A DNA stretch of 64,000 nt from Oikopleura dioica (lineage: Eukaryota; Animalia; Chordata). Within the stretch, counting starts at the first letter, position 1. The number at the start of each line of letters is the position of its first letter. The translations under genes were made by a program, and so were the position numbers. The notes below the pieces were generated by a model. That model ran no database searches, was not told the DNA's origin, and was given only the letters and a program-made list of their open reading frames with translations. Location of the stretch: positions 248,001 to 312,000 of the forward strand of contig OU015568.1 in assembly GCA_907165135.1 (NCBI GenBank), read 5' to 3'. This document shows positions 1-64,000 of this stretch, piece by piece.

Positions 1-899
1 GCCGAAAATGTGTCGCTCAGTTTCAAAAAATGCTAATTTACGGTGTAATAACAAGGATACTTTTTTCAAAAATTAAATTCCATACGAAATGTAATTCAAT
101 CTCAAAAATCTCTTGACAAAATAAAGATAAGAGTCTGAATTTTCACATAAAAATATAAAGAAGGTATGTTTACAAGCTCATTTCTTCGGAATTGAAGCCT
201 CTTCTAGGCCCATTTTCACCATTTTAGGTCGAGATCACGACTTCGAGCCAATTTTTAAAACAAAAAATCTTTATAAATCCAAATTTCTTTTTGACAAAAT
301 GTAGAACTAGGATGGATCTTTGCACTAATGTAGGCGAATTTTTTCCACCACTTCTATATCATGAGGAATTGAGCCCTAGTTAGAGCCTCGCCGACACCCG
401 TACCCTTAAGTGCCTCAAACGCCCAGTTGGGCAATAATGTTCGGTTTTTAAAACGAGTGACGAAGAGTTCAATTTTCAGTATAAAAATTTATGCGCGATT
501 GGGGGTCGAGTACAATAATGTTTTGAGTAAATGTGTCAATTTTTGTTTTTGAAAATTTTTATTTCGAATTTCCTTACCTGGTACAAAAATCCTTACATAG
601 TACAATTTAATTTTTGTACCATGTTAGGAAACCCCACATAGGCACATGGTACTTTTACGGGCTTCCTCGCGATGGTATTTCCCGCTGAAAAATGTAAGTA
701 TATATGCTCTTAATGGGAAGCAAAATTGTTCTTCACGAGCGGTAGAATAAGCCACTCCGGAAATGATAGAATAATAAATTAGCAGAGGCAACTAAGAGCC
801 TAGTCATCAAAAATTCTCCTACCACCTAAATTCTCTTCACTCGCAGCTATTTAAGTAGCAGACAATTGAGAACCCAAATCAATCGCAACTAATTTAAAA

Positions 900-1397
900 T
901 ATAAATTTCTCCGATTTTTCAACGAATTCTTCAAACACCAACTGCAACCATCAAGACTTCTTTTCCTCAGCAAAGATATCTTTCATCGCACAATTCGACC
1001 TTGCCCTCTCGAAAATACACACAACATTCTGCGCGATGAAGATTTTTCAACTTTTGCTCTGGCGATGTCTGCTCCTTTAGATACGGTAAAAATTCACAAA
1101 ATCACAGTTGGATGGCTTTAATGCAATTAAAATTATCAGGAATCATTTTTACTCTTTTCATTTTAAGGCGAGCAGAGACTGCGGTCGATCGAGACGATGT
1201 GCGGCTCTTCGTCATCATTACAATAGAAATAGAGGTGAGAGATGAAAATGTGTGGGAGCAGAAAAAGTGTAGTCCGCGGCTTATGATTAATCACCCAGAA
1301 TCACTGACTAATTTTTTAAGAGTCTTCAACCCGCGAATGCGCAAACTACTTCTGCAGCTGGGGATACTGCACTTGTTTCCGATGGATAACTGCATAG
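900..1397 (+). CDS. Possible small spliced gene with a Cys-rich C-terminus (...RDCGRSRRC...ECANYFCSWGYCTCFRWITA*)
   Basis: Two GT-AG introns (~1086-1167, ~1235-1321) join three segments in one frame ending at TAG 1395-1397. No start codon located and no recognisable family. Confidence 0.3.
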
Positions 1398-1925
1398 TCA
1401 ATTATTAAATTGTCTAAGAAAAATTATAAATAAACTTGAGACGACTGTAAATTTGAGATTTTATGATAAAGATATTAATAAAATCATGACATGATATTAT
1501 GATTAAACTTAAAAATTTTATTAAAAAAATCTTTTGTAAAGACCTACTCAAAGATCATCGATTTGTTTAAACTAATTTGTTGAGCAAGATATTCTTGTAA
1601 TAAATTTAGGGCCAATCAAATAATTAATGATACTCGATTAGTATAAAAATGAATAGTCGATAGTCTATCGACGATAGAGTTTCCTTTTAATGACCTTTTA
1701 ATGAGAGGCTACTAATTTTAAGGATAATCGATCAATTTCCTTTTTACTCGTAAAATGAACGATGAGTCTGAAAAGACAACTTTTAAACCGCAAAGAGAAT
1801 TTAGAAATATGATATTTCAAATATCCGGAAAATTATGAAACATAAGGCCTTTTTGATGAGGCTTTTATTCTTACCTATTTTAATAAGCATTTTCTTTAGA
1901 ATTTTGAGAAAAAGCTTTTTTGAAA

Positions 1926-3029
1926 ATGAAGCCAGAACAACATGAACACCTGTCCCTGGACAGAATCAATAAAATTCTGATGTCCGCCAGATTCGCAACT
2001 TGCAGCTACGAAACAGCGCAAACTTTGAAGCAATTGAAAAAAAGAGATTAGAAAAGAAAAAACTGAAGATCGTGGTAAAAATGACAGTTTTCTCCAAAAG
2101 GAGATCAAAACGGTTTTTAAAAGATTCGAATGCATCAAATACAAGGTAATTTAACTTGATTTAACATCAGATAATGAACAATAAAATTTGTAGTTTTTCC
2201 GGGACGAAAAATCTAGTGGAGACGCGATGGTCTTCCTCATGAACGAAAGAGGCATTCCCGACCGACCAAACGAGAAACGAAAGACCTACCTAGTCATCTC
2301 GATCGCCGGAACTCATGGCTTTCGCGACATCGTCCAAGATCTCAACATTTTCAAGAGAAAGTTCGAAGACACGGAGGCAAGGGTTCACGCTGGATTCTAC
2401 AACCAGTTCCTGGCGCTCAAGCCTAAGATCAGAAACAGAGTCGAACTGGTCTTGAATGAAACTTCAGTCGATGAAATTCTGATAACCGGCCATTCGCTGG
2501 GCGGTGCTGTGGCAGCGATGTTTGGTGCTTACCTGGCGGTGGAATTTGAAGATCAAAATTTTCGAGTCATTACTTTTGGCTGCCCAAAGCCTGGAAATTC
2601 TGATTTTAGAGAACTCTTTCAACAGAGGTAAAATTTTATAATGCTTCTTGCTTCAAAATTATTCTAGGGTGAAAAAGCATCTGAGAGTGAGGGTAACAAC
2701 AGATCCAGTAACATGGGTGCCGATGCTTATTCCCTGGTTCAGGATTGGTTTTGTCAATATAATATTGACAATATTCTTCTTCATTTTTTTGAATACTTTG
2801 AAAGCATGATGGAAACCAAAAGAGCCACACGTGTAATGACAATTCGTCGCAGGATTTTCAAATCAGCGAAGACGAGGTTTTTACGCTTAATCCTCATTCT
2901 TGCGAAAATTACATCGACGAACTGCTGAAAATAAAACGCGTCGTTTTGAGGAAAAAATTCAGAAATGCTGGTCCAAAAGCGATAGAATTTGTTGAAAAAA
3001 TGAGACTCTCCAAATCGGAAAGAAGCTGA
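1926..3029 (+). CDS. Class 3 lipase (alpha/beta hydrolase), multi-exon
   Basis: ISIAGT, VHAGFY, ITGHSLGGAVA nucleophile elbow, ITFGCPKPGN, DPVTWVP and C-terminal PHSCENY. GT-AG introns at ~2146-2194, 2628-2667 and 2753-2804. A frame discontinuity lies in the A7 run at 2037-2043. Confidence 0.88.
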
Positions 3030-3217
3030 TAACAAAATCTAATTTTTTTTCTGTATCACGAACATTAAAAGAATCGCATTTCATGCATCAAAATCAATTG
3101 CTGTCAAAACGGAAGAATGAATGTTCTGTTTATTAAACCGGTGACCGTACTTTTAAAATTGTTCCAATGCAGAGAAAAAAAATTTTTAGTGAACAAAAGA
3201 AGGTAAAGAACGCGGGG

Positions 3218-4660
3218 TTACTGACAGATCATGCTGTCAATTTGTCTCTTCATCGGTTCATCTAGCCAAGGGCACCGGTTGAAAGAACTGCATTTCTTGT
3301 TGTTGCACTCGGCCCAGTCAAACTGCCCATTCTGCATTTTTACGCACGTGAGCTGGATTTTTTTCGACTGAAAAAGAATTTTAATCGCTCATGAAATTTT
3401 TGAATATCTTGAAAAGATAAGTATATTTTAAAAACTTACTGCTTTTCTCCATTTTTTGTAAGTCTTGATCTTCTGAGGACAGGAGTATTGAACTTGCGAC
3501 CTCGCCTTGAATCCCTGAAAAGACCAGTCCTCAAACGACATCCAGCTTCCTTCCCCGCTTTCTCGGATCATCCAATTTCCATTCAGCTCGCTCAAGTCGC
3601 GAAAAATGTCCGGACAGCCCTCAATTTCCCCTTCCACGCAAATGAAGTTCTTTTCCCCCTCCATGTCTCCATAGGACCAGAACCCATTCGGATTCATAAA
3701 CGGCCGCGTCTTAATCGGCTGGAAGTTTTCAAACGACATCATCACGTGATCATTGATCGAGAAACCCAGCCATGTTGAGCCAAGAGAATTGATGAATTCG
3801 TTCTCTTCCGGAGTTTTTGGCCAGGGTAGGGATCCGCCTAGAATGGGCTCAGAAACCTGATGAAAAAAAGATAAGAAATTTTAAAAATTTGAGCTTTGCT
3901 GACTGAATCAGGAAGAAAATTGACTCAGCTTTCCGAGCCCAGCCTAAAAATCGACATGTTTTTCGCGCATTTTTGTAACTCAAAGGTGTCGAAGAAACTG
4001 CGACTCGGCGGCCTGCGACTTCTGTCCATTCAAGATCTGGAAAGCTTACTTCTGGCAAATCAGTCGGGGGCCCTTCTGTATGATCGGGCTCCTGGGAAGA
4101 AGAGTTGTCTTCGTCGCAGGCTGAAAAATCTTCTTCTCCATCAAGAGAGTTGACGGAAGGGCAGAACCAGACATCAACATCCAGTTCGTCGGAATCGGCC
4201 AGAGCTTCGAAGTTGAAAGTGTAGGGGTCGCCGGAGATCATGTTTTGACCGGGAGTGATGTTGACGATTTTTGAAGTGGAGTCGCTGAAATCGTCGACGG
4301 CGAAATATTGAGTGAAGCTCTAAAAATTCGTTTACTCAATCTCATTCAATGTCAGTTTTAAAGAAGGCTATTTGAATAAAGCTTACCTCTATGTCTTCGC
4401 CAAATTTGAGGACGAATTTGAAATCGTCAATTTGCTCGTTACCGATTGGCGTATCAACATGAAAGTAGAACTTGGTAAAACTCTCATCTTCGTGGCTGTT
4501 TCCAGGTCTCACTTCTCCGAAGCCATCTTCGCCGATTTTTGACAGGGACAGGCGAAAGCGGCCGCGAAAAGGGAAGACTTCGAAAGCTTCATGTTTTTGG
4601 CTCTCGTTTTTTGGATTTGAACTTAGTTTGATAATTGTCGGATTTGCAGCTCGGTTTTAA
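3218..4660 (-). CDS. C-type lectin domain protein followed by a sushi-like Cys segment
   Basis: SYKNARKTC, LPWPKTPEENEFI, TWLGF, NGFWSY and FICVE lectin motifs, then CPD...VQYSCP...LTC...W. Spliced; the 5' end is uncertain. Confidence 0.65.
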
Positions 4661-5357
4661 AGGAAACATTTTACGATTCTTTCCATATGTTGACTATTCA
4701 ACTTGAGTCGCGCTCAATAATTTTCGACGCTGTCAGGAGGTGATTAGCGCATAAAAACGTACGCAGAAGCGGATGTATAATAACGAGTTATCATTATTAC
4801 CAAAGGTGGAACGTGTCGTAAGCAGACCGTAAATGGTGATTCCTGTCGAAAAATTGATGAGCTAGTTGAAGTTTTTTGATGATTTGATTGATGAGTCCTA
4901 AATTTCAAAGTTTTCATTGTCGATAGAAGGTTCCGATTTCTAGTCTTGACAACCTGTGAGGGAAACCTGAGTCAGGCTTAAAATGACTTTAAAAAAAGTG
5001 GACGCAAATATAATGGGTCGGTATTAAAGTTTGTCTGAAATAATACCCAAGTTTTCTACTCAGGTATCCAAACCCAGGGAGAACTTTCCATTAAAGATGG
5101 AAATGTTGCCTTAAAAAATAAAATTTAAAACAAAAAATTTGTTATCCACTGTCGTCATTAAAAAAAAAACCGTGGAAGAAAATAGCCAGATTGCCATCAG
5201 AGGAAGACGAGAAAACAAATGAGAAGGCTTTTTTCATTGTTAATTATTTAGCCGGGAAAAGATCAAGTACGAGAAGAAATATTTAAGTTATTTGTGAATA
5301 TGTAACATGCAGCATGTTACATGCTGTGTGTTTCATGCGCTGATTCTTCGAATAAAG

Positions 5358-5492
5358 AATATTCCTCCTTCCAGCTGATAAATTGACTATTTGAGAATAA
5401 AACTGAAATTTTTTATCTTTTTTTTTATTTCACATATCCAGACAAAATGCCATACTCGTCTTCTGGTTCAAGTGTTTCTGTCAGCATATCGT
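5358..5492 (+). repeat. ~130-bp dispersed repeat homologous to 30931-31062
   Basis: Shared blocks ATTCCTCCTTCC, TTGACTATTTGAGAATAAAACTGA, AGACAAAAT and TTCTGGTTCAAGTGTTTCTGTCAG. Confidence 0.85.
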
Positions 5493-6032
5493 TCATTTGG
5501 GTCAGTTTTGTTTTCCGATTTATTTGCTATTTTCGAAGGAATCCATTTATTTTCGACAAAAAATCGTCAGAATTCATGGTCGAAACCGAGAATTTCGCTC
5601 GAAAAAGCTGACCCTGCCAAAAAGAAGTCGTTTGCTTGCCCTTTTGATATTTCGATCAAATTCTCTTTTCTGGCCATCTTGCTCGTCGAAAAACTTGCGG
5701 AAGAAAAAACCATCGTAGAAGGCAAAAATCGTTGAAAATAACTGAAAAATCAAGAGCTTCATTTTGATAAAGGTTCGAATTCGCGGCTTGTTGGATGATT
5801 TAGCTGTATTGCTTCTGTATTAATAATGAAATCAGTCCAGTTGTCAGTTCAATTAAAATAGATAATGCTTCAATTTTGCGCTTTTGATCGAAAACCGAAA
5901 ACTGTCAAATTTGATCAGAAATCGGCCGAAAAGGTCAAATAATCTGTAGCTCCATTTTAGTGAGAAAAAACGCTGCTGTCAAAATTTAAGAATTCAAAAA
6001 CCAAGATTCGAATTAAGAGAGATTTTCACAAA

Positions 6033-7337
6033 ATGCATTTTTCAATTTTTCTTCCGCTCGTAGCAGCAAACGATCGATGTAAATATATTTCTTCTATTTG
6101 GATTATATTTATTTCTATTTTGACTATTTGTAAAAATTAACCCCGTTAGCCTTCTCCTAAATCAGATTTTTAAGTACTGATTTTGAACCAATGGGTCACC
6201 TCGAATCCAGCCATTTCCTTCTCTTGGGACGAAAATAACACTGAGGATTTTACCCGAGTCTCGAATTTTGAATTTCATCAGTTTAAGGGTTGCAAATTTC
6301 CAAGGCTCAGCTGGCTTAGTCGCCGGCTTAGCTAAGAAAGAAGGGCGAAGCTCTGCTTAGCTGAAATATTTTTCTGAATAAGCTTTTTCATCTATGCTCA
6401 ACTTCGAAAGCCTCTTGAATAATTTGCAATTCTGATCAGACTTACAAGCTGAAACTTGGCTGCTCCGGCGTCATTGGCGAGAAAATGTACATCATTGGCG
6501 CTGAAGGCATCGCTGGTGGCTTGCCCGACATTGTCTACGAAGTCGCTGATTGCGGCGTCAAGGAAACGGACATCAAAGTGAGAATCAAAAAACTCGTTTT
6601 TCCTTGATTTCGAAAATTTTTTCAAGCTGCCGTGGTACATGAGCGCTCATTCCTGCACCGTTATCGATGACGTCATGCACATTTGCGGGAGTCAGATGGA
6701 TTTGCACACGAAAGACTGCACTACTTTTGATGGAACTTCTTTCGGCAAGAAAACCTCCGTTAGTTTTCTTTCTTTTAAACTTTAAGGAGCTTCATTTTGA
6801 TTTTCAGACTCGAAATGAGCATTCTTGGGGAGCAATGGCCGCATTCAACGGTCAACCAGTCGTTCTTGGCGGCCTTGTTTATCAAGCTAAGGATACCGCC
6901 TCGGTGGAGACTTTCAACGGTTCAAAATGGTCAGCTTTGCCGGATATGCCTTCGGAAAAGCGAGTCTTTGACGCGATCGGGCTCGGAAACAAGCTGTGTA
7001 CTTTCGGTGGATACATGGCTGCGACTGGAGAGGCTTCGGACGAGATCACCTGTTTTGATGGTTCTTCCTGGTCGAATGGTAAAAATCGCCTTTGAAATCG
7101 AAAAGCTTAATTTTTCTAGTTGGAAACCTCTTTGCTCCTCGATATGGCGCGCGGGTGATCCAGTACACGAGTCAAGAACTGCTCCTTATCGGCGGAACTG
7201 CGGGTGGAACTAACAGTGTCATGCCTTTTGAGAAAATCGACATCGACACTTTTGAGAGCAAAGTTTCGACCAACACGCTTGTTAGCTACGTCGACTGGCC
7301 CGAAACATTTGTTGTTTCGAAAGAGTTCTGTAGCTGA
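6033..7337 (+). CDS. Secreted kelch/beta-propeller repeat protein
   Basis: Signal-like start MHFSIFLPLVAA. Kelch-like blades: GAMAAFNGQPVVLGG...VETFNGSKWSALPDMP, LCTFGG...ITCFDGSSW and LLLIGG...EKIDI. Short introns, one GC-AG near 6745. Confidence 0.75.
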
Positions 7338-8512
7338 AACAAAGTTTGTTATAAATTATGATTAATATAATAAATGAGAATGAATCTTCGCAGAAAAAAA
7401 TGCTTCAAAATTGTGATCTTGTGGTCGAGTGTTCGTTTATCGAAAATGAAAAAAAGCTTCTTGCATAATATCTTTTGAGCAGAAGATCGAGGAGTTAACC
7501 GCGGTCTGCTGAGAGCTATTTTTGAAGGTGTGGATTTATGTCCTTTCAAGTTATGACTTCACTTACAATGTCATTCGCACTTTTTACTTGTCCAGCCGCG
7601 ACTGATCTAAATAATGCAATAAGCAGAGCTCGTGATCATCGGTCACTCAAACTTGGAAAAATATGACAGTTTCACAGAAATATTTCTCAAGAATTCTTTT
7701 CAGAATTTTGTTTCTTTAAAATTTCCAAAAATTATTAAAATCATCAGATGGGAGGAATTCTTGTCATTCTAGAGTTTATCTCAAGTTCCTGTCGAACTCA
7801 ACCATATTTGTCTGCGACTTTCGGGTCGTATCCGTTGTTAGTCGAGATGTTCTCTTGTTAACTAGGGCGTCAACTCATCATTTGATAATTCTCTGTTAAT
7901 ATCTTAAAAATATATTCGCCTAGTAGAAAAATCTCATATGGTGTCTATTTCTGAAAAATTTCTGGAATTTAAAATTTTATTTCTTTTTAGCGTCGAAGTA
8001 TCCTGCTTAATTTTCGAGAGAGCAATTCTGAACAGCATATGACGAAGTCGCTTTGCGGATTCGTTTTTGAGAAAGCTTTAATTAAACAACATCCTTGTAG
8101 ATTCAAAAATTAAGCGTCAGTAGTTGAGCCATCAAATGGAGCATGCACAATTGATAATCGCGTGTCGCCTGTCAAGTTATTTTCCTGACTAGTGTCATCC
8201 CCTTGCGGCATGTGCCTGAGTCATATTGGAAGCGCTCGAGGCGCACTAGGGCGCCTTTCTTCTATTTAAAAGGCGCTGGTGAAAGCTCGAAATCCTCAAA
8301 TCGAAAAAATTGATAAAAACTCGAGACACAAAAAAGTTGACTGGTTGTCTGAGAGAAAAGGCTTTTGACGATTAGACAGAAAACAAAAAAGGCTGAAGAC
8401 GAATCCTCAGGGCAAAACGAGTCGTTCGATCTTTTCCGCTGAAGCAAGAAACTCTGGAATAGAAACTTGAATCTTAAAATATTGAGAAAAAGAAAGACAA
8501 AATAAGACAAAA

Positions 8513-9029
8513 TGGGCCGAGTTCATGGATTTTCAGAAGAGGTAAAAATTGATGAATAAGGAAAAAAACCTAAGCAACTTTTAAACTTTGAATTTTTAAC
8601 AAAAAATTGAGTCCTAGCGCTACTTTTCTCATTTTTTTAATATAAAGTATTTGCGCTTTTTTTGTAGCTCCGTCATTATGATCCAATAAAGCCGCGCGCG
8701 GTTCTTTTTAGAATGATTTATTTGCGGCTTTTCTAAGTTTGGTAGAAAAAAGGATTGAAAAGCCGCGCGCGGCTTTCAACCACAATTATTTCATCATTTC
8801 TGCGCATTATTCGTCAGTTATTGAAATCCATTTTCAGGACTACCACAAAATGCGAAAACAAAGCATAAAAATGGACCGTCAAAAATTCAACGAAAACCAC
8901 CTGATAGACCAAGTGCCTCGCAAAAACCCGCCGTCCGAGTCCGCCCTGTCTGACAAAAACGCTCCTTCAAAACAACCTTTTGCGAAACGTCTTGGACAGC
9001 GAATCGGGAAGATATTTGGAAAGCACTGA
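8513..9029 (+). CDS. Possible small spliced gene of unknown function
   Basis: ATG with a GT donor at ~8542 and acceptors at ~8667 and ~8838; the phase of the last exon is ambiguous. Confidence 0.25.
8758..8776. repeat. GC-rich palindrome AAAGCCGCGCGCGGCTTT (also partial at 8688-8701, perfect at 27126-27143)
   Basis: The 18-mer is self-complementary and occurs three times in AT-rich non-coding sequence. Confidence 0.85.
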
Positions 9030-9752
9030 GAATTTGTCTCTTTTCCGCTGCGCTTCTTTTAGCTTTTTGCTCTTTTAGAATTTTACAAATTTTTTGCTTG
9101 CTGCCTGATATTTATCTGACGGAGGAATTAATAAACTTGCCAAAATTAAAATAATTCTTTGAAAATGAGTATTTCTATTCAAAATATTGAGTTACGGACT
9201 AAGGGTGTCAACAATGATTTTGGGTACTTTTTGCGACTTAGGTTTGTTAGCCCAGATATAGCCCAACCTAGCTAGGTTCATTGTCAAATAAATTTGAATA
9301 AGCAGAATATGAATTATGCAACACGAAATAATAGCACTCCAAAAACGGCAAGTTCAGCCAAGTCGATTATTGAAGTTCAATAGCTTTTTCTTCCGCGGAT
9401 TTCAGTGCTCCGGAGGTCGCGAATAATTCCGCGGAAACAGTAAAAGCGCTCGATTTTCTTTCAACTCGAAATCGCCAAATAAAGATGGTTAGACAGAAAA
9501 CCACATCTATATATTGAATTCATTTGAATAAATAAGCCAGGAGCTTGAGAATGAAGCTCAGTCAAAACAAGAATCGAAAAATACAAACATATATTATATG
9601 TGTTCATAATCCTTCTTTTCGTTTTCAAATTAATATGCTGCGAGATTTTTTTTCGCGTAATTGAAATTAATCTTTTCGCTATTACGGGTTATTTTTCAAC
9701 AAGCTTAGTTTTTTTTATTTATTTTGAATTCAGATCTAAAATTGTCAGCGAT

Positions 9753-10992
9753 TTAGTGACCCATGATGGTGGAAGAATCGGCAAACTTCTTCATGAGTTT
9801 GAAGTCAAAGACCATGTCGTACTGGCAAATGTAGTCGCCGTAGGAGAAGTTGCTGCAGGGATGGTTGGGGCCTTCGTAGTCCATGGCGATTCGCTGGGTG
9901 ACAGAGGAGCCGAACGCCAAGAGGTTGTAGTTGCGGCAGCTGGTCGAGGTGCACGCGTCGAAGGTCAAGCCCTTGATGTACAGGTCGTCGCCGCTGCGGT
10001 AGTCGATGATGAGCTGGTCCTTGGTGTAGTCGAACTCGGGCAACCAGATCGAGTAAGTGGTGTCTCGGTTGGGCGGGGTCAACTGCCCGACCTTGGTGTA
10101 GACGCAGTTGTTGATGTTGCAGTTGCTGCCGTAGTAGATCATGATTGGATCGTCGGAGCCGTCGTAGAGGGAACCTCCAGTCGTAAGCTTCAACTGAGAG
10201 CTGGCCTTGATGCTGGGAAGCTGAGGAGGAGAAGATCGCTTGATGACTCGTCCTCGGAGGAGGGAGTAGTGGGGCTTGAACTTCTTGGTGTAGAGATCAA
10301 AGGTGGCGTCCATGAAGCACTGGTAGCCTCGGGGGTAGCTGGAGTTGCAGGGCTTGGCTCGGGAATCGTAGTCAAAGACGAAGTACTGAAAGAAAAGGAT
10401 AAAATAAGGTCTCTTAGAGGTATTCTACTCGAAAATCAGGGATTAATTTGCTTTTCAAATATGAGCCAATCAAGGGGCACTTTTTAAAGAAACAGCGCCA
10501 TCTAGATTTAGTAGAGAGCTCTTTGATTGGTCAAAAGAAAAAGTTGAAAATTTGAAATCTTATGCAAAACTTACGTTATCTTTGCCACCATCGAAGTTCA
10601 TCAAATCGATGATTCTAGTGCCAGTAGAAAGGTTCACGTCCATTCTGATGGCGGAGAAGATCGCTTCGTTGGAGCTTCTGTAAGTCATGAAGACCATGTC
10701 GTTGTCGGGATCGACCTGGTCGGGCAGGTAGAATCGGTAGCCCTGGTTGTTGGAGCTGTAGGAGACCTGGCCCTGGTACTTGTAGTCGCAGATGCGGCCA
10801 GAAGTGACGTTGGTATTGCAGCTGCGGCCGATGTAGACCTTGAGCTGGCCAGTGAAGCCGGCATTGGAGACGTTGGCGACCTGGAATTCGATCGAAGCAG
10901 GGCCGAGAGCCGCCGAAGCGAGGCCAAGAAGAGCTCCTTAAAAGGGGGTTGAAATTTCTCGTTTAAAAATGCGCGTTACCTGAAAATTTCAT
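9753..10992 (-). CDS. Secreted protein with two tandem ~150-aa Cys-containing repeats (PLAT/LH2-like fold suspected)
   Basis: Signal peptide MKFSGALLGLASA and two GT-AG introns. The repeats align (YIGRSCN/YYGSNCN, YLPD/WLPE, YRSSNE/YRSGDD, DATFDLYTKKF/DMVFDFKLMKKF). Strong C-ending codon bias. Confidence 0.8.
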
Positions 10993-11576
10993 TTTAGATA
11001 AAATGAGAATGACAGGCGAAAAAAGACTCTTGAGATGGAGAAATTATGCGAGAACGAACAGATGGGAAAACGACTCGTGGAAGTTACACAACTTTTGAGA
11101 CTCATCGTTTCACGAAATTCAAATATTTTCAAAAATGATAATTTTTTTTTACCAAAAAAAAAAAATTTAACTGATTCAAAAATCTGCTAGCGAAAAGTCT
11201 AAAAAATGTCGATGAAAGATTTTTCAGAAAAGAAAATCTCATCCGTCAAAAAACTTCTATCTTTCTTGTTCTTTCGCTTGTTTTGTTTTAGTTTGTCGGA
11301 TCAATGCTCAGCATGGCTCAACTATTCAGCTGTTGGACTCGCCATTGTCGAGAATATTTTTGCCGCAGCGGGAGGTTTCGACGCAGATCTAAGCTATTTC
11401 TGGCTTTTTATCGTTTTTGATTGCGCCCAGTTCAATTATTTCGAAAGTGATAGAGGCTAAAACAGGCAGCGGAGAAAATGAGATAGGGTCAAAAGAAACA
11501 GTAGCGATTTTGGTATTTTGGCATTTTTGAAGAGATTTGAGAAGAAATGAAAACTGGTAAGCAAGTCTACTTTCAA

Positions 11577-11941
11577 GGCTAGGGTGGTCGGTTTGGCCCA
11601 AAGCAGAGCTCATAAGCTCTGGACTAATGAATGCTAGAATACCCAGTAATGGCTAAAACTAACGATCTATCCCAGATCTTCTGAATTACAGAAGTTTTTT
11701 TGCCAAGATTTCTGCCAAATTTCGGAGTTTCGAGCCTTGAATATTGGCTATTTTCGCGATTTTGGCCGAGATGCCAACTTTGAAGTCTCCGGAAGTGATT
11801 TTTTCTTGACAGAACAAAAATACCTTCTGTAATTCAGAAGATCTAGGATAGATCTTTATTTTAAGCCATAAATGGGTATTCTAGCATTCATAAGTCAAGA
11901 GCTTATGAGTTATGCTTTGGGCCAAATTGACCACCCTAGCC
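11577..11941. mobile_element. Non-autonomous DNA transposon with ~120-bp TIRs, GG...CC termini, TCAA/TTAA flanks (Kolobok-like)
   Basis: GGCTAGGGTGGTC...TCTTCTGAATTACAGAAG on the left pairs with CTTCTGTAATTCAGAAGA...GACCACCCTAGCC on the right. Confidence 0.85.
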
Positions 11942-12029
11942 TTAAGAAGACAGTAGTTAATTTTTTGAGCCTGACTCAGGCCACCACACAGGTTTTCGAG
12001 CCAAGAACAGTGTGCCAATTTTAATTTTA

Positions 12030-13286
12030 GCGATTCTTCTTCTTCAATTTGTGCAGCTTGCTTTGGGAGCAGTTACAGTAGCCCAACTCAATTCAACAAA
12101 AATTTCTGAAAAAACGAATACGACAGAACATCATATCGATGAAATTTTGCTCGGGAATTTGGTTTTGGAGGTTGAAAATGAAGCGAATCTGGAGCTGCTG
12201 AAAAAAAACTCTCAAGGAAAATTTCAAACGAAATGAAAAATTTTGGAATTTTTAAAACAGTTTTCCTTGAAATTTGATGAAAAGCACGACATAAACAAAA
12301 CGCTCGAAGAATTCAACCTGACAATGTCGACTTTCAACGAAAGCAGCTCCAGTTTTCCCGAATTAGTGATTCTGCCAATTTTCATCGAGGAGCCCGAAAA
12401 CACGACCTTGCCGGCATGGTCAGTTTTGGAAGAAGCGATGAGAAACTTGACAACTGTCGCGCTTGGAGAATTTCCAAATACAGGAACAGCCGTAAAATAA
12501 GCTCTTTTTTCCTTCGAAAAGGATTTTGATTCTTCAAAGACCTATTTAAAATAGGCTATTTTCATTTTGAATTAACAAACTCTCTGTTCGATAAAGAAAT
12601 CTAAGCCAGATTTATTTTAAAATGCCGCGCAATCAAAGCCTGGGCTCGGAAACCTCTGTAGAAAACCTGAGTCAGGGTTCTAAAAAAACTTGAATGAAAA
12701 GCAGCTGCGCGGTTTTTCAGAACCCTGACTCAGGTTTTCTTCAAATGTTGCCAGCAGAGGTTGCAGAACGTATGTTAAAAATCGGCGTCAGGGATATTTT
12801 CATTAAAGTTTGTCAGGACCCTGACTCAGGTTTTTGCTCGTGTTTTCGTTTACTAAGAAAAGAAATCATTGAAAATTTTTTCTGATACAATTCTACAAAA
12901 ACTTTCAAGTGATCAACTATGTTTTCGAGCTCTCAAAAGTGTCCAGCATCAAATTTCTGCGCGAAGTGAATCTTTCTGATGAAGGGCTTTTTACAATTTT
13001 GCTGGTTTCCGTCTTTGGCGGAATTTTTGTGCTTCTAATTGCGATCATTGTTCTTGGAGGTTCGTAATTCCAACTTTTAAATTCGTGACTAAAATGCTCT
13101 AGCCTTTATTTACAACAAACGAAATACATCTGGAGAGCTTCAAATCTCTGCTTCAACAAATCAAGTTCCAGGTTGAGCTCTTTCTTGATTTTACCCTCAT
13201 CCTTTTCAGGACTCGAAAATCCATCTTTTACAAACGAAAAAGCAAAACGAGCGACGCTAGAGGAATTCGAAATAACAACTTTTTAA
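12030..13286 (+). CDS. Type I single-pass membrane glycoprotein
   Basis: Hydrophobic leader (ILLLQFVQLALG), many N-x-S/T sites, TM segment LFTILLVSVFGGIFVLLIAIIVLG, and a cytoplasmic tail ending NPSF...EITTF*. Exon boundaries are approximate. Confidence 0.6.
12642..12760. mobile_element. MITE-A copy (TIR GGCTCGGCAACCTGTGTAGAAAACCTGAGTCAGGG), intronic
   Basis: Left TIR at 12642, right TIR CCCTGACTCAGGTTTTC at 12723, and an extra right-TIR core at ~12820. Confidence 0.75.
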
Positions 13287-13897
13287 AATATTCTTTTTCA
13301 AAATAAAAAGAGTCTGTGAAAATATAATCGCCTTGTTATTAACTTATTACCATTACTTGTTTCCTCCTCATAATTTTTTATCAAAATAAAGGAAGACTAA
13401 AAATCAAGAATAAAAATTTAAAAATTTGTTTTGGCCTGAAGCATTTCGGCCGCCTCAAAGACAAACGAAAAAAAGTTAGAGAGCAGTTTTTCAACCTCAA
13501 CGCACGCACATTTGATAGAACTTATATAAAAAGTACCTTATTCAAGAGCTCACTGTTCTATACTGACGAGAATTATGGGAAGCGAGTATATTTCTGCCTT
13601 TCTAAGTCAATAAAATGATTAAAAAATCTTAAACTCATTTTGCAAAAAAAAATAACAAAAACTTGTGATCTTTCAGAGAAGTGTCTAAAAAGCGTCCCGT
13701 CGCCAGCTCAGTTGCATTTTGTCATTTTCATTTTCTTTAATTTGTCGATATTGTCGAAATCTGGTTGAATGAAAGATTCAGTATAAAGGAAACTTCCGTT
13801 CAAGTTGAGAAATCTACTTTTTCAATTTCCTGTCTCGACGCTCATTCGTAGAGAAACATCAATGCGGACTGGAGGACTTTTTTGTTTCAATTTTTTA

Positions 13898-16800
13898 GGT
13901 TTGATTTCGGCAAACAAGTGTCCTATCGGATTCACTGATTTGAGAGAAAGTGACGAAGATCCCGAATTCAAGCATGGAAGCTGCGCCAAAGGTATACTTC
14001 TTCTTCATTGATAGAGAATGAAGAAAAAAAATCATTTTTCGAAGGTTGCAATAAGAATTGGTAAAGGACCAATTCTTCTACAATATAGCTAGAATTGGTA
14101 TGATGCCGAATCTTTTCTCGGTTAGGGATTAGGGTTAGGACTCCTAACTTAGGAGGCTGAAAATACTTACTGGGGGTCCAGGGGGGCGAGGCCCTCTGGG
14201 TAAGGCTTAAGGGGGGTCTCGAAGGCGTAGCTCTCTGGGTGAGGCTTAAGAGTTTCATGCTTATTCTAGCCAAATTATAGAAGAATTCGTGCTGTACCAA
14301 CTCTAGTTGCATTCTTCACATTTGTTAAACAAAAGGATAGGGCTGAAAATCTCATAAGCCCAGAGAGTGTTTTTTTTTCGATTTCTTACAAAGATACCTT
14401 TTTAAGGACCCCCCCCCCGTCAGCTTTTTCCTCCGAAAAATTGAAATTTATAAAAACAGCATACTTTTGGTTCTTTATGTGTCCTTCAGTTAAACTTGCT
14501 TCAAAAACTTGATTAGATGGAGATTTGACCAAGAAAAATCAACTTGAATGCCAAAATTAGGGCAAATTCGTCAATTTTCGGCGAAAAGCCCAATTTTCAA
14601 ATGGGGGGTGAAGGAGTCGAGATAGACCCCCAAAAAATGAAGCCTCAAAATCGTTTTTTGACCCGTAGAGTCCATTTCCGGGGTCAAAATTTTAAAATTC
14701 CGAAATTTGATTTTTCAAAAAAAGCTGACGGGGGGGGGGTCCTTAAATTGCTTTAAATTCAGTTGTGAACAGCGATGATCAATCAGGAAATTCGGCTTAT
14801 TCAGTCAAACTCTATATTTTAAAGATCAAAATCTGAAAAGGCTCATAAGAGCCGATTAAAAAGGTTTAACATGGCATGAAGCGCGCGATTACTGTGTCCG
14901 TGTTTACGAGGGCCACTTAGCGGATGTCGAGCACAATGCTCCGAACTCTTCTCGCATGAGGGCGCTAGGTGCGCGGAGGACTCTGAGTCCTCCGAACATT
15001 GCGAGTCCAGGGAGAACTGATGAGTTGGCGATAAGACCTAAATACGCTAATTGAGCGTAACACCTGGGAGTGAGCACAGCAGGGGCAGAGGGGATATTTT
15101 TTTTCGACCCATGCTAGTATCAACTTCATTATCAATTCTAGAGGCGAGTAAGAGTGATAGCGTTATTTCTTTGGATATATATGTATCAGAAGAAAGCTCT
15201 TTTCGAGCAGAATATGGATTTTACGGAATTGAAAGAAAAAGTTGACCTTATTTCGCGCCTGTTTCCGAAATATTTCAAATCAGAGCTATGAAATGGACCT
15301 TTTCGATCGGTTTGTTTACCGCCTCTGCCGAAACAAATGAGACTCTACCACCTATTTCCGAAGATGCGGGGTCAAAAGGAAAACCTCATATTTTCCAATA
15401 CAATTCCAATTGGAAATTGAAAATTCATGAGAAAAACAAGCGTATAAAGTAGGACCAAAAGCCCTTCCCCTGTGATCGATGATCAGTGTTCCTAGATTGG
15501 TGGTTCCTAGACCCTGAGCCTGAGAGTTCTGCTTTTCAAACTTTATCATCAAAATTTAGTGTTTTTGACCCTTTATTTAGATTCAGCGCAAAATTTCACT
15601 CTAAAAAAAATTTTTTTAAGTTCTTAATAATTTCAAAAAAATGAGCGTGGAAAATCAGTTTACCGAAATTAAGCTCATTCAGGGGGTACTACGCGATCAG
15701 AAATGATAGCGGTGTTTGAATAAAGATTGACACACTTCACGCTGGGATGAGGTAGCTTCACGCTCCCTTCCGTACTTGCTCACCTCCGGCTCCCTGCAAA
15801 GAGCGCTCTTCAACGTCTTTTCCGCTCTTCCACCTCTTTTTCCGAGCGCCCTCTGGCGGATGGAGTTCGGAGCATTATGCTTTTACCCCAACTTAGCTGT
15901 GCCGATTAATTTCGCCGAAAACAAGGCAATTTCGCTTCTCGTCAAGAAGAATAAAGAAGGAAAGCTTCCCTTTCTCTGGCTCGGATTCACTGACGAGGAT
16001 CGGGAAGGGTACTGGATGAACGTTTTTGGAAAACAAGCCGAGTTCACCAATTGGGGAAGAACTTCCACTGGCGTTTACAATCCTGATAACGCTCGTAAAA
16101 CCATCAAAGGTTGAGAAAACTTGAAAACTCCGGAATTAATTATTATTTTCAGTTGAGGGAAAAAGAATCGAAATCGCTCAACATTGTGTCAACACGAATT
16201 TCCGATGGAGTCAGCTTTGGGACGACAACTTTTGCAACAGAAAGTATGTTTTTATTTATTTTTTTAACAAAAAACGCATTCATATTTTATCAAGATTCAT
16301 GGCAGTTTGTCAGGTGCACAGATGCCCAGCCAGCGGTTGCAAGTACGAAAGTGGAGAGTGCCGTCCTGGCTGGACCGATTTGAGGCCGAAAACGGACGAT
16401 ATTGAGGATGGATATTGCGTGACGCTGATTAATAAGCTGCCTTGGGATTATGCGAGAATCATGTGCGACAATTTGGAGGCCCATCTTGTAAGGAAAACGA
16501 GTTCGAAGATTAATTATCTATTATGAAGTATCTGTTGATCTGGGCTCTCCAACCTGTGTAGATAACCTGAGTCAGGGTATGAAATATCTTTGAGACCCTG
16601 ACTCAGGTTTTCTGCACATGATGCCGAGCCTAGGCATGGGTAACTGACAGCAAATAACTGAAGCAAAATCACTGTAGTTTTGAATAATTGAAAAGCGGCT
16701 CAGTTTTTGATCTCGGAAAGAATTCCTAACAAAACAATGAATAATTTGATAACCAAATTTGTCCGGTAAGTTATTGAAGTTCTGAGTTCGACTTTCATTA

Positions 16801-17599
16801 TTGATGAATTGTAGAGACGAGTATCCGAAAGAAGAGTACAAGGGAGAGATCACCATTCCACTCGTCTGGCTCAGCTACAAGAAACAACAGCTGCTCGGGA
16901 AATGGCCAGAGGAATACGACTGGGTGAACTACCGACGAATGGTCGCCGAGTATCTTCCCTGGGGCATCGGCTGGTACGGCCAAAAACTCCCCGACGACGA
17001 AATCAAGCGACATCCCCATCTCGAAGGTCAAACCGAATATCAGGACTGCGCAGCGCTCATGGCGGACCAAGGCAAATGGGACGACATGGTTTGATATTTT
17101 TTCTTTTTCGGCGGAAGAAAAATAACTTTTAAAGTGGTGCAGCTCGCATCTCCGAGCAGTTTGCCAGCAAAACAAGTGCTACACGGCAGAGACTTGTCAA
17201 CCCGTGGAAGTGACTCCTTTTCGGGTCCCGCCGCCGTCCGATCCTGATGGGGAGGATTGGAAAGGACCTGGTTCGAATTCTCAAAATCTCATCGGCACAG
17301 GCGGTCCCGGTAGTACAGGGACAGAAACTGGAACGGACGGGCTTGGTGGCTCGACCGGTACTGCTACTGGAACTGGAATTGGAGGAAAAGGAACTGGATC
17401 TGGCACGGATACCAACATTGGTACAGGAGGAGAAAACAAATATCCGACTCCTTGGCCGAAAGAACCAGGAGAACCGGGAGGAACTCAGGAATGCGCTCAA
17501 CACAGATTGTTTAACTCAGACTCTGCCCATAAAAAAACTGCGAATTCGTTGAGCTCAGAGCCAGAGCACTCCTTGTTGCGGCGCAAAACATTTGTATGA
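13898..17599 (+). CDS. Multi-C-type-lectin protein with Gly/Thr-rich C-terminal tail
   Basis: Exons read CPIGF...GSCAK, TWHEARDYC...GHLADV, LWLGFTDEDREGYW...FTNWG, WDDNFC, CRPGW...WDYARIMC...AHL, DCAAL...GKWDDMWC...AVCQ, then a GTG-rich tail. Some internal exons and the 5' end are unresolved. Confidence 0.75.
14041..14317. mobile_element. MITE with ~60-bp imperfect TIRs and internal TTAGGG-like units; second copy at 18821-19016
   Basis: Left GCAATAAGAATTGGTAAAGGACCAATTCTTCTACAATATAGCTAGAAT matches the reverse complement of the right end, and the same block starts at 18828. Confidence 0.75.
14406..14742. mobile_element. Kolobok-like MITE, TTAA TSD, TIR GGACCCCCCCCCCGTCAGCTTTTT
   Basis: TTAA at 14402-14405 and 14743-14746. 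The interior is homologous, in opposite orientation, to the copy at 50565-50847. Confidence 0.9.
16542..16630. mobile_element. MITE-A copy inside a GT-AG intron of the lectin gene
   Basis: GGGCTCTCCAACCTGTGTAGATAACCTGAGTCAGGGT ... ACCCTGACTCAGGTTTTCTGCACATGATGCCGAGCC. Confidence 0.85.
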
Positions 17600-17918
17600 C
17601 TCGTCATTTCGTCTCCTCGCCAGTCTACTTGTCTTTGCACTACTGTAACTGTTGCTGAACTGAATAAACTCCGGCTGTTCAAGTCAGCGAAAACATTTCC
17701 TAGTACATTTTTGCTTGGAATGGAAAATGAGTGTTTAACAGGCAGGAAAGCGCGGCCATTAATTTTTGATTCGAGTTTTGCTTTATAGGGGCGGTCTTTT
17801 GGACATTCAAAGGCCAGTTTTTATTTCGAAACAAAAACATGAAAAATTTGAGTTTTGTCTTCTTTCTTGTTTTCAGCGAGATAGGAAAGGCGATCGAGAC
17901 AGTTGACGAGAGAAAAAA

Positions 17919-18572
17919 TGGTTAAAGCAACTCAAAATTTAAAAAAAATGATAAAATTGAAAATTGAAAATTTCAAAAATTTTAGAATAAAAATTCAAAT
18001 TTTTCGCAGAGAAAAAATAATAATTTGTCGTAAAACTAAGTGAGAAAAATAATATAAAAAAAATCATTAAGTTATTTTTTAAACAATCTTTAATTAAGAT
18101 TTTCGCCTTGCAAAACGATTTTCCTATTTCTGGAAAGACGCGAGTAACGATGCCGCCCTTTTGAACACTGAAATGAACCTGCTTTCCGAATTGAATCAGC
18201 GGCTCGAAGCGCCGGTCGCACTGGAAGACGGAAACCAACGAATGAAATATGAACAGGCGAGAAGACTGCTTGGACAGCGATTAGCCGCAAAAGTGGACAA
18301 CCTCGTCGACGCGCCAGAATTTCTGAGACGCTACCACTTCCAGAGCCAGGAGCCGTCGAATCAGAATCTTTGGGACATCACACGCTAGAATGCAAGAAGA
18401 AACCTTTATAACTGAATGGTGCGAAAAGCTCCAAAAAATGGAAATAAAATATCCTGGATTTATAAAAAATTCTTTATTAAAATTCTTTGAGAGGAAAAGA
18501 CTGAAAGACGAGCAGGTATTTTTGCAGATTCTTCAACCGAGCTTCTTTTTGGAAAAGAATTTTATCACTTAA
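17919..18572 (+). CDS. Unknown helical protein (partial model)
   Basis: Open exon ~18100-18388 (FRLAKRFSYFW...ELNQRLEAPV...QARRLLG) after an acceptor. Model incomplete. Confidence 0.3.
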
Positions 18573-18820
18573 ACAGAATTAAATATTCTTCCCAATTTCC
18601 TAGGAAAGCTCTTCTGATCAAATTATTCGCCTCCGAAGTATTTTTCGTTCTCCGGATGACATCGCGTATTTCTTTTTCATTCGAGCGGTATCTCGCATTG
18701 CTCGCTTTAAAATTTGAAAAATCGGATAATTTATTTTTCAATTTTACCATTTATGCTCTTAATTGATGCGCGTCTTTCATTCAAAAGCGCGTTCTTTCAG
18801 ATGCTCTGTAAAGATATTCG

Positions 18821-19016
18821 GAAGGTAGCAATAAGAATTTTCACAGGACCAATTCTTCAAATATTAAGCTAGAATTGATATGATATTTAACGTTTTTTGG
18901 GTCCGGAATTAGGATAAGGGGCTAGGAGTACCTACTGTGTGTCGAAGCCCCTTGGTAAGGCTTAAGGATAAGGAGAATCATACGGTATGATTCATACCAA
19001 TTCTAGGGTTAGGGTT
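18821..19016. mobile_element. Second copy of the TTAGGG-containing MITE
   Basis: Shares the TIR block with 14041-14317 and ends in CATACCAATTCTAGGGTTAGGGTT. Confidence 0.7.
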
Positions 19017-19021
19017 AATTT

Positions 19022-22000
19022 TTATTCAGCATGTTCCTTGACGAAGGATAACTGCTCCTGAAGTTTTTGAGTATCGTTTTTTAAATTTTCGATTTTGATC
19101 CTCCAGGTCGTTTTTTCTTTTACAGTTTCTCGGAAAAGAATTCTTTCCTGTTCTTTTTGCGATTCTTCAAGTTTCGAAGTTGCTTCAAGTTCTTTGATTC
19201 CAATTTCTTTGTTTTTTAGGACGAATTTCTTCCTTGATTTCAATTTTTCAATATCTTTCACTTTTTTGGGGATTTTCGCGCAAGTTTTTATTTAAAAAAA
19301 AAACGCATGAAATAGCAATAAAATCCTTTTTTGGGGCTCAAAAATCTGTGTAGAAACTCTGAGTCAGGTCTTCCAAGCCCTAACTCAGATTTTAAACACA
19401 GGTTCTTTAGCCCTATTCCTTGCTTTTTGATTGAGAGAATTTATTTTTGCAAGAATTTCTTCTTTGTCTTCGAGAAACTTCTTTTGAAGCTGTTTTTGCT
19501 CGTCAATTTTTCTTCTGTTCTGTTCTTGAATATTTTCGTTTCGTTTTTGAAGAATCATTGTTTTGGTGACGAGTTCTTTCTGCGCTGTTTCGAGCTCCTC
19601 CGATTTTTCTGCCTGAAAATTTTCGTCAATTTTTGTCAAAAATAGAGAGAAACCTTTCTTTTTCGTATTCTTTCATCAAGGGAAGCTATTTCCTTCCTGA
19701 GCTCATTCACAGTCGATAAATTCGAATTCTGAAGCTTTTCTATAGCAGATTTGATTGTTTCAAGCTTCAATTTCATCCTAAAATTAAGCTGTTATTTTGA
19801 AGCTCAATTCCGATTTTAATTGCTTTTTAGATTTTTCACCAGCTGAATCTTCGTTTTTCCTCGATTTCTTCAGAAGTTTCTCGTTTTCTTCGAGTTCCAA
19901 ATTCAACATTCTTAGATTTTCATCCCTCAAATCACGTGATTTTTCAAACAGAGCGTCTTTTTCTTCAAGTTCTGAGCGTATTTCCTCTTCTTTTTGGAGT
20001 TTTTCAGAGTCTTGAAGAATTTCATTTTGCAAAAGGGTCATTTTGTCGCTTTCTTCCTTGATTTCTTTGATGATTTTTTCCGTTTCTCTTTTCTCTTGGT
20101 CGATTTTTTGGCTTATCTTTTCCTTCGCTTCTTTGAGTTTTGAGATATCCGCAGTAAGTTCTGCTATTTGATCCTTTAGCTTTGGTCTGGGCTCGGCAAC
20201 CAGCGTTGAAAACCTGAGTCAGGGTTTTGAAAGAAACGAAGCCGAAAAAGATTCATTGAGTTTGCAAAGCGGCTTTTCCTAACCCTGGCTTTTCAAAACC
20301 CTGACTCAGGTTTTCTTCACAGGTCGCCGAGTCCAGTAGCTGGCTGTTTTGCTCGTCAAAATTTTTTCTTTGATTTTCATGTTCTTTTGAGAGCTTCTTC
20401 TCGTCGTTTATTTTTCTGGCGATTGATTTCCGAATCAAAGAGTTTTTATTTTCTTTGCAGTTGATCTCATCTTCAGCAGCCAACACTCCGACTTGCGATT
20501 TTCTGAAACTAACTCTTGAATCTTCAAGGCGCTCTTTCGCGATTTCAAGCGAAACATCTGATTTTTCAAGCTTCATTTTTGCTTCCTCCATTTCTTCTTT
20601 GATTTCTGAGTTGAGCATTTCTTGAGATTTGATAATCTCTTTGATATTTCTAATCGCCAATAAATTGTTCTTGAATTTTTCCTCGTTTTTGAGCGACAAG
20701 GACTTTCTTATATTGAGTTTAATAATTTTTTTAACAAAATAATTTTCTTCGTATTACAGTCGACTCTGGCAATTACGAGCCTTTTTTGTCGGGAATTTCG
20801 TGAAATACTCGTAATTCTCCGAGTTGGAAAATTTGGCTCGATTTTCTCTCGATTTCATTTTTAAGGACCCCCATCAAGAATTGCGAAAATGGGCCTCCTT
20901 GGAGCTAGTATTTCTCCGAAGCTATCTTATTTACACCCTTAATTTAATTGGAACTCGAATTTAACACTCGACTACAACCGCTTCCCTTATGATGATCCCG
21001 AAAATCACGGTTGTTCAAAAAATCTAGTTCTACCTCCTCAATGATATACAGGCCGTTAAAGATCAAGTTGATAGGATCAAGCTTTTTCAGGGATTTAAGC
21101 TGAGGGAAACCCTTAATTTTTTCAGGAGAGAGCTAAGGCTCTAAGCTACCACCGTACCCCTTTGGAAAGTTTTTTGTCAACGAAAAATTAAAATAATATT
21201 CAGAGACTTTCATAAAAAAAATAATGCAAATTTTCAATCTGTTGAAGCTGCTTTAAAACCATCTGAAGAGCCGGAGACTCTTAAGCCAAAGATTTAACCC
21301 GGTAACAGGCGCGTGGCCGTCTCACGGCCACGCGTGGAAATGAGTAGCCAATCGCATGCCCGGATCCATGTTTTCACTCAATCACAGACAGGCAAAAGCG
21401 TAGGCAAAATCGACCACCCTGTTAGCGGGTTAATGATTAAAATCAAGCATTCTCAATTTTTTCGAAAAAAATTATTTTCGGTCGATGATCCCTTGTTTTC
21501 AAAATTGGCGGGTTTTTGTCAAAATACTCGTAATTCTGCTACTCGTAATTGCCAGAGTCGACTGTATAACTAAATTCTTAAAAATTCGAAACTCTTCGCG
21601 AAAATTCAAAGACTGGGCCCAGTCTTCAGAAGTATTTTTCAGCTTGTTTTGAATCCAGGCGAGCTCAGCCAAATTCTGGAATCGCGAGATAACTTGATTT
21701 TAATTTTCAATATCAAAAGATGGGTTTTTGCTTTCACCTTTTTCTCTTCTGGAAAACTCCAAATTGTTCATTTTAATCGCTTTAGTATGCTTTTCAATCT
21801 TCGAGCTAGCTAAAATCATGAATTTTGCATCGTTATCTTCGCCCATCTTTCTAGCCTCCTCCTTTGTATCTTCAATTTTCTTCCTCGTCGAATAAAGTTG
21901 GTGCTCCAAAAGGCCGGCAATGATTTTGGAGTCCTTCGAAGTCCCAGCCAACATTTTTCGCCGACGAACTTGCTCAACGGAGCGGCGGAAGGTTTCGCTT

Positions 22001-22492
22001 TTGAGTTTGACATGGGCGATAATGGTTTCTTCCTAGAGCAGAATCGAAATTTAGGTGAAATAGGGGCTGACCTTGTTCATCTCTTAATTACGTACGCGTG
22101 TGGCCTCGTTCAGCCCGCCTAAGTTTTTAATACGGATGAACAAGACTACCCCTATTCGATATTATTTTGGGCAAACCTCGAACGCCTCCATTTCTCGCTT
22201 CCATTTTTTGAACAAATCGGAAAGATAACTGACGAAAATTTCTGCTCTTCCATCATCTTGCAGCTTGACGACTAAATTATTGAAATCTCTAATCAGAGTT
22301 ATTCCCTGCATGTTTTTCTTTATGAAAAACAAGTTGCCTCTTGCGCTCTTTTTTGATACAATGCTCTTTTGTTCGAAAAGTGTTTGACGAACTTTTTAAG
22401 CATTTTTTTTCTCGAAAATTTGATTCAATATAGTATTCAGTGTCCGAACTAACATTTGCAGATGGAATTCCACCAACAAATCGTAATTGCAT
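19022..22492 (-). CDS. Long Lys/Glu-rich coiled-coil protein, multi-exon, with several TEs in its introns
   Basis: Heptad K/E/Q/L-rich exons join in frame (e.g. NFRE|EKSLSLKNEEKF across the intron holding the 20757-21564 element). Start uncertain; possible homopolymer indel near 22393. Confidence 0.6.
19334..19413. mobile_element. Decayed MITE-A copy in an intron of the coiled-coil gene
   Basis: GGGCTCAAAAATCTGTGTAGAAACTCTGAGTCAGG ... TAACTCAGATTTTAAACACAGGTTCTTTAGCCC. Confidence 0.7.
20190..20333. mobile_element. MITE-A copy interrupting the coiled-coil ORF
   Basis: ~40-bp TIRs flanked by CTG and CAG. The minus-strand ORF reads into it and stops, then resumes just after it. Confidence 0.9.
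20757..21564. mobile_element. Tc1/pogo-like non-autonomous element, TA TSD, TIR CAGTCGACTCTGGCAATTACGAG
   Basis: Perfect 23-bp TIRs beginning CAGT and flanked by TA on both sides. Confidence 0.92.
21298..21429. mobile_element. piggyBac-like MITE nested in the Tc1/pogo-like element
   Basis: TTAA|CCCGGTAACAGG ... CCTGTTAGCGGG|TTAA, with internal hairpin GCGTGGCCGT-CTC-ACGGCCACGC. Confidence 0.75.
22063..22152. mobile_element. 90-bp MITE with TA flanks, intronic
   Basis: TA|GGGGCTGACCTTGTTCATC ... GATGAACAAGACTACCCC|TA. Confidence 0.7.
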
Positions 22493-23107
22493 TTGGAGAA
22501 GTTACATGAGTATATTCGTCTTTTGTCGCGAAAAAAAAATTATCAAAAAATAAAAAATTTATGTTTTTATGGTGTCCGATTTGATTGACGGCGGGAGTGA
22601 GTCTTTGTCAAGACTTTAGCCATTGAGGTAAGATTGATAGTGAAGGTTTTTTTAAAGAAAAAATGCGCGGATATCTTTCAATTGATAAAGTCATTTATCA
22701 AGAGTAAATTTATGACGCAAAAATTATCAATATTACGCAAAGAAAGCTGGAGAACCAAAGATTGCTCCAGGCTCACGTAAAATTCTTTTCTTGAAACAGC
22801 GAAAAATCCTGATTTCATCGTTTTGTATTTAAAGCGCCTCAAGAATGCAAGCTGAAAAGAATTTTTCCTTACAAAAATAATGAAATTCAATTTTCTCTTT
22901 CCGATTGCTCAGAGTTTTTATTTTAACAGGTACCGTAAGTATTTTCTCCAAAAGAAGGTTTATCGTTAAACAAAAAAAAATTCATAAGCAGCTTATTATT
23001 CAGAAGTTTTGAGGGCCGAGAGCGCCTTATTCGCATCAGTAAACAAATTTTCGTTCGCATAAAAACTCATTTTTTTCCGAAAAAACTGTAATCAGCAAAT
23101 TGTGTTT

Positions 23108-23170
23108 TAAACCTGACTCAGACTTCTAAAAGTTTTTAAAGACCCTGACTCAGGTTTTCAAACAGGTTTC
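23108..23170. mobile_element. MITE-A remnant
   Basis: AAACCTGACTCAG ... GACCCTGACTCAGGTTTTCAAACAGG. Confidence 0.6.
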
Positions 23171-23807
23171 AAAGCTTGAAAAAACTTATGATAAAAATTG
23201 ATGATTTATCGTATTTTTTCTTTCAATTTCCAGGAAGCTAAGCTCACGAATGAACTTAACCAGCATCTAGATAATCCCGTGATTGATAGAAAATTATGAA
23301 AACAACTTGTCGCGCAAAAAGCTCGGAAATTGATCGGACGTGGAGACAAATTACCACTCGATTTATAAGTGCGTTTTGATCTGACTAAATCTGCCACGAA
23401 TTGGAACGTTCGAAAATGATTTCTCTTTTTCTAGCGGCGATTTTTTTTCCTGAAACAAAGGCGATCCCGACTTTTTTACTCGGTATAATTAAAGAAAAAT
23501 TGAGAAATAGAAGAGAGTTTTCCATTTTGTGAAAGAGTTTTCAGAGTGACACCCTTATTCGTATTATTTTTAACGACGGTTTCTTCGAATTTACACAAAT
23601 TTTCTCCATTTCAGAAATTTCATGGCAAAAACTTAGAATTCGGCCAAAGATATTGAAAATTTCTGCGAGAAAGTCGAAAATCTGCGTAAATATACAAAAA
23701 TATCAAAATTTTGGAGCTCTTTTTTAGAGGATTTATCAAATGAATTTGATCAAGAGACACTGGCATCATAAAAAACGTTTGATAATTTTTTAAAACCAAT
23801 CTTATTC

Positions 23808-24900
23808 TAGGCCCAGAAGACCAAATCCCTATCGAAGCTCCCAGCCCCTTATTTGCATCCATCGCCGAAGACCTGAAATCCTCTTCCCTCGACCCTCCAT
23901 CTTTCCAACCAGTCGAAGCTCGTCAAGGAGTCCCAATCTTCAACAATTTCAACCCCATCGAAGCGCTGCTACAAATCAACGACCAAAAACCAGCAAAACA
24001 GCCAAATTTGAACGTCATCAACGATGATTCTTTCAACAAATTTCAGCAAATTTCATCGATGATGAGCGCGATTTTGAGCGACGCGGGGATCGGAAATACG
24101 GCGCCAGAAGAAGCTGCTGAAGAATCTGAAGAATCAGAAGAATCAGAAGAGCCAGCAGAGCCAGAAAATGAAAATTCTAGAGCGGCGATTATCCCTTCTG
24201 CTTCGCAATGGCCGCTGGTTGCTTTTAGCTTTGAGAATGCGTTTTTAAGACAGTAAGTTTAATTCTCTTTCCTTGAAGATTTTTCATGGTGAAAACCTCT
24301 AATAACTCCAAAAAAAAACAAAAATGTTATAGAACTTGTCCTCAAATCTACGACGATGAAGCTGAAATGCCGGCCGCTGAGACCCAACTCGACGGAATCA
24401 TCAATCAGTACTGCTCGATGATTTCGAACATTATCAACCTCAAAAACGACCAGTTGAATTCGATGGTAGCGCAGTTGAGGCGATTTGTGCTGAAAAAGAT
24501 GGTTTTTCAGTTGGCGAGTATTTGACTGTTTTTTGTTTCTTCGAATGAATGATTCTTTGTCTTTGTAAAATATTTCTAAATGAATAAATGATGGAAATTT
24601 CAAAAAAAAGTAGAATTGAATTCTTTTTTCTTATCAAAATTCAACTGATGCCAGTGATTTGCTCTTTCCGAAGCCGCGTTATCTGCATTTGCGTTTGGGC
24701 GATTCTAGAGTGTTATCAGTCAACAAGAAAATTACGCGTTTGGAAGAGCGTGGGAGCCAAAGTACTGGGCATTCCGAGGTCAGGATGTTCGTAAGAATGA
24801 ACGGCGCCCTCCCTTCTTTTCCGCAAAACACTCAAGCCACTACCAACCGGTGCATAAGGCATAATACGCAATGCGACTCTTTCTGGAACGTGCTCAATTA
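23808..24900 (+). CDS. Unknown protein with acidic low-complexity region (partial model)
   Basis: Open exon 23808-24256 (PEDQIPIEAPSP...EESEESEESEEP) and a further exon-like segment at 24333-24518. Confidence 0.4.
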
Positions 24901-25496
24901 ATTTTTTAGGAAGTATTTTGAATCGAAAAAAAAACAAGAAAAAAAGAGATGAGAATAAAAAGAGATTGTTACGACGAAAAAAGCATAAACGAAATTAGTA
25001 TAGATAAATAGTATTTATAACTTAAAAAGCCATAATTTTAACGCAAAAAAGGAATGAACATTTCTCATTTTGAAAATTTATTTAAACAAAAAATTTTAAT
25101 CAAAATTTTGGGTGGCGTCAGGAACCGACAAAAAATTTCGACAAATTTCCAGCGGGCGGCTGGTTTGCCGCTGATTTGCCGGTTAGCCGAATCCATGCTT
25201 CTGATTGGTTGAAAATTTTCACGCAAAAATTTTCGAAATTATATTGCGGGTTTTTGACACCTTCTTCCATTTCGATCGAAATTTTGAGAATTTTCTGACA
25301 AATCAGATTTCCGTATAATGCCGATAGGCCAATCAGATTCCGGAAAAAAATTCTTAAAATTCATTCAGAATTTTATCATTCAGAATCAAATTATTGGCCG
25401 AAAATGTTCGATTCCCATCAAAATAAATAACTAAGGGTCTCACTCTCTTAAATTGGCTAAACTACTATGAAAAGAATTTGAGTACGAAAAAAGTCG

Positions 25497-28400
25497 TTGC
25501 CTATTTTGGCCAAAGCGGGATTTCTCGGAACTGAGTCCTGCGCAGTCGAGCCGGATTGGGATGAACAGGGGCGTATTATAGGAACGGTGTCATTTTTCTC
25601 GGCAAAAAGTGCTTTTTTCTGGCGGAAGTTGATACCTAAAATGAAAGGTGGCCAAGATGCAGATGCGCTCACGTGGAGATGGATGGCTCTTATGCCGAGA
25701 ATCGGATGCGGCGGAACGATCATTTCGGACCAAGTTATTTTGACGGCAGCGCATTGCTGTGATGGCGATGATCCCTTAGGAACACGTTTTTATAAATAAG
25801 ATGTCATATTTTTGTCGTTTGAGAAATGTCGCTCTGCGTCGCTTTCCCGAATTTTTTGTCAAAAATTTGTCACAATCTTTGTCGCCCTTGATCTTAAAAA
25901 ATCATACTCCAAGATTGACTTTTCAAATAATCTGAAAAACGTGCTGCAGCGGAGTACGAAGTAATGGTCGGCTCCCACGATTCGAGCATTTTCTACAACG
26001 ATGCTTACACGGTAAACAAGCGATTAATTCAGCAAAAATACGTTTTCTATTTTGGCAGCAACGAATCCCCGTTTTCAAAAAAATCTACCACGAAGATTTC
26101 GTTTCGGTCGACTCTTCCGCTGGACTAACCACTGACAACGACGTTTGCCTGCTTTTCTTGTCGAGGCCGATTGAGTGGAATGTCGCCACGGCGCCTGCTT
26201 GCCTCCCAGAGCCCGGGGATGAGCCTGTGGAGGGAGAAAGGTGCTTTACTGCTGGATGGGGGCTCACTTTCCCCGGCCAGGGGTCGATGCAGCCGAATTT
26301 GAAGGAAACTTATGCGGATATTATTCCCTCAGGAAAGGGCTGAAAAATGGCAACCTGTGTAATAAACCTGGGTCAGTTTTTAAAATAAATTTGGTCTTAG
26401 AAAAGTGACATTTTAAATCCTCACTTCCTGAAAAGAATCTCAGCCCTTTTGAGCCACCTGCCAGGCTGGAATCGACAACCAAGCCACCGACTACTTCCAC
26501 ACAATCAACGACGAAACCCAAGTCTGCGCCGGCGAGCTCGATGGCTCGACAATGGCTTGCAATGGCGACTCCGGAGGGCCACTTGTTTGCATGCGAGGAA
26601 ATCAACCCTTTGTTTATGGAATCACTTCTTGGGCGATTCCGGGTTGCTCGTATGCAGATACTGCGCCGCTTTTCGCTAGAGTCGGCCATTTCCGAGACTG
26701 GATAAATGAAAAAGCGCAAGAGTTTTTCAACCGACAGCCGTACCCAGTCGATGAAGAAGGCTGCGTAATCGGAGCCGATCGAGAAAGCGCTCCAGTAACA
26801 GAAACCGAGTCTTCCGGGGATGGAAGATCTTTCGATGGCTCTGGAGACGGGGAAGAATCAACTTGTCCCGATGTGGATGAGTGCCCACTTGGGCCACCTG
26901 GATGGGGCGAGACTGGAGGATCTTACACTTGTGATTCAAATGACAATTGCGAGTATTTCTGCGGAGATGGCGGCGAAACAGGAATGAGTTATAATTATTA
27001 TTTCATATTGAATCCAAATAGTGAAAATGAAAATACCTAATGTTAATTAGTCGAGAAGAAATGAAAATATTTATGAATTCGGGTATAGAAAATTTTGAAA
27101 GTCATGTGGGGCTTTTTTCGCGAACAAAGCCGCGCGCGGCTTTATCAAACTACTGCAGCTTTAATTGAAGCTTTTAGATATTCGGAATATCATATTCCCT
27201 CCTCATTGCAACTCTAGAAAGGCATCATAACAAAATGCAGAAACGGGCGTTGGACAGACCCCGACATGGCAAAAGTGCGCCGCTCAAATTGCCACGTTTG
27301 CGATCCCGATAACATGCCGTGGAGCTACTCGCCAAGTGGGTACTTTGTTGGCGCCGATGGACCCGGAAGTTGGGACTGCACCTGGTCCGCCAATCGAGTT
27401 CTCTTCTGCGACGCTACTTGTGAAAGTAGGGATGTCGATTTGGTCATTGCTTGCAACAGAAACGTCGGGACCGGAAACTGGTTCAAAGCTGGGCTCGGCA
27501 ATCTGTGTAGAAACCTGACTCAGGGTCAGTAAGACATTGAAAGGGAAAGGTTTTTGCTTCATTTTTCAGGACCCTGACTCAGGTTTCTACACAGATTGCC
27601 GAGCCCTGATCCAAAGTCAGTGGAGATGATGATGCCCATTGCCATCCAATCACGACTCTGCCTCCGACAACATCGACTTATGTTCCTGATGATGATGGAT
27701 TCTGTGACTTGGAAATTCCGCAATGGGAAAACTTTCTCGGAGGAAATTGGGTTTGCGATAGAGACGATGCGAGTGAGAATACAAAGTGTGATTGGATTTG
27801 CCCAGATGGGATGCAGATCAAAAATGTAAGACAAAATAAATCTCCAGTTTTATTTCTGAATTCTTTCAGGATCACAGCACAAAGTGCGTTTGCGAAGGGC
27901 GCCGCTGCGACTGGCAGGAACCATCTCAGTTCGCCATCAATCGCGCGAGCTGTCTAAGGTGCAATCCTTGGGAGCTTGAAATCGACGATTTTTACAAACA
28001 AAACGGCTTCATCTGCACTCGAAGAAAGTCGAAAATCACTTGCAAGTTGAATTGCGAGCACGATAGAAATGGGCGGCCGTTCGAAGCTGTCTGCGATCGA
28101 GCTGCCTTCTTTGCCACCTGGAATATGAAAGGAAACTTGCCGAATTCTTGTGAACAAGTCCAGGAGCCAACAACGACCACGCTCGAACCAACCACGACGA
28201 CGACTACCACAACGACAACTTCGACCACAACAACGACAGAACCTGAAGGATCTGGAGAAGGATCGGGAGAAGAGCCTGAAACGACCGTTGTTTCAACAAC
28301 CTCTTCAACAACACCGTTTACCACAAGTACTTCTGTTTCCAGTACGATATCCTCCACAACAACACCAGGAGAGGGCTCGCCAATTTAACCATACACCTGA

Positions 28401-30951
28401 GTCAGGGTCTCGAAGGAAATATTATGAAGAACTTCTCTGAAAACAAAGCCCCAATAACTATCTTAATTCACCCTCATATTTTTCAATTGCCATAAAAGCT
28501 CCTTCAGGGCTCTGAGTCAGGTATTTTTCGCAAGTCTTTGACCCACCAACAGGATCGACAACATCTTCATCGTCATCATCAACCACAACTCCACCAACCA
28601 CCTCAACGAGTACAACAACAACAACAACAACAACGACGACAACAACGACAACCACTACAACCACTACAACAACGACGACATCAACAACTTCCCCGCCAGA
28701 AGGTTCGGGCGAAGGCTCCGGCGAAGGCTCTGGCGAAGGCTCCGGCTGGGTGGATCCTGACGCAGTTTGCGGTCCGCTTCCGACTCATTTGTGGCCTCAG
28801 CTCGAAGGAGGGACCTGGCTCTGCGAAAACCTTTGGGGAGATGATTATGAAGGCCAAAGATGCGAGTATCATTGCCCAGATGGAATGCTGATTCATAACG
28901 ATCTCCATACAAAGTGGGAAAACCCCTAAATTGAATCCTTTGTCATTCCATTTTTTAGATGCTTATGCTACCAAGGCGACTGCTACTGGAAAGAAATCTC
29001 TTCCTCGATTCTTTCAATGGGAAATTGCAATCGTTGCGACCCGAACGACCTGCCAATCGATGGTTAGCTCAATCGGAAACCATCCCTTATTTTGTATTTA
29101 GATGAGTTCAAGCAACACGGATTTATCTGCTCGAACAAGCGAGATAAAGTGACCTGCGAGCTGAATTGTTCCGATAGCGCGGAATTGGCCAAGCCCTTCC
29201 GAGCGGACTGCAGAAGACAAAATGTTTCGAACACGTGGAATCAAAAGGGAAAATTGCCAGACTCCTGCCCTTTCCCACTCATTCCGATTTCTACAACTCC
29301 TGCGATGACCACTCCAACAACAACATCTACGACGATAACAACAACTAGTACAACTTCAACCACAACATCGACAACGACCACTACAAGCACCACAACGACT
29401 TCCACGACAACGTCGACAACAACCAGTACCACAAGGAGGGTTCTAAATGAAGTTAAAAAGCCCGAATTAATATAATGATAGCGTTATTTTCTTTCACAGA
29501 ATCGATTTTTCCTTACCCGACCCTGCATTTTTCTTTCGAGGATTTTTTTTTATAAATTAGTAAAAGAAATACGAACCCTGACCTAAAGTACGACAACGTC
29601 AACAACGACGTCAACAACTACATCTACAACTAAAACATCGACAACAACGACCACTTCTACAACGACATCAACAACGACAACAACCACCACTACAACAACA
29701 ACGACGACAACCACTTCAACAACAACAACTACAACAACCACGACAACGACGACGACAACAACCACGACAACGACGACGACAACAACAACGACAACCACAA
29801 CCACAACAACGACCACCACTACAACGACCACCACTACAACAACCACGACAACGACTACGACAACAACCACGACGACGACAACAACCACGACGACCACTAC
29901 AACGACAACCACTTCAACAACCACGACAACGACCACGACAACAACAACATCGACCACGTCAACAACTACGACTACGACCACGACAACAACCACGACAACC
30001 AGTACAACAACAACGACGACTACGACCTCGACAACAACCATAACAACCACTACAACAACAACCACCACAACAACAACCACCACAACTTCCACGACATCTA
30101 CAACTACGACTTCAACGACAACTTCAACAACGACTACAACTACGACTACAACTACCACAACGACTACAACTACAACCACGACGACAACAACATCAACCAC
30201 AACTCCACCTGAAACAACAACGCCAGAAGGCTCTGGCGAATTCGACATTTGTGATGTCCGCGCAATTCCAGAGGAATTCGAAGGGCCCGGAACTTATTTC
30301 TGGTCCTGCGTCACCAAAAAGAAGAAAACAACCTGCTCGATGCATTGCGATGGCGCCTCCAAGCCGGATAAATATGGAGTCGTTTGCAATTCTGACTTCG
30401 ATTCTTGGGCGCTTGCGAAAAACAAGCACGTGCCAAATTGCGGCTGGACACCTCCGCCTGGCGAACTGCCCTCGCAGTGTGGATTGGAGACGATTCCAGA
30501 GCAATATGTCTCTCCTGGTGATTTTGAATGGGCCTGCTCAGTTGACAGCAAGGGAACTACAGTAACTTGCTCGGTTGATTGCCTTGTTGGCACCACAAAT
30601 GCCTTCGGAATAAAATGCCAAACAAAAAAGGCCGGAAAGTGGAAACCTCTGAGCAAATCGAACTCGACTCCTCCACTTTGCGGCGCCGCACCTCCGCCAG
30701 GACCGTGCGACTCAAGCACCATTCCGGCTGAATTCAACAGCGCCGGCGATTTCGAGTGGGATTGCGACGAAAGCTCAAAAAAATCAACTTGTTTCGTGAA
30801 GTGCGCTGGGGCTTCAAGGTACACGAGTGGTCTTAGTCAACATTAAAGACAATTTTTCTTTAGATCTTCTTTCGGAGTTAAATGCGTGACAAAAAAGGCT
30901 GGTCAGTGGAAACTTAATTCGAAGAAAAATAAAATTCCTCCTTCCTGCTAA
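25497..30951 (+). CDS. Mosaic S1 serine protease + nine 6-Cys sushi-like modules + Ser-Gly motifs + Thr-rich mucin tracts
   Basis: R|IIGG activation site, TAAHC, DNDVCL, ACNGDSGGP. Repeated C..W.C..C..C..C..W..C modules, EGSGEGSGE motifs and Thr runs. Stop TAA at 30949-30951. The true start and signal peptide were not located. Confidence 0.88.
26337..26447. mobile_element. Decayed MITE-A filling a GA-AG intron (26333-26453)
   Basis: Terminal inverted repeat AAAGGGCTGA/TCAGCCCTTT and internal GGCAACCTGTGTAATAAACCTGGGTCAG. Confidence 0.65.
27492..27605. mobile_element. Young MITE-A copy with near-perfect ~37-bp TIRs and CTG direct repeats
   Basis: CTG|GGCTCGGCAATCTGTGTAGAAACCTGACTCAGGGTC ... 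GACCCTGACTCAGGTTTCTACACAGATTGCCGAGCC|CTG. Confidence 0.93.
28373..28544. mobile_element. Decayed MITE-A filling a GA-AG intron (28369-28552)
   Basis: GGGCTCGCCAAT...ACCTGAGTCAGGGTC on the left and CTGAGTCAGGTATTTTTCGCAAGTCTTTGACCC on the right. Confidence 0.7.
29589..30215 (+). repeat. Coding ACN-codon low-complexity tract (~200 residues, mostly Thr, mucin-like)
   Basis: In-frame ACA/ACG/ACC/ACT run between a splice acceptor and PPETTTPEGSGE. Shorter tracts at ~28170-28365, 28553-28700 and 29320-29435. Confidence 0.95.
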
Positions 30952-31382
30952 TTTATTGACTATTTGAGAATAAAACTGAGATCTCAAGTCTCTTTTTATC
31001 GCATGTATCAAGACAAAATACCGCACCTGTGTTCTGGTTCAAGTGTTTCTGTCAGTAAATCGATGATTTTGCTTAATTTTTTTCTCGTGAGAGTCTATAT
31101 TTCAGCTAAGTTTTTATTACATTTTCTATATTTTCAGCGTTCATAAAAGCAACATTCTTCATTTTTATTCTTCACAAATCTTCGCAATCTTACCCTCCCT
31201 TATCAATTGATCGAAAAACGTAATTCGCTTTCTTCTGGCGCTCCATTACATCTGCCCGCGAAAGTGAATTATGTTTTTATGTTTTCAATCTTTGCCTTCA
31301 TTCGAAATTGTCCACTCTAGGTGAGAAACTGTTTTTCCTGCTTTTTGAACTTTCATTTAAATCTGTACTTGGGGCTGACGAA

Positions 31383-32200
31383 CTAGGGTCGGCACCGACC
31401 ACCGACCAAAACCCGACCAGGTCGGGTTTGGTCGGGTTGATTTGAGTTCCGACCAACTCAGCCTGAGATTTTTTTTCTTAATTTGGTCGGTGGTCGGATT
31501 TGGTCGGTCAATGGTCGGTTTTTGGTCGGTTTTGGTCGGTCGGTGAGTGTTTTTTGGTCGGGTTGGTCGGTTATTGGTCGAAAACCTACGCATTTTCCCC
31601 CGTGAGAAAATTAACCATTCTGAAACTTTTACTGATGAATCAGAGGCTCTGATTCAGAGCAAAGAGCCAATCACAATCGATAATTTCTTTGTCGAAATAT
31701 CCACTTCGCCTCTCCGAGAATATTTTCTTCACTTTTTCTTGAAGATGGAGAATCTTCGCAGTTGTATCCAGGAATGGTACGATGTCCAAGAATATTCTAG
31801 AGAAGATCAAGCGAATATAAAGAAAATCCTCGCTGGACAGAGAAAAGGAGATTGGAGGCTGCTGTTTCTCGAGCTCAGAACTGGAGCGATTGTTCTCATT
31901 CCTCAGCGGACACAAGAGAAAAGATCGGCGAAGACTCCGCGCTACAACTCTTGAAAATCTTGCCATTCAAGGCGCACCAACTGCCACAATAAAATGCCTC
32001 GAGCGCTCCTAAATTGAAAAAAAAATCATTTTTTATTGTCTAAAAACCGACCCGACCCGACCAAAATCCGACCACCGACCGACCAAAAACCGACCAAAAA
32101 ATAAGGCGACCCGACCCACCAAAGCGACCAGGGATTTCGCCCAATTTCTGGGAGACCGACCAACCCGACCTGGGAAAATGGTGGTCGGTGCCGACCCTAG
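31383..32200 (+). mobile_element. Internally deleted hAT transposon
   Basis: 8-bp TSD CTGACGAA (31375-31382 and 32201-32208); 21-bp TIR CTAGGGTCGGCACCGACCACC; GGTCG/CGACC subterminal arrays; residual SSSELERLFS...RRRL...LENL dimerisation motif at ~31868-31970. Confidence 0.92.
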
Positions 32201-32266
32201 CTGACGAAGACCTACTGAGGCCGAAACCCGCCCATAAAATAAATTTCAATCATCATTCATGAGAGG

Positions 32267-32555
32267 TCAACACCGACAATCTATACAACTTTTGCTTTGA
32301 TTCTCTTTTTTTTTGCTCCCGTTTCTCCAGAATTTTCGTAAGTTCCTCGATTCACGCTTTTGACAGGACATTTTTGCCCCTTCTTTCTCAGCTTTCGCTT
32401 TGTCCTCTATTTCCTTCAACTTCGCAAGCGTCTTTTCATGCTTCCTTTGAAAGAAGTCAAGCTGCATTCTCTGATTTTTTATTTTTGTCTTCTGTATTTG
32501 GTCCATTTTTGGAACTTAGGCAATTCTAGGGCGGTCTTCAAAAAAATTCTCATGA
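32267..32555 (-). CDS. Short coiled-coil gene or fragment related to the 57606-59009 gene
   Basis: KTKIKNQRMQLDFFQRK resembles KTKINIQRMHLDSLQKK and KTQLNNQRMDLLSLQKK. Confidence 0.45.
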
Positions 32556-33130
32556 GAAATATAAAAATAGTGAAATAGATAAATTTCCAGAACTCTTATT
32601 CATGCGCAACTCACAAAAAGATATCTGCAAAATTCTCCCTCTGATTTTTTTGCGAATATAGGGTTCCTATTCCACGCTGTCCGGCTTCGGAAAGATCTGG
32701 AGAATTTCTCGATCGCTGATTTGAGAAACATTTTTCGATAATTCATGATTCATGAAATAGAAGTTCGAAATTCGGTGGAGCAAAATTGTGAGCTCTGTTG
32801 GACTTTCATAACTACCTCAACCTCATTTTATCTACTCAATTTTACAGCATTTTAGGGAAGCAAACATCAGATGAGTTTTGCCGTTAATGAAAGTAAGCGA
32901 TGCTCAATAGTTGTCCTTTCAAACAAACTTTTAATATGGCATTTGTTTTGTCTCTTCAAGATCTGAATATCTTGTTGAGTAAACAAACGTTATTAATTAT
33001 TTCTGGTGAAGTCACGTGAATGATTGCAAATTAAAACAAACGACAACGGCATTTTATATCTATTGTTGATTTATTAAATTCAAATAGATAAAAAGTCCCA
33101 TCTTCAGAGATGAAAGATGAAGAAAAGACA

Positions 33131-34330
33131 TTAGCGGCCAAACCAGAAAGGGGTGGACATGGTGGTTTGATACCAGGTTGTCGTTGCAAATTCTCCAGCG
33201 GAGCAGAATGCAAGATATTGATTATTACAGGGATAATCATCGTTGCCATAGAAGCCGATGTCAGCTCTGAAAGCGAACATCCCGCAATTGCCATTGTTAT
33301 AGACATGGTTGCGCCATGCGCGATACCAAGTCTGATCTGATGGATCAAGACCAACCATGAGTGCTGCCTCCATCTTGGTGAAAAGTTTTCGAGTGAAAAT
33401 AAAAAATCACCTTACCGTTGCCCAGTCGTTGGGATTTAAACTCCTATCTGGGAAAGTAGCAAGTTCCATGCCTATGCCGAGGCAGTACGCGATTGCTTCA
33501 GAGAAGGTCATAGTCGCATCTGATTTACGATAAATTCGTGGTTCTGCAGTTGTTGGTGGTTCAGTTCAGAGCTATAATTTCTGAGCGCACTTGGTCAGGC
33601 AAGCTCCTGGTTTCAATGCCAAATTTATTCAAATCAATTAATAAAAGGCTAAAAAGAATCGAGGATACTAACACCGTGATGCTACTTAAAAGAAGTCGAA
33701 CTTGACTAAATTCGTTTCGAGCTCGGCTTTGCTAAGATAGCTCAACGCAAAAAAGATTCACGCAAAAATTATAACTCTGGTTCTGTTGGCGGCTCCGTTG
33801 GCGGCTCAGTTGGAGGCTCCGTTGGAGGATCAGTTGGAGGCTCGGTTGGAGGCTCAGTTGGCGGCTCAGTTGGGGCTATAGGTAGGTTGCACTGGAGTTG
33901 TTTAAACTTTTTATTGAAAAGCATCGATCGCTGTCTTTGGATGAGTCGCAAGGTCTTGTTCGGAGAAATTACATTTTCGTTGCAAGTATAAGCCTGGTGA
34001 TAGCTTATTATAGAAGCGAAGAAATTGTTCAGAGAATGACAGATACTCTCGCTGTCGTAGTAAGGGGGAAGGAACTCGTTTGGGTCCCCCGAACCTGCAA
34101 AATCGGTGCATGAATCTTCGACCCGCCCGGGCAGGTAGCTGACTTTGTTGAAAAAGTCTCTTAGTCGATTCGCTTTTTTCACTTCTGGAATATTCATATC
34201 GGAATATGTCGCGAGCAGTGCGTCGTAGAGAGCGTTGTAAGCATCGGTGATTTCGGTCCACGCATCCTCGGGAGCTTCCGCAGCAAGTGCACCTGCTGAC
34301 AAGATCGCCGGTAGGATCTTAATAAAGTTG
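33131..34330 (-). CDS. Secreted protein: helical Cys-containing N-domain, (TEPP)n linker, C-type lectin domain
   Basis: Leader ILPAILSAGALA; TEPP repeats; MTFSEAIAYC...MELATF and NCG...DDYPCNNQYLAFC lectin motifs; GT-AG introns. Confidence 0.75.
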
Positions 34331-34851
34331 AGCCCTAAAAAAGAATTATCTCTTTACCCTCATTCTCTTTCGAAAAAACTTTTAGTCGCTCTTTCGTGAT
34401 TAGTTTTTGAATGAACAAAGCATAAAGTTTCTCGCAAAGAAAGTGCGCCATCGCTTGGTGAACTCGAGAGTTTATCAGAGTTGATAACCCGAAACTGATG
34501 TTATGCTTATTGCCATTCATTTACTTTTTTGGACCTTCGTTGTTTTGCTATCACATAAAGTCTGAGCGCACTGTTTGTTATGATTCTCAAAGCTCTTGGT
34601 TTCTTTTTCATAAAAACAGACGCCACTTTTTACTTTTAGAGGACTAGCACAAAACAGAAAGCGACCATTCCTTAGAAATCGAGTTCATATTTTGTCTTGA
34701 TTCAATAAATTGCAGAGACAAAGAAGACGAATATGATTTTTATAATTGGTCATTTTTGGACATAATAGGATTCAAAATTTTGAGAAATTTTAGAAGCGTG
34801 TTTTTTTGTTATGAAGCAACTATTTATTTATCAGGAAGAAATCTCGAGCTG

Positions 34852-37800
34852 TTAATTTGTAATTGTCGGAGTGTTCCAGAAGATCTTCTCCCACAAGACG
34901 CAAGGAGTCATCACATCTGGGTAGTCTCCATCTGGAAGAATTGCATTCGCCGCCGTCAGAAGACAGTTCTCGGCGTTGGTGAGCCAGTTGATCTTGTCAA
35001 GTCCCATGAAGATGATTTGGACGTCGTCTGAGCCCATATTCTTGACGATTTGGCCCTGTTTTCGCGTCCAAGGAGTGTCCTTGTCCACAGTTTGGGTTAA
35101 TCGGAAGCTGAAACCGGCGTTGGTGAATTTCTAAAAGTGATTATTTTCCAATTATTTTCGAGAATAAAAAACCTTATCATTTCTGAAATAAGTGATCTTG
35201 TGCTCGTAAACTGGCTCTGAATCGACGAAACCGATCTGGACTCGACCGTCGTTGATCGCTCTCAAGAAGTCAACACCACAAACATCCTTGGTGAAAACGA
35301 CGAAACCGTAGTAGAGATCTGTTCGAGGGTTGACGAGTCTGTTCTTTGCGCGGAACTTCATCGCCAGCATCGCGTCTTCGTCGGAAAGATAGATGTACCG
35401 CATGTTTTTGCGCTTTAGAAGAATTTTAGAAACAAATTCTATATTTAATTTTATCATACTCCTTTCCACTCAGGCTTCCACGGTTGCTCAGCTGGGCAAT
35501 GAGTGTCTCTGTCGAAATCGCATCGGAATCTTAAAGAGGTTTTAAACAGGCTGAAAACTTAGTTTTCTTCCATACTTTCCGTTCGTATTGACACAAGTCT
35601 CAAAGCTCTGGCAATTGTTGAGCTCAGCATCGGCGCATTCGTCGACATCAACACAAATTTCACCTCCCGTCGCGTCAAATCCACATTCGAAGCCTGGATC
35701 GCAAGTTTTTGTACATGCTCCGCCGCCACCAGTACCAACACAAGTGTAGGTTCCGAGCTGATTCTCGCATTGAGTGTTTTCGCCGCAGACATGATCGCCA
35801 GTGTTGCATTCGTTGATGTCGACGCACTCGTCTCTCCAGTTGAGTTTGAAGCCTTCGCCGCAAGCGCATTCATAAGAACCTTAAGAAAAGAGTCAGTTTT
35901 GCTTCATACAGCTCTTTTTTCCGAATTAAATCTCACCCGGCGTGTTAGTGCATTCTTGGTTTTCTCCATCGCAAGGATTGTTGACACACTCGTCGATATC
36001 TCGGCATTGCTTCGAATTAATGCTCTCGTAGCCAGAATTGCACTGACAAGAGAATGTTCCAAGCTCGTTCACGCAGATTGAAATAGCATCGTCACACCAG
36101 TCCGTTTCGTCCATGCACTCGTCATCATCCTCGCAAGTGTAGCCGTCTCCAGAGAAGCCGGTGTTACAGGCGCATGTGTATCCGACGGGAGCATCGACGC
36201 AAGTTGCATATTCGGAGCACTCATGAGTTTCGTCTGTACATTCATCAACGAATTCAATGCAGACGAAGCCGTTACCAGTGAAGCCATCATTACACTCGCA
36301 AGTGTAACTTCCTTCTGTATCGGTACAGGAAGCGTTCGGGTCACAATTATGAAGAGCGCTCAAGCACTCATCAATATTCGTGACAGAAATCGACTCGGAA
36401 ATAATCTGACTGATTCCGAGTGCTTCGACATCTTCGCCGGCCGCATAGCAAACATAGAATCTGACTGCGGCGTTTTTCTGGATTTCCTTGAATTGAAGAT
36501 TGTCAAATTTGGCGACGCCGTTTACGAACGGAACTTCAATTTCACCAAGAAGCTCTTGCGTGGCAGTTCCATTGACTGGGGCGGCGCAAACTCTCCAAGG
36601 ATCAGTTGGTGTAAGAATATCTCCAGTCATCAGATTGCCAGCGCTGTCGTACATGATCACCATCGCGCTGAATGGTCGTCGTTGAACAACAGTTTCTGGT
36701 GGCGGCATATCAAAAGCGAGATCTGAAGGAACATCAGCGGTCACATCGAAAGAGATCGTTTGAACATCGGCGACAGCGATATCAGCTTCGCCAGTGTATG
36801 TGAGTGCGATGCTGAAACTGAATCGACCGGCTTCCGCGAATTCGAGGTAGTCGAAATTGGCGATTCCATTTCCAGGAACGAAATACGTCTCCGTATTCTT
36901 CAATAAGGTATCAGGAGAAGAAGAGATTGTGATTCTCATCGGATCGCCCATGTAACCAACTTCAGTCATTGACTCATGATTAGCGTCAAGCATGGCAACT
37001 CTGATTGGATATCGCATTCTGCTTCCGACAAAGACTTTTTGGGGAATCTGTTGGACGACGACCATCGTTGTTGGAACTTGATCGTAGCTGACGGCTTTTG
37101 TCGTTCGATCCATTGTTTCCTGGAGAATGGCCTGTTCTTCGATGTTGGTAGAGTTGATGATTTCAGTTTTGTTGTTGAGCTCAGCAGTCTCGACAATCAA
37201 GTCTTGAAGGGCCGTTCCTTCCGTGAGATCTGGATCGATTCCAAGCTGAGCAAGAACAGTTTGTGAGTCTCCTTCGGTGCCCTTTTCATACCAAGCTGGT
37301 GTCTCACCACTCAAAGCTTGCGCAGTAAGAGTAGTAGCGACAATGTTCAATTCAGAACCAGATGCTTGGGAAATGTCAGCCTCAAGTCGACCCTCCATCT
37401 GAGCAGCAACGAGTCTGTTTCCGACGTTCTTGTTATTAATTGCTGAACTTGTTGTAAAGACGGCTCTTGAGAAACCTCCATTCGAAACCGAGTCTTCTTC
37501 ATCTGATCCAAATTCATTGGAGAACTCAATTTTCACTCGAGTGACCTCATTATTTTCTGGAAGCTGGCCAGTAACAGTTGTGCTTTCATGAGTCCAGGTT
37601 CGGGCAGGATTAGTTTCTCTGACAACTTCGACGATCTTGACTTGGCTTGGATCAAGACCGAGCATGGCAGCAAGAAGGTAAGGAAGGTCAGAGCTAGCGT
37701 AAAACTCTTCAATAGTCAGTTCCGTGGTGATATCAAGAGTGAGAATGATCGAGTTAGCGATTCGAACTTCGAGCTGATCGCCGCCTCCAAGAGTAAAGTA

Positions 37801-40800
37801 GAGCATTTGCTCAGCTCGATCGAAGTAGTTAGATCCAGAAGGCTCATCAAGGGTTGGGATCATCGAGGGATGTGGGAATCGCCAAGTGTCATTAGCGAAG
37901 TCGTATTGATTTGAGTAGATGATGTTGTCACCATTCAAAAAGACATCCTGACGATTTTGACGCATAGTGTGCATCTTGATTCCGATCTTGCAAGTAGCTG
38001 GAAGTTGCTGAAGAGAGAATCGCACCTTTGTCGGCATTGTTCCGGTTGTATGGAAATCGTATGTTTCGCCGCAGTTGACCAAGAAATAGTTCATCGTGGC
38101 TCGAAGAGAACAGGCATAACCAGCGCAGCAAGAATGATCCGCTGGACCGTTTCCTAAGTCGAGGAAACCAGAGTCAGAGCGAATTCCAATAGGAGCAATT
38201 CGTCTCACTTCAGTGTCGAAATCCATGGACTCGAAGTTAAGGAATCCACGAGTAGCGCCAGTACAGACGTATGCATTGTAAGAAGTCTCGTATTCACAAG
38301 AATCCGGTCGAGGAGCACCTCGGGACGGAGCGTAAACGTAAGGATCTTCCACATTTCCGTCAATATCTGTGAGCATAGAAGTCGGAATTCGATAATCACC
38401 CAGGCCGAATCTTTGATCAACATTGTCCGACCAGGGGAAGCCTGTTACTCCTTCCCAGTGATATTCAGACTGCGAGATGATCGCGACTTCCTGACCAGTT
38501 GGTGCATCATTTGTCAGGCTTCCATCGATGTCCTTGATAAATCTTCGTCGAGCACCGTCACATGGCATATCTACACACTCATCAAGGCTGACCTTGCCAA
38601 CTGAAGGGCGATGGAAATAGACAAGGTTTGCCTTTGTTGACGTGACTTTTGTTGTGTCTCTCACTTCAACCATGGGCGCATGATCAGTCAAAGCTCGAGT
38701 AGTACTGAAAATAATATGGCTTCGCGCATTTCCGCAAACTTGGTTCCTGTAATTGATGAAGGTATTTGAGTTGACGCAGGAGCGGCCGGCAAGCGTTGTG
38801 TATCCAGTCTGTTGATCGAGTGGTTTCTTCGGCCACTTGTTGACCTTGTTCTGGAAATATGGCGTTTTGATGGCTGTTGTTCCGCTTCTTGGATTGAATC
38901 GCGAGCGAGACATGGAAGTCATTCCGGAAGTAACGACAAGAGCATTGTTACGTTTACCGAAATCAGAGCAAGCGAAAGAATCGGAGAAAGCAGTGAAGAT
39001 GTTTCCATCAATCGAGACTTTCTGGTTTCCGTGAACGTGATCAAGTGGGTCTCCGTTTCCGATCATGACATTTTGAATTCCGACAACAGAGTCAGTCACA
39101 ATGTTGTTTTTGATGAGAACGTCTGATCCTATAGCCTGGGTGTAGAAAGCGTAGTCCATTATCTTCCAGAAATTGAAGTTTGAGTATTCCATGCATGGGC
39201 GTCCTTGAACCTTGATTATGGCAGCGCCAAACATGCAAGTGTGTCCGGTGTTTTCAATTGTTGGTGGCGACTCAACAGAGACACTGTCTGCGCAAACATC
39301 GTTAGAAGAACAAGCCTTTCCATGAGATTTGTAGCAGTAACCCTCAACACCGGAAACCCGGTTATTCAAAACAACAGCTGTCTTCGTTCCGATAGTGCTG
39401 ATACCAGCTGGCAAATTGCTCTGCTCTGTATCTCCATTTTGAGGAATTGCGATCTCGAAATTGTTTTGATAAAGAACTCGATATTGGCAGAATACAACAG
39501 TGTTGTCAATAATTTGAGTGTTTTCTCCGAGATCTTCAATTGCGTCGGCGACAATGTCAAAGAAAACGTTTCCTTCAACTTGAACTCCGTCGCAGCCAGC
39601 ACCAGTGACGATGCCACCATTGTATGAATGATGGAAAGCCGAGTTGGTGACAAAAGATCGTCGACTATCACTCGAGTCCTGGAGACCGATGTAGTAGAAG
39701 GCAAGTGGAACCCGAAGATCATCAGGTTTAGTGTGTCCAAATTGACCCATGTTAACAAACTCGACGTCGCTGACTTGTGCCCAGCCGGATCTGAAAGTAG
39801 AGGACTCCGTAACATCCATAGAGACAACGCGGCCACCAAAGAAGTCACTTGACTCAGAAGCCCCGGAAATTTTGACGTTTCGTGTCAGAACAACGACTTC
39901 CGCAGCAAACTCAGTATTTCCAAGGTGGTCAAATTGAGCTGGTGGGTCAAATGTGACGACGGAACCACTGATTCCGGTAACAACGACATACTCAGCTTCT
40001 CTCATATCAAACGATGTTGGAGCGATTCCAAGCTCATCGCCGAGTTGGAGTGAGCTTGCATCATCAACAAGAGTCAATTGATTATCTCCAGCGACAAGAT
40101 CTGCTGCAAGCTGAGAGCTGCGGAGAGCTCGTGGGCATCCAAACAACTGAAGTCCTCCGAGATTTCCAATTGCTTTGCTTCCAATTGGCACTGCGCCGTT
40201 GGGAGCGCCGAATTCAGCACCAAACTCATTTCCGAGAAGATTGATAGTCACTGAAGTGTCGCAAATTGGGCTCTCTTCGGATCCGACGAAGAAGTTTCCG
40301 TTTTCAACTGCGATGAGATTTCGAGTTGCTGACGAGCTTCCCATGCCGGTATTGATCAAAATTACTCGAGCGTTGATTGTAACATCTGTTTCATTTGACA
40401 CTCGAAGAGTCCCTTCAATGAAAAGGATATCAACAGTGATATCAATATCAAGTGTAACGTCCTTATCGTTGGCAATGGTGACATTGGCGCCATCCGAAGG
40501 AACAACACCGTCGTCCCAACAAGCGAGATCGCTCCAATTGCAATAATCAGAAATTGTTGGAGGCGTTGTTGGTGGAGGCTCTGTGGGAGGAACGCATCCA
40601 GGCCAGAAACACTTGTAAACTGAGATCTGGAAATTCAGATCATAAAACTTGTTGGAGTAGTCGCCTCGCATAGCACCGAAAGTTAATGAATTGTCAATTG
40701 GGCTAATGTAATAGTCTAATGGGCTTCCAGTTCGATCAAAGATTCCGTCCTCCTTTGGAACACCGACGAAGTCTTCATAAATGTCTCCCAAATCGGAAGC

Positions 40801-43800
40801 ATTAGCGTGAACTCCTCGTTTTCCACCAGTGATTTCAGCGTAATCAGTTGATTGGTAGAATGGGTGGCGAATGGTGACCATCTTGTCCTTTCCAATATCG
40901 TAAAGTTGACCATTGTAGGTGATGTTTGTTATATGCTCATGATCAACCCAAGAAATATCGTGGTGTTCACCAGAGAGCAACAGTCCCATGTAGCCGAAAC
41001 CAGAAGTCGAGCGAGATTTTCGGAAAGGCACAAATGATTGTCCCCATCTGTTTTCGATGATCATCGAGAATCCTCGGAGAGAGTCTGGAAGAACTTTGTT
41101 GACCGCGTATCGGTTGTATTCAATAGAGTTGCAGATCATTGCAGGGAATTCAACTGAAAATTCTGGAGCATCAAAGCACATAGATGGCGGGAACAGGTCA
41201 GATTGAGGAACAACGGAATAGCCAGGAGCACCCATTCCAGTCAAAGAACCATCCATGTCAACCAGAATCGTTTCGTGCTCCCAATCGGCAGCGAATTTTC
41301 TCGGCGAATTAAACCATTGGACATTTGACCATTGCGAAGTTCGACCACAATCAAATGGATAAGAACTGTAACAGGCGTCGATTGCACTACACCAGCCAGG
41401 CTCGACATTTTCGTCATCCTCGTAAGACACGTCATAGTTGAAGAATTTGATGCCATCGACTGTCATCTGACCATCCGGCTTCCATGGAGTTTCAACACCA
41501 AATCTTGTGCAAAGAGAAAGCTCTGGCACAGTTGCATCAATGTATCCGATTGTTTTACTGTCAACGATTCCAGTAAAGTATTCATCAAACATGCCTCCAT
41601 CTCTCAATGATTGTGTCTCTAAAACAGAAAGACCTCCGAGTTGATTATTCGCCACGGTGAAATCCTTGACTTTAACATTGTCTCCAACAAGAGCGAGTTC
41701 CATTCCTCGCTTGCAGTTCCAAAATGTTCCCTTTTCGAAAATCGCCTCTCCTGGTGGCCAAGTCTCCTGGCAATCCATAGTTGATGGTGCGTAGGCGACG
41801 TTCTCTTCAGTTGTGAAAACCCAGAAGCCGTAGAGACCGATGTCATGGCCTGTGTTGTTGTACCATTTCTTGACGGAAGTGAAGTTGGGGCAGTGCGAGC
41901 GGACAATTGGTGGGCAATCTGCATTAGCATGTCCAGAAACTGATGGTGCATTGACCCAGTATCCCATTTGAGCAGAACCAGCGACACGATTGTGTTGAAT
42001 TGTATTGAACGTATTTGTGATCCAGAAACCAGTTGCTTTCTGATCTGTGTTTAGAAGTGATTGAGCAGGTTTGACCATCATGGCAAGATTGTACTGAATG
42101 AGAAGATCTTCTTCAACAGCGTCTTCAATAAAGAAATTATGCCCCTTGCATCGGAAAGCGACATTCCATTCGATGGTCGCATTCCAAACTCCGTGCATCG
42201 TGATAGCTCGGTTGAAAGTATCGTGAATCGAGTTTGATGAGATGTAACTGTCTGGCTGATTTCCTGAATTGTGGAAATGAAGAGCGTATCGCCCGAGTTG
42301 GGCGCCTTGACCGGCGTGGAAGACTTCAATGTTTCTGATTCTTCCTCGAACGATGTAATGCATGATCAAATGTGAGCCAAATTCATCGGAACCGACTTCA
42401 TCACCCCATTTATTCTGGAAACAGGTCTGAACTGCGCTTTCAGCCGCTTCTTGCGTCTCGGTACATTCTGGAAGCTCTTCATACCAGTCCATATTTCGGT
42501 TGCCGTAGAGTCGAACATTTCTTGTAAGAAGAGCGACTTCAGCAGTGACTTCGAGCTCGTCGCCATCCCATGTAGACAGATGGTAAATATGCCGGTGCTC
42601 AAGTGGTTCAGTAAGCGTCACCACATTGCCCGAAACAGATTGAATAACCTTTCGCTCAGTCTGTTTCATTGAAAGCCGTCCACCAGTAGTAGCAATAGCG
42701 ACTTCATCACCAGCTTGCCAGTTCGAAGCAGCACCGTCGGCGGTCTCCACGACATCCTTGAGAACGAGCTCGGAATCACCAGCATTGGCAGTTTGTGAAA
42801 GAACGGAATAGGATTTGCCGATCGGGCAGCCATGCAAATCGAGAGTACCAGATCGAACAGCGAAAACTTTAGCGCCATAGATTGGAAGTTTGACGCTTCT
42901 TGAGTGACCAAAGAGCTCAATATCAGCAGTCATTCTGTTTCCTGCAGCGTCGAGGCAGAATGGATCCTCCTCGGTTCCAAGTTCAAATCGACCCTCGTCA
43001 GTGATCAAAACGTATTGAGCTCGAAGTTTGATGCCACTTGATCGGTTCCAAAGAAGAGTTCCTCCTTGGATCAAGAGAACTGAAAGAAGAGGAGTAGATT
43101 CATCAAGAAGAACAGTAACTCCAGCTGGAATAACAGCGATGTCGTAATCGACAGGCTTGTTTTCGCATGGCGACTCGGTGCAGCCCCAGGTGAAAATTGA
43201 ACTCCATCTGTCAATATACCAGAAATCACCGGTGAATGAAGCGGGAGCATTTGGATCTCTTGCAGCAAAGCCAGATGAGGTCAGTTCAACGATGACAGCT
43301 TCCTTTGTGGATGTTGGATGGGAGTTTGTTTCGCAGACAATTACTGTTGAGCTCTCACTGATAATGTCGCAAGTGCTTTGGCCGATCGTCACAGTTTGCC
43401 CAAGGGGAACGAAACCTGAGCCAGAAATTGTGATTCTCGTTCCTCCCATGCTTCCGCCAAGAGCTGGAGAGATATCGCTGATAATAGCAGTGTCAGAAAG
43501 TTGGTAGGTGAATCCGAAGCTGGCGATTCGAGACGAACTGTGCGGCGATCCATCAGCGTTGTAGAATTGATAAGTGCAGACAAATGAGTCGTGCTCTCGA
43601 ACACCGATATTTGGAGTTCGGCAGATGGCAGTCTCAAAGTCGGGGAACTCGCAATCATACAGTGGCTCCTCACAAAGGCGGCCATCGAAAGTTTCGGCTC
43701 CGAGACCGGATCCGATAAGAGTGACAAGAACACCGCCTCCATAAGAACCAGATGAGGGTGAAATTGAAGTTACGTCAAAGTTCATTGTGAAGACTTTGTC

Positions 43801-46800
43801 GACTCCGTCGTTGATCGTTGCGTATCCGACTTCGGGGAAAAAGACAGTAAGTGAGTAGTCACCGTCACCCTGTGGTCCGACAATGCAGTCAATAGTGCCT
43901 CCAACAGCGCTGCAAGAGGAAATAGCACAGGGAGCATTTCCGATGTAGACCTCAGCGCCAGTACAGGTTCCGTCTTCAGTTCCGTTGAGAGTGATAGACA
44001 GAACATCTCCAATAGAGAATCGATTGCTAGAGACAGCGGAAACACCTGGAGTCAGTGTCCAATCATGATGGTATCTGTTGCTAACGGAGTCCCACCAGTA
44101 GACCATTTCTTCTTCATCTCCATCACCGTTGTCGTATTCAAAGTTGATTCGGACATCAGCTCTTTCTCCAGTTCCAGAAATCTCACCGATCATTGGTGCA
44201 GTGACAATTTCTATTTGGTTATCAGAAATCTTTTCAATCGTACAATAGCCTTCAAGCCGCTCATCTTCTCGTTCACAGAGATTTCTTCCCCAACGACTGA
44301 TTCGAAGATTGTGGTGTTCAGGGAAATCACCATAAATCGTCGTTGTTGTCATTCGGATCTTGTGACCGCCGAAATGCGACCCTTCGTTGTATTGCATGGA
44401 AGTGATGAAGATTGATGGGTACTCCCGGCCGTAAGTGATCTTTCCGTAATTATCAGACTCGAGCCAGACATCGTATTTCTGCGATGTGTATCCAGTTGCT
44501 GTCCATTGGGATCGGAAGCAAGCTTTTCCTTCGCAAAGCTCAAGATAAGTGTTTGTCAGCTCAATTTGAGATCCGTCAGAGACACCCTTCATAAATGCTC
44601 GAAGATTATCAGGAGATGTGGGGAACTGATAGCTGACATCAAGGGAGAAAGTGTTTGTTTGATGCGCAAACTCATTGACGTCATCTTCGACGGCAAGCTG
44701 TGTGAAATCAAAAGAGAAATCTGTCTTCAAGGTGTAGGACCCTCCAAGAGAACCAGCAAGAGTGATGAAAACATTTTCATTTTCTGGCTCTTTCTCGTGC
44801 CACGTGACGCCGATTCCAGCAGAGCTTCCGGGTTTTCCAGGAGCAGAAACGCAAACAATCTGCGTCTTTGTGTGAGTAAGAATTTCGCTGCAGCAAGAAA
44901 CTTTGGTGTAAGTGTAACGATCGAATTTCAATCCATCACCAGTAATTGTAACGAGAGCTCCTCCTTCATTCGAACCGATTCGAGGCGAGACAGAGTCAAT
45001 CGAGGGACTCACAGTAAACTTCTCGACTTGATCAGAATTGATGAGAACGTTTCCTCGGCCAAACTCAGAAACTTCAATTTGAAGATCTTCTCCGAATGGC
45101 CAGTTTGCTTTTGGAGCGGGCATCGATGCAACAACTTGAGTGGCGGAAACGCTCTCGACGGTGAATTTAATTTCACCGTAAGCGGATCTGCCAACGACGT
45201 TGAAAGCACCGGGGCAATCAGTTTGATCAGCAAAGTCATCAGAAGTGATAGTCAGAGTTTGCCCGTCGAATTCGACTGAGGATGCTTTGGGAGTAAGATC
45301 GTAAGAGTAAGTATGAGTCGTACAAGCGGTGCAATTAGCAGCGACAGTCTCTGAACTTGCAATAGAGACGGAACCTCCATCAGTCGCACAGTCGGTAGAT
45401 CCGGTCCACTTTCGCCATCCTCGAACCATCAGAGGGTTGGTATTTGCTTTGTATCCAGCAAGGGAGAGAACAACTTCCTCTTCGTAATTCAAAGGAGGAA
45501 GAACTTCGATCTGGCCATTTGCGAAGATCGAATATCCATCCATGTATCCAGAAGTGTAGAAGTAAGTGCCAGGTGCAGCAGTGACAATTGTCTCGACGGT
45601 TCCTGCTTCGCCAGAGACGATGTTTGAAACAATGTCGTCTGAGAGTTTTTCTTCATTATTCAAAGAGTCCGTCGTTCCGATCTGAACAGTGAACTCTTCG
45701 TTTGAAATCCAGCTCCAAGTGATTCGGTCATTTGCCCGGACAGTCAATTTCTGTGGGAACCAGGAAGATCCAGTCAAGATAACCTGATGAGTTTCGTAGC
45801 GGCCACGAGTTTTACAGGTGACTTCTTGCCATGTGGTCGATTCAACATCGCAAGGAATGCCTCCAACATGAACTTGAACCTCTTCTGAATTGGTTCCGAA
45901 GCCACGTCCGTTGATCGTTAGAATTCTTCCTCCAGCAGTTGATGAATGAGTTGGAGTGATGCTGTCGATTGTCAATCTGTAACTGATGAGAATGGTTGAT
46001 GTCCAGCCGAGGTAAATGGTTTCTCCGTCGACCTTTTTAAACAAACAGATTTTGACTTCAAAGTCGGTCTTCGCATCAGAGGGAGCATTAACGTAAGCGA
46101 ATCCGTTGTTCGCGAAGTTGAGAGTGGCAATCCACTCGCCGTCGAAGAAAATGTCTCCGGACTCGACGTCCGCTGGTGCGCTCGAGAGTGAGAAAGCGAT
46201 TTCTTGATTTCCCTTGACTGACCAATCGATTCGATCGGAAGTGAGGTCGTATGATGCACCCGAGTAGGCAAAAGAGCCGAGAACGACGCCGTTTTCAAAA
46301 GCAATGTCGACAGCTGCATCGGTTGTTTCAATTGTAGGAGAAAGGCAAACAATCTCATCAGCAGAGACACTGATGATTTTAGACTCGACTCCATCGAAAA
46401 ATGGAACTTGTTCGCCGATTCCGACGCCTTTTCCAGAAATTGTGACCATGTTTCCACCATAAGCGGGACCAACAGATGGAGAGACACTGACACCAGCGGC
46501 TGGCGGATTCACGAGAATGCTCAAGTCGCCACTGTTCAAAAGTGCGCCGAATTCGGTGTACGCGGTGATTGGATGAGAGCCATAAGGAAGAGACTGGAAG
46601 AAAATCTCCACGGAGGTTTCACTTGTCTGGACGAATCTGCACTGAGTATCGGCATAGCAATATTCACCAAAAACATCGCCGATTTTCATGTAAGCAATCG
46701 TTCCAACAGGCGCGTCAAAATTGACAACGAAGCTAGCTTCCCCTGACGCAGGAGTGTTCACTTGAGCTGCACTTGTTGACGCAATATCAGCGGGCGCATC

Positions 46801-49800
46801 AAGATACGAAAATGAGCATTCTTGATCGTCAGTGTTGCAGACAGCGGAAATGCCATTTCGTGTCACGACAACTTGGGGCTCATCATGAACAGTGCGCAAA
46901 AAGGCACCGGGGATTTCTTTGATCCAGATACCGCCAGATCGAACGTCAACGGTTTCAACATGAAGTTCGACACCAGTCAAGTTGATATTTTGAACTTCGA
47001 TTGGAGCAAAGTCGCCAGGGACGGCCCACCAGAGCTGCAAAGTGTAACCATCATTGCAATTACCATTCGACTCAGCGTTGACCATCGCGACATCACCGTG
47101 AAGCTTTTTGAGCTCGGAAGTGAGGACATCATTGATGTCGGGTGCTTGAATGTCGATTTCTGGAGTAGTTTGTCCGAGATACGAAAGTCGAAAGAATCCT
47201 TGAACACCTGGACTGACGGGCTGGTGCTCGTGGACCTGGATTTGAAGCTCGGCGCCCCATTGATTCGTCAGCGTGTAGAGTTTTCCAGTTGTTTCTTCAT
47301 TGAAATTGTTGAAAACAATAACATCTTCGACAGTTACGGCTGTATTGGCTCCGCCGATGACTTCGAAGTCTGGAATATCAATTCCACAAAGAGTGTCTTT
47401 CAATCGAGCAATCATTGCATTTTCATTTACTTTCATGTCGATATTTCCTACAGGCGTGTTTGGTCTAATTGGAACATCGCTTCTGAAGACTTCATAATCA
47501 TCTGAAGCCACGCCGAATCCGAGTTCGTCAAAATAGCCCCACCGATTACGGAAATATAGCCGTCTCAAGTACACATGTTCAACAAAATCGGGGTTTTGGT
47601 TGCTCGTCAAATCAGTGTTGGCCAAAATCAAAGCTCTCAAGTCAATACACATGTGGACCCAGCTTGTTCTTGACTCCATATTTATTTCTTGTGGTGACAA
47701 AGACATTTCAAGGAAGCTCAAATTGTCAATAATTTCCCCGAAGGTTTCAGAAGATCCGTTCGCCATGTATCCGACTTCAAGGAACATTCTTGTATTATGA
47801 CTGTTTTCGTCGAGCTCGCCCTTGTGCGCGAAGCAGAAATGAGGAACAAGATCAATGTGGACAGGTTCGGCTGCCGGAAGCCATTCACTCTCGCCGATGG
47901 CGAAAAATTCACGCCACTTGGCGTAGTAAGACTTTTGGCCGCAGAAACTCTCGACGTTTGTTTTACCATAAGGAAATCGCCACTGAGTGGAAGAATCTTC
48001 ATTCGATGGCATGTAGAATGGCTCGAACGATCCAAGAGTCTCGCATTGAGAAGAAATGAGAGTTTTTGTCAGAGCACCGTCATTTTCCTTGTGTTCATTC
48101 CAAGTGCCAAGAGGAGTCGTCTTGCTCTGGCCATTTGAATTAGCCCATCGAAGACCAAACTTAACTCGATCGGGGTCACCGGAAACAATGGCGACCTTGA
48201 TATTTTCTTCCTGACTTGAAGAAAGAATGTCGACTTCTTGAACTTCCTGGACAACCTGAAGCTGGTCGTTTTGAGCGACGTAGCTATCATATTCTCTTGG
48301 CGCTGGTACGGGATCATGTTGGTAGTTGATTTCAGGATCCGGGCCATGGAAAATGAAGCTCAGTTTGTTGTAAGAACGGCCAGAATGCTCGACAAAATTA
48401 TCGTTGAAGATATAAGATTTGTCAGCCTCGAGGAACATTCTTGGGGAGGCAGACTCGCCTCTATGCGGTCCAGCCGAATGAGGATTAAATGTACGGATAT
48501 TGCTAAAAAGGTGCTCTTGCGTGTCAGGGTGGTTTCCACCGTCGGTGTTCATCCACATAGAGCCGACGTCATCGCAGAATTTGTAAAGCGTGTAGTAACC
48601 GGTAATCGGGGGCGAGAAAGCTCCAGTCATTTGGCCAAAGAACCAATCGGATCGTTCGTGGTAACGTTTTCCCCACCATGGTGCGTCCCATTCCTGGTAG
48701 AAATCCTTTGAATTGTGGGCTTTGTAAAGTCTTCGCGAGAATTTTGTTCTTTCCTCTGCTCCAAACTCCCACCACTCATGTTCTTCTCGAAGATCCCACC
48801 CATCGGCTCCATATCGAAACTGGTCAGTATCCATTGTCCACTCAAATGCAGTGGTGATTTCCAAATCAGCACCGGCACCTCCAATATGCTTCGCACCCTC
48901 TGCGATAGCGACACTCGCTCTTGTATCGCAAACAATCGTGCGAGGACTCGCCGAGACGATATCGCATGGAACACCACCGACGGTCACTTCGGCCTTCTCA
49001 GCACCGACATTTGGCCCAGCGAGACCACGACCAGTGATTGTCACTCGCGTTCCTCCTTCGTGATAGCCAGAAGTTGGGGTAATCGAATGAATCGAAGGAG
49101 CGAGGGTGAATGATCGAACTTCTCCGTCGCTGTCGAAAAATTTGGATTCTTGCGAAAGTGAAGTGTAGCCTCGGCCATGATTCTTTACTCCAAGAGTCAC
49201 GTGACCAACATAGTCGGTCTCAACTCGGCAAGAGAAGTAAAAGCTATTGTGATAGCCGTGATTTCCAATCTCGATCGGGTCGAATCGGTAGACTTCACTG
49301 TTCTCCTCGTCTTCGTACGCCAAGTGGCACTGGCCAACGACCTCGTTATTATTGATCAAAAAATCAACGCTTTCAAGATATTCTAGTGTTTCGGTGTCAT
49401 AATCCATCGAGGGAACATCATCTCGGTTCGCCGGGTTCCAGTGAAACTTTGTCGCGCCCTCATCGCAGAAAAACCTAAAGCTGGTACTGTTCATGCTGCA
49501 TCCATTCGATCCCTCGTCAGCTCGACAAACTGCATACTCCCGGGTGAATTCGTCAAAGTAGGTCGAGTCAAGAATCGCACCAGTTTCATCATTACGAGCT
49601 TCCATCGCAAGCGGAGCGAAACAGATCTGGGTGGTGTTCTTTTTGCGCCAAACGTCGCCCCAGAAGAATTCCTGACCAGGAGTTTGCCCACTGTGCTCGC
49701 TTTCCCACTCGTAAACGAGATCCGATCCAAATTCTTCGAAAGAAAACCACTCGGTCCATCGTGGCTGTCCGACAGCTCGCATGCTGTCAACATTCTGTCG

Positions 49801-51041
49801 GATGTAATCGGCGGACCACTCGTAGGTGCCAACTTTGCACATCCAATCGCATTTTTTACATCCGCAGTGCCAATTTGCCGCGTTGCCATTGATGAAAACA
49901 GCAGTTCGGTATTGACCGTAGTGAGGAAGACGGTCAAACACCTCGCAGAAAATCTGAGTTGGATTGTGGTAGTGAGCTATGGGAATGCACTCGGCGACAG
50001 GGGACCAGGAGCCGGATTCTCTTGATTCAAGGAAGACCTTGATATCGCTGTTTCCTTCACGGCCTTCTTCTCCGAAAGAGTCCAGCTTTGATCCAAAGTT
50101 TTCTCCCTCGATCGTTAGCGTGAAGCCTCCGTTGATAGAGACATCCCCGTTCAGCACATCGTAGACAACCGGCCAGCCAGGAGTATCATTCCAGCCTGAT
50201 CCACGAGCCTTCGAAGACGATTCGCTCTGCTTTTGCGGTGGCTCCCGATAATCTGGATTCCGTCGTCCGGATTCGACTCGAGATCGCGGTCGGCTTTCTC
50301 CATTGAAACTTCGAGGAATCGGGTCGATTTCTGGTGCTTTGATTCGGAAAGAACAGGCATCAAGTTGGCATTCCTCATTATTCAAAAAGAGAGTGTGCCT
50401 TCCGTCGTCAAGCTTTGCTCGACAGACGATGTTGGTCGATGATTCCTCTTCGATCAAGCACGGCGTAAAATGTCCTCCATGACATTTGAACTGGAGATCG
50501 AGGTTTTCTTCGTCAGCAAAATTTCCGCCAAAACTGAATTTCAAATTTCAGTTTCATAATTTAAGGACCACCCCCGTCAACAATTTTCGAAAAATCTATT
50601 TTCGGAATTTTTAAATTTTGACCCCGGAAATGGATTCTTTAGGTCAAAAAACGATTTTGAGGCTGCATTTTTGGGGGTCTATCTGAGATAGACTATCTCG
50701 ACTCCTTCACCCTCGAAATTGCGCTTGAAAATTGGATTTTTGACGAAAAAAATTTTTATCAAAAATTATATTTCCAGAAGCCAAAATATGGCTGTTTTGA
50801 GATTTTCGATTTTTTGAGGAAAATTGTTGACGGGGGGGGGGGTGTCCTTAAATTTAATTTTATTCTTGTTAATTTTTCGAGAAAAGCTAATTTGGGTTCC
50901 TAATGTTGATAATACATAATTTATTTACCTGAAAATAGTGTTTCCAGCTTCATCACCGCCGACAGCCGAAGCCGACTTGACGGGATAGTCTGCCCTTGCT
51001 GCGCCAAGCAGCAGGGTCAGAATAAAGTCTCTCTTTTTCAT
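34852..51041 (-). CDS. PKHD1L1: Fibrocystin-L (PKHD1L1)-like giant protein, ~5,200 aa, six exons, with C-terminal cbEGF repeats and no TM
   Basis: Signal peptide MKKRDFILTLLLGAARA; many IPT/TIG repeats (ISPxxGSxxGGTxITIxGxGF); PA14-like segment; two G8 domains; beta-helix repeats; six DxDEC EGFs. Exons 51041-50929, 50533-35937, 35879-35576, 35529-35460, 35412-35173 and 35130-34852 sum to 15,603 nt, divisible by 3. Confidence 0.9.
50565..50847. mobile_element. Kolobok-like MITE (same family as 14406-14742) in intron 1 of the PKHD1L1-like gene
   Basis: TTAA|GGACCACCCCCGTCAACAATTTTC ... GAAAATTGTTGACGGGG...GTCC|TTAA. Confidence 0.9.
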
Positions 51042-51318
51042 TGCTGCGGGAGCATGAAAATGGATGATTCTCCTGACAAAAATCAGCGTTTTTATAAGCG
51101 AGATAGTCGGAGATGCAAATCACGCGACGGGAGAGCATGTTATCATCACCCGACCCGGGTTCGAGTGTTTTCCTGAAAATGAGAATGTCGAATTCGATGT
51201 AAGCGAATTCTGTCTAATTTTTAAAAGTCTGAAAACCAATGGTATAAGAGAGTCATTTTCCTGTATTGAATCGTCTCTTTTAGTTCAGATGTAAAAAGCA
51301 CAGTAAAATAAAATTTTC

Positions 51319-53330
51319 TTAAATTTCGTCTGAAGACAAGGAAGATTCAGCGAAGACCAGTTTTTCTCCTTCCAGCACTTTGCAGTTCGAGCCATTTTCG
51401 CGGTCTTCTTTCTTTTCCGTAAGTGCCCAGGAGCGAGTCTCCGCCGTTCCGAATGCGATGAAGATTCCAAGAGCAATGGTAAACACGCCCGCCGGTAACG
51501 CAAAAACCATGTCCCAGCTTTCCGGCTCTCCTAAAAACGATAGTTTGGACCAATTTTTAGCTTGCCTTGATTTTTCAAAACCTTGATTCTTGCCCGTGAG
51601 AAAAAATGCCATAATTCTGGGAGCAGCAAAACCAGCGAAATTGCCGATGAAATTCACAAACCCAAAAATGACCGAAGCATAATTTCCGGAAATATCAGCT
51701 GTCAGCGGTTTCAAGCCGATCGCTGAAGGAATTTTACAAAATGAAAAAAAGGAAAGCAAACTTGAGGCAGTGCTTGCGCAGACGACGAAAACAGCCAAGC
51801 AGAATTCGATCGTTTTTGCATCGCAGCCGAGAAAATTAACGAGAACAACACTTGGGAGGAAAATGATGCCCATTCCAGCAGTCCAAGTTTTTCTGACAAA
51901 AGTTGATGACATGATTTTTCTCATTCGGTCGGCTTTTTATCGATAACTTTAAAATTTCAGCTCACTCTTATGACTCATAAGTTATGAGTCTTAGACTAGA
52001 GCCATTTATATTTTGCTATCTTTCCTATAATCGCAATAGCCACATTGACGACCAAACAAGAAACCGAAATAATTCCAAAAAGAAAAGTGATTCTTTGAAT
52101 CGGCAATCCATGAACTCTCCTTAGATACGTTGGAGTATTATTCGTCGCGCTGTAGATGACATAGCTCATTGCAAACCAAATAAAGGAGATTATATACAGT
52201 TGAGGGTCGGAAATGATCGATTTTATCGGCATGTCTCGGAGTCTCAAAAGGGTTCGGAAAAATTTTCTCCTCTTTTGTCGCCTTTTCTTTGAACCCTTTC
52301 TTGGAGATTCAACCGCCGGAGGTCTCGAACTTTTGATCAAAATTTTCTCCTCTTCCGTCATTCTCGCTGAAATCTTGCAGCAATTCAAGCAGCTCAAGTT
52401 TTGAGGCCATTCTTTTTCTGGTATCGGGTCGACCATCAGCAGCCAGAGAAGGCCGACAAGAAACATCATCAAGCCAGACAGGTAAAAAGACAATTGCCAA
52501 TTAAAATGCTGAATAATCAGGCCAGTTCCGATGGCGCCGAAGCAATTTCCCAGCGTAACGCCAATCGATTGGATCGCGATGTTGATCGTGATTTCTTCTG
52601 GACAACCCCACCAGTACCAAGCGCCCTTTTTTGGCAAATAGATTTTCTTCATTGTTACTGTATTTACCTGTATGCTCGGCATAATGGGACCGGAAGTAAG
52701 GCCAAGTAAGATTCGTGAAAAAATTCCAGCTGCAAAAGAATAATCGACCAAAATCGGGAAAAAGAATGAAGCAAGTGCGTTTCCAAAGCATACAAATAGA
52801 ATTGTTGGGTGAAATCCGAATTTTTGCGCCACCAAAGCACCTTTTTTTCGATATTCAAAATGCTAGATTTTTCGAAAAAATTTCAACGAAATCTGGTTTT
52901 CAATATCATTCCTGGAAAAACAGCGGCGCAGTAGCCAATATAAAAAGCGCCCAACATGTAGCCATATTGAGCCGTCGTCCAATCGTACTTTTTTCTTTCG
53001 TTAAAGATATCTGAAGAATTCGGCGAAATTTCAGGACCGGAGATATCTTCTGAGGAGCAAACAGGGGTGAATTCTTCGGCTGGAGGATCGGTCATTACTG
53101 TGATGGTGAAGTTGAGATTTTGACGGGCGATGTAGTGGCCGGCTGTGACAATCATTGTCAGAAATGCTCAGAGTTGGATTTTTATAGATTTATTTTTCAT
53201 TGAGAAAATAATATATTTTTACATATTAAAATATTCAAAAAAAAAGATGTTTTATTTTTAATCCTTTCTCAAATTCGAGTCTCTTTCTTCCGATTTTCTC
53301 ATTTTTTACATTGTCTTGTTTCTTCATCTT
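51319..53330 (-). CDS. MFS transporter, SLC17 (sialin/anion:cation symporter) family
   Basis: RQNLNFTITVM, YDWTTAQYGYMLGAFYIGY, GALVAQKFG, SRILLGLTSG, ADISGNYASVIFGFVNFIGN, WDMVF. Has GA-AG (52911-52841) and GC-AG introns; the start is approximate. Confidence 0.88.
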
Positions 53331-53703
53331 TCTACTTTAACTCCACTACTGATAAGACGACTTGAATTATTTCACCGTTTCTGACTTTCAAAAATTCATC
53401 AATTTTATTCTAAATGTTCTTCATCTTTCCGTCTCAGACGTAAAATCAGCAACAAGTCATAGAACTAATAGAACTGACAATAGCCCCGATTTCAATAATA
53501 AGAACTGATTATTTACTGTCGCCAACGCCGAGTATTGAAAAGCTCCTTTGTTTCGTTCTAGAATCTGAAGCTACGCCCAAATTTGCGCAGACTGATCTGA
53601 TTGAGAAGATTTATTTGAGTATTTAGTAAGAAGAGGTGAATGAGGCGAAAAACTTTGCCTTTATATTTAAATCTCGTTCAAATGTCGCTCAGATCTTGCT
53701 TGA

Positions 53704-54078
53704 GGGGGTGGTGGTGGAGAATTATATAATGATTTTTAATTTTCTGCCTTAACTTACAGTTATTCAATGAAATAACATATTTTGTGGGACAATCTATTTC
53801 TATCGTCAAAATTACGTTTCAGGCAAATCGGCTTCAAAAACTGGCCAAAAATAGCCAAAAATCGGAAAATGTCGACTAAAAAATGGCTAAAAACGCGATT
53901 TTAGGTCGACTTTGACGCTCGATTTCGTCATTTTTTCCTTGAAATTTTTTTCTAAAACCAAGCCGCCCACATAATTTTAACCCTTTCTAACTTGTTAAGG
54001 TTGAGAACAAAAAAAATTTTTTTCGTAAAAATTGAGTTTTTTAGGTTGAAAAAATCCTAATTCTCGACCACCACCCCC
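53704..54078. mobile_element. Kolobok-like MITE, TIR GGGGGTGGTGGT(G/C)GAGAATTA
   Basis: 20/21 TIR match; flanks TTGA and TTAA. Confidence 0.8.
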
Positions 54079-54136
54079 TTAAACGTCAAAGATTAACATA
54101 ATGTTTGTTTGTATTTTATTGCAGAATCGAATGAGT

Positions 54137-54994
54137 TTAAAGGTCAGTCTCCTGCTCGACGAAGTCTCGGTAGTAGGCGACATCAGTGTAGACACCTGGG
54201 TATCCAGGGAGAGCGCAGCCCTGTCCCCAGGAAGTGGCACCAATGACGTGGTTGACTCCATCGATCATGAGGGTAACTGGTCCGCCGGAATCACCCTGGC
54301 AAGCGTCCTTGCCTCCAGTTGGCCATTCGCCGGCGCAGAACATGCCGGGAAGGATGGAACCGTTGTAGGCTTCTCGGGAGTTGCAGGTGGCGACATCGAC
54401 GATGCTGGTGTCGACGCAGTAGAGCTCGTTGGGGTAGTTGGTCTGTGGGTAAGCGATGTTGCCCCAGCCGCAGACTCGGACGCCCCATCCGTTTTGGAGC
54501 CATTCAGAAGTGGCCTTGGCGGGGATTGGGAGTGGGACAACGTAGGCAGTTGGTTCCATGGGAGTAGCCCATCCGACGATGGCGATGTCGTTGGCGATCA
54601 GGAGTGGTCGGTAGTCGGGGTTTCGGAGGAACTTGTTCAACTGCTTTCGCTGCTGAGTGGGCTCGCTGACGGCCTTGTTGTGGGCGCCGGCAAGAGCGGT
54701 GACGGTGGCGGGATCGTAGGTGCAGTGAGCAGCGCAGACACCGTAGCTCATGGAGACGAGGGTAGCGCCGCAGAAGTGAGAGCCGAATCGCTGCATGGAG
54801 AGGATGTAGGGCTCAGAGTTGGGCTCGACCTTGTCGCCACCAATGATCATGGTGGATCGGGCGCAGGCGGCGGCGATAACGGACGCGAAAACCTGAAAAA
54901 GAGATTTTTACTTTCAAGATTAATTTTAAAACAAGCCAAAAATAAATTTTCTTCTCGCATTTTTGTTCTCAATCTCTGATGCACTTACCTTCAT
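54137..54994 (-). CDS. Secreted trypsin (S1 protease with Asp189)
   Basis: MK|VFASVIAAACARSTM-IIGG, CAAHC, ANDIA, KDACQGDSGGP, PGVYT; one GT-AG intron; strong codon bias. Confidence 0.95.
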
Positions 54995-55399
54995 CTTGTA
55001 TTCCGAAGAAGTGAAATCATCAAGTGCCGGCACTTACAAACTTCCCAAGACAGATGCCCTTTTCCCACGAAATTTGGCATCAGAACAATTAATATTTCCT
55101 AATTTCTGAGTGCATGCGAAATAATTTTACGTCAAGTCTTCTTTCAAAAACAATAAGAACTCGATTTGTTTTCTCGATATTTGATGATCCCATTGATCCC
55201 ATGACGCGCCAAAAGGAAGTTAATGCTTGGGCACTTAGGCAACTTTAATTGCGCCATTTCATGATTGATTCTAGCCATTAACATCGGCAAAATTAAATGC
55301 TGCAGCTTTCGACCTCAAATTAAATCCGCTTCAAAGCCAGAGTTTTAACAATTTCTGTTTTCCATCTTTTCTTCATTGCACTTTCATAGATTTTATGAA

Positions 55400-56390
55400 A
55401 AAGAGACTTTTCGAAAAGAAGGTTGATGGCTTAGCATGTCAGTTGATTTCAGGAATGGATTGCCCTTTTCGAGGGAACTTGAGAACCTGACTCAGGTTTA
55501 CTCCACTGGCTGCTGAGCTCAGGCGGCCTGAGTCAGGCCTTCAGTCTTTTTTTTATCAATCCATAACAGTGGATGTGGCGATGGAAGCGGAGACGTCAGA
55601 TTAGACTCACTCAATTCGATTTTCGAAGTCGATTACTACGAATCTTTACCGTATCAAGAAGCTGAGAAATTTTGCCTGGTCATTGGAGGAAGTCTTCTTG
55701 AAAAGCACGCAAGGATCTTTCCGTTTGATCTTTGGCTTCCTAGAAAACAGGGACTTTGTTATAAATATCTGGCTTATGGTTCTGGAGAGATTTTAGGTGA
55801 TTGTACTGAAAGGTTTGGTTTAAAAATTCGGTTGAAATTATGAAAATATTTTAAAAGAAAAAAAACTTCAGTCATTTTCTTAAACCAAAAGCGTCAAATT
55901 CGCCTGCAAAAAGCAAAAATGCCATCTTCTTTCTTTCGAAGAAAAAGACGGTTTTTACGAAATCCTTTTCGACGAAAATTGCCGCGATCAATTTTTTAAT
56001 TTTGTGAAAAAAGAAGAATTTTTTATTCTCGACTCCAGAACCGGCAGCAGAACCCAGATAAAAGGTTTGTAGTAATTATGATCGATGATCGATCAAAATC
56101 TTTTAAGAGAGTTTAACGCGGTACTGGCCTGACGATCAGACCCAGCCTGTAAATATCATTGTGAAACATGAGATCAAGCTTGACGGCAGAAAATATAGGA
56201 AAGTCTTCACTCAACAGATTGGCGCGGCAACCTGTGTGAAAAACCTGAGGTCTGGAAAATGTTTGAGCAAAAGCCGCTACGGTTTAGATCCTGACTCAGG
56301 TTGCAGGTTGTTCACACAGGTTGCAGAGCTCAGTTCAACAATTTTCCCCAGTTTGAAGCTTCTTATCTAAAGACGACAAAAGTTTGATTG
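55400..56390 (+). CDS. Small C-type-lectin-like gene with MITE-A-containing introns
   Basis: LPYQEAEKFCLVIGGSL motif in the exon at ~55570-55750, then further exons at ~56039 and 56110-56220. Model approximate. Confidence 0.45.
56221..56330. mobile_element. MITE-A copy
   Basis: GGCGCGGCAACCTGTGTGAAAAACCTGAG ... CCTGACTCAGGTTG...TTCACACAGGTTGCAGAGCT|CAG. Confidence 0.8.
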
Positions 56391-56828
56391 ATGACTTTGC
56401 CATCAAATCGCAATCAAAGAAGAGAAAACGAAGATCATTTTCTCCAGCCCGCTCGTCATCTTCCACAAATTTATTTATTTCCAAAATTTATGTATTAATC
56501 GTTTTACCATTTATACTCAGCTTATTTATTCTTTAAAAATTCCTGCCAAGACAAATATATTCACAAAAACATGAATTAAAAAAACGCATATTTTGATGAA
56601 TTGACCAGTTTTGATGAATCACAAGTGCTCGAAAAAACCTTTCGCAAATCAGCAGTCGAGGAATCCTCTAGATTTCACCGAAGCCGGTCTCTTCGGAAAA
56701 GGAAATTCATTCACGCTCAGGATCGGAGAGAAGATTTTGCAGATAGTTTTTTTTTGTGATTTTTTCAGGAATAAGAATTCGAGAAATCTTTCTTTTTCAT
56801 TTTTCAATCAAAAAGTATTTTTTATTAA

Positions 56829-57575
56829 GGGACCTGGGCGAGCAGCGCTGAGCCAAACTTCACGCGCTCGCCGTTCTTCTTAGAAATAAGATTTTTTGAA
56901 ATTTCTTTTTGTAAATTATATCTCCAAATCTTCAGCTTTCTTTTCCGATTCTTAGTTTTTCTCTATCATTCTCGGTTGATGAGCTAGCGAGAAGAAGAGA
57001 AGCCCAACTTCAAAAGGCATCAAGTCTTGCAAACTAAATTTTTTCCTCATGAAACTAGCACCATTGAAAAGAGCGTTAAATTCTGAACAGATCCCACTCC
57101 ATCAGCTAAACTAAGTCCGTACTTATTGGCGTGTAAGGCCAGATTAAGAAAATTACTTAGCGCGCGCAGCTGGTCGCGGCGCGGCTGGACGCTCCGATTT
57201 AGCTATTTTGGGCTTCCTGGACATGATTCCCGCTGCGCGGGCGCTAAGTTATCTTGTTTGTCTGGCCTCTATCTCCAGTATGTACAGATTTAGTTTAGCT
57301 GATGGAGTGGGATCTGTTCAGAATTTAACGCTCTTTTCAATGGTGCTAGTTTCATGAGGAAAAAATTTAGTTTGCAAGACTTGATGCCTTTTGAAGTTGG
57401 GCTTCTCTTCTTCTCGCTAGCTCATCAACCGAGAATGATAGAGAAAAACTAAGAATCGGAAAAGAAAGCTGAAGATTTGGAGATATAATTTACAAAAAGA
57501 AATTTCATAAAATCTTATTTCTAAGAAGAACGGCGAGCGCGTGAAGTTTGGCTAAGCGCTGCTCGCCCAGGTCCC
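56829..57575. mobile_element. 747-bp foldback element with ~290-bp near-perfect arms, TTAA TSD, GG...CC termini (Kolobok-like)
   Basis: TTAA|GGGACCTGGGCGAGCAGCGCT... mirrors ...AGCGCTGCTCGCCCAGGTCCC|TTAA with only isolated mismatches. Confidence 0.95.
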
Positions 57576-57605
57576 TTAAAGAACTTTTAAAAAGTCTTAT
57601 TGAAG

Positions 57606-59009
57606 ATGGCGACAGAGTCAAAAATAGAGGAGTTAAAGAAGATTGTGGAAAAGCAGAAGACGAAAATAAATATTCAACGAATGCATCTTGATTCTTTGCA
57701 AAAGAAGCAGAAGAAAATAGAGAAAACGAAGGCTAAAAAGCAACTTGCAGAAAATGACCCATCAAAAGCGAAAATTGAAAAGCTTACGAGAATAATGGAA
57801 GAGCGGAAGACAAAAATTGAGAATCAAAGCAAAAGTAATAGCCTTCTTCAGAAGAAATACGACGAGCTGATGGAAAAATTAAAGAAGAAGGATTTGGAAA
57901 TTTCGGATCTGAACAACAAACTGCAATCTTACAAAGTGGATTCAAAAATGAAGACGGAAATGATCGGCAAAAATAAGGACGCGATAATTCGAGATCTCCG
58001 AAGTGCTCTCAAAGATGCAATGGAATCAAAAGGAGATCACCTGAATCACGTGGATCTTCTAAGTGAATCAAAGAAAAAAATCGTTAATCTGCAAAATCAG
58101 CTGAAGGAGAATTCAAGAGCGGCAAAGTACAAGGAAACGAATATTGAAGCGCAAAATGCAAGCCTCAAAAAAGAGATTCAGGATAGGCTCAACTTTTTCT
58201 TAAAGTTTCTAAGCCACAGATCATTCCCAAAGCCAAAGAATTACAGATTATTTCGAGTAAATTTTGTTGACCAAAAAGCTTAGAAATTGAACGAAGAGCA
58301 ACAACAAAAGTGCGTCCGCGAAGTTGAGTTGAAGAAACAACTTTTGGAAAGTCAAAATGAGGAAAAAATTTTGAAGACTCAACTGAACAATCAAAGAATG
58401 GACCTTCTTTCTTTACAGAAGAAATTCGAGCGACAGAAAGCGACGCTGATGATAAGTGAGGAAGCGGAGAAGTACAGAATGAAGCACAAGAGAAAAGAGA
58501 CGGAGATTGAAGCGGAAAATGCAATCTTGAAAAAAGGAGTTCAGGATAGGCTCATCTTTCTTTTAAGAAATCTTAGAAAGGAAAGTCATAAATTTTATGA
58601 CTGATAATATTTTACGGCAAAAAATATGCTGAGCAAAGATCAAAGATACTGAAAGAAAAGCAACAAGAACAGTCCGCCCTTGAAGAAGATTTGAAAAAGC
58701 AACTTTCGGAAAGTCAGAATGAAAAAGAAACTCTGAAGGCAAAGCTCGGAGAAAAGGAAAAGGAAGAAACTCAAAAGAAGGCCGAGTCGAAAGCGCGAAG
58801 AGTTCTGTCCTTCCAAAAACAAGAGCTCGTCGATCTTAAAAGTCAAGTGCAAGATCAGACTTCTGAAATCGATGAGCTGAAATTGAAGGTTCAAGAGCTG
58901 GAGTTGGAGAATGAAAAACTGACTGGTCTCGCTGGAAAAAGTGAAAGAAAGGTACTTTCCATCGCAATACTTCTTTTTGAACCGCCTCGCCATTTTAGTT
59001 GCGCATGAA
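57606..59009 (+). CDS. Lys/Glu-rich coiled-coil protein with an internal exon-intron tandem duplication
   Basis: ORFs 57600, 58287 and 58691 are K/E rich and share repeated units (QNASLKKEIQDR / ENAILKKGVQDR; LKKQLLESQNE / LKKQLSESQNE). Confidence 0.65.
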
Positions 59010-59189
59010 GATAATGAAGATTGCGAAGATTTGTGAAGAATGAACTTGAAAAATGCTGTTTTATGAACGCTGAAAATATAGATAGTGCGATTGAAACTAC
59101 AAAAATCAAAATTGAAAATTTTTCTTTTGAACTGGTTTTCAAATATGTCGGTCTGTGGATCAATAATTTATTTTCCTGATTGTCAGAAC

Positions 59190-60643
59190 TCAAACAAGTT
59201 TCGTTCCTTTCGGCAAGATATTCATAAGTTTGCAGATAATCTGAAGCATGATTTCGTCAGCGCCTCCTCCGATCGAAACCAATCTTCCGTCTCGATATTG
59301 CTGCGCAACTGGGTTTTCGAGAGTGAAGCCCATTCCTCCCCACATTTGAAGACATTTGTCGGAGACTTCTCGGATTAGTCGGCCGGTCTTGAGTTTTCCC
59401 ATCGAGGCTAGTTTTGTCGCGTCTTCGCCGTTGCAGTACATCGCAGTTACTCGGTACAAGAGAGCGCGGAGCATTTCTACTTCGGTCTAAAATCATATTT
59501 ATCGATCCGTCTCTTAGAAAAGTTGTACCTGTAACTCAGCGAGTTGGAAATGAATGTACTGATTGTCCAAGACCGATTTTCCGAAAACCTGTCTTTCCCT
59601 TGTGTAATCGATTGTGTCGTTGATGCAGGCTTCGATTCCAGCGATGGCAGAAGCCATTCCGAAGATTCGCTCCTGTTGGAATTGAATCATCTGGTACATG
59701 AATCCTGATCCTTCTTCTCCGATAATGTATTTCTTCGGAACTCGGACGTCTTCGAACCAGAGCTGGGCGGTGTCGGAAGACCACATTCCAATTTTTTCAA
59801 TTTTCTTTGCTCGAACGACGCCTGAAATAAAAAATAATCGAAATCAGAGCGAATAGAGCTCTCACCAGGAAGATCCATTGGCACGCAAATCAGCGACTTC
59901 GATTTGTGAACTGGTCCATCAGAAGTGTTTGCCAAGAGACAGATCCAATCAGCCTAAGAAAAGGTCAAAACGCAGGTTTTCTTCATCTGATTTACCTGGA
60001 GGCCGTTTGTGATCCACATTTTTTGGCCATTGATAATGTAATCGTCTCCATCGGACTTGGCTGTCGTCTTGATTTGAGCGACATCGGAGCCAGCGTGGAC
60101 TTCAGAAACACCCAAACATGCAACCTAAATGACACGCTAGCTAAATGCTTCCGTAGATTACAAATGTACCTTGTCTCCAGCAATAGAAGGTCTCAAAACT
60201 CTTCGCAGACCGTCTCACTACCAAATTTTCCAAGCGCCGGGGTAGCCATTTCGAATTGAACCCCGATCGACATTGGAATACCTCCGCATTTAATCTCCCC
60301 AAGAGTTTCAGAAACGGCAACAGTGTAGGAGTAGTCAAGTCCCATTCCGCCGTATTCTTCTGGATGAGAAGTGCCGAGGAAACCAGCTGAGCCGAGTTTT
60401 TTCATAACCTCGTGCGCTAGAAACGTAAGATAGATCATCTTGCTGATTTTTACCTGGGTATTGGCCCGCTTTTTCCCACTCTGGCACATTCGGGTTAATA
60501 TCCTGCTCGATTATCTTCCTGAGCGAATCCTGCATTTGCAAATGCTCGGGCCCGTAAATCTCTCCCCATGCTCCGACAGCCTCTGACTCGGCTCTCTTTG
60601 GCACTGAAACTCTAAGTGATCTGCCTAAAATAGACCTCAACAT
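59190..60643 (-). CDS. Mitochondrial-type acyl-CoA dehydrogenase (ACDH-6/AtuD-like subgroup)
   Basis: Arg/Ser presequence; [64 protein letters not shown]. Five GT-AG introns. Confidence 0.93.
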
Positions 60644-61019
60644 GGTTCTTATTTAAAAGTTCTGTTTTCGAGCGGTCGCTAAATTTTGCCCTGTCTTGTT
60701 GGTTTACTCTTTTCGAAAATGCAAATATTGAAAAAGCAAAGGTGGGTAGCTTATATAACAGAACTGATAGACGAACTTTCTACTGTAACAGTTATAACTT
60801 CTTACAGTAAAACACGATTTTTAATGAATTCGCTCGTGGGCTTTATTGTCAGGATAAATAGAAATAGCAATTTTTTTCTTCTGGACAACAACTTTTTTGG
60901 ACGAGGGAGTTTTTTCACGGAGGCAAAAAGCCTCTTGAACTTTCAAGTGAAAACGAATGAGTGTGAATGATCTGACAGAAAACACATAATGAAACTATTG
61001 CACCACGTTCTTGTCGTAT

Positions 61020-64000
61020 TCATTGAGGAGCGATGACGACGAGCAGCATCGGCAAGTGATGAACCATTTCGAGGAAGCGCGGCGCCAAGCGACGGAGAGT
61101 GTTGGTAGTGAACTCGCAAGGAGGGAAAATGTGCAAAATGTGAGAGCTGCGTCCGCCGGCGACGTTGACGATTCCGGCCGAGCGCTTCTCGGTCAAGTAC
61201 TCGATGAACTTTTTCCGCAGTGCCTCGGTTTGCAAATGTACGTCGCGTTCGTCAGTGCCGCATGGAAGGGCGACCATTGTACAGCAAGTGGAACTCTTTT
61301 CGATTTGTTCAGCCACTTTTTCCAGCTAAAAATGGGTATAAAAATCATTGATCCTCCAATCTGGGACGAGAAACCTCTGAATAAAACCTGAGTCAGATTC
61401 CTGTTTGATAATAAGCCCTCAAACCCCAGCTCAGGTTTTTACACAGGTTCCAAAACCTCGGCTTCTTTAAAAAGAAGCCGGATAACGCCTTCACCGGAAT
61501 ATAATTTCTAAACTAACCTGGTTGGGTTCAAGCCGCATTCTTTGAACAATCTTGAGCGTCCCCATTCGGTTCTGCTGTGCCTGACCAGTTGCATCTCTGT
61601 CTCGTGGCAGAAATTCCATCGGAACGTCTGCGTTTCCATGAATCAAATTAAGATGAACGGTGGCTGTGTCGTTCTTGATATTCAAATATCCTTGCCAGAG
61701 CAATTTATGACTAGTATTTCTTGTGAGTAACCTGTTTCGATTTAAGAAGAAAATTTACCGTTCAAGAAGTTGCGCACGATCGTTGACAGAAAGCGGTCTC
61801 ATAGATTGCTGCGGCTGTTGGGAAATAAAGGGTGGCATTGGTAGCCGTTGGCCCGCCTGCACATGCACTGTTTGCTCTGGAACGCGGCTGACAGGGACGC
61901 GAGAAGCTCCACCTGTCGAGTAGGAGAGAATTTGCGGCTGAGGCGGAGGCTTTTCTGCTTCTTCCGATTTCTTCTCCGTCTTAACGGGCTCTGGCTTTTG
62001 CACCGGCTGGGAAAGAATATGAGCTGGGAAATGACTTGCGATAAAGATACCTTTTGAGCAACATAACCCGAGTGCGCAGATGGTGGGAGGTTCACGAGCA
62101 CTAGAATAGAAAGTTCAAGAGGCATAAGAGGAACTTTAATTTACCTTGACGCCCTTGGCCAATGGGTTGATACATTCTAACAGTTCCAAATGACTGCGGC
62201 GCGATGAAGTTCGATACGACTTGAGCGGTCTTTTGGCCTTGCCCAACCTGCTGTGCGTTGATGACTGTGCCGGATTGCATCGCCACTGGTCGCTGGATAA
62301 TGACCTGCTGAGAGGCAGAAGAGCTTGTGGTCATTCTCGGGCCAGTAATGATCTGCGCTTGAGTAGTCAGCGGCATGTTTGGACGAAGCGTTCCCTGTGG
62401 AAGAGAAGCAGGAGTGCTTGGTGTCAAGATAACTGGCCGGGGAACCTTAAAAGGATGAGAGTCAGGGAAAATAAACGGAGAATGAGTACCATGACAGCAG
62501 TAAGTCGAGGAGAGAGGGCAGTTGGTTGAATCGTCTGAATCGTCGGCTGCTGAATGGTCATGATTCCCGTCGGCTTCTGAGTCGGATGAAGCGTCGTAGA
62601 AGCACCCGCTAATCTGATCGGCCCAGGAGTGTACCGCTTCGAAGCAGGCGGAACAATCGTCTCCAGCTAAAGAAGCAAGATATCAGGTAAATCCAGGTAA
62701 GAAAAGGGTACCTTTGAGTTGTTGGGAAGTTGAATTTGAACAGGGGTCGAAAAGCCGGAGTTGGAAGCGTTGCTGATTTCGCTGGTTCCAGAAGCAGTTG
62801 AAAGTTTTCTCTCTACTCTTTCTAACAAATCCGACTTGATAAGCTCTGACTGGCTGTGTCTTCGATCCGGGAGTGATACTGAATGATGAATATTAGTTTC
62901 TCCTGCTTTACAAGCACGATTGTAAGAGCTCAATCGCGCGCTTTCAAAATATATTCCGATTGCTCATGTTTCTGATTGCTCAAGTCTATCTACCTTTGAC
63001 GGGAGAACTAAGTTTTGGAGCAGCTTGATTTGCTCTGAAGGGAGATGTATTTCTTTCTTGAGGTTTCGCTTCAATTTTAACTTTAGGTTCATCAATGACA
63101 GGAGCAGCAGTCGTGACTGGAGCCGGTGGAGCAACAACAGATGGTTCTGGCAGTTGTTGAGGTTCAGCCTTTATTTCAGTTTTCTTGACTGGTTCCGGAG
63201 CTGCTTCAGATTTAAAAGATGGTCGACGTTCTTGTAATTTGAAACGTTTTCTAAAAAGGTTTTCGGGAAGATCAGCTGGAGCTGGACTAAACAGCGGCTC
63301 GCTCTTCTTCGTTGGAGTCTCTGGCTGAGCTGGCTTGGGGATGACAACGAGGTTTTCTTTGATTTCGGTAGCTTTTTGGTCGTCTCTGACGACTTTGGCC
63401 GGCGGTAACTTGGGCTCAAACGGCTTCTCAGGCGAGATGACAGTTTCCGCTTTCTTTTCGGCGCTTCGTAGTCTTCCTCCAGCCCCGCAAGGGCCGCGTC
63501 TAGCTCTGCGTTCCTGTCACAGTCATCCTTCGGATCCGATTTTTGATCTTCCTCGGTTTCTTTCGCCTCGTTCTTGTCTTCGAAAGAGAGGTTTTTCACC
63601 GCATCGTTGACGATCGCGTTTCCTTCGTCGTCATTTTCCGGAACGCTGGCTCTTCGATACTTGCCAGATTTTTTCTTGCTCGAGCCGGACTTTGTCTTGC
63701 GTCGCATCATATCTTCCATGCGTTCTCGAACAGACTGATTCGTCTTGTCGACTTCGTGGATGTCCAGCGGCTCAGATGATGGCTTCGGTGAGAGGATTTC
63801 ACTAGTCGGAGAGCTAGAATGTGCGGCGGATTCTTGTGAAGAAGCGGAGATCTTGCGACTTGGCGAGGCGCTTGTTTGTTTCTTTTCTTTGTGCTTTCGT
63901 TCTGCTCCTTCGACGTCAGAGCTGGTCTTACGGCTCTTTTTGCGCTCTCTGCTTCGCTCTTTCTTTTCCTTTTTGTGCTCTTTTTCGCTCTTGGTGGAGG
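61020..64000 (-). CDS. SPEN: SPEN/SHARP-like protein, 3' part with C-terminal SPOC domain
   Basis: LLERYPVLWQGYLNIKNDTATVHL, LKIVQRMRLE, LRKKFIEYLTEKRSAGIVNV, LHIFPPCEF and LLVVI, preceded by long K/E/S- and P/Q-rich regions. Runs off the window. Confidence 0.85.
61372..61460. mobile_element. Decayed MITE-A in a GT-AG SPEN intron
   Basis: AAACCTCTGAATAAAACCTGAGTCAG ... CTCAGGTTTTTACACAGGTT. Confidence 0.6.

Follow-up and report, generated by a model that had tools for sequence, protein, structure and literature searches.

How does a short transposon that lands in a coding exon come to be carried as an intron, and can its own borders supply the splice sites? This question arises from a 64,000-nt window of Oikopleura dioica DNA (GCA_907165135.1, contig OU015568.1, forward strand, 248,001-312,000; "the window" is this whole stretch, and positions below are counted within it), in which a sequence-only reading had proposed that about 13 copies or remnants of one family with terminal inverted repeats (TIRs) create or reshape introns. 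The non-canonical introns of Oikopleura are reportedly GA-AG, GC-AG and GG-AG. On the basis of a handful of loci in this single 64-kb window, we consider it likely that the family is a non-autonomous DNA transposon (MITE) with hAT-like features, that copies of it entered coding exons after the lineage split from relatives, and that these insertions are removed by putative non-GT splicing.

BLAST and core scans recovered at least 15 copies or remnants in the window (Table 1). The proposed family was thus confirmed and somewhat enlarged, since the two stretches listed as further remnants had been overlooked. The elements are 76-176 bp long with TIRs of 38 bp, which start C[T/A]GGGCTCGG / C[T/A]GGGCTCGGCAACCTGTGTAGAAAACCTGAGTCAGGG, and a 35-mer of the family has five matches in the window versus zero expected by chance. 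Two JGI metagenome contigs with a paired TIR core were GC-rich (63-64%) and unrelated to the window, and these were taken as chance matches.

Comparison with L001 and L003, contigs of related lineages, indicated a target site duplication (TSD) of 8 bp, which is single at empty sites and present in two copies at occupied ones. In five flank pairs, the two copies matched at 6/8, 7/8, 7/8 (plus a 2-nt indel), 8/8, and 6/8 positions; a match of at least 6/8 occurs in ~0.6% of random pairs. TSDs of 3 or 5 bp were dropped in favor of 8 bp when three empty sites and the five flank pairs were compared. A TSD of 8 bp suggests a hAT-like element. Most TIRs end in CTGGG, and some copies have CAGGG, TAGGG, or CTAGG; a YAGRG-type terminus is characteristic of Ac/Ds and hobo elements of the hAT superfamily. 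No autonomous transposase partner was found in the 64-kb window. The PIF/Harbinger affinity suggested earlier on the basis of "CWG-like flanks" did not hold, as CWG represents positions 1-3 of the TIR, and this CTG/CAG is missing from the L001 and L003 empty sites. A shared, element-borne "CCAAAG tail" was likewise ruled out, since in both copies concerned this motif sits within the second TSD copy.

Table 1. Copies of the repeat family, their TSDs, and the associated candidate introns in the window
Feature	Position	Strand	Details
Further remnants	~3890-3945; ~11967-12003		BLAST and core scans
Remnant c4945	4945-4990		BLAST and core scans
MITE copy c12643	12640-12757		Remnant c12778 (12778-12842) adjoins; shared non-coding gap between ORF blocks
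MITE copy c16543, 94 nt	16540-16633		Non-coding gap larger than element
MITE copy c19335	19332-19407	-	Inside or at 5' end of ~155-nt intron, coiled-coil gene
MITE copy c20190, 150 nt	20187-20336	-	Inside coding exon of coiled-coil gene
TSD copy 1 of c20190	20337-20344	-	GCCAGCTA (gene sense); single copy ATCAGCTA at L003 empty site
TSD copy 2 of c20190	20177-20186	-	Altered to ACCA[AA]GCTA (gene sense); candidate acceptor AAAG^ at 20180
Candidate GA-AG intron, 154 nt	20180-20333	-	Frame enumeration; would leave +2 Leu
MITE copy c23092	23088-23178		Perfect 8-bp TSD AAAAAACT (23080-23087, 23179-23186)
GA-AG intron from degenerate family copy	26333-26453	+	In trypsin domain; simplest frame-restoring
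MITE copy c27492, 120 nt	27489-27608	+	Inside Cys-module exon of protease-mucin gene
TSD copy 1 of c27492	27481-27488	+	GTTCAAAG
TSD copy 2 of c27492	27609-27616	+	ATCCAAAG; terminal AG is candidate acceptor
Candidate GG-AG intron, 125 nt	27492-27616	+	Frame enumeration; would leave +1 Ala
MITE copy c28374, 176 nt	28371-28546	+	Inside Thr-rich exon of protease-mucin gene
TSD copy 1 of c28374	28363-28370	+	CACCAGGA; last two bases are candidate GA donor
TSD copy 2 of c28374	28547-28554	+	CAACAGGA; candidate acceptor AG at TSD positions 5-6
Candidate GA-AG intron, 184 nt	28369-28552	+	Frame enumeration; both putative splice sites within TSD copies
Solo-TIR remnant c55479	55484-55521		Shortened form also in related contig L004, hence old
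MITE copy c56221	56218-56333	+	TSD CTCAACAG/TTCAACAA; ~7 codons before inferred original stop
Degenerate copy c61372	61369-61452		BLAST and core scans

Insertion into an exon whose relatives lack the element, as is seen for introners, was observed at three loci (20187, 27489, and 28371) when genomic contigs of two related lineages were compared (L001 and L002 for 27489 and 28371, L003 for 20187). At 20187, the L003 orthologue, which came from an exhaustive search of representatives, reads AATCAGCTA^AAGGAG within an uninterrupted ORF (QNNQL/KEVIADL); a protein homologue search with the upstream exon of this coiled-coil gene gave no match. At 27489, L001 and L002 read TGGTTCAAAG^TCAGTGG, and the ORF NWFKVSGDD is continuous; at 28371, L001 reads ACGCCAG^GATCGACA, again within a continuous ORF. 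L001 keeps other introns, which lie among the missing ones. The TIRs of c20190 diverge from the family consensus by ~7%, and the two TIRs of c27492 are nearly identical. Since the TIRs of c28374 diverge from the consensus by 32-41%, this insertion is old, and the ORFs around it are intact. The gene containing two of the three sites (27489 and 28371) also harbors a fourth intron gain, from another family.

Because each copy carries in-frame stop codons, survival of the gene would require removal of the element from the pre-mRNA. Exons both upstream and downstream of the inserts have a dN/dS of 0.03-0.05 at a dS of 0.5-0.86, indicating strong purifying selection, and dN/dS for the coiled-coil gene is 0.16-0.22. 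Given that selection on the genes remains strong, splicing is the most likely fate of the inserts, and the reading frames suggest new introns that begin with GA or GG. The candidate introns at the three loci would leave 0, +3, or +6 nt in the mRNA, all multiples of three, which is the pattern that would result from the selective retention of insertions that can be spliced and stay in frame. For c28374, 28369-28552 was the sole register that ended in AG and gave the L001 reading; since this candidate comprises the element plus one TSD, its excision would be scarless, although a low-complexity repeat and a 21-nt indel relative to L001 allow two alignment registers at the junction. For c20190, an alternative acceptor at 20174 would give a 160-nt intron with a K>L change.

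Of the five frame-restoring introns originally placed at TIR ends, those at 20180-20333 (minus strand), 26333-26453, 27492-27616, and 28369-28552 were upheld, whereas 56221-56333 had no support as an intron: the orthologous ORF in L005 ends (YRKI followed by the stop) just upstream of the insertion site, which puts c56221 where the coding sequence terminates. A 10-bp inverted repeat (AAAGGGCTGA/TCAGCCCTTT) forms the termini of the intron at 26333-26453, on whose two sides the Pfam Trypsin profile coordinates adjoin. At this position L001 carries a GA-AG intron of 267 nt with only the ends in common, so that the intron is an older one. This counts against a recent gain here, since an orthologue with an earlier intron had been named beforehand as refuting evidence. 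Between the window and L001, the shared ends differ by a paired change, GGGCT/AGCCC to GGGTT/AACCC. For the intron associated with c19335, the only in-frame donors are GG or GA, and no orthologue spans the site. Overall, 3 to 5 of the at least 15 family copies in the 64-kb window coincide with a whole intron. The proposal that the family creates or reshapes introns is thus supported for three copies in exons with empty, intron-less orthologous sites and flanks under purifying selection, but not for a recent origin at 26333 or for 56221.

How the splice sites may arise can be outlined from the junctions. Copies would have entered the coding exons at 20187, 27489, and 28371 after the lineage split. 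The donor would be a G followed by a base other than T at the TSD/TIR boundary, either GA contributed by the final bases of TSD copy 1 or, following CTG, GG/GA at TIR positions 4-5. The acceptor would be an AG that lies within TSD copy 2 or terminates it. For a young copy, the transcript may fold into a TIR stem of 35-40 bp that would bring the candidate splice sites to within ~12 nt of each other. Predicted element hairpins have z scores of -7.9 to -10.9, with -74.7 kcal/mol for the 20180-20333 intron (z, -7.9) and -74.2 kcal/mol for the 27492-27616 intron (z, -10.9).

Several other explanations were weighed against this scheme. The elements might be spliced out at cryptic canonical GT-AG sites, so that part of a TIR becomes coding and no non-canonical donors are in use. 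Frame enumeration did find several in-frame GT options at c27492, including GT 27481-AG 27620 and GT 27525-AG 27616, the latter with a good donor (GTCAGTAAG) whose use would make 36 nt of TIR coding. The same enumeration gave no in-frame GT-AG at 28369-28552 or 26333-26453, and the only one at 20180-20333 is implausible, as it would add 12 element-derived residues and remove 4 conserved ones. L001 also shares the GA start of the 26333 intron. On balance, exclusively canonical removal is unlikely. The exon insertions might instead remain unspliced and represent disabling or truncating alleles, i.e., pseudogenes or segregating nulls. When four RNA runs bearing the same species label were compared with 23000-28900, only 90-95% partial matches in low-complexity DNA were obtained, with zero junctions and no usable spliced read; the stretch 27380-27720 was found in none of the RNA runs, versus the DNA runs of four samples. 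With its nearly identical TIRs, c27492 is possibly very recent, and since it is young, a recent disabling allele at this site is compatible with the dN/dS test. Nevertheless, the low dN/dS holds in exons downstream of the inserts, the ORFs downstream of the old c28374 copy are intact, and the length left over is in each case divisible by three. The insertion stretch of c27492 is also present in DNA from four samples in two studies (0.91-0.97 of sampled words from 27380-27720, about half of which is the element plus its junctions, with two of the four samples possibly being the assembly source). Unspliced null alleles are therefore unlikely to account for the insertions.

The elements might also have landed in existing introns, such that the family reshapes introns without creating them. 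Such a history is probable for the 26333 intron, and also for c19335, c16543, and c12643, which lie in gaps larger than the element. As a general account it is very unlikely, because relatives have a continuous ORF at 20187, 27489, and 28371, and the non-element part of the introns at these sites is only 4-14 nt. That the window retains the ancestral state and the relatives lost the introns precisely is extremely unlikely, even though each gene is compared with a single outgroup lineage: each of the introns is a copy of a transposon bearing TIRs and an 8-bp TSD that is single at empty sites, retained introns lie among the missing ones, and L001 lacks the CTG at 27489 and hence does not match the predicted GG-AG splice product.

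Returning to exon insertion followed by putative non-GT splicing, a broader and distinctly tentative extension is that much of the GA/GG-AG class in Oikopleura is what remains of hAT-type MITEs once inserted into exons, with the TSD/TIR junction supplying both sites, the TIR hairpin joining them, and only the extreme ends remaining under selection. The paired change at the ends of the 26333 intron fits this idea, as does the similar remodeling of two independent second TSD copies toward A(T)CCAAAG.

Intron gain is rarely seen with occupied and empty sites together, and the window provides three such cases from one named family. The host is a chordate whose extreme intron turnover and tolerant spliceosome were known before. 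Should GA/GG-AG splicing at the TSD/TIR junction be borne out by RNA, the Oikopleura donor class would be tied to a concrete mutational source, the introner model would extend to hAT elements, 8-bp TSDs, and non-GT donors, and the copies would become defined substrates for asking whether pairing of the TIRs makes up for weak splice sites.

The conversion of transposable elements to introns is a phenomenon of an already known kind, represented by introners and by the MITE introns of Fritillaria. Introners have been described in Micromonas and Aureococcus (Huff, Zilberman and Roy 2016, as summarized in PMC11282704) and in many other eukaryotes (PMC9860276; PMC12130899, with the tunicate Styela clava among its taxa). 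Like these, the family is a short, non-autonomous TIR/TSD element in exons that is putatively spliced, with the TSD supplying one or both splice sites and copies in unrelated genes. It differs in its GA/GG rather than GT donors, its 8-bp (hAT-like) rather than 3-bp TSD, the small number of copies in the window, many of which are not introns, and in that splicing here is deduced. The closest taxonomic parallel among MITE introns is Fritillaria borealis, another appendicularian, in which TIR- and TSD-bearing introns occupy lineage-specific positions and a U2-type spliceosome accepts non-GT donors (Henriet et al. 2019, as summarized in PMC11282704 and PMC13326754). As PMC11282704 presents them, however, Fritillaria introns are mostly AG-AC/AG-AT with an exonic TAC, whereas all frame-restoring candidates in the window are G[A/G]-AG, the Oikopleura pattern. 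Ac/Ds-type hAT MITEs share the 8-bp TSD. As for the termini, some window copies have CAGGG or TAGGG but most begin with CTGGG; the family also has a long TIR (~38 bp), and no transposase partner was seen in the window. Within Oikopleura, elevated proportions of non-canonical introns (PMC7789003) and intron gains by transposon insertion (Table 1 of PMC3443670) have been described. The window shares the genus, the non-canonical donor class, and the many lineage-specific introns of O. dioica intron turnover (Denoeud et al. 2010), to which it adds a named family, a TSD length, a TSD/TIR architecture for the candidate splice sites, and empty sites in sister lineages.

The sequence-only reading had described a repeat family of ~13 copies or remnants, and its 35-mer gave five matches in the window with ≤3 mismatches, relative to 0 expected. 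BLAST queries with two family members, and scanning for the inner core AACCTGAGTCAGG, brought the total to at least 15 copies or remnants of this short nonautonomous element (MITE), whose aligned ends yield the terminal inverted repeat (TIR) consensus CTGGGCTCGGCAACCTGTGTAGAAAACCTGAGTCAGGGTTTTGA. Since the TIRs of copy c28374 diverge by 32 to 41% from this consensus, its insertion is old; the TIRs of c20190 diverge by about 7%, and those of c27492 are nearly identical to each other. An old solo-TIR remnant, c55479, is common to the window and the related contig L004. Amid this intron-dense, MITE-rich DNA, 35926-50544 (minus strand) is one uninterrupted 4,872-aa open reading frame (ORF) that contains no family copy.

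Family copies and remnants in the window, with target-site duplications (TSDs) and free energies of the predicted hairpin folds of the corresponding candidate introns
Position	Copy or intron	TSD copy 1	TSD copy 2	Match	Fold (kcal/mol)	z
about 3890-3945
4945-4990
11967-12003
12640-12757
12778-12842
16540-16633
19332-19407	c19335
20187-20336	c20190	GCCAGCTA	ACCA[AA]GCTA	7/8 + 2-nt indel	-74.7	-7.9
23088-23178	c23092	AAAAAACT	AAAAAACT	8/8
26336-26449	26333 intron				-26.6	-1.7
27489-27608	c27492	GTTCAAAG	ATCCAAAG	6/8	-74.2	-10.9
28371-28546	c28374	CACCAGGA	CAACAGGA	7/8	-40.0	-2.0
55484-55521	c55479
56218-56333	c56221	CTCAACAG	TTCAACAA	6/8
61369-61452

Querying with the exon that follows the 26333 intron returned P0001, a protein with 96% identity whose coding sequence lies on two metagenome contigs from ENA, L001 and L002. 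Their 84 to 92% nucleotide identity with the window (dS, 0.5 to 0.86) and their retained introns identify these contigs as genomic sequence from a related lineage. The host gene, a protease-mucin gene (25900-29500, plus strand), combines a trypsin domain with repeated Cys-rich modules and with mucin-like linkers rich in Thr, and it is highly conserved relative to L001 (96% amino acid identity at a dS of ≥0.5). c27492 is missing in L001, which reads TGGTTCAAAG^TCAGTGG in the frame NWFKVSGDD, while the window reads TGGTTCAAAG[CTGGGCTCGG...CCGAGCCCTG ATCCAAAG]TCAGTGG (caret, empty site; outer brackets, additional DNA). c28374 is also missing (ACGCCAG^GATCGACA in L001 versus ACACCAG[GAGAGGGCTCG...CCACCAACAG]GATCGACA in the window, the additional DNA being exactly 28369-28552); this junction falls in Thr/Pro-repeat sequence, where an in-frame indel of 21 nt permits two registers, and the TSD favors the one chosen. 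The introns missing in L001 are interleaved with retained ones, since a small intron near 27830-27900 is kept in both sequences and an intron is also present at the 26333 site. The window intron at about 26988-27219 is missing in L001, where TGIITKC is continuous. It occurs once in the window, shows CTAGAGTT at one end when reverse complemented, and is flanked by ACAGGAAT/AAAGGCAT, which resemble an 8-bp TSD; a canonical intron adding two residues (TGMSIITKC) would result if a GT in the element end were joined with an AG in TSD copy 2.

For the coiled-coil gene that hosts c20190, an exhaustive representative search found a protein with 66% identity (P0023) encoded by a Logan contig, L003; stops delimit its ORF at the positions of window introns, showing that L003 is genomic. 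This ORF runs uninterrupted across the c20190 site (AATCAGCTA^AAGGAG; ..QNNQL|KEVIADL), at which the gene-sense window sequence is AGCCAGCTA[CTGGACTCGG...CCGAGCCCAG ACCAAAGCTA]AAGGAT. The same gene region contains an 826-nt element (20748-21573) with 32-nt TIRs (91% complementary) that is missing in the distant orthologous L003. Empty, intronless sites at c27492, c28374, and c20190 thus bear out the proposal that the family creates introns, their removal by splicing being inferred from sequence, but the 26333 site has an intron in L001.

CTG/CAG had been taken as CWG-like flanks of a possible PIF/Harbinger-type element. Because it is missing from all three empty sites, it forms TIR positions 1 to 3 and is not part of the TSD. 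The duplicated host sequence is instead 8 bp long, and a match at ≥6/8 positions arises in about 0.6% of random 8-mer pairs drawn from the window. This TSD length and the CAGGG/TAGGG-type ends of some copies point to a hAT-like MITE rather than PIF/Harbinger. In two independent insertions, the second TSD copies (27609-27616 and 20177-20186) both carry G>A at the first base and now read A(T)CCAAAG immediately upstream of the candidate acceptor, which could reflect convergent tuning of the 3' splice region or coincidence.

Up to 45 nt from the element ends, we enumerated all AG-ending donor/acceptor pairs that leave the flanking ORFs joined and free of stops. At 28369, no GT donor was found among these pairs; GA(28369)-AG(28552) removes exactly the element plus one TSD and restores TTTPGST as in L001, with an identical CAG|GA in each TSD copy serving as donor and acceptor. 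At 20333, the sole GT option adds 12 element-derived residues and loses KDQI. GA(20333), at TIR position 4, leaves CTG+CTA (two additional Leu) with AG at 20180 or produces K>L with AG at 20174. At 27492, GG(27492), also TIR position 4, leaves CTG (one additional Ala) with the AG ending TSD copy 2 (27616). This GG donor is a candidate only, since GT alternatives are in frame (27481-27620 and 27525-27616), the latter with a good GTCAGTAAG donor that would make 36 nt of TIR coding. The candidate introns of the verified gains leave 0, 3, or 6 nt. Three bulk RNA runs and one single-cell run with the same species label gave few partial reads (90 to 95%) against 23000-28900, confined to Thr-rich low-complexity DNA and a conserved trypsin motif, with no junctions among them; none of the indexed RNA runs contains the stretch.

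The 26333 intron likewise has no GT donor among these pairs, and GA-AG yields IIPSATCQAG; the Trypsin profile coordinates of its flanking exons abut. The L001 intron (267 nt, GAAAGGGTTGAG...AACCCTTCTTAG, L001 100-366) is AT-rich, also starts with GA, and aligns with the 121-nt window intron only at its ends, about 12 nt each. Conservation between lineages is confined to the terminal inverted repeat, whose one paired change (GGGCT/AGCCC versus GGGTT/AACCC), a single event, is suggestive. For c19335, the in-frame donors are limited to GG and GA; this intron exceeds its element by about 80 nt and was probably already present, as a small intron, when the element landed close to its 5' end. Of the five introns originally read as having GA or GG donors near the TIRs, those at 20180, 26333, 27492, and 28369 are upheld as candidates, 27492 with GT alternatives, and the one at 56221-56333 is not supported. 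The orthologous ORF on the distant contig L005 stops at ..YRKI*, immediately upstream of the c56221 site, and the inferred preinsertion window ORF stops 7 codons past it; these frames place the c56221 insertion at the 3' end of the coding sequence.

In the predicted folds of the young copies, the candidate donor lies at the stem base and the acceptor 10 to 12 nt further out. This geometry fits TIR pairing that would bring candidate splice sites together, although so strong a stem could equally hide the donor.

Read-through of each element meets an in-frame stop within 8 to 30 codons. Four exon blocks between and downstream of the insertions have a dN/dS of 0.028 to 0.048 relative to L001, and the coiled-coil exons on both sides of c20190 have a dN/dS of 0.16 to 0.22 relative to L003. 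Of sampled words from 27380-27720, 0.91 to 0.97 were present in DNA runs from four samples; these come from two studies, and two of the samples may be the assembly source. Since about half of this stretch is element plus junctions, the young c27492 insertion is unlikely to be a private allele. Taken together, the stops, the low dN/dS, the age of c28374, and the presence of c27492 in these samples argue for in-frame removal of the elements, presumably by splicing.

Introners of Micromonas and Aureococcus are described as taking one splice site from the transposon and the other from the TSD (PMC11282704), and introners are widespread, including in the tunicate Styela (PMC9860276, PMC12130899). 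AG-AC/AG-AT introns of MITE origin are described in Fritillaria borealis (PMC11282704, PMC13326754), and Table 1 of PMC3443670, citing Denoeud 2010, lists Oikopleura among taxa with intron gain by transposon insertion. Intron-making transposon copies are a known kind, of which this family is a new, well-documented member; the window adds the length of its TSD (8 bp), empty-site verification of three gains, a fourth gain from another family (a single gene hosts three of these four), the leftover rule for candidate introns, and evidence of selection after insertion.
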